Source of the DNA: Ascidiella aspersa
Taxonomy: Eukaryota
Length of the DNA: 64,000 bases
Direction of reading: 5' to 3'
NCBI GenBank assembly: GCA_963924565.1
Contig: OZ004611.1
Coordinates: forward strand, 26,660,001-26,724,000
Shown: positions 1-64,000 of the stretch, piece by piece
How positions within the stretch are numbered: the first letter of the stretch is position 1
Layout of the letters: each line of letters begins with the position of its first letter
Translations under genes and position numbers: made by a program
Notes under the pieces: model-generated
Seen by the model: the letters and a program-made list of their open reading frames with translations, nothing else
Database searches by the model: none
Told to the model about the DNA's origin: nothing

Positions 1-41
1 TGGAGAGCTACTGATGTAAAGTATATGCTTTGTTGCAACAG

Positions 42-3000
42 GAAAACGTCTGTGACGCGATTTACCATTGCAGCGATAAAAGCGATGAAGCGAACTGCCA
101 AACGTGCTGGCCTGAAAAGGCATGCGACGAAAACTTGGAATGTATATATGGCTACTTTCCATGCGGCAACGGTAGGTAAAAAGGTTTCGATTATCAAATA
201 GCATTCAAGATTATTAAAAAAAAAAACATTATGACGAGCGAAAACGGCAAAAGGTTTGTTCAAAAAATAGAAAATTACTTTAAAGAGAAAATTTATTGGA
301 CGTGGTTCCCTTAAAATGGTATAGGGTTCCTCGAATACACTAAACATTTGACAATTATTTTTTATGCAAGGTGACAGTTTTGGAATGAACACTTTGTGTT
401 TCAGCATTTTTAGGTTTTGTTTAACGTCATTATTTCATTATATTTACACAAATATAACTATGAGCGCAAGTGTTTGCAGAGTTATTAGCCCGGTCAAGCC
501 TAACAAATTAGAGGCATTGATAACTTGTTCAATAGGTCCGGGACTAAAACAGGTCATGAACACGTTGTTATAAGGCAACTTGATAAAGCACTCCTAGGTT
601 TTCCATTTTATGCGGACAATACCAGCCAACTTTAGACAGACGTCCCTAAGAATTAATAATTAACAATACAGTTTTGAAAGGCACTTAATGTTAATAGCGG
701 CCCGTTCTTTTAAATTAGCGTTCTCAATCTTTTCTGTGCCGTATTCTACGCAGTGTTTTTACCGTCACTGCGTATCACCTGGCTTCAACAGCAATCCTTT
801 TGCTCTCATTTACATAGGTTTATTTGGACCAGAATAAGTACCCGCTCCCAAGCTTTAAGATAAAGACCAGCTGCGGATTTTAGATAGATAGAATATATAT
901 TCATACTTAGTCGCAAACCTTTGATTGCGCTATACTTTTCCTAAACTCCGCATAAGACTTGAAAGTTGCTTGCAAAGCACCTGTAAAGCGGTTGGAACAC
1001 AAGTTAAAAAACATTGCCTCATCAATATTATATGTAAATGCATACACACAGGAAAAATTAGTTCCAACGCATATTTCGTATCCACATGGAATTTCAACGG
1101 TACCTGTGACGTTTAAGTTATTGTACGGCGCTGTAAAGTGTACCACGCTTTAGGTTAGTGTCCCGTCCTTTTCGAATAAGATTTACGAACAACGGTTGCT
1201 GCCTTCAGGAAAATGCATCGACTCTTCGCGTGTTTGCGACCAACGGAGAGACTGTCTCGACGGTAGCGACGAGATAAGAGTCGGCTTCGGATTCAAATGT
1301 ATGATAGGCAGCAACTTCGACACTTGCGTTCTGAGCCAGAATCTTTTGGAGGACGGGCACGCTACACGATGCGCGGACTACGCCGATGATTGCAGTGTGA
1401 ACGGCACCTATAACTGCTTCAGGTGTTTTGACGGGAAGTTCGAAATAGCAGGACAACAGGTGGGTAGGGATGCATCTTACCTGTACACACACATTTCTGT
1501 AGCTATTCTATTCGTCTCTATAGCTCATTGATTCCACAGTACTTAAGCCTATGTAATGACAATATGCCAGCAATTTAAGATCAATACCAGTATACTCAAC
1601 TGTTACACATAAGTGTTACACAACTGTAATCTTGCCCTTCTGAAGTTGCTATTTGGCCAACGATGTCGATGTTTTGCACTTTATTGCGATAACCGATCTT
1701 TTAGCAAAAACTAACTTATATTTGCTGAAAGTGCTGTGCATAGGAACGCAACCGATGGCTAAAATATGTCAAGTTAGCTTGGTAGGGGATACACACGTGT
1801 CGTACGCTCCTGTAGTATCTGGCGAACAGCATCAGTGAAAATATATAATAACTTTGGCCTTTCAATCCACTCTTTTCGTTAAAGATTACAATACAGTTTA
1901 CAACCATCGACAAATAAAATAAAACGACGCTCAATTTGCGAAAATCAAATGGTATACTTGGGCACACTATTGCACGGATCTGTAATGTAGCTTGATAATA
2001 AATTGTAAAGCCAAAAAGGTCTAGTAGGTCGACAGCATCTTGATTAAGACGTTTCGATACGAGCTTGTATCAATGTATCATCTTCAGTTGATGTGACTGA
2101 GAACCACATTAAGCATCACTTATAAGAGATGGGACACAATAGTTACCAGTCTGAGTTTCGAAAGTTGGGCCATTATTTAGCACCTTCAGGTATTAAACAG
2201 GTACAGCGGTGTTGATAAGGTGTCAACGTTCAGTTCGGGGCTGCAGTCTTGGATAGATAGCGACTCGAGTAGCCGCAATCTAAAAACGTCTGAACCGAGA
2301 ACTTCGGGTTTGCCAAAATCAACCTTATGATCGGAATGTTGCAGAAGATGCCTGCAAACCTCTGGTTTCTAATCGACCCTATGTTCTTTGACCCTCGTTA
2401 ACAGGTTCCTTAGGGTTTGGCCAATGTAAAGAGCACCACATGAACAACTTAATTTGTACACGAGACTAGATCGATGTAAATGTTCTTGGCGATCCTTGAT
2501 TGCCCAGCATTTCGTAATCTTAGTTGTGTCATGAATTAACCGAAACCCAACTTTGCCACCAGTAGAGCGCAGTACAAACCTATGTAATTTACGACGTATA
2601 TGATGTGAGGCTGAGCCTAAGTATGGTAGCCGCATCAATATATAGCGTAACGGGTTGTCCTTGCACTGTGTTCAAGGTGCTTTTTCGAGTCGGTGTTTGT
2701 TATTAAAAAACTGCTCGATGCACCATTCGAGAAATTCCAGCGGACATCCGTTGCTTAGTAACATTCGCTTGATCTTGTTGATGTCCATATGGATAACCTT
2801 GTAGGAGTTAGCGATCCTGTAAGCCTTTTGTAACAGAGAAAAAAACAAATTACGTTTGTAAAGTCGAGGTGTTAAGCTGCACCATTTAGTGTAGAGACTT
2901 GTGTGCGTTGGTTTCCTAAATGTCGATGTTCGGGCTATTCCGCTGGCCCCGATGATGGCAGACGTTATGATGAACCACGTGATACAGAAGGCAATCGACA

Positions 3001-6000
3001 AGACCAAGCCGGATCACAGGCCTGAGCTACTTTGTCGTTACGTTGACGACATGTTTTTGGTGTTTTCTAATGCTAAATCTCTGAATGTGTTTTTTGACTG
3101 CATTAACTCCATTCACCCCAGTCTATCGTTCACTAAGGAGCTAGAACACAACAACACTATCAGTTTTCTAGACGTTTTAGTGGAAAATGCCAGCGGAATA
3201 GCCTGAACATCAACATTTAGGAAACCAACGCACACAGGTCTCTACACTAAATGGTGCAGCTTTACACCTCGACTTTACAAACGTAATTTGTTTTTTTCTC
3301 TGTTACAAAAGGCTTACAGGATCGCTAACTCCTACAAGGTTATCCATATGGACATCAACAAGATCAAGCGAATGTTACTAAGCAACGGATGTCCGCTGGA
3401 ATTTCTCGACTGGTGCATCGAGCAGTTTTTTAATAACAAACACCGACTCGAAAAAGCACCTTGAACACAGTGCAAGGACAACGCGTTACGCTATAATAGA
3501 TGCGGCTACCATACTTAGGCCCAGCCTCACGTCACATACGTCGTGAATTACATAGGTTTGTACTCCGCTCTACTGGTGGCATAGTTGGGTTTCGGTTAAT
3601 TCATGACACAACTAAGATTACGAAATGCTGGGCAATCAAGGATCGCCAAGAACATTTACATCGATCTAGTCTCGTGTACAAATTAAGTTGTTCATGTGGT
3701 GCTTCTTACATTGGCCAAACCCTAAGGAACCTGTTAACGAGGGTCAAAGAACATAGGGTCGATTAGAAACCAGAGGTTTGCAGGCATCTTTTGCAAAATT
3801 CCGATCCCAAGGTTGATTTTGGCAAACCCGAAGTTCTCGGTTGGGCTTCAGACGTTTAAGATGCTGTCGATCTACTCAACCTTTTTGGCTTTGCAATTTG
3901 TTATCAAATGGTATAGGTTTAGGCATAATACATCCCAGTCTACCATTTCTCTTTTGGTTATGAACGGGATAGTAAAACGTTGGATTCAAAAAAAGAACCA
4001 CAGAAGTTTAAAAAAACACAATTTTGAGTAAGTTTTGTAGGGCTGTTTGTAAAATTATTTTCAATTGATTTACATATATTAAATTGGTCAATGCTAGCCA
4101 CAGCAAGCTTGTTCACTCTGTTCAGGTTTGTGACGGCGTGATAGACTGCCACGACTTTTCGGACGAGTGCCTCTGTCCTGGGTCGTTCGCAGCCGACTCA
4201 CTTTGTCAATCAATCTGCACGTACATGGACGAAAGTCTGCATAAGGCCTCCACGTTCACGTTTCGCAAACTGTCCAACACGAGGTAGGTTCTGTGTTGTT
4301 TACGATATAGTTGTGAGAGTTCTAGCGATTTTTCCTTGCAAAATGACCCTGTAACTTTTCCAACTGGTGTTGACAATGATTTGTTGAATTGCTTACTGTT
4401 ATGTGCGTACTACGTTATTTAGCGTTATAAGTAGGCAAAGACATTACCGAAGCTTTCTATGTTTGTTTTTTATGATCAAGTCCATAAAACACATTGAGTA
4501 TATCTGGGCTTTAAATTCCGAAATTCACGCATTTCATAAAGTTAAGAGGGCTAGCCTTAAGCCCAACCTGTCGCTTCTTGATAGGTGCTATTTTTTATTC
4601 TCTTCCTTCTTTCAATTTTGTTGTTTAAGCAAAATAATAATAATAAAAACGTTTTAGCGAGTTGTGCACTGAGGAGCTTGAGTCGGCACTTAACGGAGTG
4701 CGTTTATTTGGTTGAATAAAGAAGTATTCTAAACAAGTATTTCTTAACCTTTTACTATCATTACCCCTGAGAAAAACTTAATTGCAATTACCCCTATTTT
4801 AAGCAAAACAAAATATACACGGACACGGAAATCTATAGTCTCTGTTTTAATGTTTAGGGTTAAAACTATTGTATTTTATTGGAATGTTACCAGGAATGTA
4901 ACCCCCCAAAAATATTCCTAATTATCCCTCAAAAAATGTCAAATTACCACTTTCGGAGGTCAAGAACTACTGTTCTATACATTTAAAATATGCTACCTAC
5001 TTCTGTATGGGCTTCTATGTTCATTCTACGTCGAACTACAACCTCTGGAGCTTACATGATTTCCATTTTGCCAATAACTATAGCCACTGGAGGAGCAATC
5101 ATAGCAAAAGAAAGCCGAACGAAGCGGTGTTCGATATGGGAAAGAACAGAAATCCGTGCGTTTGCGAGCCTGGTCAGTGGCAATGCGACCGGAACGACAG
5201 AATGAGCAAATGCATCAGCTTCACTCAGGTGTGCGACGGTGTGCCAGACTGCAACGCATCCGTCACCTTTATAATGCTGAGCTCGGACGAGGCAAATTGT
5301 ATGAGCAAAATGAACTTTGGTAAGTATATTGGCTAATTTTCAGAGTATGCGTGACAAAGCTTCTCTCAAAATTGTAATCTTAAGTACATAAGTGACGCTT
5401 TTTAGAGATTGCTATAGTCTTTTTTGTGTGTTTAATGCCTTTTCATTTAACCCTGAAAAAGGCGACATTTACATGTCGCAGAAACGTTTGAAAACACCAG
5501 AGTAGCTATTTTCCATTAATATTAAGCCTCGTAGCAGCAGTTTATATATTTCATTATTTATTCCGTATTAAATTTTAACGAATAAAATAGTTTTATTTGC
5601 AGTTTTGCGCAGCAAAATTATACCTAAGGCGCAAACAACCCGAACAGTTTGAGTCACGGTTTTTATAGCTTTACATTCTCGCGTAAAATCTAATGGACAC
5701 AAATGTGCCTTTAAATACATTTAGTTTTGTTTTGTGTGTAACTTCGGGAAGCGTTTCGATTTGAATTTTGGCGATAGATAAAAAACGAAATACCGTTATA
5801 TATGAAAGCGCATAATATTTTATTCAAAATACTTACAATACGTGTGGGTATCGAAACATTTATTGGTATAAATATGTCGATTCGGTCAAATTGTCTGCTC
5901 GATTTTTAGTATCATAATTACTTCAATATAATAAGTTTTCAATATGTGGATCATTTTTAAAGTTTACCCAAATAGAACCATAACTCCAAACGTCTGGTAA

Positions 6001-9000
6001 CTCATATGCTAACTAAAACTGTTTAAATGAACAATAAAAAAATTCAGTAAAAACAGCTCTTCGAGATATTGTTGTACTCCAACGTTTAAACAACGGATCC
6101 AGGTTGCCTTCACCCAGGGCCAATGATATGCCTTTGGTATAATGAAAGCGATCTCGATAGGAAACGTAGAACTAAACGCAAAACAGCCAGAAGAGCTGCT
6201 TTACCTCATGTTATACCTGGCGTTATACCTGGCAACAGCAGTTTCAATTTCCAAGTGTTGATTCAGTAAGACTAATTCTTAACGTCTGTCCCAGACAAAA
6301 AGATGGTGCTGTGTCCCGGGGACGTGAGCAACACGACCCAGATAGAAGCGCTGGCATGCGACGGACGGCCAGAGTGCTACGACTTATCCGACGAGTGCGG
6401 CGCGGGTTGCAAAAGCACGCCTCCTTTTTGCAGGCTGGCAGCGAAGCTTTTGCGCAACAAAGGATCCTTGGAAATCTTGTGCGATCCAAAGTAGGGATTT
6501 TTTATTAGGGGAGGTTGTATAACGTGTTGGGTAGCCCAATGTGATGGAATCACTATGTTGGAATATATACAACTGAGTGTATTTTAGTTTATCGATAAGC
6601 TTACACAGCGTTCTTACGTTTGCTGTCTTCTGGTTATACCAGGATTTTAACCCGTACCCGTCCTGAGGGCCGTTCATCGGTCTTTAAGGGGTATGAGTAT
6701 ATAAGACTTTAAATTTGTGGTTGTAATTTTATTTTACATTTTCCGGAATTGTTTGAAACAAGGCGTTTCTATTTCAATCTCCGTACCGTAACCGTAAGAC
6801 TGGCATGCTATATAGCCTATTCATAGCAATGCAGCTGCATTGGACGTTAGCTTAGCATCACCTAGGAAATGTATACAAAATAAGTGTAACCTCACTGTAT
6901 AAATACAGACAGAGTTGCGTATTGGTACAAACCACAGATCACTACTCACATTCCATTCTACAATAAAACAACTCGTGTATAAAAACAAAACTAAGGTTAC
7001 TTAACAAACGTCATTTGAGCCTTGATTAAAAAATAAACTTTCGATCTTGGCCTTTGGCGAACAGGTACGTTTTTCTCAACGTAAAGCAGATATGCGACGG
7101 CTCTTGGTCCGACTGTAATCCTCGCTTGAGGGAAGAAGAGACGGACTGCCCGGCTCGCTTCTACTGCCAGAGCCGCGGCTTCTTTAGCGTGGACAAGAAC
7201 GTGGTGTGCGATGGGCATCCGCACTGCGATGACTACTCCGACGAGCTGAACTGCACTAATAGGTCGGACTGTACTAGGGCTTATCGGTAACCATTAAGAC
7301 CACACACATCGTTGTTGTGTAATACATGAATCTTTGCTTTAGTCGTTGCCACACTAAAATGTTTCAAACACATTGTCGTTGTGTCCCAAATGGGGCTTCT
7401 GACTTGGCGCTGTAGCCACCAAACTTTTAACAACCACAACTGGCTGACGTCAGTATTGGTAAATATTAGCTAAAACATATTTGAATAGTAAAAAAAAATA
7501 TGCAAAATTTGAAACGTTTTTGTTCAAGCCGTAAACCTCTAGGGGTATTTAAATATGTTAAATTGACAAAAGATACGTAACTTAATTTGTTTTAGTTTCA
7601 TTTTTAAATTGACATTAAAAGCATACCCCTGTCAGATATTATTTTCGTTTACTTGATTCCATTATTCGACACCAAGTGGTAAGTAACCTGAATCAGGTGA
7701 CTGTCGTCTTTCGAAAATCAAAATTTAGAAAACTGGGTTCTGTTTGAAAAAATTGTCACCGGCGAGTTAGATGTTTTCAGACGTTTTCGCTAAAAAGTTT
7801 GCTTTGAGGGTAACATTTTGTACCGTTAACAGATTCTACTGCGAGAGCGGCGTTCCGTTTTCGATAGCCGTGGGGAAAAAGCTGGACGGCATACCAGACT
7901 GCAGCGATCAGAGTGACGAGTGCCCTAAGGAAATGGAGTTTTCTGCCTTCGCCTCTCGCACAGAGCTGTTCGGTGCCCCTGTGTTTCGTGTGACCACCTG
8001 GATCATGGCATTCACTTCCACCTTTGGCAACCTGGCCACGTTTGCTGGTTCCCTCTCCACGCTTTACAACTACGGGTCTCTCACGCCCATCGCCAGGGTT
8101 AACACGCTGATACTGATCAACCTCTCGGTCGCTGATTTTCTCATGGGCTTCTATTTGTTCTTTTTGTGCGGGCAGAGCCTGGCCTTTTCAGGAATCTACT
8201 GCCAGAAAGACAAGGCCTGGAGGTCCAGTGTAACTTGTTCAACCCTGGGAGCGATCGCCCTTGTGTCAAGCGAAGCCTCACTGCTTATCCTTGTCTTGCT
8301 CACAACGACGCGTCTCTACTTTACCAAGTTCCCGTTTAAGTCGCAGCGCATCGGCGTCTTTGTTCCGCTACTGTTTTGCGCGCTTATTTGGGCCGCAGCG
8401 GTTGTTCTCGCCGTCATTCCGAACATGCGAAGCTTCAACAAGGCGTTTGTCACCCACGTGCTAATGCCCACCAACTTTAGCGACCAGGAGCTGAAAAACA
8501 AAGCCTCCTTGACGCGCTTAGTCCAGCGTCTGGCTGTTATTAAACCCTCAGGTGTGCGCCCTCCCCAAAGCGGCTCCTGGTACGAGGAGACTAATTACCT
8601 CAAGGAATTCTATCCTCAGTTCGATGTCCGGGGCTTCTTTGGATTTTTCAGCACCAACAGCGTATGTCTGCCTAAGTTTTACGCGACGACCGACGACTCG
8701 GCTTGGGCCTTTTCGATCGGCATAATGGTGTTCAACCTTGCTGCTTTCGTGTACATAAGCCTGTGCTACTGGGTAGTGTTTCGTTCGGCCGCACAAGGCC
8801 CCGGCAAGGTGTCCAAGCGCATGAAAACAATGCAGCGGCGTATTGCCTTTCTGGTGCTGACCAACTGCATCTGCTGGACGCCTATAATCGTGCTGTCCTT
8901 TATCAGCATCTCCGGTGTTCGACTCAGCAAGGCGGTATACGCCGTGAGCGCAGTTATTCTGCTTCCAATTAACAGCGCCCTTAACCCGCTGCTGTATTCC

Positions 9001-9189
9001 GACGTTACCAAGGACCGCCTCGTCTCCCTGTTCCAAATGCTTCGCTACGTCGCCCTAGCGGGCTACTACAAGCTAACCTGCTCCAGTCAGGAGGCGCCCA
9101 AGAGCAACGTAGCTGCCCTGCCCAACAACAACAAAACCGAAATGACCCAAGTTACTCGACCGCCGATAGTAGACCAGTCTACCTTTTAG
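42..9189 (+). CDS. LDL-receptor class A repeat-containing rhodopsin-class GPCR (LGR/RXFP/GRL101-like 7TM), 5' end outside the window
   Basis: Hand-spliced exons with GT-AG boundaries and consistent phases: 42-171, 1209-1459, 4126-4283, ~5083-5319 (acceptor uncertain), 6295-6490, 7065-7262, 7833-9189. About 8 LDLa modules (e.g. CIDSSRVCDQRRDCLDGSDE, VCDGVIDCHDFSDEC, VCDGHPHCDDYSDELNC). 7TM motifs typical of the LGR/RXFP branch: FRVTTWIMA..FGN, NLSVADFLMGFYL, WRSSVTC, SSEAS, NSVCLP, LVLTNCICWTP, PINSALNPLLYS. Confidence 0.92.
1992..3907. mobile_element. Penelope-like retroelement remnant arranged as a long inverted repeat inside a GPCR intron
   Basis: The + copy (~2948-3907) encodes the RT C-terminus (LCRYVDDMF, ISFLDVLV, FRKPTHTGLY) and a GIY-YIG endonuclease (VYKLSCSCGASYIGQT..R..EH), with stops. 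The - copy (1992-2947) is the reverse complement of 3190-3907 plus ~250 bp deleted from the + arm. A 13-bp direct repeat atcaaatggtata at 1944-1956 and 3903-3915 may be a TSD. Confidence 0.92.
2043..2092 (-). ncRNA. Minimal type I hammerhead ribozyme motif in the Penelope-like element 3' region (probably decayed)
   Basis: The minus strand reads atcaa-CTGAAGA-tgatacatt-gatac-aagctc-gtatc-GAAAC-GTC-ttaat. It has the core boxes CUGANGA and GAAA, a 5-bp stem II (gatac/gtatc), a minimal palindromic stem III and a stem I with one mismatch. Such motifs are known in Penelope-like element pLTRs. Confidence 0.7.
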
Positions 9190-9211
9190 TTTTTGATTCA
9201 TCGGTTTAGGT

Positions 9212-9521
9212 CAGGGGCTCTTAAATATTTTTTTTACCGCGGACCCCTAAACAAATTATTTGCTACTGTTTCGAGATATCGTCATATATTGATGACACAA
9301 CACAAATAGACACCAGGAATTTGCTGTTTCCGGTCCAAACAACGTAAAAGTGAAATGGAATGTAAATACATTGAGGTCAAACTGTTATTTTTATTTAAAC
9401 TCTTCTCTAAAATTATTACTTTCGGAATATACACTAGTGTTTCAATTAGGCCTTCGTGAACCCGCTTAAACTAATACACGGACCACCAAGTTGTCCATGG
9501 ACCTCAGTTTGAGAACCCCTG
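9212..9521. mobile_element. hAT-type MITE just after the GPCR stop codon
   Basis: TIRs caggggctcttaaa / tttgagaacccctg; perfect 8-bp TSD gtttaggt (9204-9211, 9522-9529). Related partial copies start at 33716 and end at 59146. Confidence 0.8.
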
Positions 9522-10758
9522 GTTTAGGTTACTTAAACGGCTTCGAGGGTTATCTCGCATTTCGAGTGAATGTTACAAAAATGCTAATACAGACAAGCAA
9601 CTTCACGTAGGCACACCGGAATTGTTAAAGCATGTTTTATAAACCGAGCGAAAGATCAAAGAAACTTTTCTGTTAATCAAAAAAACAGTCATAACATGAA
9701 TTTGGGTGGTGGCAAAAACAGAATTCCTAAATGCTTTGTGGTTGCGTTTATTTAGTTGTTTTCTCGACACCTAGTTGGTTATAGTTAGCGGTTGGTTTAC
9801 AAAGCCAACAGAGTTGAAAAACAATATGTATAAGCACTATAGCCTACCAATGCTTCTGGACTAGCAATTGAAGTGTAATACACCTAAATTTGAACCGCGT
9901 TCGTGGCCCAACATATTGCAGACACTTGACGTTGATTTATTGTACATATCGATTTGTTTTCGTGATTTACTCGCAGTTATGTATATTACACTTAAGAACG
10001 TCCGATAATATTTTATCGCAGCAGATACACGATGCCAATTATAAGCATCCCTACTGGTCCGACACTAGGGTGGTATCGGTGCCGATCCTGTACCGAATTA
10101 AACGATAAGTTTCAGCGGTAATTAAAAATCCAACCAAGCGATTGTACACTGAAAGATAAATTCTTTAAAAATGTGGATTAACAATTGGTTGTACATAAAC
10201 GTATTAACCTTTAAGCCACTTCTAGCCTACTAACCTAAAATGCCTTTTGGAGTTTAATTTTATCGATTTAGTACGTGAACGCTTAGTAGTGACGTCATTT
10301 GCTATCGCATCGGGCCGCGATTATTTTTTGTCGAAAATATCGGGTATTAGTATCACAATAAAACAAGTATCGGACATACGCTTCGTTCTTTTGTCGTTTT
10401 GCAATTTCATGTTGCACTTTCGAACCACTACAAAGGAGGCCGAACCACAAACCAAATTAAATTAAGCTAAAGTTTAAACAAATATGCTAACCTTGTAAAA
10501 TATGACGTATGATACAGAAGTACATGACAACTGCTTATTCAGTTTTGCAACCATTTTCTTTAATAGATTAAGTCTCAACCTCAACCATAATCCAGAGTTT
10601 TGAGGTCAAAATCGCCTTATCAATCCAATTTCTTGCACTTTCTCTACAAACGCTTTAGTTAACCACAGCTCTTTAACAATTTGCTATTGACGCAGCCGTA
10701 GAACGTGTACGAAATAATTTATTAAAAATACAAATGCGAAATGTAAAAGGTGGAACTG

Positions 10759-13700
10759 TTAGGCGGAAAGCGAAGAGCGACAAGCGCCGTCCATTACTGA
10801 GCGTATCCAAGGAAGGTAAAAGGAAACCTGAAAAATCGACAACGTACTTAACCAATTAAAATCTTAGTTTAGAGGACGAAGAACCACCATAAGCAGAACA
10901 ATCAAATCTTAACTAGTACAATCATAAAATCCAGAACAATAGAAAAATTCAAGTTTTTAACATGCTGAATTTTTGACTACATGCCAAACAATCCTCAATT
11001 CCATAAAATGGAGATGCATGCAACTCAACACAAGGCAATACTTTAACCATTTGCATGCAATGGTTGAATTTGATGCAATCAAGATATTAAAATTTGCCAG
11101 GCAGCATTCTGCTTTTTACAGTATGAATTGCTAATGGTAAACGAGCATCCCGCTGGCGAACATTAAGTAATTTCGTGACTTTATACACATAAGCGTATTT
11201 TGCCTGATACAGATTCCTTCACAAAATAGACTAAAATATTCGCTCTGGCAAAAAATATCAACAGCAAACCAAAAACCAAGAGAAAATTAAATAGCCACCG
11301 AATCCCACAAACTCATCAGTATTAGATTCGCTTTTTTATGAACTTATATAGATTAAGTTCAGTGTCACTTATCGATTGCTAAAACTATAGTCAAGGCGCC
11401 GACGTTTACTATACTATCCAAAGTAGTGTGATAACTTGGTAAACGTGGTATACATCTCCAGTTTTTATTTGATCAATTTTCAAACAGTTTAATTTGAGAA
11501 CTTAAGGGAAAGTATGCTAGGTTCGTAATTCTATTAAGCATGGAACTAATTAATATTATCCTTTCTTAGCATGCAACTTAATAAAACAACATGCAAGCAT
11601 TTAAGTTAGTGACATCTTCATGCGTTTAGCGTCTTATTATAGCCCACAATTGCAACTATAATAAATTAATGAAGCATACAATATTAGAGTGGTAAGGTAT
11701 ATGTGAAATATAACATAAAACATTTGAAACGAATGTTAAGTATTAGGTTATAAGCGGATATAGCTCATTTAAACTGCTTTGGTTTAAAATTAGTCCTACA
11801 CCAGATTGTGCTCAAGTTTCACTTTACTCAGTTCTTCTGCACAAGAAACTAAATACGTTCTACTAGCGATATACACCGACTTGTTTTATCAGTCGGTTTG
11901 TATTTCTCAGTCTGGTTTGGAAGTCTAAACCCAATGAACATGCTTCGTTCAAAATGCCGCTGTATAATTAAGACACATACCTGCATTAGGACGGTTGGGG
12001 ATCCCTTTTTGCCGCAAATTCTCGAGCCGAAGCTTACGATGCCCTGTAGCTCCCAGCTGCCAGTTGATGTTGATTGGCACAAAAGAGGACCCCCGGAATC
12101 TCCCTGCAAAAAGCATTGCGTATACAAATTTTGTTGTATGGCAAGAATCCGGGTTTCGAAAATTATTCTATTAAAGGTTGGGGGTACTATAAAAAAAGTT
12201 TAGAATCACTTATTGAAACGGTTGCGCATGGCGTGACTGAACGAACCAGGTAAAAATATTATCGATTTTTACGGCGTTATGCAATGATTGCCGCAAGGCG
12301 TGGGCGTGGTGTTGTTATATTCCCTGATTAAACCACCATAGATGTGGGTAACTCGAAATTGTCGAATAAAACAAATAAGTACTGAAATAACTCATTTTAA
12401 GCATAAACAATAATACCACTTTATAAGGGAGTATAAGGTCATACACTAACCGAGCAGGGATCCTGATTTTCGACGCCTCCTGCGCATAGGATCATGTAGG
12501 TCGATCTGTAGGAATACTTCAACTTGCAAATGCTGTTTCCGAGTACCTTCATTGACATCTGCTTCAAGACCGTATTCGGTGGACCGTGACCTATCAACAC
12601 GTGAATAAATTATAGAAAAGTACACCGAAAGACCATCGCAGACTCACCGAAAGACCATCGCAGACTTTGATTTTCTAGCACTAGAAAAACAACTAGCCTG
12701 TAGTGAGATTCGAACTCACGACCTCTGGTCATACAAGGACCTTCGCTCTACCAACCGATAAAACACTACAATCGTCGTTTTGATAAACACTACAATCGTC
12801 GTTTAAAATTGATTTTTTTCCTTAAAAGACATGTCAATTACTTTAAAGGTGCAACAATTTTCTGAATCAAAAAAACACGGCTGTCCAGAAAATTCATCTT
12901 TTTAACAATCGTACCGGAAATTGACCAACCTGCATGCCACATCGACATTTAGGTGATGACATTCAGAAAACGCTTACATAAACTTCATTTATTTTTATTT
13001 GCTTCGAATTACACTTGCCTTTTGTTTCTCCCCAGCCCAGCACATAGCAATAGGCTCCGGGCTGCACAGACAGACTGAAGTAGTCGGGTAGACACGCTGA
13101 CGCCACCTGGCGGCTAAAGTTGAGCGGATTTTGAATTTTGATCATTGCTACGTCATAGGTTCTGCGCTGCAAAAGATCAGTATCGTGTTGACTTACATTT
13201 AACTACATTAAAAAGCATTGCTGGATAACAGGACTTGGCTTTACCTTAGTTTGACTGAGAATGTAAATAGGTTCGTATATAGGTCTTTGGAATAAATGTT
13301 TGTACAAACAATGAACTTATTTTAGTTAATTCTGCATATATACATAATGAGTGTTTTTGATGTGGCCTAAAAGTGGCATTATTTTATCAAAATAAACGAA
13401 AAACAAAACTATCAGGCAGGTTAATCATTCAGAAGTAAAACAGTTCCAGAATATGACATAATCCTAGCCAGTTCGACATTATATATATATATACAATCGT
13501 TGCAAAAATGTTTAAAATGGTAAGTCAGACACAGGGTTTAAAACTTACATTTATTTTCTGAATTTCTAACAATGTAGTTATTTTTTAATCCTTATACAGG
13601 ACGGCCGATAAGCTTTTAAACGAAAAACAATTAAAATAACTATTTAACTCAAACTTTGGAGCATAATGTTTAGAGGTTTGAATAAGACGTATGAGTATGT

Positions 13701-16700
13701 TACGTGTTTATCAACACTTAAACACCCAAATTAATTAATTGCCATAAGCCAAATCTTAAACACGTAACAAGTAGGAATATCAAGGCCAATATAGCAGTGT
13801 AGATAACATTTTGAACGTCTCTAATATCTCTTTACAACCTACCCGTATGTCGTATCGAGGGTGTATTGCGACGTTTTTTCTCCTGACAGGAATTACAATA
13901 ACTCCTGGTTCAATCTCGTTTCGCTTGTAACTTCCCAATCGCAAGGTCAGCCCTTCGAACCTGCAACGACAAACGCTTTCGTTAATACACAATCAACCTT
14001 GTTGTTAACCTGCAAGGTTAAACAACTCAAGATCCGTGTTAAAAATATTAATGAAGTTAACAAACAATTACAGAAGTTTCTATTTAACCAGATCGCTCTT
14101 TAACGTTTGCATCATTGCGCGATAATTTATTGATTTGGGTTAGTGTTGGGGTTAGCGTTTTGGTTTGGGTGGTGGTAGTATTAGATTTAATTTTCTGAGT
14201 TTTGCGTACTTTCAATGATTTTTGAGAAGTCGATTTAAGTTACTTTGTTCGCCCGGTAAATAGCCTTAGGTGTGTCTATAGGCTATTTGACCGGACCGCT
14301 TTTTTACGCTTGCACCCGTTATTGATTATATGCCGTTTTGAAGTATAATTTGGTATCCGGGTAAATAGCCTCTTCCAAAAATTGAATAAACTTCCTAGAT
14401 TTGACTAAATTTAAAAATTCATTTTTGAATTATCCATTAGCCATGCAGGCTCACAGGCCTCTTTTAATTTTATGTTAGTCAGTAAAAAAATTGTAAAATA
14501 AACTTTAAAAGACCTTTTAGAAGTATAATTAGTAAAGGGCTTGTTTCGAATGAAATTTTACCTGCGCTCAACATTTGTATTTACTACTGCAACCAATAAA
14601 ACTTTTACAACACGATTTGTGCTGTTGTGTTACCTGAACCGGTTGCTGGTAAGGTTGAGAAAACAGTGAGCTGCTGTCAGTATCCAGCCTTTACAGATAA
14701 TCGTACCGCCGCACAGAAGCTTTTTTCCCGACCAAATTCCGACCTGAAATTAACGAAAAGGCACTAGATATAGAGGCAACGTGATACATACACATATGGA
14801 TTGCACATAAACATTTCAATATTCTGATACATCCTAATGGAACTCAATATTTAAACAACAGCTGTCCGTCAGGAGATTGTTTCGCTACTGCGTATGGTAA
14901 AAAGTGAAGTGAAATATTAATTAAAAATATCAACCAGGCATTATAAGCCAACAATCAATACATTTAGGAAATTCTAATCCCACTTTAAAAAATACACAGG
15001 AAATAAATTCATAATGCATAAACCCGTTATACTAGCTACTTGCACATTATCAAAAATTAATTTACTCAGCTGATGTTTTTAGTATTGTTTTTCGTATATA
15101 GGATAAACATTTAATGTCCAGTAATTAGCCGAAAGCAAACTGCCAGATTACGTGAAAGCGTTACATTTCACAGTCTAGTCCATTTGTGCCTTATTCGCCA
15201 ATTTTAAAATCATACACAGATAAAGGTGACAAGCAATCGACAGACAAACAGACAAACAGACAAGCAGTTATCCTTTAACCTTACCTGAAATCCTGCATAT
15301 CTGAAAAAACGTAAAATTATACAAACCAACCTTAAAAACCATTTTTATGTAGAAACATTTTCTTTATGAGTTTGGTTCGGTTATTATAACCGATTTATTT
15401 TTGGCATTCCTATTTTAACTTATAATGACGGAAAACTCCGGAAAAAATGCCGCACATCAAGAAATGGTTGGAGTCGGGCGAGCGTTCTCTTTATTCTTAT
15501 CACTATAGTAAACGTTCTGAGTTAAAGCTGTTAAAACTTTTTAAGCGAAATCGTAACAACGTACCTGCCACGGCCAAGCGTGCTGCTGTGACGTTTGGCC
15601 TCCAAGGATTTTCTTGTTGGTCAACGGACGCCCAATGGACTGGCCACAGGATGACGCACCTGCGTCACACTTCCACGGACAGCTTGAGGGTTTCTGCGTT
15701 AAAATGATTGGTTAGGATATCGATTGTTTGAATGTGGTTCGGATGGGAATGGTTGTCTAGCAGTAGCGGTTTACATATCACTCTCTCCAATGTGTTAATG
15801 CTGTGAGTCCTGGCCAAATATACTACAGGGTTGCAACATAATTTCGTGAAAAAAATACAAAAACATTCAAAGACTTTTCAAAGGAAAGTTTTAGGTTTTA
15901 AAGACTTTAAATTGGATCACTCGGCGATATTTAAATGCAATTCGAAAATAAAAACAATATAAATGCCGTGGGAAATACAATTAAAAAAACCTAAAAAAAA
16001 TAAAAAAATATTCTGTTTTAAAGGGCACGTTTTAAACACGTTACTTAAGCTGGACGTAAAATCAATTCAAATACTTTAAAATATTCAAAGACTTTGTGGT
16101 CAGTGCAGAAAAGTTTTAACCCACTTACACGTTTCACGTTTTTAAAATGATTCATCGAAACACCATAGATTAACGGTTGTCTATAGACAAATTGCAGTTT
16201 TTATAACACGTTTCCCAATCTGTGAAGAAGTAATTTATGTAATGGACAACACAACTAACGAAAATATTATACAGCTATTAAGAGTAGAAACCTGACGAAA
16301 TAAAACCGACTTAAAGATATGAAGGTGCCAAAAATCCACGACTTTTATAAGGTCGCGAATTAAACGCTACTGTAGAGTGCGTAACTTCGAACATGAGCTT
16401 GTTTGCGCGAAAAAACATTATTGGACAACTGGTTCTGGCCAATTGCCTTATAACTCTGCGTGTTCTATGTTTTATGACACGTGTACACTACAGCTATTGT
16501 TGGACGAAATGACGAGTTCTGAAATAGGCTATGATAAAGAGGGACAGAAATATGTTTAAATGTTTAACTGTCAACACCAGGTTTGCCTTTTCTGGCCAAA
16601 TACCTGGTTTCTATAGAAAGCGTTTTGCTCTGATTGCCTGAAGTTGGTGCAAGCCAAAATATTAACAAAAACAACTAGTCGTTGTTTATTCGGAGAAATG

Positions 16701-19700
16701 ATTTGGCATTTAAATACTATATAACTGGCAACAACCATAATAAAATTACACTTTCGTAAGGTCTGAAAATAATCACAAAATGCTTTTGCATTGTACTTGA
16801 TGTATCAGAGTTTGAGGACCACATCCGTACACAATGTATTACTATTATGAAAGCAATCTTTGTTTCACCTTCGCTTCGACGACAGTGATAGCTGCAGTTT
16901 TCAGGGACGAAGGGGCAGTGGTGGTTGAGTGGAGTTTACTAGTAGTACTTATACTGGCGGCAGAAGGCGTCGCGACCAAAGCACCTGTAAGGGCAAGGAA
17001 CGTGTGTGAACAAAACTGGAAGACGCTCGTCGCCTTTAATAGAGTTCGCAGCAATACAACGCGCCGTTTCAATTACACGTGGAACGCTGGGACAGTCACG
17101 TCCGCAAATTTGGCGCACTTTTACGTAAAAATCCTAGCTTTCGGACAACAGGCAAATACGGCTTTTAATAAAGATTCAGCTGAAAGGGTGTCTATAGTTT
17201 TCTGCTTGTTGATCATTACTCCGTTAACGTGTTTATATCGACGCAATTTTTTTTTTCCGAATTGGAATTAGGCAAATACGGTTGTCAACAAAGATTTAAA
17301 TAAAATGGAGTGTATGTTATAGTTTTCTTATTGTTAATCATTACTGCGTTATCGTGTTTATGTAAACGCAATTATTTTTAGTGATATAGAATTAGGCCAA
17401 TACGGCTATCTATCAACAAAGATTTATTTATAAGGTTGTGTATTTAAGATTTTACTATTTTTTGATCAGTACTCGTGTTTATTTTAATGCGAAATAGTTC
17501 ATTATCCCGAGAGAAGTGCAATATCAGACGTTTGTTTAGAAGGAATTTTAAGAAGCATCAATTCATTGCGCTCTTTTAAAAAAAACAACTGTCATTTAGT
17601 CAGTGTGGTTCGCAAATTTGTTCATACTGCCGACACACGAAAAAAAATGCATACTTTTACCAAACCATAAAATTTCAACTTCACAATAACCCGTCTACGC
17701 GGCAAGGTATAGTGTAAACATACAACAATTATTTTGGTCATTCAATGGATAGTGCACCGGTTTAACATAATTCTTTAGTCAAAGTTGAAGGTTTAAAGCC
17801 GGATATCATTTGGTAAAGCTGTTATAAATATATAACCAAGCATATTAGGCCTACAAAAACTGTTTAATTGAAGTAAATCAAACTAGTTGTGAAACTAGTA
17901 CATTAGCTCTGGGAAATTTGTAAAACGTAGGGGCATTTGAAGAAAACTCTCTGCGGTCCACTTAAGAATCTCTCATGTCACGTCAATGTGCCGCGGCAAA
18001 TAGTTTGAGAATCACTCGCTTAAAACCAAGTGTTTACCAAAATAAACGGTGACGCGCATAGTTGAAATAACCAGGACACGCGCGTCCCTTAAGTCGGGCG
18101 GGGCGGCGTAAATCTTCTTGCAACTTGTTTATCAACATAACGTTACGAACCTTCGTGGTACAACGTCGTACCCATAAGAGGCACGTGGCAGTTATGATAG
18201 AAGGGCAACTGCGTTTCTGCACTTAACGTCAGGTCCAACCTACTATATAGCGTTGTTTCCAGTTCTTAAAATATCAATACTGTAGAAGTAGGGTTTTAAG
18301 GGGCGTTTGTCGCAGTGTTGTAAACAAGTCATTTTGAAATGACTTAAGTCCCAGTCAAGTTATTTGTAAAATAAGTTAAGTCCCATTTTTCCCGAATGAC
18401 TTAAGTCAAGTAAAGTCATTAGAAAACAGTGGCTTAAGTGCACTTAAGTCATTGACTGCAGTCATTACAACACTCGCTTCTCACAGTACAAATGGTATGC
18501 AGAGTACATTTACTCTTTAGTAAGGGAACTCTCGACTTTTAAGTACTAGAAAAAGACATGAAACAAATTGTTACCTATAGTTTGGCTCTATTTGTTAACT
18601 GTTGTGTATGTCAAACCAACGGTCAAAAATGTTTGACGATGGTTTGACATAAATTACATTCCAGAACTAAAACGTTAAACAACTCCTACAAGTGCAAAAC
18701 ACGCCTTTGTATAAGTAAGGTAACCTGTAGCACATTGTGACCACTTGTTAGGTTGAACAATAAACGCTTAAATTTCGAAAACAACATGGCTAAAAAATGT
18801 CGAAATTGCGTAATTTTTTACAGATTTTTTACTATATTCAAAAAAACGGTGTGTAATTGAAGGCTTACAGCAAATTTACGAGCAATTAAAACATCAAGCT
18901 ATAAGGCTTGCGTAAAACAAATTTAAGTTATCGTATTACGTAACAGTAAGTTTTAACAACAAAGGACACAGCAAAAACAGTTTAAATTAACACCGAATGT
19001 AAACATAAATTAGTACCAATGCATTCCTTGAAGCAGTGTTTACGCTGGATGCGTGGCCCATTGCACTGGGAGAACCACAAGTTACGTCGAACAAGACAAG
19101 ATCGCGTCCGAAAACGAAGCCCGACCCCACATGACGTCATGCAAACGGACCAACTTGACCATGACGACCAGCCTGCGTAAGAACGTAGCTGTGATGATGA
19201 CCAAAAACCTTTAGATATAGCATCCACATTTTTGATTAACAAAATACGTTGGCCCCACATTGTTTATATCCGAGATAATTTAAGCCCACATACAAAATCT
19301 CACGGCGCCGAGTCTATAGAAATTTGGTACAGTTTCGCAAGTTTAGCCAAAGCGAATTGACGGTAATGTTATAATATAAGGCTGGGACGTCATTCAGGCT
19401 CCTAAAAAAACCCGCAAGGATCAACTAAACGAAGCGCAAAGCAGTTTCGAGATATTATGTGGTCATACAACAGGACATACCTGAGACAGTATATACTTTC
19501 AGTTTATTCGCGCTGGTAAACGGTTAGTTTCGGGCGAGTCTGGGGGATTTATTGAAATTCGTTTCCGCGGATCGTTTTTGTTTAAAGTAATCCAGCAAAG
19601 GTTTTACATTGTAACCATCGAAAACCGCTTGACTCGTGGTTCGTGGGTATTTCCATGAAAATTTTAATTTAGTTATCGTCTCTGTTTATGCGAGGTTGTT

Positions 19701-19904
19701 TAAATTGACACGGGGATAAGGTGTTTTTACAATATAATTCTTCGAAGGGCTTATATTGTTAGCCTTGAAGCTTATATTGTAATATACAGAACCGTTACTA
19801 TGTTACACAAAAGTATTACTGCTACCCTCACCTGTCTGCCTGTACTGTTCAGCCTGTTCGTTGCATCTTACCAAACTGTAAAACACGATGAGAAATATAA
19901 ACAT
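10759..19904 (-). CDS. Secreted TSP1-domain trypsin-like serine protease (S1A), ~405 aa
   Basis: Exons: 19904-19832 (signal [14 protein letters not shown]), 19208-19017 (TSP1: [25 protein letters not shown]), 16984-16869 (Thr/Ser stalk), 15693-15565 (CG..K|ILGG..AWPWQ), 14743-14634 (LCGG..LTAAHC), 13960-13843, 13166-13019 (YDVAMIK..ACLP..GWGET), 12590-12451 (LCAG..DPCS), 12103-11981 (GDSGGPL..GIVSFG), 10827-10759 (VSFYLPWIR..stop). Phases join into one frame. The His/Asp/Ser triad is intact and Asp at the S1 position predicts trypsin-like specificity. Confidence 0.92.
12696..12758 (-). mobile_element. tRNA-derived SINE head or tRNA pseudogene fragment in a protease intron
   Basis: Minus strand tcggttggtagagcg (A-box like) ... 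gagttcgaatctcac (B-box/T-loop like). The 5' acceptor strand is missing. Flanked by two short tandem duplications (caccgaaagaccatcgcagact x2; aaacactacaatcgtcgttt x2). Confidence 0.55.
17151..17495. repeat. Three diverged ~120-bp tandem repeats in a protease intron
   Basis: Units start at 17151, 17271 and 17395 with ggc(a/c)aatacgg...aaagatt...cgtgtttat. Confidence 0.75.
18313..18474. mobile_element. Short copy of a GACTT/AAGTC-rich non-autonomous element
   Basis: Ends cagtgttgtaa / ttacaacact with internal gacttaagtc motifs; reverse-complement match to the ends of 22274-22711. Confidence 0.6.
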
Positions 19905-22273
19905 AATACACAATAAAATAAGTTAATTTAACGAGATAATTAATTAGCTTTACTATTTTGTGCAATAAACACAGATTCCAGTATGAAGCCAAGTTTAAGC
20001 GAAAAGTTGTACACTGTTCGTTTTACACACAGGTGCAATATATGGACTATACAACTGGTACTTCAAATGTTCAGTCTATTGGCACCATTATTTTCGTAGG
20101 CACAAGTTGAATCTAAAAATCAATATTTCGCACTCACCCGAACAGAAAGATCAGACTCACAATCCTTAAATTTCTAAACATTTTGATAACAGTGATAAAA
20201 CACAAGTGGCAACTTTGCTGTACCCTTTCCTGTGGCTAATAACGGCAGATCGTCCAGGAATCGAAAATGTTTAATAAGCATCCAAACATAACGACAACGC
20301 GTTACGGGGGTAGGCCAGCAGTAAATACCTGGTGTGGCCGAACCGAATTACAGTCATGTTGGTCGAGTAAACGCAATAGGGCCGCAGGCGATTGTAGTAT
20401 TTCAACATCCGTCGACTAGAGAATAGCACCTGGGCGGCGCTCCGCTTCTCGCAAAAATCGCCGCGAGGCCGTTTCGCGTGGTGATTCGTCATAATTGGCA
20501 CGCGCGCGCGCGCCCTTGTCGTTTTCGCGTTAAGGCTTTTAGTCGCCTGGCCTGGCAAGGCAAGTGCGCTCGTTTTATTGTTATTGCTAGGGTTGTTAAG
20601 CGGGCAGACCTCATCGGCGGATTGTCAAAACTTGACAACTCATTCTTCACTGGGAGATGAATATTGGCACCAAATAATTTTCTATGGCATATCGACCACA
20701 CGTTGATTTACATAAAAGGGTCTAATGCACTAAATTAACAATTCGGTCTAATAAGCACTAATGTTGTTTGGCAAATATCATTCAAGCGTCTGCAGCATAT
20801 AAAAAAAGGTACAATATATAATTTATTTTCACCAACGGGTTTCACTAAACAATATGAAAACCTTGGAGCACTTTTTTTAAAGATGTTATGCATTTTCACA
20901 ACTTGGGTTTAGAACCAAACGATTAGAAATGCAAGCAATTTATTGACGCAATTTGATGTAAATCACAAATTTATTCACAGACAGCAGCAAAAGGGTTTTT
21001 TCAAAAACAACTGATCGTAGCCGATACCCGAAGCCACGTATTAGTATTGGTACTTGTCTGATACTATAGGGTGGTACTGGTGACTATCCGTTACCAAATA
21101 ATTAAATGACCAATGTAGAGAATCTACCTCAAAGGTAAATTTATTAAAAATAATATTTAATAGCTGACCTTTCTAAGGCTACAGTAAATTTTATTCTAAC
21201 AACCTGGCAAAAACACCTTTGAATATTTCAATTAAATATATTTGGTTTGTTTAGACATACCTATGTCATAATTTGGTATCGGATCAAAAAACGATACTTT
21301 TTGTCAAAAAATATCGGGAACCGACATCGGAAAAAACGTCAAGTATCGGACAGCCCAAAAAGCAGCAGGTAAACGTCGCGCGTGTTCTCTGTTAAAAACG
21401 ATGACGAGTGATGCCATAATTACCGGTCGGCAACTGCACACGGGAAAGCGCGCTGATGCGTGCAGTCTGCAGAAACCAAAATAGCCCGGGAAAACGAGCC
21501 ACGTGCAAGCTAATCGCGAAAGAAAACCTGAAACGCGCAGAAATTCCGTCCTTTGCTTACAATATGTAGATGGACTTTTACTTCTGCATTGCACTGCATT
21601 TATTTTGGAATTGCCCTCAGGGAAATTCTACTGTTTCACGGTAAAAAAAATGTTGCTTATTGCAAATTTTGTTGACGAAATTGAAAATTTCCATTTTGTA
21701 CGTATTTTTTTCAGGGTTGCGGAAACTTTCCATCTTACAACAGGTAGGAACCACCATTGCAGCAGTCAACGCCACAATTTTTTTTGCATTTTGAAGCGTC
21801 CTCGTGCTTTCCTATTTAAGTTGCGCTGTGTACCTGGAAATTTTATGGTGTTTCACAAATAACTATAGGGGTATACGTAAAAAAAAAGAAAGTAGTTAAC
21901 AAGCAACAAATAGATATTAAAAAAATTCGTTTATGCAATTTAATCGGTTTTCATGCACAGAATCAATAATTTGACTAAGCCCTAACGCAGTAAATCTTAC
22001 ATCAGTGAAATCTTTGTACGAGTTTTTTGCTTAAAACGTTGTCTTTTACACGGCATTCCTTGAGTGATGCAGGGTCAAAACTTGCAATCTGGACATTAAC
22101 CTAATTTAAACATCGTGTACCTATCTCTCCGCATTGAAAACTTTAACGTTTAAACTTTCGCCTCGTGCGCAAAACTGCCGTGTCATTGCGGTTGTTTTGC
22201 TCACAAAACCACGGGCGAGACGGGCTTTGGCGAGGGTCGGAACGTCTGTAAATTAAAAAATGCATCAATGTAG

Positions 22274-23372
22274 CAGTCATGTAATGACTTAGGTCATTGA
22301 TTGGACATAAGTTTACTTAAGTCACATGTTTTAAATTACTTCACTTATTTCGTGTCGGTAAAATGACTTGACTTGACTTGAGTACTTTGGACAAATGACT
22401 AGACTTGGACTTAAGTCATCAAGACAAATGACTTGGGTTGCAATTAAGTGTTATTGAATATTTTACTATAAAATTGATATATATAGCTCACTACAATGCT
22501 ACATTTTGCTTTTTGTTATCTTTTAGTTGAGTTATTTTGTCAATTTTAATAGTTTAACGTTTTTTATGACAAGGACTTGACTTGGGCAACTGATGACTTG
22601 GATTGGGACTTGACTTGTTATTTTTTGAAAATATTTGACTTGGAATTAATTTATTTCACAAATGACTTGACTGGGACTTAAGTCACTTAAAATGATTTGT
22701 TTACAACACTGACGACTGACGTGTATAGTACAGCCAACGTATACAAGTGTCGCTATTTTATTGGGGAACACACATTACAAACAAAATCGAGAAAATGTAT
22801 TTGCTGCACTGCAAAGGTTTTTGATTTAAAAAGTAAAATAAAAAAACAGTTTTAAACATTCAAACCAGTGATAAATAATCTTCTTTCGGGCATTTTTACA
22901 ACATTATGGGTTTGTTTTATCATTGTCATAAAATGTATTGTTTGATTGCAATTAAACAGAAATTACCATTTGAAAGGTACACTATATATGAACAAATAGT
23001 CAATAGCTTAACTTAAGTGCACCTAAGTCACAGTTTTCAAATGACTTGAATTGACTTAAATATTTTGGACAAATGACTTGGGTTGAAATGAAGTGTTTTT
23101 TTTTAATTTTTTTAATATAAATTTGATCTATTCATCCAATTTTTTGCACATAAAACAAATTGCTTTCTATACGTTGCGTTTGTCTTATTTTTAGTTCAGG
23201 CAATTGCTCGAAATCGTACGAGTTTACATATTTTAAAAGTTTAGTATTTATTTTTACGGCCAGGACATGACTTTAACTTGACTTGCTCTAATTATTACTT
23301 TAATGGGACTTGACTAGTTATTTATTTTGACTGGGACCTAAGTCATTTTAAAATGGCTTGTTTCCAAGACTG
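22274..23372. mobile_element. Two copies (22274-22711 and ~23010-23372) of the GACTT(G)-rich element
   Basis: Repeated gacttgacttg / gacttaagtc motifs; shared blocks gacaaatgacttgggttg and ttgactgggac(t/c)taagtca; the first copy ends in ttacaacactg. Confidence 0.6.
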
Positions 23373-26300
23373 GTGATAATAGAAATCACCTTGACCCATG
23401 CAAGATAAATGTCGACCTTAATTCCTGATCAGAAACCGAAGAATACTCTTGCAAAGCTACCAATTCTAGTCAGACACTATTTAAAGATCTTTCGCCAGCA
23501 AAAGATATTCAGTATCTCGGAAATAGCTTTGAAAGGGTATTTTGTTGGCAAAAAGTATTTATTTTGCTTTTATTTGCATTCGGGGTTTCGCCGACACTAT
23601 ATATAACCCGCACGTTTCGGCGGTTTCTAGAACAAACCACGCCACTATGACCTGTATGGTTGCACGGAAACAACAACGCCATGACCGTGACGACCTGGTG
23701 TCGTTTTCTAAATAAACAGGCGTTCACTTGCTAATCTCGAGAAAAATGTGATGCCTAAAACGCGTCAAATGAGTCGATAGAAGGATGTTTTAGGTAATAC
23801 CTTCGAAATTTTTGTGCTGAAAACCAATTAGCAAATTATCGCAGGTGCGGTTGATTCTTAACCTGAACAGGGTTTATAACATACTGTAACACAGCAATGC
23901 GGCACCTTAAAATAGATTTAAGTGTGCGACCGGCTTAGAACTTAACAAAAAATCATTCTATGTTAAAGTAGTAAATTATTTTTTTAAATCTTACTGAAAA
24001 AATTTAACAACATATTTCAATTTCAAAAAAACGTTAGCAGTGTTTCACCACCTTTTATCGCAGCGACTAAAAAAATGAAAAGTATAGCAACGAAGTTTTG
24101 GCGACCCAATTATCTTCACATAAAATAGCATAAATCCATTCCAATTTAATTAATATTAGCCATGTCTTTTATTGCTTAAGCAATTTCCTTAACTTTTGGA
24201 TATAACTTGGACCAATTTCAATAAATCTAACCATGTAAACTACTGCGGTCGACGAGTCAACCACATCAAACAGCGACCAAATTTTCAATCGCGACCTATA
24301 GATTTAGAAACACTGCGTTATGACTAAAAGATTGTACGTGGAACATCCCCAAGAAATGTTCTGTTTTTAAAATAGAAGGTTGTAATAATTATAAACTGAT
24401 CACACCAGACTATACCGTTTGGAAAGATTCGGGCTATACAATGTTGCTATGTGAAATTTGTTTAGAACTTTTGTGTTAAACAAAGCACCTTTATGCAACA
24501 ACGTTAGTCGTGGCTTCGCAATTCGCCGCGTGTGGTATATGGACAGGCAAAATCTTTTGTTCGCCGCAAGGGCACTTATATCTTTATGACGGAAATTCCC
24601 ACAAAGATGGAAGTCAACACTTGGAATAATACCCATCCCGGAAAGCGAAAGGAAAGTTTCAAAGCAAAACGTGGTGAAGTCGCAGAGAAGTTTTGTTAAA
24701 ATTTTCCACTGTTTTTAAAAGGCTTATTTCTTTCAGCCAATAGGTACAAAGGTTTTAACCAATACGTCTAAAGGTTGAACCCAAACCAGGACCACAAATG
24801 AAGCAAAACATCGAGTTAGTCTCATCAGAATTACATATACGGCCCGGCATTGTTACTACGGTTTTAGTGGTAGGTTTAGCGTCAACTTGTTTTGCAATAA
24901 TTCATTAGAAACACACATCTATATGTTTTGGGGTTATTCGATCACTTCTACTTCTATATTGCATTACTAATCTCTTTACATACAAGTTGCTAGATCCGGA
25001 GATAAAATTATATAGAATCCATTCTAAGGATAGTTCGCCGTTGGGTCTATAATATTTCCTTCGTAAAACACCTTGGGAAATTTCGTGACGCAAGGTATCA
25101 GTGGGATTTCACCTTCATCAAGGTTTTAAAACGACAAACCCTCCACAAACTACGCATTCATAACTGGCCATATGGAACGCAAAGCGTTTAAAGTCCATCT
25201 GTGCTGTCAATAGAATTATTTGCACACAGTGCCACCAACCATCACAGAAAAGGGTTGAGAGGTCTCCTTCTAAAGAGACAATCGCTTTTCCCAAATTTCG
25301 ACTCGTGCTCATGTTTATGACGTAACAAAGGGGAAGCATCGCTCGGGGAAAGGTACTGTGGGACCACTGCCCGGCGGATAGAATAGACCACTGGCGCAAC
25401 ACGCGATGTGCAAAATGCGATTGACCCGCGCTTCCAAATATAGCCGAGCGAAAATCCCAACCTCGGAAGCTACAACCCCGGGTTAAACAAAGAAAACAAA
25501 GCTCTTAAGCTAGCTGTAGTAAGAATACCAATGCCCATACTGAACAAGGTATCATTTTGAAAGTTGCGAATAACTTTATTGATATTCGAAACGTTCAAAA
25601 TGATACGTTTGAATGGGCTTTGATATTCTGACTAAGTCTTACTACAACTTTCAACAACAGCACTAAAGGCTAGATTTTGCTAGGCTCGACTATCTTGCTC
25701 TTCAATCCTAATTAGGCCAACTAATTTCGGTAATAAACTTTCTGGAGACCCCGGTATACAAACAACACAAGTGTGCTTAAAATTGATTTTAAACAAACTT
25801 TAAACATTTGAATAATTGAAAGTTTGTTGCTTTTTCTGTTTAGCATTCAAAGATGACATCTCGTATCAATGTCAACTGACCCCCGACAAATTGTGTGAAA
25901 ATCAATTGGATGTGATTACCCACAGGTTGAAAAACCACCACTAAAGCAACAACACAGTGCTGCGGAATGGATTAGCCATTGATAGATATTTACGTGAAAA
26001 TCATTTGTTTATAGCATATCATCTTTTTAAGCTATACACCTTCGCATTTGCAAGTGAGGTAAATCTACACGGTATACACTATAAATGTTTTGTAAATATG
26101 TTATACAGCGTGAACCAAACGGTCCCTATCCCGTTTTCTACACCTTACTTATACTAACAACAAAAAACTACTTTCTTACTTTTGGAATTCTTTTTAAGAT
26201 TATGTCGCATCGTTGGCAATACAAACGTGGGATTACATAACGATAGAATGCTCAATGTTTTTAGCCATTAATCGATTTTCAGGGAAATTGATGTTTGGAT

Positions 26301-26619
26301 TATGAAAGACTGTCGTTAACTTTTAACATCTTAAAGCATAGCTTACTTAGGGGCGAGGGCAGCGTGAAAACTCTAAAACATCGCATTAAATCAGTTTGCA
26401 AAACAAAACTGTAAACCAAATGGTAGCATCCTGTTTGGCGTGATCTAACTAATCCAACAACAAGCAATAACCTCATAAACAATTAAAATTCACAAATGAA
26501 AGTCAAGGCATGCCATGTCAAAAAGATTGATTGGCAGCCGACAATGTGACCATCATGCGCCGCAGCTTCGCGAAAAAATCAGCGCGGTGGGTTTTTGCGT
26601 CCGCTTTCCCGGCTTGTAA

Positions 26620-26648
26620 GGGATTTTCCCTCCAACAGGAAATTCCCC
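26620..26648. promoter_or_regulatory. Pair of NF-kB/Rel consensus sites upstream of peptide gene A
   Basis: GGGATTTTCC (26620-26629) and GGAAATTCCC (26638-26647; reverse complement GGGAATTTCC) both match GGGRNWYYCC and are 8 bp apart, ~1.5 kb before the ATG. Motif match only. Confidence 0.4.
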
Positions 26649-28112
26649 GGATAACAATATATTTGCTGCTGGCGGCTAGACTTGAGGTACACTCGCTCTA
26701 AGGGTCGACAACGGAAGGTGTTTGAAACCGTAGATGGGCGAAAGGTGAAAAGTTTTTGAAATGCTGCTGTTTTCGAATTGAAGCATTCAGACAAAGGTTG
26801 CCTAAAAGGTGCGCTAAACGTTTTTGCGTACCCTACCATCGGCTGTCTTGCAGAGAAAGTAAGATTTTTTCAGTTTTTGGAGAAAATGTTGATCAATGTT
26901 GATGAACACCATCGGCGTATATTATAATCGTACATAACCGATCGAATTAGCTAGCGATTTTTCGATTTTAAGCGACCAATTAAACGTAGCCCTTTTTAAG
27001 GTGTTTAAAACCCCTAAAGGGCCCTAAATTTTATGATTAAACGATCTCTAAAAATATAGCATAGCAGATAACTAGCATTTAATACTTATATGAACTATTT
27101 GCGGTCCCTCTTTTTTAAGCAGACACCAAAGACAAATGGTTAAAGTATAAGTATACGTATGTTTGACCAAGTTAAAAGTCAACTTAAACATCGTCCGTTT
27201 CGAAAAGCGAAACACGTTGTTGTATCTTTTGCAGGCATAAGTTAGTTCGGTTAGCGTTTAGCGGATAAGTTCTAGTTGTACTGGTGCCAGTGTTATGCGT
27301 CAGAGCGGAACCAGCGGTTTCTAGATCCACAAGAGCGCAGTCAGGCGAAATGATAGCAGAACGTACATCTTAGCGAATGTAAATAAGCATATACAGCAGC
27401 ATGGTGCAGCCTGCTAAAACTTGTTTACCCTAAGTTTACTCCGCCTTAAATGTTATTTAACTTTGCTCTAAATTTCATTTAACGCACACATTGATTCTAA
27501 AAAAGTGCAAGTCATAACTAAAAATAGCACTTTTACGTATTGGCTCTTATAACAAAAACACGCTAAGCCAATAAAACGAAGAATTGTTCGCCATATGTTG
27601 CAGCGGTTGACACAGAGTGCGCAGCAGCGCTTTTCGTTTTTATCAAAAGCCGCAGCCGTGAAGGAAAAGTAAAGAAAACTTCGTTTTTTCCCAAAAAGTG
27701 TTGATAGCTGTGGCTTATGCTGGTGTCAACATCGTTTATTGTTTTATAACTGGTTTGAGGCATTAGCTTAGAAAAGCAGTACAAATCCAAGGGTCGCCTT
27801 TAGAATAAACTTTTTTTGCAGTTTTGGCGATCATTTAATCTCTGCAACCATGTGTTAGCGTTGTGTATAACAAAAAGCAATTGGTATGTTATGGTGTTAA
27901 GTTGACACGTCAAATTTAGAACAGCTAACCGGAATGTCTACAAAAATACATCTCAACAAAATGGTTATTCCTTTAAAATAACGCCCGATCATGCATTTCA
28001 TTGTTAGGTTTATTAACTGAGAACGCCTCCCATTTAGTACAACATTGCATATTTTTTTTATAGAAAATCTATTAGTGTTTAACCGAGATTTGAGGTGATA
28101 TATACAGACAAA

Positions 28113-31100
28113 ATGGTCGAGTTTACAACCAGCAATAAGTTGTTCCTGATGGCTTGTTTCGCGCTCCTAATCGCTTTCTTTCTCACGCAACAAGAGTGCG
28201 ACGCCGTTCCACTGGAAGCCAACGTAACCCAAGGTAAAACTTCATTAGTTTTATATTTTGGCAAAAATGAAGCAAATGCACTCTATGTATCAGACTTGAC
28301 AACTTTCAAAGTCTGCACTCCTTCGAGAAGCCCAGAAAATAGCCCATCGACACATGGCTATTTTAGCAATATTTTATTTTCTTGTTTTAAAACCATTTTT
28401 ATTTCTGCTTAAATAAATAAACTTTAACCAAGAAGTACCCAACCATCGGTTTTATTTCTATAGTCTCAGAAAAATAATTCTGACCTTTACGTAACATAAC
28501 TTATTTTTAATGCTTATACCAGTAATCTAAACTATTTTAAAGCGGCAAAGTGACCATAATACATTTAGAGATGTTTCGAGCAATATACTTTGGTGCCTTC
28601 AGAAAGGCTTTTACCTAAATCAGTGTAATCTTTAGGCTTATTTGTTTTACGTCATTTCACTTTTTTGTAGGACTCGCAACGCATTGGACAGACGAGCAAT
28701 CATACTCAAACCTGACCTACGAGAACGAAACAATTATTATACTGGCCGAAAACCAGTTTACCAACGAAACAGAGGTAAAATAAAAACTTGTATATAGGTA
28801 TAAAAACGATATCCCGTAGTCGTGGGCGTATCCTGGTATATCCCTCATAGGGTGCCATTTTTAACGCTCAAGGGTGCCGAGAGATATTTCAAATTCTTTA
28901 GGATTTCAATTTTGCTCTATTGGTGAGCTTCTTGATACAAATTGTTTGTGTACGGTAAAACTGCAAAAATTAAGAAGATTTTATCAACTTTATTGCACAA
29001 TTAATGTGCTGTTTCAAGTTCATTGTAACGTTACAGTTAACCACTCAGCAAAAATACGAGCAAGGGTGCCACGTATATTATAAAAATAGTATACTATTTA
29101 TAATTTCTGCAGGGTGCCGCAAGCCGAAAAATGTTGCGAAACAGTGGGTTAATAGGTTTTCCCGGAAAAGCGGGTCTTAACTGCTCACAATATATTTTTT
29201 CATCATAAGCTAGTTCAAAATAGCAATTATACAATTTATAAAAAAAGAATAAACTATAGTCGAAACATAAATCATGATTTCAAAAGTTTTCTCTATTAAC
29301 AATTAATATCGGTTCTAGCTTTATAAAGTTTTAGGCCTTCCCTAAGCTATACGCGTAAAATTAGTCAAGTTTTGCCGCATTTATTCAAAACTAAATAAAA
29401 CTAATACTCATGGAGTTCTCACAGGATTAAGAAAAAGGTTAAACAATAACTAACAAACTCCTGATGTCAATAACTACTAGAAGCCATATGTGAAAAAAGC
29501 TTATTGCAAAATAAACAAAGATATTGCCCCAAAAAACTACTTAGCCATATTTGTGTAAAGAATTATCACAGATAGTTGACATATAAAATATTCCATAGCG
29601 GTTTTTGCTTTATAAAACAGGGTGTGTAAATAACATTAGCTACAAAAAGGAAAAGTTCGTAATAACTGGCCTAAAGCGGTCACAATGTAGCGCCATATAC
29701 CAAGAATCGTAAACAAAAACAGTTTCTGCTGTGTATAATCGCATTTGAATAACACAAAGCTTAATTTATCAGGTGAATGTGCATCACATCGAAAAACGCA
29801 GCGTCTCAAATCGAATGAAAGGAAGATGCAAGCGATGTTTCTGCAAGTTCCGATCGTGCACACAGGTCAGACGAAGATGTAAGTTGTGTTTTTTTATACT
29901 TGTGTGTCTTGGCTTCACGATAAATTGTCAAACTTCACGATAAATTGTCAAACATCCCATGACTTTGTATAAAAGTAAATACATATACAGCAAAGTAATA
30001 ATAAAACTTTTCAATTAATTTTACGATTGCTTTGCTATGTACATGCATATTTACTTTACTTATAGAAACTGACGATTCCAGTATAGGATAAATATATACT
30101 CCTTTACAGAATGTCTGATCCTAATTTTACTCGGGTTTCCATGACTTTGATTACGACAGAATTGTCGAAAGAATATTTGCTTTTATATTTTAAGTATTCC
30201 CCGTAATTTACTTGCGAGAGCGAGGAACTGAGAATAATTATCTTGTTTGTTTTTTTCGACATTTAATCTGCTATCGTTCTAATCGTTTACCTAATAACCC
30301 TACTCCTAAAAATACCAAATATAGCGACAATTGGACTTTTGTTTCGATATTTTGTGTGCGTATAATATATATGATTTGTGAAACCTTCTGTGGCATTTTT
30401 GGCGTGCTAAAAATAAAAAAGGTTAGTACACTATAATAAAGAAAGTAAGGCAGCCCGAAAAAAAAACCTTCGTATTTAAAAACCTTTTGCGGAAAAAAGT
30501 CCTGACTAATCGGGACAGCTATATATCGGTCGAACTACGTCACAGATTAAGATCGTTCCTAATTCAATTCTCCCGTCGAGTGGTCAACAGGTATCACATT
30601 TCACGCTGGAAAACATTTCAAATTTCTCACGGAGGTTTCATTGAGAAAAATGCGACAGGGGTGTTCGTTTGGCCGCGATATTTTAGCCAGAAAACGGGGT
30701 GAACCAAGAGTTTTTATTGACGATCACTACAACCTAAGAGAGCGGGGGCTTTGTCCAGCTTTAAAGGTTCTGTTTGTGGGGTACACAGGGTGCCACTCTT
30801 GTGTCACATGCTGCACTGAGTGTTGATAGTCCTGTCTTGTGATACACTTGCGTCGCATTCGTAAATAGGCCAGTTCATCTATCGGTGAAAACAGGCCTTA
30901 TAACCTCGGGTTACTCGCATTCATTACGAAATGTGTGCCAGTAACTATTTTTCTGGGAATATTTTCGCATCTTTCTTATCCTAATCCAACAATGAAACCT
31001 TTCGGTGCAATCTGTTTGTTTTTTACCCTGTTTACAGGCATAAAAGCTTACAACAATGGCAGAAACACAAGGAAAAACGTGCATCTACACAGTTTATCTG

Positions 31101-31891
31101 TCGCAAAAACTATTTATTAACATCATGACCGTGGAATTTAAAAAAAAAAAAATTTGACATTTTTAGGAGACAAAAATAATCCTGTGAACATGACAATTCG
31201 TTTCATGGCATATTAAGCGCTTTCATGAAAAAGTTGAAAAATGGCGGCATATTCCAGCGCGTAAAACATAAATGGCCGGGTGCATATATTTCATAATAGG
31301 GATCTCCAGTAATATTGAACCAAAGGACTACTCTTTACCAAAAAGTAATATCGGTACTTTGTACGATTTTGCGATAATACTAGGGCCGATCCAAATTACT
31401 ATTGACATTTTAAACACAATTTGCAAACTAATGGAACAACTAATTTTTTTACGTAAATTCAATGGGTTACAGTAAGTTAACAACTAAATACAAAAGAAAA
31501 CTTAGGACTATTAACTTGAAAAATTACTACTGTACAATTTTTTCAATTTTGCCTCTTTAACTGCAGTAATAACGTTATTAATTCTTATTTGTAGCATACA
31601 TTTGCCAAAATATGGTTGTTAGTATGCTTGTTGCTATCGGAATAATTGCAGTATCGGGAAAATCTATAGGTCGTAACATGTCAACATCAGTCGAATTAAC
31701 GAAAGCAAGCAGATATGACTTTCCTGCATGCTTTTTTACAGCACCACAAGCCAAAATATCGACATGTTCGATTCGATTTATTTTTAAAGTGTATTTTTAA
31801 CGCAGGGCGCAAAATCTGCCTGCTTTGCCACATCCGAGTTTGCAACACGGTCGTTTTCGGTAGAGCGACACAATACTGGCGTTCCGGCTAA
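28113..31891 (+). CDS. Cysteine-rich cationic prepropeptide A (turgencin-like candidate antimicrobial peptide), 138 aa
   Basis: Exons 28113-28233, 28671-28774, 29773-29878, 31806-31891 (GT-AG, phases 1,0,1). Protein MVEFTTSNKLFLMACFALLIAFFLTQQECDA-VPLEANVTQGLATHWTDEQSYSNLTYENETIIILAENQFTNETEVNVHHIEKR|SVSNRMKGRCKRCFCKFRSCTQVRRRWRKICLLCHIRVCNTVVFGRATQYWRSG*. Signal peptide, acidic propiece, KR site, 54-aa mature part with 15 K/R and no D/E. Confidence 0.85.
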
Positions 31892-34800
31892 CAAGATGTA
31901 AAAGTGACCCTAATCACTTTGTCGCTAATTCGACCCCGGAATCCGAAAATGAACACTCGAAATGAACTCATCTCAAACGAGAAAACGACCAATGACGCAT
32001 TTTTTTGTTTGTGTGAAAACAGTTCGTCAAGTTTTTTGACGCTTTGTATAATTATTTATTTATGCCGTTACCTGTTTGAATTTTTTGCTGTTGTTGTTCT
32101 TTTATTTTATTTACTTTGGAATTTTAAGTTATTTTGACAACGAATTAAGGGTGGCCCAGGGATGGCATTTTAACCAGTGCCGTTAAATCAAAAGAACAAA
32201 ATTGTAAAAAAGTAATCACTAATTAAGTTCGCTAAAGTAAGGGGATACCCTTTTATATAAACATTTAGCGTTGTCTAACAAAGGGATATATATGACAATT
32301 GTTGTGCACGTTTCGCATGATTTATTTTACCTATATCTGCCAGATAAAACAAATTTGCATCTAAACTTGATAACCGTGTGCATTAGTTGCAATTTTTCGC
32401 AGTATTATGAATAGTAATATCACCATCATCGTATTGTGTTTTTTTTATCAACATTCACAAATATAAAAAAAAACTTTCTGATCGCACGATTTTGTATTAA
32501 TTATTTTTAAAGAATTTAAAGGAAAAAAACAATTTTAGTCGGATTTTAATCAAATTTATTACATGCTTGGGTATTCTAATTTTAGTTCTAAGTTATGTTT
32601 CAAAAATAGTACTGTGCTCGACGGCGTTTGTCGGTTAGTCAATTGGATCAGGTTTTTATAGCCACCCAGGTAAATTATTTAGCTTGTAAAGTACCAATCT
32701 TGGTATATGTCAGTCCATCACATTCGTCAGAAAAAAATACAATTTTATTAAAATTTGATTGTGAAGGCAGGTGATTCTGGTCGAGATTTCAATTTATTTT
32801 CCAGTTTTCCTTTATTCAGTGATTCTAATCTAATTTGGATAATAAAAAATAATCTAATTAAAAAATAGAAGAAAAAATCATGCCGTCCTAGGTTGCTCGA
32901 CAACGTAACACACATATTTCGTTTACCCACATTGCGCAAACTTCTGGCAATTTCGGAATGACTCAGGGTTGGGTGGACTCTGTTTAGTGGGCAACATTGC
33001 GCGGTTACAGTGTTGCGATTGGTGACAAGTCGATAGGCACAAACAGAAACCACTACAGGCCAAAGGACTTCGTGAGAGTGTCTATAGCGAAACCGAGGTA
33101 CGGTTACATTCGCGAATTGCTGTCAGCGTAAATACACGGCAGGGGGGGTCGTAGTTAAGCGCTTGGGAAAGCGGGAAATGCAAGAAATTTTCAAATAAGT
33201 CATTTTTGTTAATTTGTGTGTTTAAATACTTACAAGGCTTCAATGGTTAACATATCAAGGGTTAAGGCGTCACTTCATGTTGTTAAACCACCCAAAAAAT
33301 TAGTGGAATACAGGCTAGTTTAGAGAAACAAATGCATTTTATGTTTAGTAAGCTTTGAAGCATTTGGAATGTTATTTGTGGTATTTTTCTATCTGCACCG
33401 TTTTAGTTTGCCTTTAAAAACTGACCGGCATTATAAAAAAAATGCGCATCTCAAAATGCAGGGGATTCTTTAAATTTTAAAAGTGAAGTTAAGTGGTTTA
33501 CACACATTTATGGCGAATTTAAATCAAATCAAACGAAGCGAAAAATTGCTGTAAGATAAATTTACTAGATTTATGTCGTTTTATGTTGATGAGCTTCAAA
33601 GCAGGTAAAATATTTTGTTTGTATCAGCCTTTTCCGTTATTTTTCGAAAATAAATATAATTTAAAAAAAGCAGAAATATGTTATATCCCAGGTTTTCAGT
33701 TTATTTACTTTAGAACAGGGGTTCTTAAACTGGGGTCCATGGATCCCTTAGGGGTCCGTGAAATAGTTTTAGGGGGTCCATTAAGGCCTAATTAAAACAT
33801 TAGTGCAAATTAAGAAGTAATCAGATTATCAAAGAAACCTGTTTAATTAAAAATAAAACGGTTTTGAACTGAATGTGTTAAGACACCATTTCACTTTCAC
33901 ATTTTTGGATCGAAATCAGCTGACTAATTAGGTCTATTTGTATTGTGACGTAAATTTTTGACGTCATTTTTGCATTTTGTTGTCTCCGAGTGTCCACGCG
34001 AGATAAAAAAAATTGGTTCCGTTTATTTACCTTTGCCAAAAAAATAAAAATATTAAACCATGCAAGAGTGCAAGGTACGTATGCTTAAAACGCCCAATAT
34101 TTCTTGTACCGGCCTGCAATGTAAAGTCTACAAGCGAATCAAATTCACTAACCTTTAACGTGAGAAAAGTCTCCAGAGGTGAAACAAGTTGACATAATAT
34201 ACGATTCGGTTCACAAGCGCATCGCTTCCAGGAAAGCAACAACTAAGCGATGTAGCGTAAGTGGTACAAATGCTAATGCTGTGTGTTGTAGAGATACGAA
34301 ACCGGTAATTCCATTCATGTCAGGACAACAAGGTTTCGCATCGGAAAGCCAACGCCCATGGTTCGAAGTTATATCTCGGTGTTTTGAAACAGCCAGGGCT
34401 TTATTGTCAGGGCTGGGAATCAGACGCGAAGTCTGGTGTGAGTAAAACATAGCTGCTTTGGCGGCGTGACTGGGTGCCTATACAACCTGGCTTCGGTAGC
34501 TTGCGCCACTCCTTATACGTGCTACAGCTCATCATTCCAGGGTTAAACTAGCTTCCTGCCGCACCATTGGACTAATGGGTGTTGTGACAAGCATCACATC
34601 ATGAAACTGTACATTGGGCTATAGCGCTGAAGCCGTATTTACATACATGCTACCGAAAAAACGACAGAGAAAAAAGTGCAGTTTTTCGAAGTTAAATCCG
34701 TTAAATGAAGCAGAAAATCCAAGCGAGCGAGCATAGACCTGACAGCCTACATGTGAACGCATAATAATGCAACGTGCTTAGCGAGATTAAGGCACTGACA

Positions 34801-35907
34801 GTGAACCGAAAGTGAATTTAATAGATTACTACAAGTTGAATTTGCGTAAAAGGGTGTACTTGAGGCATGAAAGGCAGTATGCTTGCTAAAATGTTCAGTT
34901 ACCTACACAAATCTGATTTTGTTACCTAGACAACGTTTACCGCCGAAGGAGCAACTCCTAATAAAAAAATTTGAGTGTAAAATTCAAACGACTTTTATTT
35001 CCGCCGTTAATGAGCAGTTTTTGGCCCGCCGTCACTATAAAACCAAATGAACCCGTTTTTTATGGCTTTACGGTGCTTTTATCGTCAGCCTTTTGTGGGA
35101 TTACCATAATTAGGTTATAACTGCTGGTAAGCCCAAGTTTCCCGCGCTGTTAACAACGGTTTATTTGGCATTTGTCGACTTGGTCACAATTGTTTGTTCC
35201 CCCCTGTGTTCACTATCTCAGTAGCGAAAACAAAGGTGGAATATAAAACTAATTTAAAGATAGCATTTGTCAACGTTGGTCGTTGTTGTTTGATCCGGTC
35301 GTATTGTTTGCGTGTCATCCTTGCGCAGATGCTTTATGGTAAGGGCAAACAAAAAACCTACTGAGTTGAGATTTGCACATTTCGACGATTGATTTCAAAT
35401 CTTCGGGCGTAATTCCCATTTGTGAATAAAATTTTCGCTCGCTGCAATGGCCTCGCGCAAACAGCCAATATTTTAACTAGAAATGAGTGGGAATTCCGCA
35501 GCGTGGCAAATCGTGCGTAAATACGAAAATTCCAAACAAAGAGAGTAAAACTTTTTTTACTTAATCACGTTCAAAGCCCTTACAAGTGGAACGGCAAGTT
35601 TCACAATGTAGTCGTTGTGTATTGCGCATCAACTTTTATTGCTACCAGACGCAAAACGTGTCGTTTAAAAGCCAAGCCGATATTTGCTTTTCCGAAGTGA
35701 TAGCCCAATGTTGATTGATATTATAGGGTAGATTGGAGTAAGGTAAATGATCAGGCAGCTATTCAAGGCCGTATATAAATATATCTTTGTTTACTTTGGG
35801 GCGCGACTGTTATGTTTCGTATTTGGAGTCACAGTTGGCGGAAAAAATTGTAATCATTTTGTTTTCAAAAGTCAAATGCAGCGAGAGTTGTCTGACACAA
35901 CTTATGG

Positions 35908-35915
35908 TATAAATA
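35908..35915 (+). promoter_or_regulatory. Candidate TATA box of peptide gene B
   Basis: TATAAATA ~390 bp upstream of the ATG, with a splice acceptor (ttttcag, 36238) in between. Motif only. Confidence 0.3.
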
Positions 35916-36295
35916 GGTGTCTGATATCGTACTCTCGAGCGTAAAGGAACACAAAGTGGCAATCATTTAAAACTTTTAAAAATTAAAAAGTACCAGATGA
36001 CCACAGTATAACATAATGAGTGTTTGACGTCATTCATCCAAAAGAAGGCTACTTTAATAGATTGCTAAAATAAGTAGAAGAATTGATATAATTTCTAGAG
36101 GACCGTTTTTTGAAGTATGAAGACAAAATAGTGCAAAATAAAAACGACAATTGCGGTTTGAACTTGACAGTGGTCAAAAGAGTTTTTTAACTGCGAAAGT
36201 ATTGTGTTACGGATTAACGGTTTGTCTTTAATTTTCAGATATAAAAAAGCATAAACTAAATTTGGAGCTCAAGTATAGTTGCCTTCTAAAGAAAA

Positions 36296-38864
36296 ATGAA
36301 CTTACATATCTTTCTGCTTCTGATGATTGTGGTAATTCTAGAGATATCAACAAAACCGAGCCAAGCAAAGACACCTTTTGATTCAAGCAGTCGTTTGAAA
36401 GGTATTTACAAATTCATTTAAACGTTTTACAGTGACAAATGACAGCCTCGAGGGCGAAAACATTAATGCGGGAATGCTACGAAAAGTCCCTGCAAAGCAC
36501 ACAATGTATGAATGCCGCCGCCAAAGCGAAGACTCAGCCCACATGGCACAGCTTCACAGTTTTCGGCAGAAGGCGAACTAGCAAAACCAAACGCTTTCAC
36601 TATTTTCTTGACTTTCACACACTAAACGAAACCCACATACTCTTTCTCTTTTGAATAACATACATAGGCATTTTAAGGTGTTTAATGAACCGTAACGGTT
36701 TTTACATTGCTCCAAGTCTCTATAAACATCCAACTTGAGTAAATACAGTTAGATGAAATAGTAACGGTACCTCAGGTTTTGTAGTGATCAACAGTGCAGA
36801 AAAAATTCATATAGGACTGTCTGTTTACTATGTATTGGACAGGAATTAATAGTAATAAAGACCAGTAATAAAAAAACGCCTAGTAATAAGGACCACGCAT
36901 AAACACTAGATCTTAAGCGTGGTTTCAATACAAAAAAGCCATAACATTTGAAAAAAATCGACATTTCGTTATTTACAAATGACTTAGCAATACCTTATTC
37001 CATCGATCGCAATCGTCACTCGTAATTATTGCCAAAACGTTTCTAAACAACGAAATGTCGCTTTTATCGAAAACTTAACGCTGTTACTTTGATCAAAATA
37101 GGAATTGCGTGGCAGTAATTTAAGAAATAAATATTCTTACAATTTTCGTCCATTAGTTGAAAAGCATTCAATTTAGTATTTGTACTTACACAAATAATAT
37201 GTTACTTGCATTGCAGTAAACGAACGAACGGTGGAACTCGCAAATAACGAGAAAACTTCAGCTATCCAAGGCCCGGTAACTAACCCATTTTATTTTTTCG
37301 ACGATGATATTATTCTAAAATTTTCGTTCTTATTGCTAAAGACTTGGACTTTAATTAACCTTTAACAGCTTTTATGGTATGAACCGCGCTCTTGGCTTTA
37401 AACAATGCTTTGCTGTACGACACATATTGTAAAATAAAAATAAATGAGTTTTCACATTAGAAACGTGTTTTGGGATGATTTCAAAAGCATAATTATTAAA
37501 CGTACCCAGATAGTCAACTCCAAAACGTGTCGTAGGTCATTATCAGTTCTTTGCTAAAACAGATTTCCTTATTGAAAATTTAAATTATTTAACGTACTGC
37601 CGAAGGTTACTAATTCTCGATAACCATATAAATTATTACCTTTCTTGTTTTGCTTCAAATTTTAGTTGACAGTCGTTCTGTTACGTCACAAGCGCTCGCA
37701 CCTCAACGAAAGCGAAAAACGGCAGAAGCGCTGTCACCGATACTGCAAAATCCACTCATGTAAAACTTACAAGCGGAGAACAGGTAAAAATGTCAGACTA
37801 TATACGTCAGTAGAAATGTGCGGCAATTCGTATAGCTTATTACAATACCAGATATTTTGGACAAAAAGTCCAAAAACAAACATCCTAAAACTAACATCCA
37901 AATCAAACGTCCTAAGGCTACGCCTATGCGTACACCAGTAGTAAAGATGCAGGTTTTATGTTACTGTTTTCTTATTATCAATAAGTTGCATTTTAAATTA
38001 TTGCTATTATTTTGGCCATATCTCATTGTTGGTTGCACAATAAAACTTGCATTAAAAGTGCGTCGCTAACTGAAAAGGGTTGGGAAGGACTGCTTTAGGA
38101 AATATAAAAAGGATTAATAGGTTTGTACTGCATCCGCAATTATTATAAAGTGCTATGGCAATTCTTATTCAGTGTAATAAATTTCCAATCTAAGGGACCA
38201 TGTTGGCCAATACTTTAAAAGTTTTAACGTAATGTTTTCAGGTTGCCTTGACAGTATTTGTTTACTATACGTCACCTTGTAAAGTGGAAAACGTTAGGTT
38301 AAATCGTGAAACTTAACTTTAAAAAAGTTAAAAAAAAGCTTCTAAAAATTAATTGCTTATTAGTAAAACGTCGGCACCGGTAATATCTTAGTATCGGCGA
38401 TGTCCGATTATAATAATATTATTGAAGCCGATACATGATATTATTTGATCGCATCGGCACTCGTCCGGCACTATTGTGGTATTGGTGCCGATTTGGCTGA
38501 GGTTTGCGATCTAACTTACAGATGTTTCTACGTCGAAAAAAAAATCTCTAAATACAGAATATAAATGTATTACTTTGGTTTTTATTTGACCAGATTTACT
38601 GAGTTCACAAAAGTATTGATGGTATATGGCGTTGGGTGGGACGGTTATACTTTTCACCCAAAGAGTGTCGATATCACATAAAATACGAAGTTTCGGGCAT
38701 CCGTCCAATTGTTTTTCGGAAACTTTCTTATGGCTAACCGAAGTCCGTTGGAATTTCATTTATGTACACCATAAAAAATGTACTGAAATTTTTATATTTT
38801 TGCAGTGCATAAAAGATGTGCTGTATGCAAGCTTCGTGTCTGCGGAATTCAGCTTCCCTTGTGA
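36296..38864 (+). CDS. Cysteine-rich cationic prepropeptide B (turgencin-like), 113 aa
   Basis: Exons 36296-36401, 37217-37275, 37666-37783, 38806-38864 (phases 1,0,1). Protein MNLHIFLLLMIVVILEISTKPSQA-KTPFDSSSRLKVNERTVELANNEKTSAIQGPLTVVLLRHKR|SHLNESEKRQKR|CHRYCKIHSCKTYKRRTVHKRCAVCKLRVCGIQLPL*. Two furin-type RxKR sites; C-x3-C-x4-C-x11-C-x2-C-x4-C. Confidence 0.87.
37915..38189 (+). repeat. 275-bp near-identical duplicate of 40861-41135
   Basis: Both run from aggctacgcctatgcgtacacc to gtaataaatttccaat, same length, only a few substitutions. Confidence 0.9.
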
Positions 38865-40522
38865 GAAAATCATATGCGATCGGAAGGCACTACGAGATCT
38901 ATGTTGATGCAGACGCCTTCTTTTCTTTCATCCACGATTAATATTTTGCACAGTCACGGTCACCTAGTGCGCGCTTTTAAGCAAAACGAACGGGTGTAAA
39001 ACAAACTGTAATCTTTCAACGTATTGCTCAGTCATTTCAAGTACGTTTATTTATTGATGTTTGCTGTATGAGCGATCGTATTTCGAACATATGTTTCACC
39101 AAGCATAGTTTACATACTTATATATAGTCCCACTGTGTTAAAATCGGTCCACGTTAAACAATTTTATGGGGGGTAGGGGATGTATCTACTGAAAATCGCT
39201 AGGTCACTTTGGCAAGCACAATCGGTTGTACCAATTAGAATGATTTTCAGTGCCGTCCATTAACATGCAAAATTAATCGAGGTATTTTAGTTTGACGTAC
39301 ATTTTACCCGGGGCAATGAGTTTTGGAAAGCTTCACCTTTTCTTTTTATACATTTGTTTTCTGCCTATAAAAACGTGGTTGCTTCTGCTATGTTTGTACT
39401 CGCTTTGACACTGTGATTATGTATATTCTGTATATATTTTTCGCAAATATATATAAAATATCAAAAGGTAAACTAACTTTGCAACAGCAAACGTTTCTTC
39501 GCAAATATATTTCAGGAAAAATTAACGCAAGCATTTTAAACTTAAATACGACAAAAGTAGTAAAAAGTTGGCGAACCATAAATCACAAAAATATGGTGTC
39601 CAAGATCCTAAAAGGTAAAAAAAGATCTAAAATACCTTTATTTAAAAACAGAAAACTGAACAGTTACGCTAAAACGGCAAGATCCAAAAAAATTTTTGCT
39701 CAATGTAAAAATAACAACATGAATTCATAACCGTTTTTGTAACGCACAAAAAAAAACGCAAGCTCAGTTGGTAGGGTGTGGAATCTACAGTTTCGCTAGG
39801 AATACAAGTGTGTGTAGCTGGCAAAAGTATGTCAGCAAAAATCATCCGAAAATTTGGTAATAAGTATTCGGTTGTCGGGCATGGATGCCGCAGACGATAA
39901 ATAACCTTTTGGTTTGTATCCAAACGGGCGAATTTGAAAGGTTAAGCCGACGACTTTGTAACCACCCAGACCGTAACGTAGCGTTCAGTCAACAACATAC
40001 TGTAAAATAACGTCCAAACGCGAAAATAAAAGTTCAAGGGATTTCTTCTAGACCAGACGTTAGGTTTTAACATATCTGCGAAGAAATCCTCCGCGTATGT
40101 GTTTTTATGGCTGTTGAGCATTTTACTGTTTGAGGAATAGCTAAGCAAATAAGCCTATTTAAACTGTTAAAAAGTATTGAAATGAATACATTCCATTGAG
40201 TGTTCGCTGTAAAATAGCACAGAGGTTAAGAAATCACTGATCGGAATGTTTTGATCAAATCGAGTCTAGAATGAGGGAATATATCAAGGTGGTGCAATTG
40301 TTAGTGAAACAGATTTAAACTGGAAAGTTCTATTGCCGTGGGTTTTCCCTTTGCTATACGCAATACAAACAGGCTTTATCATTATAAATCGTTATGAGTA
40401 GTTGTTATAGTAGCAAGGCAATACGACAACAGCAAATGGAAATGTGGAATGCCTCGATATTTTATGAGTGGTAAACAACACAAACGGATGTTAATTGTAC
40501 GAAAACAGAATATCCTTTAGGG

Positions 40523-41038
40523 CATTGCTTCCCAACCAGTGGGTTGCGAAGCATTTCTAAATGTTACAGTTTTGTATTAGACCAGGAAATGATTGCATTA
40601 TGATTGCGTAACATTCATGCAACAATGTAACAAATACGTAACAGTTATATGTGTTTTGTTGAACTAACTGCTTTAGCACGTACACCCAGTGGCGTAGCCA
40701 GCCAAAAATGGGGGGAGGGGGGCAAAAGCATGACTATTGAAAGGCGTGACATGCCTGTGATCGACTGTTGTGGTACTGCTCATAAATGCCCCCCCCCCAA
40801 AAAAAAAAAATTTAAAACAGTAAAATATTTATAAATTTTTTTTGGGGGGCATGGCCCCTCAGGCTACGCCTATGCGTACACCATTAGTAAAGATGCAGGT
40901 TTTATGTACCTGTTTTCTTATTATCAATAAGTTGCATTTTAAATTATTGCTAATAATTTGGCCATATCTCATTGTGGGTTGCACAATAAAACTTGCATTA
41001 AAAGTGCGTCGCTAACTGAAAAGGGTTGGGAAGGACTG
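40523..41038. mobile_element. Nested hAT-type MITEs
   Basis: Outer element cattgcttcccaacc / ggttgggaaggactg with TSD ctttaggg/ctttagga. Inner element 40687-40874 (cagtggcgtagcc / ggctacgcctatg) with perfect 8-bp TSD cgtacacc. Confidence 0.78.
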
Positions 41039-43716
41039 CTTTAGGAAATATAAAAAGGATTAATAGGTTTGTACTGCATCCGCAATTATTATAAAGTGCT
41101 ATGGCAATTCTTATTCAGTGTAATAAATTTCCAATTTTGTTTGAACAAATGCCAGTGAAAGCCTTACGTGGAAAGCACTGCTATGGTCACATACATGACA
41201 AAACCTAATCAACCGTGATAAAGAGCCGATCAGCGTAATACCAGTACCGCTGTTTGGGGTTCGTATACTACAATAAGTGATATCCATGCAGTTTAACAGC
41301 GATTCGTTTATGCTAGGATAAATGATAGCCAAGCATGTTTTACCAAGAACAGTGTTATAACGCGATTTTCTCACGAAACGTTGCTTTAGTTGCAAAGGTC
41401 TGTAGCCTCTTGGTTTCAATGCTGGTTACCGTTGCTAATAGTAAAGAGTGTCGTGATACTTTATGTACTTTTAATGGTTTTAATTTTTGCTCTATTGGTA
41501 AGCTTCCTGATACCTTGTTTGTGTACGAATTTAGCTCGATAAACCTAGAAGTATTTTCCTACAATGTGCACAGTTCTAGAGAGTAGTTTCAATTTTTATA
41601 GTGAAATTAAAGCAAATTACCTAAAAAAAACATGCCGCAATCCATTTCTCTCTCTGTAGAGCGACGTAAGCCAAACCACTTGGGAACCACTAGTTTAGTG
41701 CACCGAAATATTAAATTGGCTGGCTTGTTTGGAAGCAGCCGTGAGAATCTGCACTTGAGATTACACTGACATCCATTGGTTGCCACGCAGCGATGTTATT
41801 GAATGGGAAAACGCTTGGGGTTTATGTTTATTCTGGTGGCACTCGGGCCGACCAGACGTCACGTCTGTTTCCAAACAGCTTGGCCGACGCCGAAAGGACG
41901 CCGGGCGAAATTTACATCCAGGTTGCGGCGTCACCACAAGCTAGCCAAGCGCTTGGGGCTTTTGGAACGACCTGAAAGCAGCGCCAAGGACGCGCAAATC
42001 GACGAATTGCGATGGAGGCGGGGCATTGTGCTCGTATGTTTATCGGTCGCGGGAATAGATTGGCTGGGAAGGCGACTGTTAGGAAACGTTCGACTGTAGA
42101 CACAAAGGCGTATTGTCGCGACGCTTTGAAACAGGCACGACACGGCAATAAAACGGAGCACTGGCCACCAAACAAATATAGATAGGCAAGCGCGCTGTCA
42201 AAGAAAGACCCTGCCTCGGACGATAAAGCGCCTGTTGGATTTTTTGGGATAGACGGGGGTTTCCGAACCGGCAAATGCGCAAACCGTTTCTCACGAAAAA
42301 AACGGGTATAATCACATTCGAGCACAAAAGATCGTCGTGCCGCTGCAAAAAAGAGAGGTGGAACGTGTCGTGGTCTCGCGACAATACAAAGCCGGGGGGT
42401 CGCTTGCGAAATAAAGCCTTGTGTACCTCCCGGTGAGTATAAAACTGACCTTTAGCTGTCGAGAGGGCACCAGACGTTATAAGCTGCGCAATATCGGGCG
42501 ACGGGGAGCCATTGCACAGCCTTATGCAGTCGGAAAGTCTTTGCTAGCGGGCCTGGGCCATTTGCGTTCAAGTATCAGCTCGAATTTGCGTGAATCTGCC
42601 TTTCTGTAGCGGTTTAGAGAAGGCTAAAAATTCGGTGTATTGCTTCAACACTTGTTTTGCCTTCGGTTTGCAGCCAACTAAAATGATTACTTTGTCAAAT
42701 GTTCAGACGTTTGCGTACATAACGGTAAATTCTTGTAATCGCAGATTGGGTTGCTAGCGACTGCCAACTCGGGGCAAAAACTGCCAAGTAAGGTTTACGT
42801 TAGCTGGAGTTAAACAGTAAGGCTGGCAAGGATTGTCTAAATCAGCCTGGTCAAACTTTACAATCCGCGACCGGTGTTGGTAATTTTGAACTTTTTCGAA
42901 CTTTTATAGATTGACATAGATGACTAGAACATTTCTCCTTGTCCGCTTCTGAACGCTAAACTAAGTCAAGGAATGGGTTTTATTAGTGTAAGGTTTGCAT
43001 GTAGAAAGTCAGGAAAAAAACAACTTATATATAAAAAGGCTTGTGCGAAAGTGATGTAACCCTGATTGACGCCTTTTACTTTTTGCAATAATCTTAGTTT
43101 AGGAAGCCCTGTTGTACATTACTAAAAAAAATTGTTGCCGGTTACCAATAAGTTTTGCATTGACCAATATCCAAACAACAGAAAGCAAAATTTCCGTCTA
43201 AAAACGTTTTTCCAGGCAATAGAATGCAACCCACGCTGTAAGGGTCGACTAACTATAGATAGCTATCACACAATATTTACAAGGTTTAAACAGATACCGA
43301 AACTATATAGGTGACCTGAAGTGAGTGGGCCGCAATACAAGCAGCACGTAGGCACCCTGGTTGTCTCAATTAGAGCACGTTGTAATATAAAACGATTGCA
43401 AGACAGGTCTAGGTTTGAGTTGGTCTGTTTGGGGCGATGACGTTTTTCACACTTTCGCATCGACCAACTAAGCGAAGGGGCGGCAAAGGGATCTGTTTGT
43501 GTTCCCCTACTGTGTGCAAACTATAGGATTTCGGCGCGCCAAAGCTTGGATTATGTTTGGTGGCACGTTTACGCACCGCTTCTCATCGGAAATAGTGAAA
43601 AGGGCTCTACGGTCGACGCACCGAGCAGAAAGGCTTGAAATGTGGTAGAAGTTACTATATAGTAAATGAGAATTAGGAAAAATGTTATATGGATTGAATA
43701 AATGCTAATTTCGCAG

Positions 43717-44285
43717 GGCAGAAACGTTTTGTGCTTCATTTTGCCCAAAGAGCAAAGGACCGATGTTGGCCAACAAAGACCAGTTACAATGTAGTATGCA
43801 TGGGACAAGTAAAACGAGGCTTCATAAGATTAAAAAAAATTATTGCATTGACTGAATTTAAAATCTCGCAAGACAGAAATGTTATAAGATTCATATTGCC
43901 CAAAGGGCAAGGACAGATTTTGGCCAATAAAAATCAGTTACAGTCTTGGGGTGTGGGACAATTAAAACGGGGCTTCGCAATTTTGAAAAAAAAAATTGTT
44001 GCATTGACTGAATCTAAACCTTCGCAAGACAGAAATGTTATAAGATTCATATTGCCCAAAGGGCAAGGACAGATTTTGGCCAATAAAAATCAGTTACAGT
44101 CTTGGGGTGTGGGACAATTAAAACGGGGCTTCGCAATTTTGAAAAAAAAAATTGTTGCATTGACTGAATCTAAACCTTCGCAAGACAGAAATGTTATGAG
44201 ATTCATATGGCCCAAGAGCTAAGGACCGCTTTTGACCAATAAAATCAGTTAACATGTAGTGGAATAGGACAATTAAAGCGGGACT
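43717..44285. repeat. 156-bp tandem repeat, ~3.6 copies, upstream of peptide gene C
   Basis: agacagaaatgtta recurs at 43871, 44027 and 44183 (period 156). The central units are essentially identical and the outer units are diverged. Confidence 0.9.
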
Positions 44286-44563
44286 TGTGATGTTACCGCA
44301 ACCGCAAAACGCAAACAACAGCTTTGGCATTTTCAATCAAGGTGAGCAAAACAGTTTTCGCTGAAAAAACCCCACCTCTTTGTCACAGCCCTTAGCGGTG
44401 ATAATTGGACGTGCAATAAAATGATAATAAACTTAAATTCTCGCGTTTACGACAAGTCAACATTCCCAAAGGCCTTCGAGCGTGTCGCGCTACAGTTGAA
44501 TTGCACAATAGCCTTTTCGTTTGCCTTCAGATTTCGAGTAAGTTTTGGTAAAAACCGTACAGA

Positions 44564-47500
44564 ATGAACGTGAAAATGTCACTGGTTCTACTGATGTGTA
44601 TTTTGCTGGTGGCGCTGATTCAAACGACAAAAAGTGGCGCAATACAAGATGAATCGCTACGGCATCAAGGTAAGACAATATACAATTCTAGTACTGTATT
44701 GGGATTTAGACCGTAAATAGCTCTGTTCGAATTGGAAACAGTGGCGTGTAATCCAACAGAGAACCGTTAAAATATTTACTAAATAATTGATATTGGTTGA
44801 AATTAGGCTATTTAAGAGAATTCACCTCTCGGCACTATGCATAGGCCACTAGTCAACAATACAATTCTAGTACTGACTTAGGATTTAGTTTAGGACTGTA
44901 AACGGTTCTGTTCGAATATAAAATAGTGGCGTGGAATCTACAAGAGGACGGTTAAAATACAGACGAAAATGTTTAATGTCGGTTGAAATTAGGCCACCTA
45001 GGATAACTAAGGTCTCAGTACTATACATACTAACCAACAGTACAAATTTACAAAATAATTATGTACACATTAAATTCACATAGCTTAAGCTTTGTTTAGT
45101 GCTTTAATGACTACAAAATACTTTGTCCAGCTTCATTGCTAAATGTTAACAGAAATCCAGTTATACAAGTGCGTGAGAAGCGAGTTTACTGCGCAAATGT
45201 CTTAGAGGGGGCACCACGAATAAAATGTGTGATCTTAGGCAAGTTGTGCACTCTTTTAAAAAGCAATTGTACTTCAGAAATTTTCACTAAACTGTCCCTG
45301 GTTTCTTTCAATGCGCTGGCATAAGTTGTTTATCGAGTCACGGTTCAATGCACATCTTAACCTATTGTTGCGTTAAGCAAAGGTCCGTGACCAACTGTAT
45401 TAAACTTTAAAAAGAAATATATATAAGCCCTTGATGTTGGAAAATGATTTTCGACGTCCAAAATGCTACCTACTTCTGTATGGGCCTTGATATCCATATT
45501 TAGCATACCAATATCTACCATACCCATTACGCCGGATAGAATTACAGCGAAAAAGACTATACGTTGGGTTCTAACCTTAAAACTTAAACGTATTTCTGAT
45601 AAATCTGTACTTGCTCTAGTCTACACTATAGTAATGGACGGAATAACTTAATGTGACCCACAGACCAAACACGTACTACCCAAATATTTTATAATAGTTC
45701 TAACATCAATTTTACCAAATAAATGGATTTTAAAGAAACAACCAGATACCCAGATAACCATTTTGTAAATCATTCTGTGCTTACAACTAGGGATGTCCGA
45801 TTATATCGGTTCGAAGCCGATACACGATGCCAAGTTGTAGTATCGGTACACGTCCGATATTATATCGGTTACACAAAATATAGGATTTTTAGCCATGATT
45901 TGCGATATAAAGCAGCGATTCTACCTTGAATATAAATTTAACAGAAACATAGTAGGTTAACAACTGGACCTAACTAAACTTCCCAACGCTTTAAAACAAA
46001 TATCTTTACATGTTGTAATTTTATCTCTGCTGGTTTTGCTTAGTAATGACGTCATTTGGTATCGGATCGCGATACTTTTTATTCAAATTATATAGGGGTA
46101 CCGGAAAGTGCTAAGTATCGGACATCACAACTTACAACCCTGGGCTGTTTATCTTCATATATCATAACATGAAAACTGAACGGCGAAAAATTATATATAT
46201 TAAATATAAAAACCTGTATTTCAGGAAAGCTTTCGACGAATTTGGCCAGCCAGTCTCAAAACACCGAATTGACTGCTCTTGACGTCGAACTGGTGCGTTT
46301 CTAAACGTAAAAATATTGTATTTTTTTATCTAAAAACACAATTTCAATTTCAGATCGGAAGATAATGATGTTGTTTGCTAAATTGAGCATGTTTTCCTTA
46401 AACAATATTTACAAAGAGACTTTCGGTTTAAAGCTTTCAGCTAAAGTGTACGACGCAAAATTAGCGTTGAAATTTATTTTGGTAAAAATATTTACCATAG
46501 AAATCAGTTCATATTCGTTGTTGACTTTTATAAAGAATCTTCTATCTAACTTGAATTGCGTTTTTCTGTTTATTGTGGCAATATTGCGAGTTTCGATTTT
46601 TTAAGGAAAAAATTATCATCGCAAAACGTTGCTCCTTTTTTCCTAATTGTCTAAATATCGCGAAGGGATATATTTTACCGTAGTTTCTAGTTTGGATATT
46701 CGTAACTCCAATATAAACACAGGACAACATGGAATAACGAAACACTTGCAATAATACATAAACAGAAGAAACGGCATGGTACCTTATAAATCCAAATATA
46801 TACCTAGAGGTGAAGACAGATTAAAAACTCTATAGTAAAAAATAAGTAAAACTGTCAGTAAAAAATGTTACTGTTTAATTATTGCAAACTCCATTCAAAA
46901 CGTTTTTTAAAACAATTTTCGCCAAATTTTGCAAGCGTGCCCTGCTTCCTAAATGCATTCTTAAACACGGAGATTGTGCGTTAAATAGGTCTTAACCAAA
47001 ATATGTGCGCTTTCAAAGCAGGAAGAAGACTTGCCACACGTGAGAGTTAGACGATCCTACCGCAGGAATTACTTCCACCGACGATGCAAGATTTTTGCTT
47101 GCAAACTACGCTCGTGTGCTTTCCTCAGAAGATATAAAGGTTGGATTCAAATTATGTGTGTTTTCATGCGAAAGTCAGTTACAAGAATTTAACGCAGTAT
47201 TATTAAACTGTGTGCCTCGCGCGCAGAACCTTTTTGTCATTTCGCAAAATAAACCATACGTGTTATATTAGGAGGCGCAGCCATGCGAGACTTGAATGTA
47301 CAATATCCTTTATAGGTGAATCAGGTGGCACTATATAAAGACAACTTGTATTGAAATCTTGACACGCTTTTGCACAAACGAGTTACATCAGGTCACAGTA
47401 GGGATCTGATGAAGCACGGTTGTACGAAAGCTTACCAAGACTTTAATATAATTTGTCTTTACATAGTGCCACCTGATCACCCTATTTAGAGTTAGACAAA

Positions 47501-48268
47501 TACAGCTACCTATGATATAGCTGGCAATAGGGGTGATTGTTAAATTAAAATTGTATTAGTTTGTAAAACGTTTTAGACGAAATTAATTTTGACGTTTAAC
47601 CCTTTCTCCTTAATTTTATTGCAAGTTCCAATAGTCACTAAATTGCGAGGGGTAGAACTCCTGAAAAATTTGGAAGGGGGCACAGATTTAATTCGTAGCT
47701 TTTCCGTCATTGTTAAAACAATGTCTTGCAAAAAAATAACAAAAGCTGTTAGAATGCATTCTACTTGCGATTTGAATTACAATAGAGGGTTTACAAAGGA
47801 AAATGTCAAAAAAAGTTATACTGGTTCTATATACTCCCCTTAAATGTGTAAGTTGGTCGGACAAAGCAAACGAAATACCGCCGCTTTAATGGTGGCCGAT
47901 TAAGGGTTTTGTGGCCCGAATACAAAGCTTTATGGGGGCTGTTCGCAAACTGCAAGCGCTTTAACTTAAAGCAAGCTACACTGTAGCTCGCTAAAGGTTA
48001 AAAACAAGCGCTAATATCAAAGCCCACACAGAAGTATACTATAGGTAGCATTTTGAACGTTTTGAATAAATCTAAAAAAAAAAAAGTGATATTCGGAACG
48101 TTTAAAAAGTCACCTACTTTTGTGTATGGGCTTTGATATTCTTACTACGTCTTACTACTGCAACCTCCAAACTTTATGCTCCAAAACGCTATATCTTCTT
48201 GTACATTTTCAGTGAGAAGAAACTGCCAACGCTGTCACCGGTTCTCGTGCGGAGTCAAGTTATTTTAG
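44564..48268 (+). CDS. Cysteine-rich cationic prepropeptide C (turgencin-like), 115 aa
   Basis: Exons 44564-44669, 46225-46292, 47022-47139, 48213-48268 (phases 1,0,1). Protein MNVKMSLVLLMCILLVALIQTTKS-GAIQDESLRHQGKLSTNLASQSQNTELTALDVELEEDLPHVRVRR|SYRRNYFHRRCKIFACKLRSCAFLRRYKVRRNCQRCHRFSCGVKLF*. RVRR furin site; 46-aa mature peptide with 15 K/R, no D/E, 6 Cys. Confidence 0.88.
44679..45045. repeat. Diverged ~180-bp tandem duplication in intron 1 of gene C
   Basis: tacaattctagtactg ... ctgttcgaat ... agtggcgtg ... ggttgaaattaggc occurs twice in tandem. Confidence 0.75.
45788..46130. mobile_element. hAT-type MITE (gggatgtccgat family)
   Basis: TIRs tagggatgtccgat / atcggacatcacaa; perfect 8-bp TSD cttacaac (45780-45787, 46131-46138). 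Related decayed pieces near 10050-10380, 21270-21356 and 38395. Confidence 0.8.
47311..47484. repeat. Inverted repeat / MITE-like hairpin in intron 3 of gene C
   Basis: atcaggtggcactatataaagacaa ... ttgtctttacatagtgccacctgat with ~50-bp arms. Confidence 0.7.
48013..48140. mobile_element. Small palindromic MITE (aatatcaaagcccatacagaagtag family)
   Basis: Arms aatatcaaagcccacacagaagta / cctacttttgtgtatgggctttgatatt. Full copy at 62660-62788; decayed or half copies near 4990, 25510-25660, 45463 and 57055-57130. Confidence 0.7.
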
Positions 48269-51200
48269 GAGATAGCGAGAGTTCAAAGCAATAAACTGAT
48301 GTCGTCGAACGGCACATGTACATATACAGCCTTCGAGTCAAACAGTTTCAAAACCTTCCCTTAACGAAGATGGAAACGCCCCGCGACTTCAGTTTTTCCC
48401 GAGCATTATTGCATTCGTTATATTTTACTTTTTACAACTATGGCGGTTTTGTCACCTATAATATGCAATTCATAACGCAATGAGAGTACTGGCGTGGGGG
48501 GTTGGGATGGATACTTAGCACAAGATTGAGGTTTTACGGGGAAAATTCGCTTGCTGTGGGATATGGGAAACCTCGGAAAACGTTGCGGGCAAATTTACGT
48601 ATATTACTTACTTAGAAATACGTAATGGGTAAGTTTGAAAGATGGGGTAACACCAAGTGGGCCAAACAGACTTGTAATGACCTGACCGTGGCAGAAATTC
48701 GTTAAAAGCATTTTTCCTGTGCCTTTAAAGAATTAAATTTCCCGACGTGCACTTTGGTCATGCAGATATCTATTTTGCCGGTAAACAGTCGCAGTTTAAT
48801 AATGCATTTTAGACAGGCGTTCCCAGCAGCATTATATGGAAGCCGCCGAATTTCCCCGTTTGCCAGTTTTTGTGCACATTTTGTTTTGTAAAGTCGCCGC
48901 GGTATTTTTTCGTTGCTTCTCACGGCGCAAATGGCGTTTTCATGCAAATTATATTCGCGATAAGGTCTATGACCCCCTTGCTGTGTTTACAAAGTGCCCC
49001 CCACCTCCAGGTGGTTACCAGGGGTGGTTTAATTGCTGTCGCGCCAACAAAAAAACGCTTTGAACTGGTGAAAATTCGCAGGGTATCGCGTTTAGGTTGC
49101 ATCACAAACAGTTCCCGATATTCACCTGTTTGGGTAAAGATTGTAATGCACCTCTTTCTAAAGGGCAAAATAAAGCGGAATTCCGGTAAAACCCTTCTCC
49201 TTCTTTACTTTGCGTCGTTATTATTTTGACCTGTGACGTTGTGTGCCACGGATGGCTCTGGGTTAGACCTTTACCCTATTCCTAAGGGGTAAAAGGACTT
49301 TTGTTAAAGATGTTTTCTCTCCATTAAGTTAAGCTAGTTGCTTTGTCTCGCAAAATGCTAAAAATTAACGTATTGTCAAAAACCGTTTTCATTTAATAAA
49401 AGTGTTTACTTTTTACAAGACAAGACATACTTGTCACAGTAGTTCTATGTGTTAGCACGACCAGCCAATGTCAAATATATTTTTTGAATGTCAAATACAT
49501 TCAAAGAGCCTTACACAGTTCAAACGACTTTGCCTGCCAGTTACAGTGTTGCCGTTTTCTTTACAATGCGTGATGTTGTGATGTATAATCGTATAAATAC
49601 ACGTTTTATGAATATTCGGCTATTCGTCTTACTCTACCTGTTATAGGATAAACGAAGTCATAGGTTATACCAGTCAAAACTCAGTTATTTGCAGAAAGAA
49701 TTAGTTTAGGAACAAAATGTTATTAGCAACGCTTAAGTGTATAGAGCAGTGTTTCTCAGCCTTTTATGGCTAGCGGCACCCCTCAGAAATAATAAATTGA
49801 TTGAGCACCCCTAAAAGATTTTTCCGAGGGTAATACACACATATAACAAACCATAAACGAAACTGGAACAACTCGCATCAACTTTACACAACATACGAAG
49901 TTATAACTGGATTCGTTCCACTCTAATTTTACCCAAATGTTACAGTTGAGCAAAAATCAGACTCTTAAAGATTCTAAAATATCTCTCGGCACCATTTAAC
50001 GTTAGAAATGACACCCCAGGGTGCCGCGGCCTCAAAAACCTCATTTTACACATGATTTTCAAGAAATTTCCCCTTATATAACCGCAGTAAAAAGGGTGGA
50101 TCAACGAAATAACATTGCGGCCGAGTTGATATTTCCTATAGTATCATTACGTACGAATGAAAAGGAGATTGTTTGGCAAAACACGGAGATAAATCACAAA
50201 GTTTAGCCCCAACAAGCCTTAAGTCGACATTACACTGCGGTCTCCAGAAAATAAAAATTATGGTTCTATGGTCTCAAAAATGTATTGCCTAGCTTTACTA
50301 ACAATTATCATAATGTTAGTTATATGGTTTATTAAAAGCAATAGTCAGTACTAATATTTATTACTTTAAAGATTATTACTTCAAACTAATTCTTATTACA
50401 AGCGCATTTTATTGAGATACCCAATCCAACGTTTATAAACTAAACTTAAGAGAAATAACTGCGTAAATAAAAAAAACAAGCCAAACAAAAGAAATTCAGG
50501 ACGGCGTCATAAATCTGATACAGTAATCAAATTTTAATTTTATTTTATTTATTTGAGGGGCGGTGCGTAGTCTCATTTTACTTTTTCAATCAATGAACTA
50601 TGATCCCAAGAAATGCTCTATTAATAGAACGTATGGGGGAATTATTGGGCAGTACAAACATCAGTTTGTTAGAAGGTTAGAGTTAAATGACTATAGCCTT
50701 TAAATTTTCTGTTTAAATTTCTGTTTTGATACATACCTTAATTTCACGTGTTAATAGCATCGCGGTGCTTTTATTCGTTATCTGATTTAGAGAAAAAAGC
50801 ATTTAAAATTCCATACAAAAACTTGTATTTTTACTGTTTAAGTTAAGGGTTGTCAGCGGACATACATGTTTAGAAACTCGCAAACAGGCAGCTCTAGAAA
50901 TAAAGCTGGAGACAACAATGTCACATGGGGGTTACAGCATTTAATCAATCCAAACCGCCGGCACAACTAGCCTGTCTATATTTAACGCCAAAACGTCACA
51001 ATTAGGAACACCTGAGAACTAAGTTATCTTGGAAACTGGGTAAAATTACCTGGATGACGCAACTTATCATTGGACTTCGCGAAACCGAAACGTGACTTTT
51101 AAATTCCTCGCTATAAAAAGCCAAACAATAGCGAATAAAATCTCTAACAAAAGGGTGATATCCGTTGCGCACTAAAATACCGAAATTAAATGTAAAAAAA

Positions 51201-52112
51201 CACGGTTGTCCATCGTCTTTTTACATATAAAACGCACAGCGGTCGTCCGCGATATTCTTAGACATCCCGCAAAACGCAAGTAGCCCGCAGGTCACGTGCA
51301 ATGTGACCCAGCAGAAAATGACTTCTGCGGAAATTTTAGCGTGCCAAAGCCGCGACTTTCGCGCTATCGACCCGGCAAAAACTTCTGCTGAAACTTAGCG
51401 CAGTCAAGATGCTAGCGACTGTTGGCAATTTAGAAATCGCGCAACTGACAGAAGCGAATGGCGATAGGCCTTAATAAGGGGTTTCGATCAATTTGGGAAA
51501 TAATCAAGGCCATAGAAATTGTTCAATTACGCGCAATAGGCAGAGGTACATCGGGTGGGTATAGACGCTAGAAATAGTCACGACAGGCGAAAGGGGATTT
51601 TATAAAACGTGCGCGCAGAACACAAGGGTTCGAGGGGCAGTCAGGCGTTACCTTAGTTAGAGTTCAAAGTTTACCCAGGCTGACTGTATTGCAACTGAAT
51701 GGAAATGGCGAGACAGGTTAAACTCCTCATGATGCAATATATAGGTAAGCGGCTTTTTGACTTTGGGGATCTTTCGTTCTGTCGATAATAAACCGCTTTT
51801 TCAAGACCAACTGTTCCTGTATTTTTTTCTGAGAGTTTAATCAAGGATAATTGGATCTGGCCACTTTATTTAATTCGAGTAAAAACGCAAACGAACAGAT
51901 TGTAAAACGCAAAACTTCATTCTCGGGGATTTTACAAAAGAAAAACAGCGACAAAAAACACTCCAAAACACTTGGAATAGTTTGCGATCTATGGCTATGA
52001 CGTCATCGACAAACAGCATTTTTGTTTAGTTTTCTCACGTTTGCTCGGGACATACCTTTAGCCACACGCACAGGATGCTTTCGCTGGGCAATTGTTCGAC
52101 AATGAGAAAATC

Positions 52113-52122
52113 GGGGTTTTCC
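52113..52122 (+). promoter_or_regulatory. NF-kB/Rel consensus site upstream of peptide gene D
   Basis: GGGGTTTTCC matches GGGRNWYYCC, ~350 bp before a TATATAAA box. Motif only. Confidence 0.35.
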
Positions 52123-52462
52123 GACGAAATTTCGATTTTCCCGAGAAGTGGTTTCGTTCACTTTCGTGTTTCGTTATACGCACAACGATTCGCGCCAATT
52201 TTTTTTTACAAACAAAAGGTTTGTTCGCGAAACACCTTACAAATTAAGGAAAATCGCCAATTATGTGGCAAAGCGGGTAACGGCGATGAAACTCGCAAAT
52301 TTCCCTGGGTGCATAATTTCAACAATGGCATGTTCGTTTTATTAAAAAATCAAGGGTAACGCTTCCGCTGGGTATATCAGTATGCAAAGGACCGAAAAAA
52401 CCCGACGTCGACATAGTGAAACAGAACAGGCACATGACTGAGCATCAATTTTACAAGCGGGC

Positions 52463-52470
52463 TATATAAA
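52463..52470 (+). promoter_or_regulatory. Candidate TATA box of peptide gene D
   Basis: gggc-TATATAAA-aaag, ~150 bp upstream of the ATG at 52612. Confidence 0.45.
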
Positions 52471-52611
52471 AAAGTTCGTCTTAAAAACGGCTGCAGACAA
52501 GGTGGCTTACGCGACGAAGATCATTGTAGACAAAATTTAGTCAAGCCTAACGTTTAAGTGTCATTTAGAAGGGACTGTGTAATATTAAAGGGAGCTACGA
52601 AAATTGCTGCG

Positions 52612-55600
52612 ATGTATACGAGTCATAAAGTTGTTCTCTTTCTTGTCATTTCTTTAATGATTTTGTCGGATTTTGGTGAAACGAGGTACACAAGACGGTC
52701 TTCAGGTAAGTGATGCTTTTAGCACAAAAAGGTGTATCATTTGAGCTTATAAATAATTGTGAATTTTATACTATACAATGAAATTGTATGGTCTCCTATC
52801 TAAATTATAGCTTTACAGTTTTACCTAAAAAGTGTTAGTTTTATTTACAATACACTATATAGCAATGATGTATCCGGCAAAGGTAACACACAACCGGGTT
52901 AAGAAAATTACGAAGTACCAAAAATGCTTAATCTAAAATCAAACAAATAACTTATAATTCGTGGTATTCTCTGAAATAAGTATTGGGGCTGTGACAAGGC
53001 CAGACATTAGTCAGATTTTATCAATGGGTCAACTAAATCACGAAGAATAGAGCCTAAGAATATTTAGCCTTGGTAATAAAGCCAGGTCATCTATTTGAAT
53101 AGAAAACAAACAAAACCTGTTTTTATACAGCGAAGTATGTATTTCTATCTATGCTGAGAAATGATTCATCATCAGTTTTTACTAAAAACTCTAATTTGCT
53201 ATATGTACAGAAAATTACATTTATTGTCTTCGTGAGATTTCAAGTGTTACGCTTAAAAATAAAACAGTAATCCATATTTTTTTCAGAAGACGGAAACAAC
53301 GACATGAAGCGTGAAAATGAGATTCCAAGAGTGGTACGTAATAATTACGTATAAAAAGCAAAAACAACATACGCCAAAAAATCGTTCTGTTTTAGCTGCT
53401 GGACATTACCAACCAATGTACTGTACCTCATTTTTTCTTGTTTCCACTTGCCGATTTGCTTTAAAAAGTGATTATAAGTTAAGAAAATATATCTTAGGAT
53501 CACTTTGTCACTTGTTATGTGCCAACAAGCAAACCATGTTTACAGTTTTAACCAAAAGTGCCTCATGATTTCATGTAGGCAGGGGTTCTCAACCTGGGGG
53601 CCTTTTTATAAGGGGTCCATGAACAAATACTATTTTTTTAATTTATCATCACTAAGTCTACCGGTACTCCACTATAACAAACTAAAATAAATTAAATCTT
53701 TCTTTGTATACTTTTAGATTTATTAATAACATTATTTTAAAATTTGCGCAATGGCTACCCCTGCAAAAAGAAGAAAATATAATAAATAGTTATCTGTGTT
53801 GTATTTATAACATTTAAAGTTCTTGCTACCGGTTACTGTATAAACCAGTTTTTTAATCAAAATGACGTTTCCTAATTTTAACAAAAGGTTGAAAAAATAG
53901 GGGGGTCATTGATTTCTCAAAATTTTCAAAGGGGGACACGGTGTAAAATAAGTTGGGAACCCCTGATTTAGGGTGTCAAAAAATGAATCAACATTTTTAT
54001 GTAGGAAGATGCAAAATGAATGCTAAGAGTTGGTAAAATGTATGCCAATATGAATCTATTGAATCAAACTGTCAAGCGGTTCAACCATATTTATACACTC
54101 CAACAAAATACAACGACAGCTTGGTCTTATTTGTTTATTTAAATATTCAGAAATTTTGTTGGCTGTGTGTATAACCCAAACGTTCTCTATATTATTGCTT
54201 AACCTTAACAATGTAAACGTAATATATCAATTATAAAACCTGTAGATTATTATTTATGTTCGATGCCAGCATTTCTATACATTTAGGTCTGTCACCTTCA
54301 TTTTTAAACGACGTTAATATAAACCAGAGATTTTCAATCGGGGGTCGCAAAGCGTTTTTAGGTAGTGCTTATTTTTCGAATTAGTATAAAATTTACAAAA
54401 CGTTTGTACTTTAATTGCGCGGTAGGTTTATTTATTTAAGCACCTGTTGAGATGTTATTTTTCTTGATTTTAATTATCTACTCGACTATATAAAACAGGG
54501 GTCGGCAACCTTTTGCTATAGTCGCGGTTAAAACAAACTCTGCAAGATTTTTGCGGCCCGTAATCAATTACCACTTTTGTTTAAAATGTGCGACTTTTAA
54601 GTATTTATCACAATAACCATTATCAGGTGCGGATCAAATTTCTTTATGTAACTGAAGCTTAATCGGGAACACACAATAAGACCTGAAAAGCAACTATACC
54701 TAAAGAAGAAAATTCTTTAAAATTATACGTTCAAACTCGTCTAAACAAGACCTAATCCTGTCAGAATACGTCCTAAATTCATCTCCTGTAAACTGTAGGT
54801 AGAGAGTGTGGGACGATCGGGGGTCGTTGGCCTGGCATCGGCCGTTTTGGTGTCGACGTTTGGACGCCCTAGTTCAGTGGTTCCCAAACTATTTTATTCC
54901 GTTGCCCAACGTATTTTACAAAACAGATGGTGGCCATTGTTTTTCACATCTATAGTTATGACTAGTACATATTAATTACCAAAAGTTTTCCAATATTATA
55001 AACATTTTTATTCCTTGATACCATTTGTCTAACAACAAATGTAACTTTATTGAGTTTCTGTTCAGTCTGCTGAAGTTAAACAACTTGCGCGCACAGTTTT
55101 CGCAGTCACAAGACATTTTAGATATGCCAACAATTATTTTAGTAAAACAAAACGCGTAGTTGCAACATTTTTAAATAGCTCTTTGGTCCACCTAAGGTAG
55201 TCTCATGGCCCACAGTTTGGGAACCACTGCCCTAGTTTGACCGGCACCGTTAGGGAGCCGCTGTTTTGGCACCAGATTTTTGGCCCTGTTTGGGGTTATT
55301 TAGACGGTACAACGACTATTATGTATTAGATCTATTTTTGTTTTATTTATTCCAAACTGTGTTTTATTCTGACGTTGTTGTTCTTTTTTCGGTATTATGA
55401 CTCGAGTCCGTTTAATCTATTAAAGTCAAGCAACGCTTGAAGCTGAAAACAATAGCGTTTGTTCGGTTTAAGTAGAAATAAAATAATTCAGAAGTAAAAG
55501 TGACGCTTTGGGCACACACAATATATGCACATATTTAACTCGTTGCCGTTGTTGAAGGTTTTTCTTAATCACGTAAAGTAGTCTATCCGAGTAAAACTAG

Positions 55601-57354
55601 TAGGAATTAGGTCGGAGAACGTGTAAATAGTGTTGGCTTTTTCATGCGCATAACAAGTTTGAGGTGTTCAAATTCACTTACAACAACAATCTATTTAAAT
55701 ATAAAAAATGATGCGCGCAAAGCACGATTTTTTTTGCATTTCCGTATATTTAAAATATCCAAAAACATAGGAGATGACCTCGTGTTTAGTTTGTAAGATA
55801 TCGCGTACCAGATGATTTAGCAGGATCCGGATCGTGGGCTGCGGTTCCGGCTGGCCCCTAGTATAAAACATTAATTCCGTTCGCAGACAACATAACGTAA
55901 AATATTATCATACAAACATTTGAGGGTCGGTGAACGCTTCAAGGTCACCAAATGGGTCCGCCAAGACACAAAGGTTGCGAGCCGCTGTTCTATAAATTTT
56001 GAAGTTGGTTTTTCATGTTCGCTGCTAGTATTTTTACTTATTGCTGGTATTTTTACTTATTTCTGGTATTTTTACTTATTGCTAGTATTTTTACTTGCTG
56101 GTATTACTAGTATTTTTCACTCATTGCTTTTTGAGGAGATGGCAATATTATGTGATGTTGATACAGGTAAACGCTACCACTGAATCACGAGCGATGGAGA
56201 GACAGAGACGAAGCACAGACGACGACTGGAAGTTTTACTGTTTCACCTTCACAAATTATTGCTTGCGTCGCAGCTGCAAAGAAGTGCTGCACAGAAGAGG
56301 TAAAAAATTCAACAAAACGGTTTTTTCAAACTAATTCAAACGGTTACTTCAAACTAGTCGTGTCAGAGCGCACATAATGTCTTCATTGAGTTCTAAATAA
56401 ATCGAAAGTGATGGTCAGAAATAATTAATCAACGAGGACTGTTTGTGTTGGAACAGTTTATGGGAGAATTTTAAAGGTTAAACAATCGAAAATAACTGAT
56501 GCTTAATTGTTTTAACCGTTTTGTGTTAAAATAAAACTTGTATAGTTCAGCACTTTAAACAGTATTAGTGGCGGGTAGATTTGTGGTAACCTCAGTACTA
56601 TTATTGCGACGAGTCCAACACCAGTACCAATACCATATAGGTACAGTTAACCCTAATTTGGTGAAATACTCCTGAATACCAACAGTTCAATAAAACTGTT
56701 AAAATACTGCGTTGTATGTCGATCAAAAATATGTTTGCCTAAAAAACAGCAAAAAAATGCGTCATAATGAGAATGAAAATAAGCAATCACATAAGAACTA
56801 AAATATTCAAAATTCTCCTATTAATTCGATCTGCTCCTAAAGTGGCTTTTAAATCATGAAAGTCAATAATTTCTTTAAAAATGAGTTTGCGTTAGTCTTT
56901 CTGCAGAGTTTAAAAGCGTTTTAAAATTTAAAAAAATGAAAAGAATATACTCTTTTGGTAAAAAACGCATTTTGTTTTCTATGGATTTCAATAGAAACCT
57001 ATTTCTTCATATCGTATATCAAAGAGTCTTTATATTAAACTATTAAAAAATGAATAATGAATAAAGAGTTATTCAAAACGTTTAAAATGATAGCTATACT
57101 TCTGTATGGGCTTTAATATTCTTACTATAAGTCCTACCGCAACCTTCAACCATTTTTATCTAAAAAAAATAATTAAACTTCAAAATATAAACTCAAAGCC
57201 GCTTGAGTATTGACACTTTTTAAGACTGTAGCAATTAGCATACTTCAAACGCATAACATTTCTCTCATAAATTTCAGGTGTCCGAAGCATAGCGTTCCGG
57301 GGCTGTATGAGGTGTCATATGAGCTACTGCGCTGGTCAAAGCGCTCCTTTCTAA
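52612..57354 (+). CDS. Cysteine-rich prepropeptide D (divergent member of the same family), 116 aa
   Basis: Exons 52612-52705, 53287-53333, 56167-56299, 57278-57354 (phases 1,0,1). Protein MYTSHKVVLFLVISLMILSDFGET-RYTRRSSEDGNNDMKRENEIPRVVNATTESRAMERQRR|STDDDWKFYCFTFTNYCLRRSCKEVLHRRGVRSIAFRGCMRCHMSYCAGQSAPF*. RQRR furin site; C-x6-C-x4-C-x16-C-x2-C-x4-C. Confidence 0.85.
53580..53965. mobile_element. hAT-type MITE in intron 2 of gene D
   Basis: TIRs caggggttctcaac / gttgggaacccctg; TSD imperfect. Confidence 0.65.
54496..55860. mobile_element. Nested hAT-type MITEs in intron 2 of gene D
   Basis: Outer ends caggggtcggc / gctggccccta with TSD atataaaa/gtataaaa. Inner element 54875-55229 has perfect 16-bp TIRs cagtggttcccaaact / agtttgggaaccactg and perfect 8-bp TSD ccctagtt. 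Confidence 0.78.
56022..56130. repeat. Minisatellite, ~16-19 bp unit (ct(a/g)gtatttttacttattg)
   Basis: About 5-6 imperfect copies immediately upstream of the exon 3 acceptor of gene D. Confidence 0.75.
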
Positions 57355-60300
57355 AGTTTACACCACAAGTCGTACCTTCTTCGACCGCAACAAAGACCAT
57401 TCGCATACCTTATTACGTTTTCTACTTTTTTATTTATATATATATACATATATACACGTGTGTGTGCTATTTATACTGCCTATTTTTTACTTGCAAAAGT
57501 GCTGTTGTTTTTTACTCGGAAAACGGTAAAACCGTATTAAAATCGTTATAACTTGTTTTGTGTTACTATTTTTGTTGTCAATTCAGCATTCGTCCATATA
57601 TGCGTATTTATTTGCAATTCGAAACAGTCACCCATCTTAGTTTAAATGATTAATTAATCTATGAATTTTCTAAAATTGTAGTAATATGTTGGGCAAGTGT
57701 TGGTTTGCACGACGCCCTTCTCGAAATAATAACATCAAATAAATCACTTTATATTGCTGATAAATTTTTACCAGACATAAACGTTAGTATAGGTTTACAC
57801 ATATTTAATAATATAATTGCGATTAGCAGTGGAAACCATACGTTTGTTCCTTGGACAACAGGTTTTACGACAAAAACGGTAACTAAACCGAACAGAGAAG
57901 CAAGAGTTTTAATGACGGAATTTATTCATGATTTCGGCCAATCGAAAATGTTCCTAATTTAGTATTATACTATCAAATAATTTAAAAAGAAAATATTTTT
58001 ATCTGCCTAATGAATGGTCAAAGTTCGCCAGTCGAACACAAATTGTACAATACCGGGAGATACATGTTGACTTTTGTACGCCATTTTTTTCTATTAGCGC
58101 TGTATTTTTACTCTGACAAACCCGTTTGTTTTTAATTTACGTTTTCGTTTCAAAAAAAATATTATTATTATATGAAAATGCGTTGAAACGTTGTGTTCAA
58201 TCCAGTTGGAATTGATTTCCGAGTGTAATAATATCCTAGAAATAAAATAAAAACGCGCATTTCGCACATTTTGAATAGTATGATTAATATTATTAAATTT
58301 ATAATATGGCATCCAATCTTACCACAGGAGTTATTGCTATACTGTAGCAATTAAAAGTGTTTTTGCTCAGAAAAAATATGGATCGTTGGCTATTGGGGTA
58401 CGAGCGAAAAATTATCTATTTCAAAAATAAAATGGCGACGTGTAGCTCATAACGCGCAGTCTCAACCGGTTAGAGCTACTTTTCGGTCGTCATTGTAAAA
58501 ATATTTGCGGTTTTTCCGCGAGACCTACTTTGCATAATCTGGGGCCGGGCACATCGTCGGCACAGACGAACGGAATCATGCCTTTTGAAGCTGAACCCGA
58601 GTGTTTGACGGATCTCAATCTTTCGTTGTTCGCGCGACTTTGAAAGATTAAAGTTTGTTTTGCCTATCTACCTATTGTCATGGCTACGGTGATAAATATT
58701 TATTCAGCGAACGGACTGAGAGAATTCCACTTGACTGGCACACGCCGACCCAAAGCAACTAACGATTGTATTTTACCAACGCGTTTAGAATAAGAGATGA
58801 CAAGCCAAAAACCTTCATAACTTTAAGGAGAATCACTAAAAACAAATTTTGTTTCGCGTGAACTAAGGCCGACAAGAAATTTTTATAACTAACATCATAA
58901 ATGGAGGTTATTAAACAAGTAGACATATAGGAAACCTATGTTTTCGGTCCAACAATATATAAAATGGAAATGAGTCTATAAACACATTCAATGCTAAAAC
59001 ATTTTCCTTAATTAAACATTTTTCTTATAAATATGTATTCCATTTTTCAAATATTACACTAATATTTCAATTAGGTCTTCTTGGACCCCCTAAAACTATA
59101 TCGTGTAGCCGCAAGGGATCCATGAAATCCCGTTTAAGAACCCCTGCTGAAGCGCTGCAACTTTTCACACACTTAATCATTGTGAATGTCATTCATATGA
59201 ATGTTTTAATCGGTTTTCTGTAATCGAAGTGCCAAGGGTTTAACCGTGTAGCTGACAAGCAAAAATAGAACTGCGCCGTTTTTTTTAATTTTATCGAACA
59301 AAATCAGTAGGATTTAAACTAAAAAATGGGACCCAACTATGAGGCATATTTAACTTTTTAGTTAAAATCACAGGTGGCATAATTAAAACTAGGTTCACAA
59401 CGGACGTGACCCCAACTATCGACTTTCTCCGAGGGTAGCAGTGACAGTGTGCGTGTGTGTGTTGGTGTGCGGCGTTTATTTAAAAAACAAGAAGCCTGTT
59501 TACAGTACACTACCGGTAGCGCTTTAGCCTCGGATTTCAAGCTCAAACGTGTGCGCTCGCGGTAAACGAACATTGAAAAGGGCAGCGATGCAAAACTGTG
59601 GGTTTACTTTGGAAGAGTCGTTCCCACAAGTCAAACCCCAAACTTTCGTCTTTTGTTCTTAAATTTGAGTGCTCGGGGGAAATAACCGTTGTAATAACTT
59701 TTCGGTACAAAAAAATTTCAAATATAAGTAGGTAGACGAGCATGAACGCAATGTTAAATAGTTGTAATAAAATTAACGTTGTGCATCAATGTTAACTTTG
59801 GAGATGTTTTTACTAAACAACTGGATTCGTTGCTTTATCGATCCTTGAAGAACAAAAAAACAAATATGATTTAGAAAAATTTTATTTCTTAAAACATTAG
59901 TGCTTTAACAGTAGATCCAACATTATTAAATCGACAACCAGAAAAAAATCGGGATTTTCGACGTGGCGCCAAATGGACAACTTCCCCTGAGAAACTAATG
60001 TTTAGTCAGTTGACTAAAATATGAGTCTTTGTTTTCGCCTTTTAACAATCTTAATTTCAAATAGATTTTTTAAGTGTATATAAATGTAAAAAACAACTGT
60101 TACTTTATTGATTTCATAAACCAACAAGATTGAGTTCTACTGACGTCTACCGGTAGTTCAATACTAAACGAATTACCACGTGAGAGAAAATAAAATACCA
60201 CAGCGGTCGCAGGGTTACTATTAATGCAATAACTAAAAGCAAAAAGTACTAAAACATGTTTTACAAACGTCGGCCTGTAAACACTGTGTTAGAATATTAA

Positions 60301-62659
60301 AACAGTGCATCATTTGTTGTTCTAATCTTGGAGACTTCCTACGACAAATCGAAATCTTAAAAATAGGAAACCTCAAAACAATTTTTTTATATACTTAAAA
60401 ATAATAATTCATCCATAAAACCAAAGCTAGGCGACATTCTACATTATAACGAATCAACATGAGCTCCAGAGGCTTTACACAAGAACAATTCAATTCTGCT
60501 ATCTAAGTATAGGCGTACGTAACAAGTTATAAAGAACCTAAGAACCAAAATATCGTGCAGGGGCACACAAAGCTTTTACACGCAAGGCAACTTAAGATGA
60601 GACTTGCCTAATTGTCAACCGCAGTGCGGATGCCGAATTGGAAGCGGATATCAATAAGGTTTTGAGTCTGAATAATCAATCACCCTATCCAGTGGTTGCC
60701 GACCTTTTATTTGTCGCTTTTCAGTTTTCTAAAATCCCACCGAAGTTGGTGTACTTAACAGTCATGTAAAAAATTTGAAAGTGTTCAAATGTCTAGAAAG
60801 GTTGTGGGGGAGACGTTGGGGGGAGAGGTTTTATCAATATGCATAAATGTTGGTAAAGTGAGGTTTATCGAGTGTCGCAAAAGAGGTCTCCAAAGGTTAA
60901 CTGGCCACCTTTTTTATTTATATTTTAGTCAAGATCTTTTTACGGGAGGTATGCTTCGGCCAACACGACTGGATCTACTGAAAATGCCATAAAAACAATT
61001 GTTCTGTTGTGGTTTAAGTTGCTCCGTTTATACTGCTCGAATTTTAGTTTATCCTGTTGTTGCTTTTTCTTGTGAAAATTTTGCCTTTAACAAATGGTAC
61101 ACCCCGACCCCCCAGACAACCTCTTGCGACCCCCAAGTTTAGGAATGTGAATCCGGCCTCTACATAAGAATAACGACAAAAATAAGGCTTATTATTTTCA
61201 GCCTTGTTAAGTGGATATTTTACCCGTATTTTTTTCGCCGGCTATTTTCGTTACCAGAAAGTTGCTCATGTAGTCTCCACAATGCATAACGTCACCACCG
61301 ACGCACATCATAGTGTAGAAAGAGTTAAGCAACTTTAAGCGCACACCACACAACTCAGAATTCCTGAAGCCTGTGTTATTCTGCCGTGAACGCAGAAAGC
61401 GTGTCGGACTCGGTGTGTTGTTTTAAATCGCTCGTTCCTGCCTTGTTAATGGATCGGGGCGCCACGTGTTAAATGCCAGCCGATCAAGATTAACCGTTTC
61501 ACCTGATGGCAGCGCAAAGACGGGCGCCATTTTGGTTCCTTAAGATAAAGATTTCTTAAGATGTGCGCATATTGTTAATACCTTTAGCATTGTTGGCATA
61601 ATCACTTGACAAGGATATACTTCTTATATTTAGGAACACAGTAAGGAAACCCAAATAGTTAAAATATACGTATAGACAAGTGGAAAATGTATTAAATATA
61701 TATGCCGATAACAAACGGTTTAGTAGCATTATTTTAAAAATCGACAGATGCAATTCTTGTGAGTTGTGACCGATAATAATAAACATTTTTTTAGGATTTG
61801 TCAACCGATCCATGACAATAACCGATGTTTTTATGTACCTGAGACTTTAGGCCGACATATGAGTCTATATCTTCTTTTTCATGAAATGTACAAAGTTTTT
61901 CAGAATTTTCATGAAATCTACATTAACGAACATTTAATATAGCGCGGTAACTAACGACCCTGTGCAACTACAATTTTCCATATCCGGAAATATGGTTATT
62001 TCATTCCAATTTGGAACTGTCACTCATACAGCACCTATGGCACACGTCGTTATCAAAACAAGTGGACACATTGATTAGACGCAATAAGCCACACACCTGG
62101 TTAGCCAAGTGGCTCAGTACAGACAAAGACTCTATTCGCTTATATTAGATACGTGCGTTGAATTCTACAAGGGCCCTTTACATCCATGCAATCACAACTA
62201 ACACGCACCTAAGCTGTCATAACGTTATGATAGATCGTAATAAAGGAGCAGCATAGGAAGCAATGTCGAGCATTTTTAACAAGCACTTCACGGTGCTTCT
62301 ACCGGCGTCAGCGCAGGTGGGATGGACGCAGCGCGCATTAGCAGACTTTTGGAGTGGTTTTAAGGCGCCATGAAACACCTGTGTTGTTTCATGCAAGCAC
62401 CATCAGCTGCAATTCTGAAATCGCAAGGACGTTTTGGGTTTGTCTTAAATAATTCTCTACCTATCTCTGCTAGACAAGCCAACTCTTTTGAGGCAGTAAG
62501 CTACAGAAAAAACAACTAGCAAACGCATCAACGTTGATATGTGCAATATTAAAATAAATGACATGTAACAATCGGTGTAAATCTTTGACCAAACATGCCA
62601 GGAAAATATGAAAAAACACTTTCAAGAATCGTTGGAGCATAATGGTTGGAGGTTGTAGT

Positions 62660-62788
62660 AAGACGTAATATAAATATCAAAGCCCATACACAAGTAGGTA
62701 TCATTTGTTGAAAATGAATAAAGAGTTATTCGAAACGTTTAAAATGATACCTACTTCTTTATGGGCTTTGATATTCTTATTACGTCTT
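62660..62788. mobile_element. Small palindromic MITE, full copy
   Basis: ~47-bp arms aagacgtaat..aatatcaaagcccatacacaagtaggtatcattt / aaatgatacctacttctttatgggctttgatatt..attacgtctt. Confidence 0.75.
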
Positions 62789-64000
62789 TCAAAAATAAAT
62801 TACATTAAAGTGGCTATGGAAAGTGCTTTGGAACGAGTATTTTCCAATATAACCAGTTTTATGTAAACAATAACGCTATACAGAAATATACTAGTCAACA
62901 AATATTCGATTTTTGCTTTCGTGTCATGCAACATGTAGTAGACAGTTAACAGAGCTTTATTCTCGATCAACGGTGTACCAATGAAGATAAAATTAATTAT
63001 CTGATTTGCTTATGTTAAAAATGCAAACATTTGGGATCCACATATTTTTTTAACCCAAAAAGTAAGCGTCCGTTAGGAAAAGTGGTATTTTGCTACTATA
63101 ATAGGGTTTAAAATCCAGGCTATAGGTTTAGCGCGGCAGCCTACAACTTAAGGTAATGTGACACGGCACAGCACTTGTTCTGTGATGTTTGTTAAGCAAG
63201 TTACGGTCCAAAGGCCTTTTGGCATAGTACAAAAAATCTTTGTGAAAATAGAAATGTGAGCGCATAAGAAAACATAGCCAAAATGAAATAGGCAAATCAC
63301 AAAATTAGTCTTGCTTTATTGTAGAAATATGAATAAAAAGTAACCTGTTTTCAGTAGTTAGTTTTATCTCTTAATTTTAAAAGACCAGTGTATTTATATG
63401 CGTTTTACAAACACTGGTATTTTTAACAATAACAGAAATATGAACATGAAGCTCAACTTTTAATAAACAACATTACAAGAATGGAAATTTTGCCTCGATT
63501 TTAATTTACTTTGGCATACAAAGATTTGCAAAATTTAGGCAGTTTACTTTGGTTTGTGTAGATCTTTCTAACTTGACCGCATTTTATATGTAGTGTTTGG
63601 CAAATCAAAGCTTTACAGAATTATCGTAAAACTTGTAGTTGTTCTTTAATGGCATATACGCTTTGGAAATGCGGTTTTTAGATAATAATTTATCGCTTCT
63701 TGACCTGATAAGACAAAGTTGTACGAAAGCTCGTCAACTTTTATAACACAATTTATCAACAATACCACTTGTTTTTCAGTTTTAAATATTTGTTCTTGTT
63801 TTTTTTTCTACGCCTTGTGGCTAAACGTCATGTGAAATAATCGTAAATCGCAACGCAACCTTTTTTGAGGTGTCAATAATGTGTATTCAATAAACGCTGA
63901 TACACTGATTCATCAAACCAACATAGCGCCACTCAAAAGCACAATCAACCGTATGTTTAACTTAGAGACAAACGTAAATGAATTAACTCGCCATCCAAGT

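What the first reader, a model, noticed from the sequence alone, without database searches (positions are those of the whole stretch)
28113..57354. Hidden tandem cluster of four genes for a cationic six-cysteine secreted peptide family (candidate new antimicrobial peptide family)
Seen in sequence: four co-oriented genes spaced ~8 kb apart, none visible as a whole ORF. Each has four coding exons with identical intron phases (1,0,1) and the same layout: exon 1 signal peptide, exon 2 acidic/polar propiece, exon 3 basic cleavage site followed by Ser plus three Cys, exon 4 three Cys and stop. Mature regions: A SVSNRMKGRCKRCFCKFRSCTQVRRRWRKICLLCHIRVCNTVVFGRATQYWRSG (K+R-D-E = +15); B SHLNESEKRQKRCHRYCKIHSCKTYKRRTVHKRCAVCKLRVCGIQLPL (+12); C SYRRNYFHRRCKIFACKLRSCAFLRRYKVRRNCQRCHRFSCGVKLF (+15); D STDDDWKFYCFTFTNYCLRRSCKEVLHRRGVRSIAFRGCMRCHMSYCAGQSAPF (+5). 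Consensus R|S...C-x(3-6)-C-x3-S-C-x(10-16)-C-x2-C-x4-C. Established: signal + anionic propiece + convertase site + cationic disulfide peptide, in a fast-diverging tandem cluster, is the architecture of defensin- and hepcidin-type host-defence peptides. Inference: an ancient, diversified effector-peptide family that gene predictors and homology searches would probably miss.
Basis: partly seen in the sequence, partly recalled or inferred. Interest (0 to 1): 0.95.

Follow-up and report, generated by a model that had tools for sequence, protein, structure and literature searches.

The report
Four hidden cationic six-cysteine peptide genes
A sea-squirt chromosome carries four neighbouring small genes, each for a secreted, very positively charged six-cysteine peptide built like an antimicrobial-peptide precursor; selection has clearly kept them, but transcription was not shown and a defence role is only inferred.

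Summary
Four co-oriented split genes lie at 28113-57354, with start codons 8.0-8.3 kb apart. Each has a signal-peptide exon with a phase-1 donor, an exon with an invariant dibasic-Ser site plus three Cys (four in A), and a last exon with C-x2-C-x4-C and a stop. Profiles of exons 3 and 4 hit only these four loci in the 308-Mb genome. The four units share no DNA similarity beyond interspersed repeats. Aligned codons match at positions 1 and 2 but are random at position 3, so these are old duplicates kept by protein-level selection.

Three things are not shown:
- Exon 2 of B, C and D is only my best guess.
- The one RNA test allowed found no reads on gene B, so no junction is confirmed.
- No homologue, Pfam family or solved structure matched.

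Turgencins, ascidian antimicrobial peptides whose genes are unknown, share the cysteine framework. They show no significant residue similarity (P=0.24).

Best reading: a new, apparently lineage-restricted family of furin-processed, hyper-cationic disulfide peptides, most likely host-defence effectors. That role is inferred.

The scan earlier reported another secreted cysteine-peptide family elsewhere in this genome (s1-788247). My profiles do not connect the two.

The parts
28113..28233 (+). Gene A exon 1: ATG, signal peptide (15-residue hydrophobic core), phase-1 donor AAG|gtaaaa
28671..28774 (+). Gene A exon 2: acidic, Asn/Glu-rich propiece (35 codons), acceptor ttttttgtag, donor GAG|gtaaaa, phase 1 to 0
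   Evidence: the best defined of the four exon 2 candidates
29773..29878 (+). Gene A exon 3: ..EKR|S, four Cys, phase-1 donor GAT|gtaagt
31806..31891 (+). Gene A exon 4: C-x2-C-x4-C, 15-residue tail ending in Gly, stop
36296..36401 (+). Gene B exon 1: ATG, signal peptide, phase-1 donor AAG|gtattt
37217..37275 (+). Gene B exon 2 (tentative): 20-codon polar propiece
   Evidence: picked by frame and splice sites only, no RNA support
37666..37783 (+). Gene B exon 3: RHKR|S furin-type site, three Cys (C-x3-C-x4-C), phase-1 donor CAG|gtaaaa
   Evidence: no RNA reads
38806..38864 (+). Gene B exon 4: C-x2-C-x4-C and stop
   Evidence: no RNA reads
44564..44669 (+). Gene C exon 1: ATG, signal peptide, phase-1 donor AAG|gtaaga
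46766..46809 (+). Gene C exon 2 (tentative): 15-codon acidic propiece, weak acceptor, donor GAG|gtgaag
   Evidence: weakest of the exon 2 picks
47022..47139 (+). Gene C exon 3: RVRR|S furin-type site, three Cys (C-x4-C-x4-C), phase-1 donor AAG|gttgga
48213..48268 (+). Gene C exon 4: C-x2-C-x4-C and stop; AATAAA 22 nt after the stop
52612..52705 (+). Gene D exon 1: ATG, signal peptide, phase-1 donor CAG|gtaagt
53287..53348 (+). Gene D exon 2 (tentative): 21-codon Asn/Glu-rich propiece, acceptor tttttttcag
56167..56299 (+). Gene D exon 3: RQRR|S furin-type site, three Cys (C-x6-C-x4-C), phase-1 donor GAG|gtaaaa
57278..57354 (+). Gene D exon 4: C-x2-C-x4-C and stop

Best explanation
Four tandem paralogous genes (A-D) each encode a 107-138-residue prepropeptide.

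**Shown from sequence**
- An N-terminal signal peptide on its own exon.
- A conserved dibasic-Ser site at the start of exon 3.
- A six-Cys core split by a phase-1 intron between Cys3 and Cys4.
- Long-term purifying selection on the encoded residues.

**Inferred**
- The precursor enters the secretory pathway.
- A furin or proprotein-convertase-type enzyme cuts after [KR]-R. This releases a 46-54-residue peptide held by three disulfides, with pI 9.1-11.4 and 17-33% Lys+Arg.
- This peptide most likely acts as a host-defence effector that binds polyanionic microbial surfaces, as other hyper-cationic disulfide peptides do.
- The paralogues have diversified everywhere except the cysteine frame and the processing site.
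For: **The genes are real and specific**
- Exon pieces and canonical splice sites are at the stated places.
- The spliced models give intact ORFs of 138/113/107/121 aa with phases 1,0,1.
- The only four signal-peptide-like start exons in 128 kb of both strands each lie 1.4-3.6 kb upstream of an exon 3.
- Genome-wide, the exon-3 and exon-4 profiles hit only these four loci. Exon-3 hits are E 8e-19 to 5e-13 and exon-4 hits E 3e-7 to 2.5e-4.
- The exon-3 pattern occurs 4 times against 0.05 expected.

**Selection**
- The four units share no blastn similarity except interspersed repeats.
- Aligned codons are 53%, 50% and 34% identical at positions 1, 2 and 3.
- 45 of 80 identical residue pairs use different codons.
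- In columns that were not used to anchor the alignment, positions 1+2 match 95 times against 69.5 +/- 7 expected (P about 0.001). Position 3 is at the random level.

**Processing site and product**
- The site contexts are HHIEKR|S, LLRHKR|S, HVRVRR|S and MERQRR|S.
- Net charge is +5 to +15.

**Precedent**
- Ascidians do make cationic six-Cys antimicrobial peptides with a near-identical cysteine frame, the turgencins (PMC7024374).
Against: - **No transcript evidence:** gene B had no RNA reads on any exon in run X4, with about 6% of the run read.
- **Polyadenylation signals:** A and B have no AATAAA or ATTAAA within 800 nt of the stop.
- **Exon 2** of B, C and D is unverified.
- **No homologue** in any other organism was found. 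A 34-kb walk beside a related GPCR gene in another assembly found none either.
- **No clear amphipathic periodicity** in the two Cys-bearing halves.
- **Peptide D** is only +5.
- **Peptide A** has an odd number of Cys.
- **No activity, tissue or induction data.**
Confidence: 0.5

Rival explanations
1. The peptides are secreted signalling or regulatory ligands (hormone-, neuropeptide- or cytokine-like, or reproductive) and not microbe killers. The same signal peptide plus convertase-site architecture also makes prohormones.
For: - The architecture of signal peptide, propiece and dibasic site is shared with prohormones (established knowledge).
- The strict invariance of the Cys frame and the R|S site fits a receptor-binding fold as well as a defence fold.
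- There are further basic pairs at both ends of the Cys3-Cys4 loop.
- An LDLa-plus-7TM GPCR of the relaxin-receptor/GRL101-like type lies 19 kb upstream on the same strand.
- Gene B is silent in a bulk RNA run, as a rare-cell-type transcript would be.
Against: - Net charges of +12 to +15 in 46-54 residues are far above those of typical hormones.
- Four strongly diverged paralogues in tandem are more typical of effector families than of ligands.
- The Cys pattern (3+3) does not fit insulin/relaxin (2+4).
- Gene neighbourhood alone is weak evidence.
Confidence: 0.2
2. The peptides are toxin-like or deterrent molecules (ion-channel or membrane-active against predators, foulers or competitors), similar in kind to crotamine, ShK-type or helical-hairpin toxins.
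For: - Small, basic, three-disulfide peptides made from prepropeptides and encoded in fast-diverging tandem arrays are typical of animal toxins (established knowledge).
- The x4 and x10-11 spacings loosely recall ShK (my recollection; not a test).
Against: - No Pfam match, including ShK-type domains, at E up to 10 on the exon pieces.
- No PDB sequence match.
- Ascidians have no known venom apparatus (established knowledge).
Confidence: 0.1
3. The four genes are relics. They were kept by selection for a long time but are now silent or dying.
For: - No RNA reads on gene B.
- No canonical polyadenylation signal after A and B.
- Seven Cys in A.
- No conserved upstream motif shared by the four genes.
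Against: - All four keep an ATG, open frames, 24 canonical splice-site dinucleotides under the models, all framework Cys and the processing site.
- Four independent relics staying intact after synonymous sites have saturated is unlikely.
Confidence: 0.1
4. Chance open frames in AT-rich DNA, with no genes at all.
For: No direct transcript evidence.
Against: - 4 hits against 0.05 expected for the exon-3 pattern.
- The profiles hit only these four loci genome-wide.
- The start exons are unique in the window.
- The codon-position asymmetry.
Confidence: 0.01

Closest known systems
Turgencins A and B (antimicrobial peptides of the colonial ascidian Synoicum turgens; PMC7024374)
   Same: - Ascidian origin, cationic, six Cys with none adjacent.
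- Nearly the same frame: turgencins are C-x3-C-x4-C-x7/8-C-x2-C-x3-C. Gene B is C-x3-C-x4-C-x11-C-x2-C-x4-C.
- A basic loop lies between Cys3 and Cys4.
- Peptide A ends in Gly, a possible amidation signal.
   Different: - Here the peptides are 46-54 residues, not 35-36, with a longer loop and x4 (not x3) before the last Cys.
- The CxMAC and KKxGG motifs are absent.
- Non-Cys residues are no more alike than shuffled controls (P=0.24).
- B, C and D lack a C-terminal Gly.
- Turgencin A finds nothing in this genome.
- Turgencin genes and precursors are unknown, so gene structure cannot be compared.
Defensin-, big-defensin- and hepcidin-type host-defence prepropeptides
   Same: - Signal peptide, propiece, basic processing site and a small cationic disulfide-rich product.
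- Tandem, fast-diverging gene clusters.
   Different: - The cysteine spacing and number do not fit. By my recollection beta-defensin is C-x6-C-x4-C-x9-C-x6-CC and hepcidin has 8 Cys.
- No Pfam or PDB sequence match.
- The charge density is higher than in most members.
The secreted 'cysteine-hairpin' peptide family reported by this scan elsewhere in the same genome (s1-788247)
   Same: Same genome, small four-exon genes, and a secreted Cys peptide built like an antimicrobial-peptide precursor (as that note states).
   Different: - My exon-3 and exon-4 profiles find no locus outside this window, so the two are not detectably homologous.
- I had no coordinates for that family and could not align it.
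[quoted passage not shown]
   Same: Large sets of diverged, signal-peptide-led, very cationic small disulfide peptides that act on bacterial membranes. The turgencin authors likened the turgencin helix-loop-helix to viscotoxins.
   Different: Plant families with 4-6 Cys in other frames. This is an analogy of kind only, and no homology was tested or expected.

Membership tests
Turgencin family | Six non-adjacent Cys spaced C-x3-C-x4-C-x7/8-C-x2-C-x3-C | tested here: inconclusive
   B matches at x3, x4 and x2, but has loop x11 and last spacing x4. The first spacing is x4 in C and x6 in D, and A has an extra Cys.
Turgencin family | Shared motifs CxMAC and KKxGG | tested here: not met
   Absent from all four peptides.
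Turgencin family | Residue similarity beyond the cysteines | tested here: not met
   The Cys-anchored BLOSUM62 total is no better than shuffled turgencins (P=0.24). Turgencin A gives no hit in the genome.
Turgencin family | Disulfide ladder Cys1-6, Cys2-5, Cys3-4 | not testable with these tools
   Needs folded peptide and disulfide mapping. The joined peptide could not be sent to the structure tool.
Turgencin family | C-terminal amidation (precursor ends in Gly) | tested here: not met
   Only A ends in Gly. B, C and D end in Leu, Phe and Phe.
Cationic host-defence prepropeptide (functional class, not a homology family) | Cleavable N-terminal signal peptide | tested here: met
   Short n-region, 11-15-residue hydrophobic core and small residues at candidate -3/-1 sites in all four. 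These exons are unique in the window. The test is heuristic, as SignalP was not available.
Cationic host-defence prepropeptide (functional class, not a homology family) | Basic convertase site before a cationic disulfide-rich mature part | tested here: met
   Invariant [KR]-R|S, which is R-x-[KR]-R in B, C and D. The mature part has pI 9.1-11.4 and 6-7 Cys.
Cationic host-defence prepropeptide (functional class, not a homology family) | Anionic propiece balancing the cationic peptide | tested here: inconclusive
   Propiece charge is A -11, C -5, B +2 and D +1 with my exon-2 picks, and exon 2 is unverified in B-D.
Cationic host-defence prepropeptide (functional class, not a homology family) | Expression in immune or barrier cells; antimicrobial activity | not tested
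   The only RNA test was gene B in one run, with no reads.
Beta-defensin / big defensin / hepcidin / ShK-type domains | Match to the family profile or its cysteine frame | tested here: not met
   No Pfam family at E up to 10 on any exon-3 or exon-4 piece, other than two chance-level unrelated hits. No PDB match to the exon-3 profile beyond E 0.4.
Insulin/relaxin superfamily | B chain with 2 Cys, A chain with CC-x3-C-x8-C | tested here: not met
   The Cys are distributed 3+3 and none are adjacent.

The most novel reading that the evidence does not exclude
These four genes are the first genomic view of the turgencin class. Under this reading, ladder-disulfide cationic peptides of ascidians are made from four-exon prepropeptide genes, with a furin site and an intron between Cys3 and Cys4. 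They have diversified so fast between ascidian lineages that only the cysteine frame survives. That would give the gene and precursor architecture that the turgencin discoverers said was missing, and a way to mine the class in other tunicates.
Probability: 0.2. Interest if true: 0.65.

Novelty: new variant of a known kind. Interest (0 to 1): 0.45.

Why it matters
- **Gap in knowledge:** tunicates are the closest invertebrate relatives of vertebrates and rely on innate defence. Almost all their known antimicrobial peptides are linear helices. The only cationic six-Cys ones (turgencins) have no known gene.
- **What a confirmed family would add:**
  - a new effector class to chordate innate immunity;
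  - four natural hyper-cationic (+5 to +15) disulfide scaffolds to test;
  - evidence that exon-wise cysteine-frame and intron-phase reading finds genes that homology searches miss.
- **Limit:** without transcript or activity data it remains a well-supported gene family with an inferred role. Lineage-restricted secreted Cys-peptide families are common in animals.

Tried and rejected
1. **RNA support.** The RNA run X4 gave 25 reads, nearly all on repeats, none on B's exons, and no splice joints. This is uninformative for A, C and D.
2. **Protein homology.** All four searches found nothing:
   - a word search with the exon-3 open frame of B;
   - an exon-3 profile against 1.84 billion representatives;
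   - Pfam and PDB;
   - ESM Atlas features.
   Power is low for a 40-position profile, and this species' own proteins are not in the library. The best neighbour-gene hit is 48% identical.
3. **More family members in the genome.** None were found. Weak hits L005-L010 are low-complexity noise.
4. **Turgencin homology.** The frame is alike but the residues are not, and there is no genomic hit with turgencin A.
5. **Synteny walk.** I walked from the closest relative of the neighbouring GPCR (P0002, an ENA assembly contig) 34 kb downstream, and scanned +/-10 kb around P0001. No exon-3-like or exon-4-like frame turned up. Orthology of those GPCRs is unproven.
6. **Shared noncoding sequence.** The only C/D intron similarity is a roughly 175-bp interspersed repeat with thousands of copies. 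No shared upstream k-mers or NF-kB-like sites were found.
7. **Helical versus beta amphipathicity** of the two Cys halves showed no consistent signal.
8. **Left out by rule.** Joined models were built only inside scripts from window.fa, to count length, charge, mass and codon statistics. No 3D model of the mature peptide exists here.

Full report
**What is there**

The window is part of a 308.6-Mb sea-squirt assembly (G000:C5:26660001-26724000). Reading the DNA around them gives canonical borders.

- Exon 3 opens after a polypyrimidine-AG at 29773 (A), 37666 (B), 47022 (C) and 56167 (D).
- Exon 3 closes at a phase-1 GT donor at 29878, 37783, 47139 and 56299.
- Exon 4 opens at 31806, 38806, 48213 and 57278, and runs to a stop at 31891, 38864, 48268 and 57354.

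**Start exons**

A scan of both strands looked for ATG-ORFs with a hydrophobic core of at least 11 of 12 residues, followed 75-140 nt later by a phase-1 G|GTA donor. It returned only four loci (plus in-frame internal ATGs of two of them): 28113, 36296, 44564 and 52612. Each lies 1.4-3.6 kb upstream of an exon 3. The start codons are 8183, 8268 and 8048 bp apart.

**Exon 2**

Exon 1 ends in phase 1 and exon 3 starts in phase 0. An intervening exon of length 3n+2 is therefore needed.

- In A it is clear: 28671-28774, acceptor ttttttgtag, donor GAG|gtaaaa, Asn/Glu-rich.
- In B (37217-37275), C (46766-46809) and D (53287-53348) I could only choose the best of many frame-compatible candidates.
- For B and C, a direct in-frame join of exon 1 to a phase-1 acceptor a few codons inside exon 3 is also possible on paper. 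Reading the frames by eye, no such acceptor exists in A and only a poor one (no polypyrimidine tract) in D.

With these models the ORFs are intact: 138, 113, 107 and 121 residues.

**More than chance**

- An exon-3 regex ([KR]RS, then three Cys with x1-6 and x4 spacing) hits exactly four times in the window, against 0.05 expected in first-order Markov simulations.
- A profile of the four exon-3 peptides, searched six-frame through the whole genome, hits these four loci at E 8e-19 to 5e-13. Nothing else comes below E 0.2, and the weak hits are low-complexity noise.
- The 18-position exon-4 profile likewise finds only these four loci.

**Evidence for selection**

The four 6.5-8.5 kb units share no blastn similarity except two interspersed repeats. 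One of these is a roughly 175-bp palindromic element with thousands of copies genome-wide. The duplications are therefore old. Despite this, all four keep the following:

- the ATG;
- open frames;
- splice dinucleotides;
- intron phases;
- the R|S site;
- the Cys frame.

In 31 gap-free aligned codons, identity is 53%, 50% and 34% at positions 1, 2 and 3. Of 80 identical residue pairs, 45 use different codons.

Leaving out the anchoring Cys and KR-S columns, positions 1+2 match 95 times against 69.5 +/- 7 under column permutation (P about 0.001). Position 3 is at the random level, 34 against 33.3. This is the signature of long purifying selection on the protein. It is my main reason to call these real genes.

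**The products**

- The site contexts are HHIEKR|S, LLRHKR|S, HVRVRR|S and MERQRR|S. B, C and D thus carry a full R-x-[KR]-R furin motif.
- From the Ser, the peptides are 54, 48, 46 and 54 residues, with pI 11.4, 10.2, 11.2 and 9.1 and net charge +15, +12, +15 and +5.
- The Cys spacings are x3-6, x4, x10-16, x2, x4. A has a seventh Cys inside the first loop.
- Ser is invariant before Cys3.

**Transcription was not shown**

Only one RNA run of the species was offered (X4), and one read-laying run of at most 6 kb was allowed. I chose gene B because it is the most compact.

- About 6% of the run was read.
- 25 reads were laid, mostly on two high-copy repeats.
- No read fell on any B exon, and no splice joint was seen.

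This does not refute the family, because the tissue is unknown and sampling was shallow. It is the one direct test I ran, and it was negative. A and B also lack AATAAA or ATTAAA within 800 nt of the stop. C has AATAAA at +22.

**Comparison with what is known**

- No Pfam family, no PDB sequence, no ESM Atlas cluster and none of 1.84 billion protein representatives matched.
- The library does hold ORF calls from other ascidian-like assemblies, but not this species.
- Turgencins A and B of Synoicum turgens are the nearest known thing. They are cationic and have six Cys spaced C-x3-C-x4-C-x7/8-C-x2-C-x3-C with a 1-6, 2-5, 3-4 ladder. Their discoverers state that no gene or cDNA is known (PMC7024374), and the 2026 follow-up paper mentions none.
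- Gene B differs from that frame only in loop length and one spacing.
- Against homology:
  - Non-Cys residues are no more alike than shuffled controls (P=0.24).
  - The turgencin motifs are absent.
  - Only A ends in Gly.
  - Turgencin A finds nothing in this genome.
- I therefore file the family as turgencin-like in frame, with membership not established.
- Insulin/relaxin, defensin, hepcidin and ShK frames do not fit.

**Surroundings**

- Upstream, at 7771-9186 (+), is a single-exon LDLa-plus-7TM receptor of the GRL101/relaxin-receptor-like type, with further LDLa frames at 1154-1528 and 4902-5333.
- I used its closest relatives to try a synteny walk in another assembly. 34 kb downstream of P0002, and +/-10 kb around P0001, held no family member.

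**Rule-bound omissions**

Joined models were assembled only inside scripts from window.fa, for counts and codon statistics. No 3D model of the mature peptide was made. A hydrophobic-moment test of the two halves was inconclusive.

**Earlier scan notes**

- s1-790941, on this window, suggested the turgencin frame. I tested it as described above.
- s1-788247 reported another secreted Cys-peptide family of about 15 genes elsewhere in this genome. My profiles find no link to it.

**Verdict**

- A real, old, four-member family of secreted, furin-site-bearing, hyper-cationic six-Cys peptides: about 0.85.
- Host-defence function: about 0.5, inferred from architecture and the ascidian precedent.
- Novelty: a new family within a known kind.
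- Interest is moderate (0.45) until transcripts, peptides or activity are shown.

Noticed in passing
window 7771-9186 (+), with LDLa-like frames at 1154-1528 and 4902-5333: A single-exon LDLa-plus-rhodopsin-type 7TM receptor (GRL101/relaxin-receptor-like, without LRRs in this exon) lies 19 kb upstream of the peptide cluster on the same strand. Its best database relatives are 45-48% identical ORFs from ENA assemblies, and Ciona and Styela hits are 28-39% identical. Whether the peptides could be its ligands is pure speculation.
   Followed up: partly
window 48013-48187 (intron 3 of C) and 57060-57165 (intron 3 of D): A palindromic MITE-like element of about 175 bp (21-nt inverted arms). It had 2423 first-look candidates and 79 scored matches on all large contigs at 70-81% identity. 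It sits just upstream of exon 4 in both C and D, apparently by independent insertion.
   Followed up: partly
window about 37929-38040 (intron 3 of B) and about 40520-40650: A very high-copy repeat, with summed contig depth of 2000-9000 in the DNA run against about 50 around it. The few RNA reads laid on this stretch mostly come from it, including reads that join the two copies.
   Followed up: no
window 28113, 36296, 44564, 52612: Start-codon spacing is almost constant (8183, 8268, 8048 bp). Yet gene lengths differ (3.8, 2.6, 3.7, 4.7 kb) and no noncoding similarity is left between the units.
   Followed up: no
window 34800-35190: RNA reads at depth about 2, all with the first mate on +, lie between genes A and B. 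This suggests an unannotated transcript or expressed repeat, possibly on the minus strand.
   Followed up: no
window 31817-31831, 48224-48238, 57304-57318: Exon 4 of A, C and D reads C-x2-C-H, the letter pattern of the haem c attachment motif. B has Lys in place of His. In a secreted disulfide peptide this is probably coincidental, but the His is conserved in three of four.
   Followed up: no
window 28850-29146 versus 49747-50016 (inverted): Intron 2 of gene A and the spacer after gene C share two repeat fragments of 51-69 bp at about 80% identity. This looks like another interspersed element.
   Followed up: no

What the first reader, a model, noticed from the sequence alone, without database searches (positions are those of the whole stretch)
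37732..38864. Cysteine spacing approximates the turgencin framework, suggesting a disulfide-laddered helical hairpin
Seen: peptide B has C-x3-C-x4-C-x11-C-x2-C-x4-C, and a second furin-type site (RQKR) directly before Cys1 would release a 36-aa peptide. Established (from memory, to be verified): turgencins from the colonial ascidian Synoicum turgens are 35-36 aa AMPs with C-x3-C-x4-C-x(7-8)-C-x2-C-x3-C and nested C1-C6, C2-C5, C3-C4 bonds. Inference: these genes may show the precursor and exon structure of a turgencin-related superfamily, with a longer Arg-rich loop and x4 rather than x3 in the last interval. Similarity outside the cysteines is low, so convergence is possible.
Basis: partly seen in the sequence, partly recalled or inferred. 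Interest (0 to 1): 0.8.

Follow-up and report, generated by a model that had tools for sequence, protein, structure and literature searches.

The report
Four sea-squirt cysteine-rich peptide genes
A sea squirt carries a cluster of four related genes for secreted, strongly positive, six-cysteine peptides that look like a so far undescribed family of defence peptides, but their resemblance to the known turgencin peptides is only partial and not proven.

Summary
Splicing 37666-37783 to 38806-38864 gives C-x3-C-x4-C-x11-C-x2-C-x4-C, with RQKR directly before Cys1 and 36 residues to the stop. This is gene B of four tandem ascidian paralogues (A-D, 28113-57354). All four share four exons, intron phases 1-0-1, a signal peptide, a propiece and a conserved convertase site [R/I]-x-[K/R]-R|S.

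The turgencin reading is only partly supported. The turgencin spacing is as recalled, but only x4 and x2 are family-wide, and x3 and the RQKR site are B-only. The conserved cut gives 46-54 residues, not 36. The turgencin motifs CXMAC and KKXGG are absent, and only A ends in Gly. Two of this genome's five vanabins match turgencin spacing better (4 of 4 non-loop intervals) than B (3 of 4), and all five end in C-x2-C-x4-C. The spacing therefore marks ascidian disulfide-rich proteins generally.

No homologues were found. One RNA run gave no exon coverage. Fold and disulfides are untested.

Best reading: an undescribed family of cationic host-defence peptides (0.6).

The parts
36296..36401 (+). Gene B exon 1: start codon, signal peptide, start of propiece; phase-1 donor
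   Evidence: hydrophobic core residues 5-15, mean KD 3.8
37217..37275 (+). Gene B exon 2 (propiece), phase 1 to 0
   Evidence: best of 3 candidate exons; an in-frame 3-nt deletion at 37218 in one contig of run X2
37666..37783 (+). Gene B exon 3: two basic sites and Cys1-3 (x3, x4); phase-1 donor
37684..37695 (+). RHKR|S, the convertase site kept in all four genes; would release 48 aa, net +12
   Evidence: invariant R-S columns in alignment A1
37720..37731 (+). RQKR directly before Cys1, gene B only; would release 36 aa, net +10
38806..38864 (+). Gene B exon 4: Cys4-6 (x2, x4), short hydrophobic tail, stop; no C-terminal Gly
28113..31891 (+). Gene A (exons 28113-28233, 28671-28774, 29773-29878, 31806-31891): 138 aa, acidic propiece (net -9), IEKR|S, mature 54 aa net +15, seven Cys (2,1,4,10,2,4), C-terminal Gly
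44564..48268 (+). Gene C (exons 44564-44669, 46225-46292, 47022-47139, 48213-48268): 115 aa, RVRR|S, mature 46 aa net +15, Cys spacing 4,4,11,2,4; exon 2 uncertain
   Evidence: the chosen exon 2 is not among the top 6 of 7 scored candidates
52612..57354 (+). Gene D (exons 52612-52705, 53287-53333, 56167-56299, 57278-57354): 116 aa, RQRR|S, mature 54 aa net +5, Cys spacing 6,4,16,2,4; exon 2 uncertain
   Evidence: the chosen exon 2 ranks 2nd of 31 candidates

Best explanation
Four tandem paralogous genes of an ascidian encode secreted prepropeptides. The signal peptide (exon 1) sends the chain into the secretory path. A furin-like convertase cuts at the conserved [R/I]-x-[K/R]-R|S site in exon 3 and frees a 46-54 residue, Arg-rich peptide with three disulfides, probably a compact, mostly helical two-armed fold whose arms come from exons 3 and 4. 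The peptides most likely act in host defence: the cationic face binds anionic microbial surfaces and the aromatic and aliphatic residues enter the membrane. They form a family of their own, not shown to be turgencins. Shown from sequence: the gene models, site, Cys pattern and charge. Inferred: splicing, cleavage, fold, disulfide pairing and function.
For: Four genes 4.3-5.7 kb apart with the same 1-0-1 intron phases, GT-AG ends and intron 3 always between Cys3 and Cys4 of the shared core. Family-level non-Cys similarity, z 4.75. Signal cores of mean KD 3.0-3.8. R-S and two exon-3 Cys invariant, three exon-4 Cys invariant. Mature net charge +15, +12, +15 and +5. Low identity between paralogues (22-39 identical residues over 113-116), as is usual for defence peptide clusters (established knowledge, recalled). 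Arg-rich secreted peptides of Ciona are antimicrobial (PMC7387483), as are six-Cys turgencins and St-CRPs (PMC7024374, PMC13208793). The same x4 and x2-x4 spacings fall in or at the end of helices in a model of a host vanabin.
Against: No RNA support: run X4 (about 6 in 100 of the run read, tissue not known) had zero depth in the bins holding B exons 1, 2, 4 and A exons 1, 3, 4, and none of the 15 joints shown (150 more not shown) matches a predicted intron. The propiece is acidic only in A (-9) and C (-3), not in B (+3) or D (+2), so charge-masking does not hold family-wide. Gene D is only +5. No homologue with known function. Strict NF-kB-like sites lie within 1.5 kb upstream of only 2 of 4 genes. 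The N-halves of A and C and the C-half of D have stronger strand-like than helix-like hydrophobic periodicity (0.53-0.57 against 0.05-0.26), so the helical fold is not settled.
Confidence: 0.6

Rival explanations
1. The genes are true homologues of turgencins: one superfamily of nested C1-C6/C2-C5/C3-C4 helical hairpins, with a longer loop. Compatible with a defence role.
For: x4 and x2 intervals equal in 4 of 4 genes and x3 in B. Gene C and turgencin A share A-C-K-L around Cys2, and A, B, C have K after Cys2 and Ser before Cys3 where turgencin A has K and Thr (by eye; not scored). Both come from ascidians.
Against: Last interval x4 against x3 in 4 of 4; first interval 3, 4, 4, 6; CXMAC and KKXGG in 0 of 4; C-terminal Gly in 1 of 4; turgencin B lacks the K-L likeness; host vanabins V1 and V5 fit the turgencin spacing better than any of A-D. 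The host has vanabins and Ciona/Phallusia-like proteins, which points to a different ascidian order from Synoicum (taxonomy recalled).
Confidence: 0.15
2. The peptides are cut-down relatives of vanabins (cationic, disulfide-rich, helical vanadium-binding proteins) and bind or reduce metal ions through Lys/Arg.
For: 5 of 5 host vanabins end in C-x4-C-x3-C-x(12-17)-C-x2-C-x4-C, and 4 of 5 have x6 before it as gene D does; all have hydrophobic N-termini and a phase-1 intron inside the Cys array. Vanabin2 binds V(IV) through Lys and Arg (PMC9486056).
Against: No non-Cys similarity between A-D and the vanabins (z 0.57, 575 of 2000 shuffles), while each family scores z about 5 internally. Vanabins have two exons with the intron after Cys6 (Cys5 in V4), not before the terminal x2-x4 block. 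The Vanabin-2 family search of the genome hit only the C3 cluster, 3 of 3 candidates; Pfam gave no vanabin hit on the A-D exons.
Confidence: 0.08
3. They are secreted ligands with a non-antimicrobial role: hormone-like or paracrine signals, receptor- or channel-directed deterrents, or binders of sulfated polysaccharide in tunic or egg coat.
For: Signal-pro-furin architecture is shared with peptide hormones (established knowledge); D is only +5 and B and D lack an acidic propiece; St-CRPs show that ascidian six-Cys peptides can be weak antimicrobials (PMC13208793).
Against: Very high Arg/Lys content and fast divergence among tandem copies fit membrane-active defence peptides better than conserved ligands; no conserved homologue in other tunicates was found, though those searches were weak.
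Confidence: 0.22
4. The gene models are chance or dead copies.
For: No exon coverage in the one RNA run laid; exon 2 of C and D is uncertain.
Against: Four intact frames, shared phases and invariant Cys and R-S; 0 of 40 null simulations gave a model; in-frame indel in B exon 2.
Confidence: 0.05

Closest known systems
Turgencins A and B (Synoicum turgens; PMC7024374)
   Same: Ascidian, six non-adjacent Cys, cationic, x4 between Cys2-3 and x2 between Cys4-5; x3 between Cys1-2 in gene B only; a short A-C-K-L likeness between gene C and turgencin A.
   Different: Last interval x4 against x3; loop 10-16 against 7-8; Arg-rich against no Arg; no CXMAC or KKXGG; amidation signal in gene A only; likely mature length 46-54 against 35-36; turgencin precursors and genes unknown.
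Vanabins (Pfam Vanabin-2 PF11437; PDB 1VFI; five genes in this genome at G000:C3:25.475-25.501 Mb)
   Same: Hydrophobic N-terminus, cationic, disulfide-rich; terminal C-x2-C-x4-C preceded by C-x4-C; phase-1 intron within the Cys array.
   Different: 16-18 Cys against 6-7; an extra Cys (x3) in the terminal block; two exons against four, intron at another place; no non-Cys similarity.
Ciona linear cationic helical AMPs (Ci-MAM, Ci-PAP and others; PMC7387483)
   Same: Small secreted Arg-rich ascidian precursors in multigene families.
   Different: No Cys; order is signal, cationic peptide, anionic tail, whereas here the propiece comes first.
St-CRPs (PMC13208793) and rusticalin Cys repeats (PMC6339383)
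   Same: Ascidian six-Cys peptides or repeats.
   Different: St-CRPs are 18-19 aa, neutral, with adjacent Cys; rusticalin spacing is Cx6Cx6-7Cx8Cx7CC. Neither fits.

Membership tests
Turgencins | Six non-adjacent Cys with spacing 3,4,7-8,2,3 | tested here: not met
   B 3,4,11,2,4; C 4,4,11,2,4; D 6,4,16,2,4; A seven Cys 2,1,4,10,2,4. Non-loop intervals matched: 3 of 4 in B, 2 of 4 in A, C, D.
Turgencins | Shared motifs CXMAC and KKXGG (PMC7024374) | tested here: not met
   Absent from 4 of 4 translations.
Turgencins | C-terminal amidation (needs a Gly donor) | tested here: not met
   Only A ends in Gly; B, C, D end LPL, KLF, APF.
Turgencins | Cationic | tested here: met
   Net +15, +12, +15, +5.
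Turgencins | Nested disulfides C1-C6, C2-C5, C3-C4 | not testable with these tools
   The spliced peptides were not modelled whole and the folding output gives no disulfides.
Turgencins | Helix-loop-helix fold (populated but unstable in water) | tested here: inconclusive
   Exon 3 alone modelled as one helix, pLDDT 69, which says little for a 40-residue half; periodicity mixed.
Turgencins | Shared precursor layout and intron positions | not testable with these tools
   PMC7024374 states that gene characterisation is needed and cDNA attempts failed; no title or abstract start among the 30 listed of 45 papers reports a gene.
Vanabins | 16-18 Cys core, Pfam PF11437 | tested here: not met
   6-7 Cys; the family search hit only C3; no hit on the exons.
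Vanabins | Terminal C-x2-C-x4-C preceded by C-x4-C | tested here: met
   4 of 4 genes and 5 of 5 host vanabins; the vanabins have one more Cys between the blocks.
Vanabins | Sequence likeness outside the cysteines | tested here: not met
   z 0.57, 575 of 2000 shuffles.
Vanabins | Two-exon gene, single phase-1 intron after Cys6 | tested here: not met
   A-D have four exons, with intron 3 before the x2-x4 block.
Cysteine-rich host-defence prepropeptides (general kind) | Signal peptide, propiece, convertase site, cationic Cys-rich mature peptide, tandem divergent genes | tested here: met
Cysteine-rich host-defence prepropeptides (general kind) | Antimicrobial activity and immune-tissue expression | tested here: inconclusive
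   Activity not testable; one RNA run of unknown tissue showed no exon coverage for A and B.

The most novel reading that the evidence does not exclude
Turgencins, vanabins and genes A-D are three branches of one ascidian superfamily of cationic, disulfide-laddered helical peptides built from C-x3/4-C and C-x2-C-x3/4-C blocks, so that vanadium-binding vanabins arose by fusing or extending host-defence hairpins like those encoded here. These genes would be the first gene-level view of the short six-Cys branch. The evidence is spacing only; non-Cys similarity and intron position give no support.
Probability: 0.1. Interest if true: 0.75.

Novelty: new variant of a known kind. Interest (0 to 1): 0.42.

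Why it matters
Cysteine-rich defence peptides of tunicates are known almost only as purified peptides, without genes (PMC7024374, PMC13208793), and a Ciona genome screen discarded Cys-containing candidates (PMC7387483). This cluster gives four complete precursor models with a fixed exon layout, so they can be synthesised and assayed, and the layout (phase-1 intron in the Cys3-Cys4 loop) makes a sharp test once turgencin genes are found. The comparison with the genome's own vanabins shows that this Cys spacing cannot assign ascidian peptides to the turgencin family, and raises a testable, low-odds link between defence peptides and vanabins.

Tried and rejected
Homologue searches, all with exon halves and so of low sensitivity: word-index search with the exon-3 alignment, longer proteins 0 of 50 candidates at E<=10 and near lengths no candidate; HMMER over 1.84 billion representatives, 0 at E<=0.001; Pfam, 0 of 10 exons over cut-off (B and C exon 4 are under 20 aa and were not scanned); PDB sequences, only chance rows (an 8-residue match of gene C exon 4 to RPC10 at E 0.9 was rejected as chance); ESM Atlas, no usable hit; Foldseek of the exon-3 model, 0 matches. 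Metagenome locus searches did not run. More family members: exon 3 of B, C, D and exon 4 of A each found only themselves in G000; a loose pattern gave 178 matches against 88 in the control and was dropped; a tight pattern gave 17 matches, 3 of them genes A-C and none of the other 14 with the family layout; none in 100 kb of flanks, with a filter that also missed 2 of the 4 known genes. Internal two-fold repeat of the C-x4-C blocks: 151 of 5000 under independent shuffles but 836 of 5000 under column permutation, rejected. Complex prediction of gene A's exon-3 and exon-4 halves: no answer. No RNA holder listed in the run index. The host vanabin model ranked 1VFI first but weakly (E 7.1; Z 3.5, rmsd 3.8, 52 aligned), and a sequence search with it missed 1VFI; its identity rests on Pfam. 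Literature searches for a described family (listings only unless a paper is cited) showed none; one search found no text on vanabin disulfide pairing; one search was malformed. Earlier scan findings: none.

Full report
**What is there.** The window is G000:C5:26660001-26724000 in a 308.6-Mb, 75-contig genome. The host is an ascidian: the window's GPCR frame at 7771-9186 finds Ciona (45% identity), Phallusia, Clavelina and Styela proteins first, and the genome has vanabin genes. The finding's two coordinates are Cys1 in one exon (37732) and the stop of the next (38864). Joining 37666-37783 to 38806-38864 over a 1022-nt GT-AG phase-1 intron gives Cys spacing 3,4,11,2,4, RQKR directly before Cys1, and 36 residues to the stop.

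**The gene family.** This is gene B of four same-strand genes 4.3-5.7 kb apart: A 28113-31891, B 36296-38864, C 44564-48268, D 52612-57354. Each has four exons with intron phases 1, 0, 1 and an open frame of 113-138 codons. Exon 1 holds a signal peptide (hydrophobic cores of mean KD 3.0-3.8). Exon 3 holds a basic site and the first three Cys (four in A). Exon 4 holds C-x2-C-x4-C and a tail of 5-15 residues. Exon 2 is the weak point: it is the top candidate in B (of 3) and joint top in A (of 12), second of 31 in D, and not among the top 6 of 7 in C. The paralogues share 22-39 identical residues over 113-116, and their non-Cys residues around the Cys blocks are alike beyond shuffles (z 4.75). 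A scan for the exon 3/exon 4 layout gave 0 models in 40 simulated 164-kb regions. It recovered 2 of the 4 real genes and was designed from them, so it is a partly circular control. No further member was found in 100 kb of flanks or elsewhere in the genome, with searches of limited reach.

**Processing.** The site kept in all four genes is IEKR|S, RHKR|S, RVRR|S, RQRR|S (invariant R-S), 9-12 residues before Cys1. It would release 54, 48, 46 and 54 residues with net charge +15, +12, +15 and +5. The second site RQKR|C exists only in B; the four residues before Cys1 are MKGR, FHRR and WKFY in the others. The 36-residue form is therefore possible for B but is not the family's form. It also does not line up with turgencins, where Cys1 is residue 7 or 8. 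The propiece is acidic in A (-9) and C (-3) but not in B (+3) or D (+2). A has a seventh Cys, which could pair between chains (inference), and is the only one ending in Gly.

**Expression.** No RNA holder was listed. One RNA run of the same species label was laid on 27900-39500, about 6 in 100 of its letters, tissue not known. Depth was zero in the bins holding A exons 1, 3, 4 and B exons 1, 2, 4; the reads that were laid sat on repeats (665 of 680 only partly on the stretch); none of the 15 joints shown matches a predicted intron, and 150 were not shown. Splicing and expression remain unshown. One DNA contig carries an in-frame 3-nt deletion in B exon 2, which fits a coding exon.

**Turgencins.** From PMC7024374 (parts 1-4 of 8 of the main text and supplement passages): 35-36 aa, spacing 3,4,7-8,2,3 by my hand count, nested disulfides from NMR of turgencin B, helix populated but unstable, C-terminal amide, shared motifs CXMAC and KKXGG, genes not cloned. 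Against this, x4 and x2 match in 4 of 4 genes, x3 in 1 of 4, the last interval in 0 of 4, the motifs in 0 of 4 and a Gly donor in 1 of 4. The turgencins have no Arg; A-D have 7-11 in A-C. In favour, by eye and not scored, gene C and turgencin A share A-C-K-L around Cys2, a likeness turgencin B lacks. No computed comparison with turgencin sequences was made.

**A control from the same genome.** I recalled that vanabins have similar spacings and tested it. G000:C3:25.475-25.501 Mb holds five two-exon vanabin-type genes (three hit by PF11437, two of them over cut-off; all five). All five end in C-x4-C-x3-C-x(12-17)-C-x2-C-x4-C, so the x2-x4 end of A-D is the vanabin end, not the turgencin end. 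Two of the five carry 3,4,4,2,3 internally and match all four non-loop turgencin intervals, better than gene B. In a model of one vanabin exon these Cys lie in or at the end of helices 23-40 and 57-67 (mean pLDDT 60); its best structural match is Vanabin2, weakly. PMC9486056 (passages) gives vanabins 18 Cys, nine disulfides and V(IV) binding through Lys and Arg. Yet A-D show no non-Cys likeness to the vanabins (z 0.57) and the intron sits elsewhere. The spacing is thus shared by at least three ascidian peptide groups. It makes a helical, disulfide-laddered fold plausible but cannot assign family. I found no text giving the vanabin disulfide pairing, so I draw no pairing from it.

**Fold.** The whole mature peptides were not modelled. 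Exon 3 alone came out as one helix (pLDDT 69), which is weak evidence. On an ideal helix the three Cys of each half span 140-220 degrees, against 60 for the turgencin C-half, so at least one Cys per arm must lie off the helix. Some halves show strand-like periodicity. The fixed x4 intervals (Cys2-3 and Cys5-6) beside a variable first interval also allow a C2-C6/C3-C5 pairing (inference). Nested connectivity is one option among several.

**How it most likely works.** Secretion, convertase cleavage at the conserved site, three disulfides, and binding of a strongly cationic peptide to anionic microbial surfaces with membrane damage (0.6). Only the anatomy is shown; the rest is inference by analogy to Ciona Arg-rich AMPs (PMC7387483, parts 1-2 of 5), turgencins and St-CRPs (PMC13208793, part 1 of 6 and passages). 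Rivals: non-antimicrobial ligand or polyanion binder (0.22), true turgencin homologues (0.15, compatible with defence), vanabin-derived metal binders (0.08), dead or chance models (0.05).

**Novelty.** No homologue in the protein collections, Pfam, PDB or the Atlas, all searched with half-peptides. No description appeared in open-access searches (listings seen, plus passages of PMC10608444, PMC6339383 and PMC7432809); subscription papers and bioRxiv supplements were not covered. The kind of system is known: a tandem cluster of Cys-rich cationic prepropeptides. The framework and gene layout appear to be undescribed. Verdict: new variant of a known kind, interest 0.42. The boldest reading, one superfamily joining these genes, turgencins and vanabins, has probability about 0.1 and would deserve 0.75.

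Noticed in passing
window 45131-45324 (+), inside intron 1 of gene C: A phase-1-compatible open exon of 63 codons with REKR followed by four Cys (spacing 11,6,6), net +6. It could be an alternative last exon using gene C's signal peptide. Such an exon arose in 3 of 40 simulated 64-kb strands.
   Followed up: partly
G000:C3:25475200-25500900 (L043-L049), minus strand: Cluster of five two-exon vanabin-type genes; V4 has 16 Cys, V1 has a long acidic C-terminal tail like VanabinX. An RPS27-like frame (label recalled) lies on the plus strand at 25483162.
   Followed up: partly
L046-L049, vanabins V1 and V5, Cys7-Cys12: Spacing 3,4,4,2,3 equals the turgencin spacing in all four non-loop intervals; a turgencin-vanabin likeness that the turgencin paper's supplement does not mention (vanabin 0 occurrences).
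   Followed up: partly
window 1154-9186 (+): Exons of an LDLa-repeat GPCR (GRL101-like, tunicate-expanded group).
   Followed up: partly
window 2293-3842: Two long inverted repeats (347 and 307 nt, 96-98%) with reverse-transcriptase-like and GIY-YIG-like frames; looks like a Penelope-type retroelement fragment (label recalled).
   Followed up: no
window about 11850-19270 (-): A trypsin-like serine protease exon (GDSGGP motif) near 12100, a Thr-rich exon near 16900 and a thrombospondin-1-like exon near 19200, probably one gene (labels recalled).
   Followed up: no
window 37911-38189 and 40857-41135; 33716-33971; 28848-29110: High-copy dispersed repeats, one inside intron 3 of gene B and one inside intron 2 of gene A.
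   Followed up: no
window 43832-44299: Three tandem copies of a 156-nt unit just upstream of gene C, open in one frame.
   Followed up: no
window 26620-26647 and 52113-52122: Two strict NF-kB-like sites about 1.5 kb upstream of gene A and one 0.5 kb upstream of gene D; 6 such sites in the whole window, no chance test run.
   Followed up: partly
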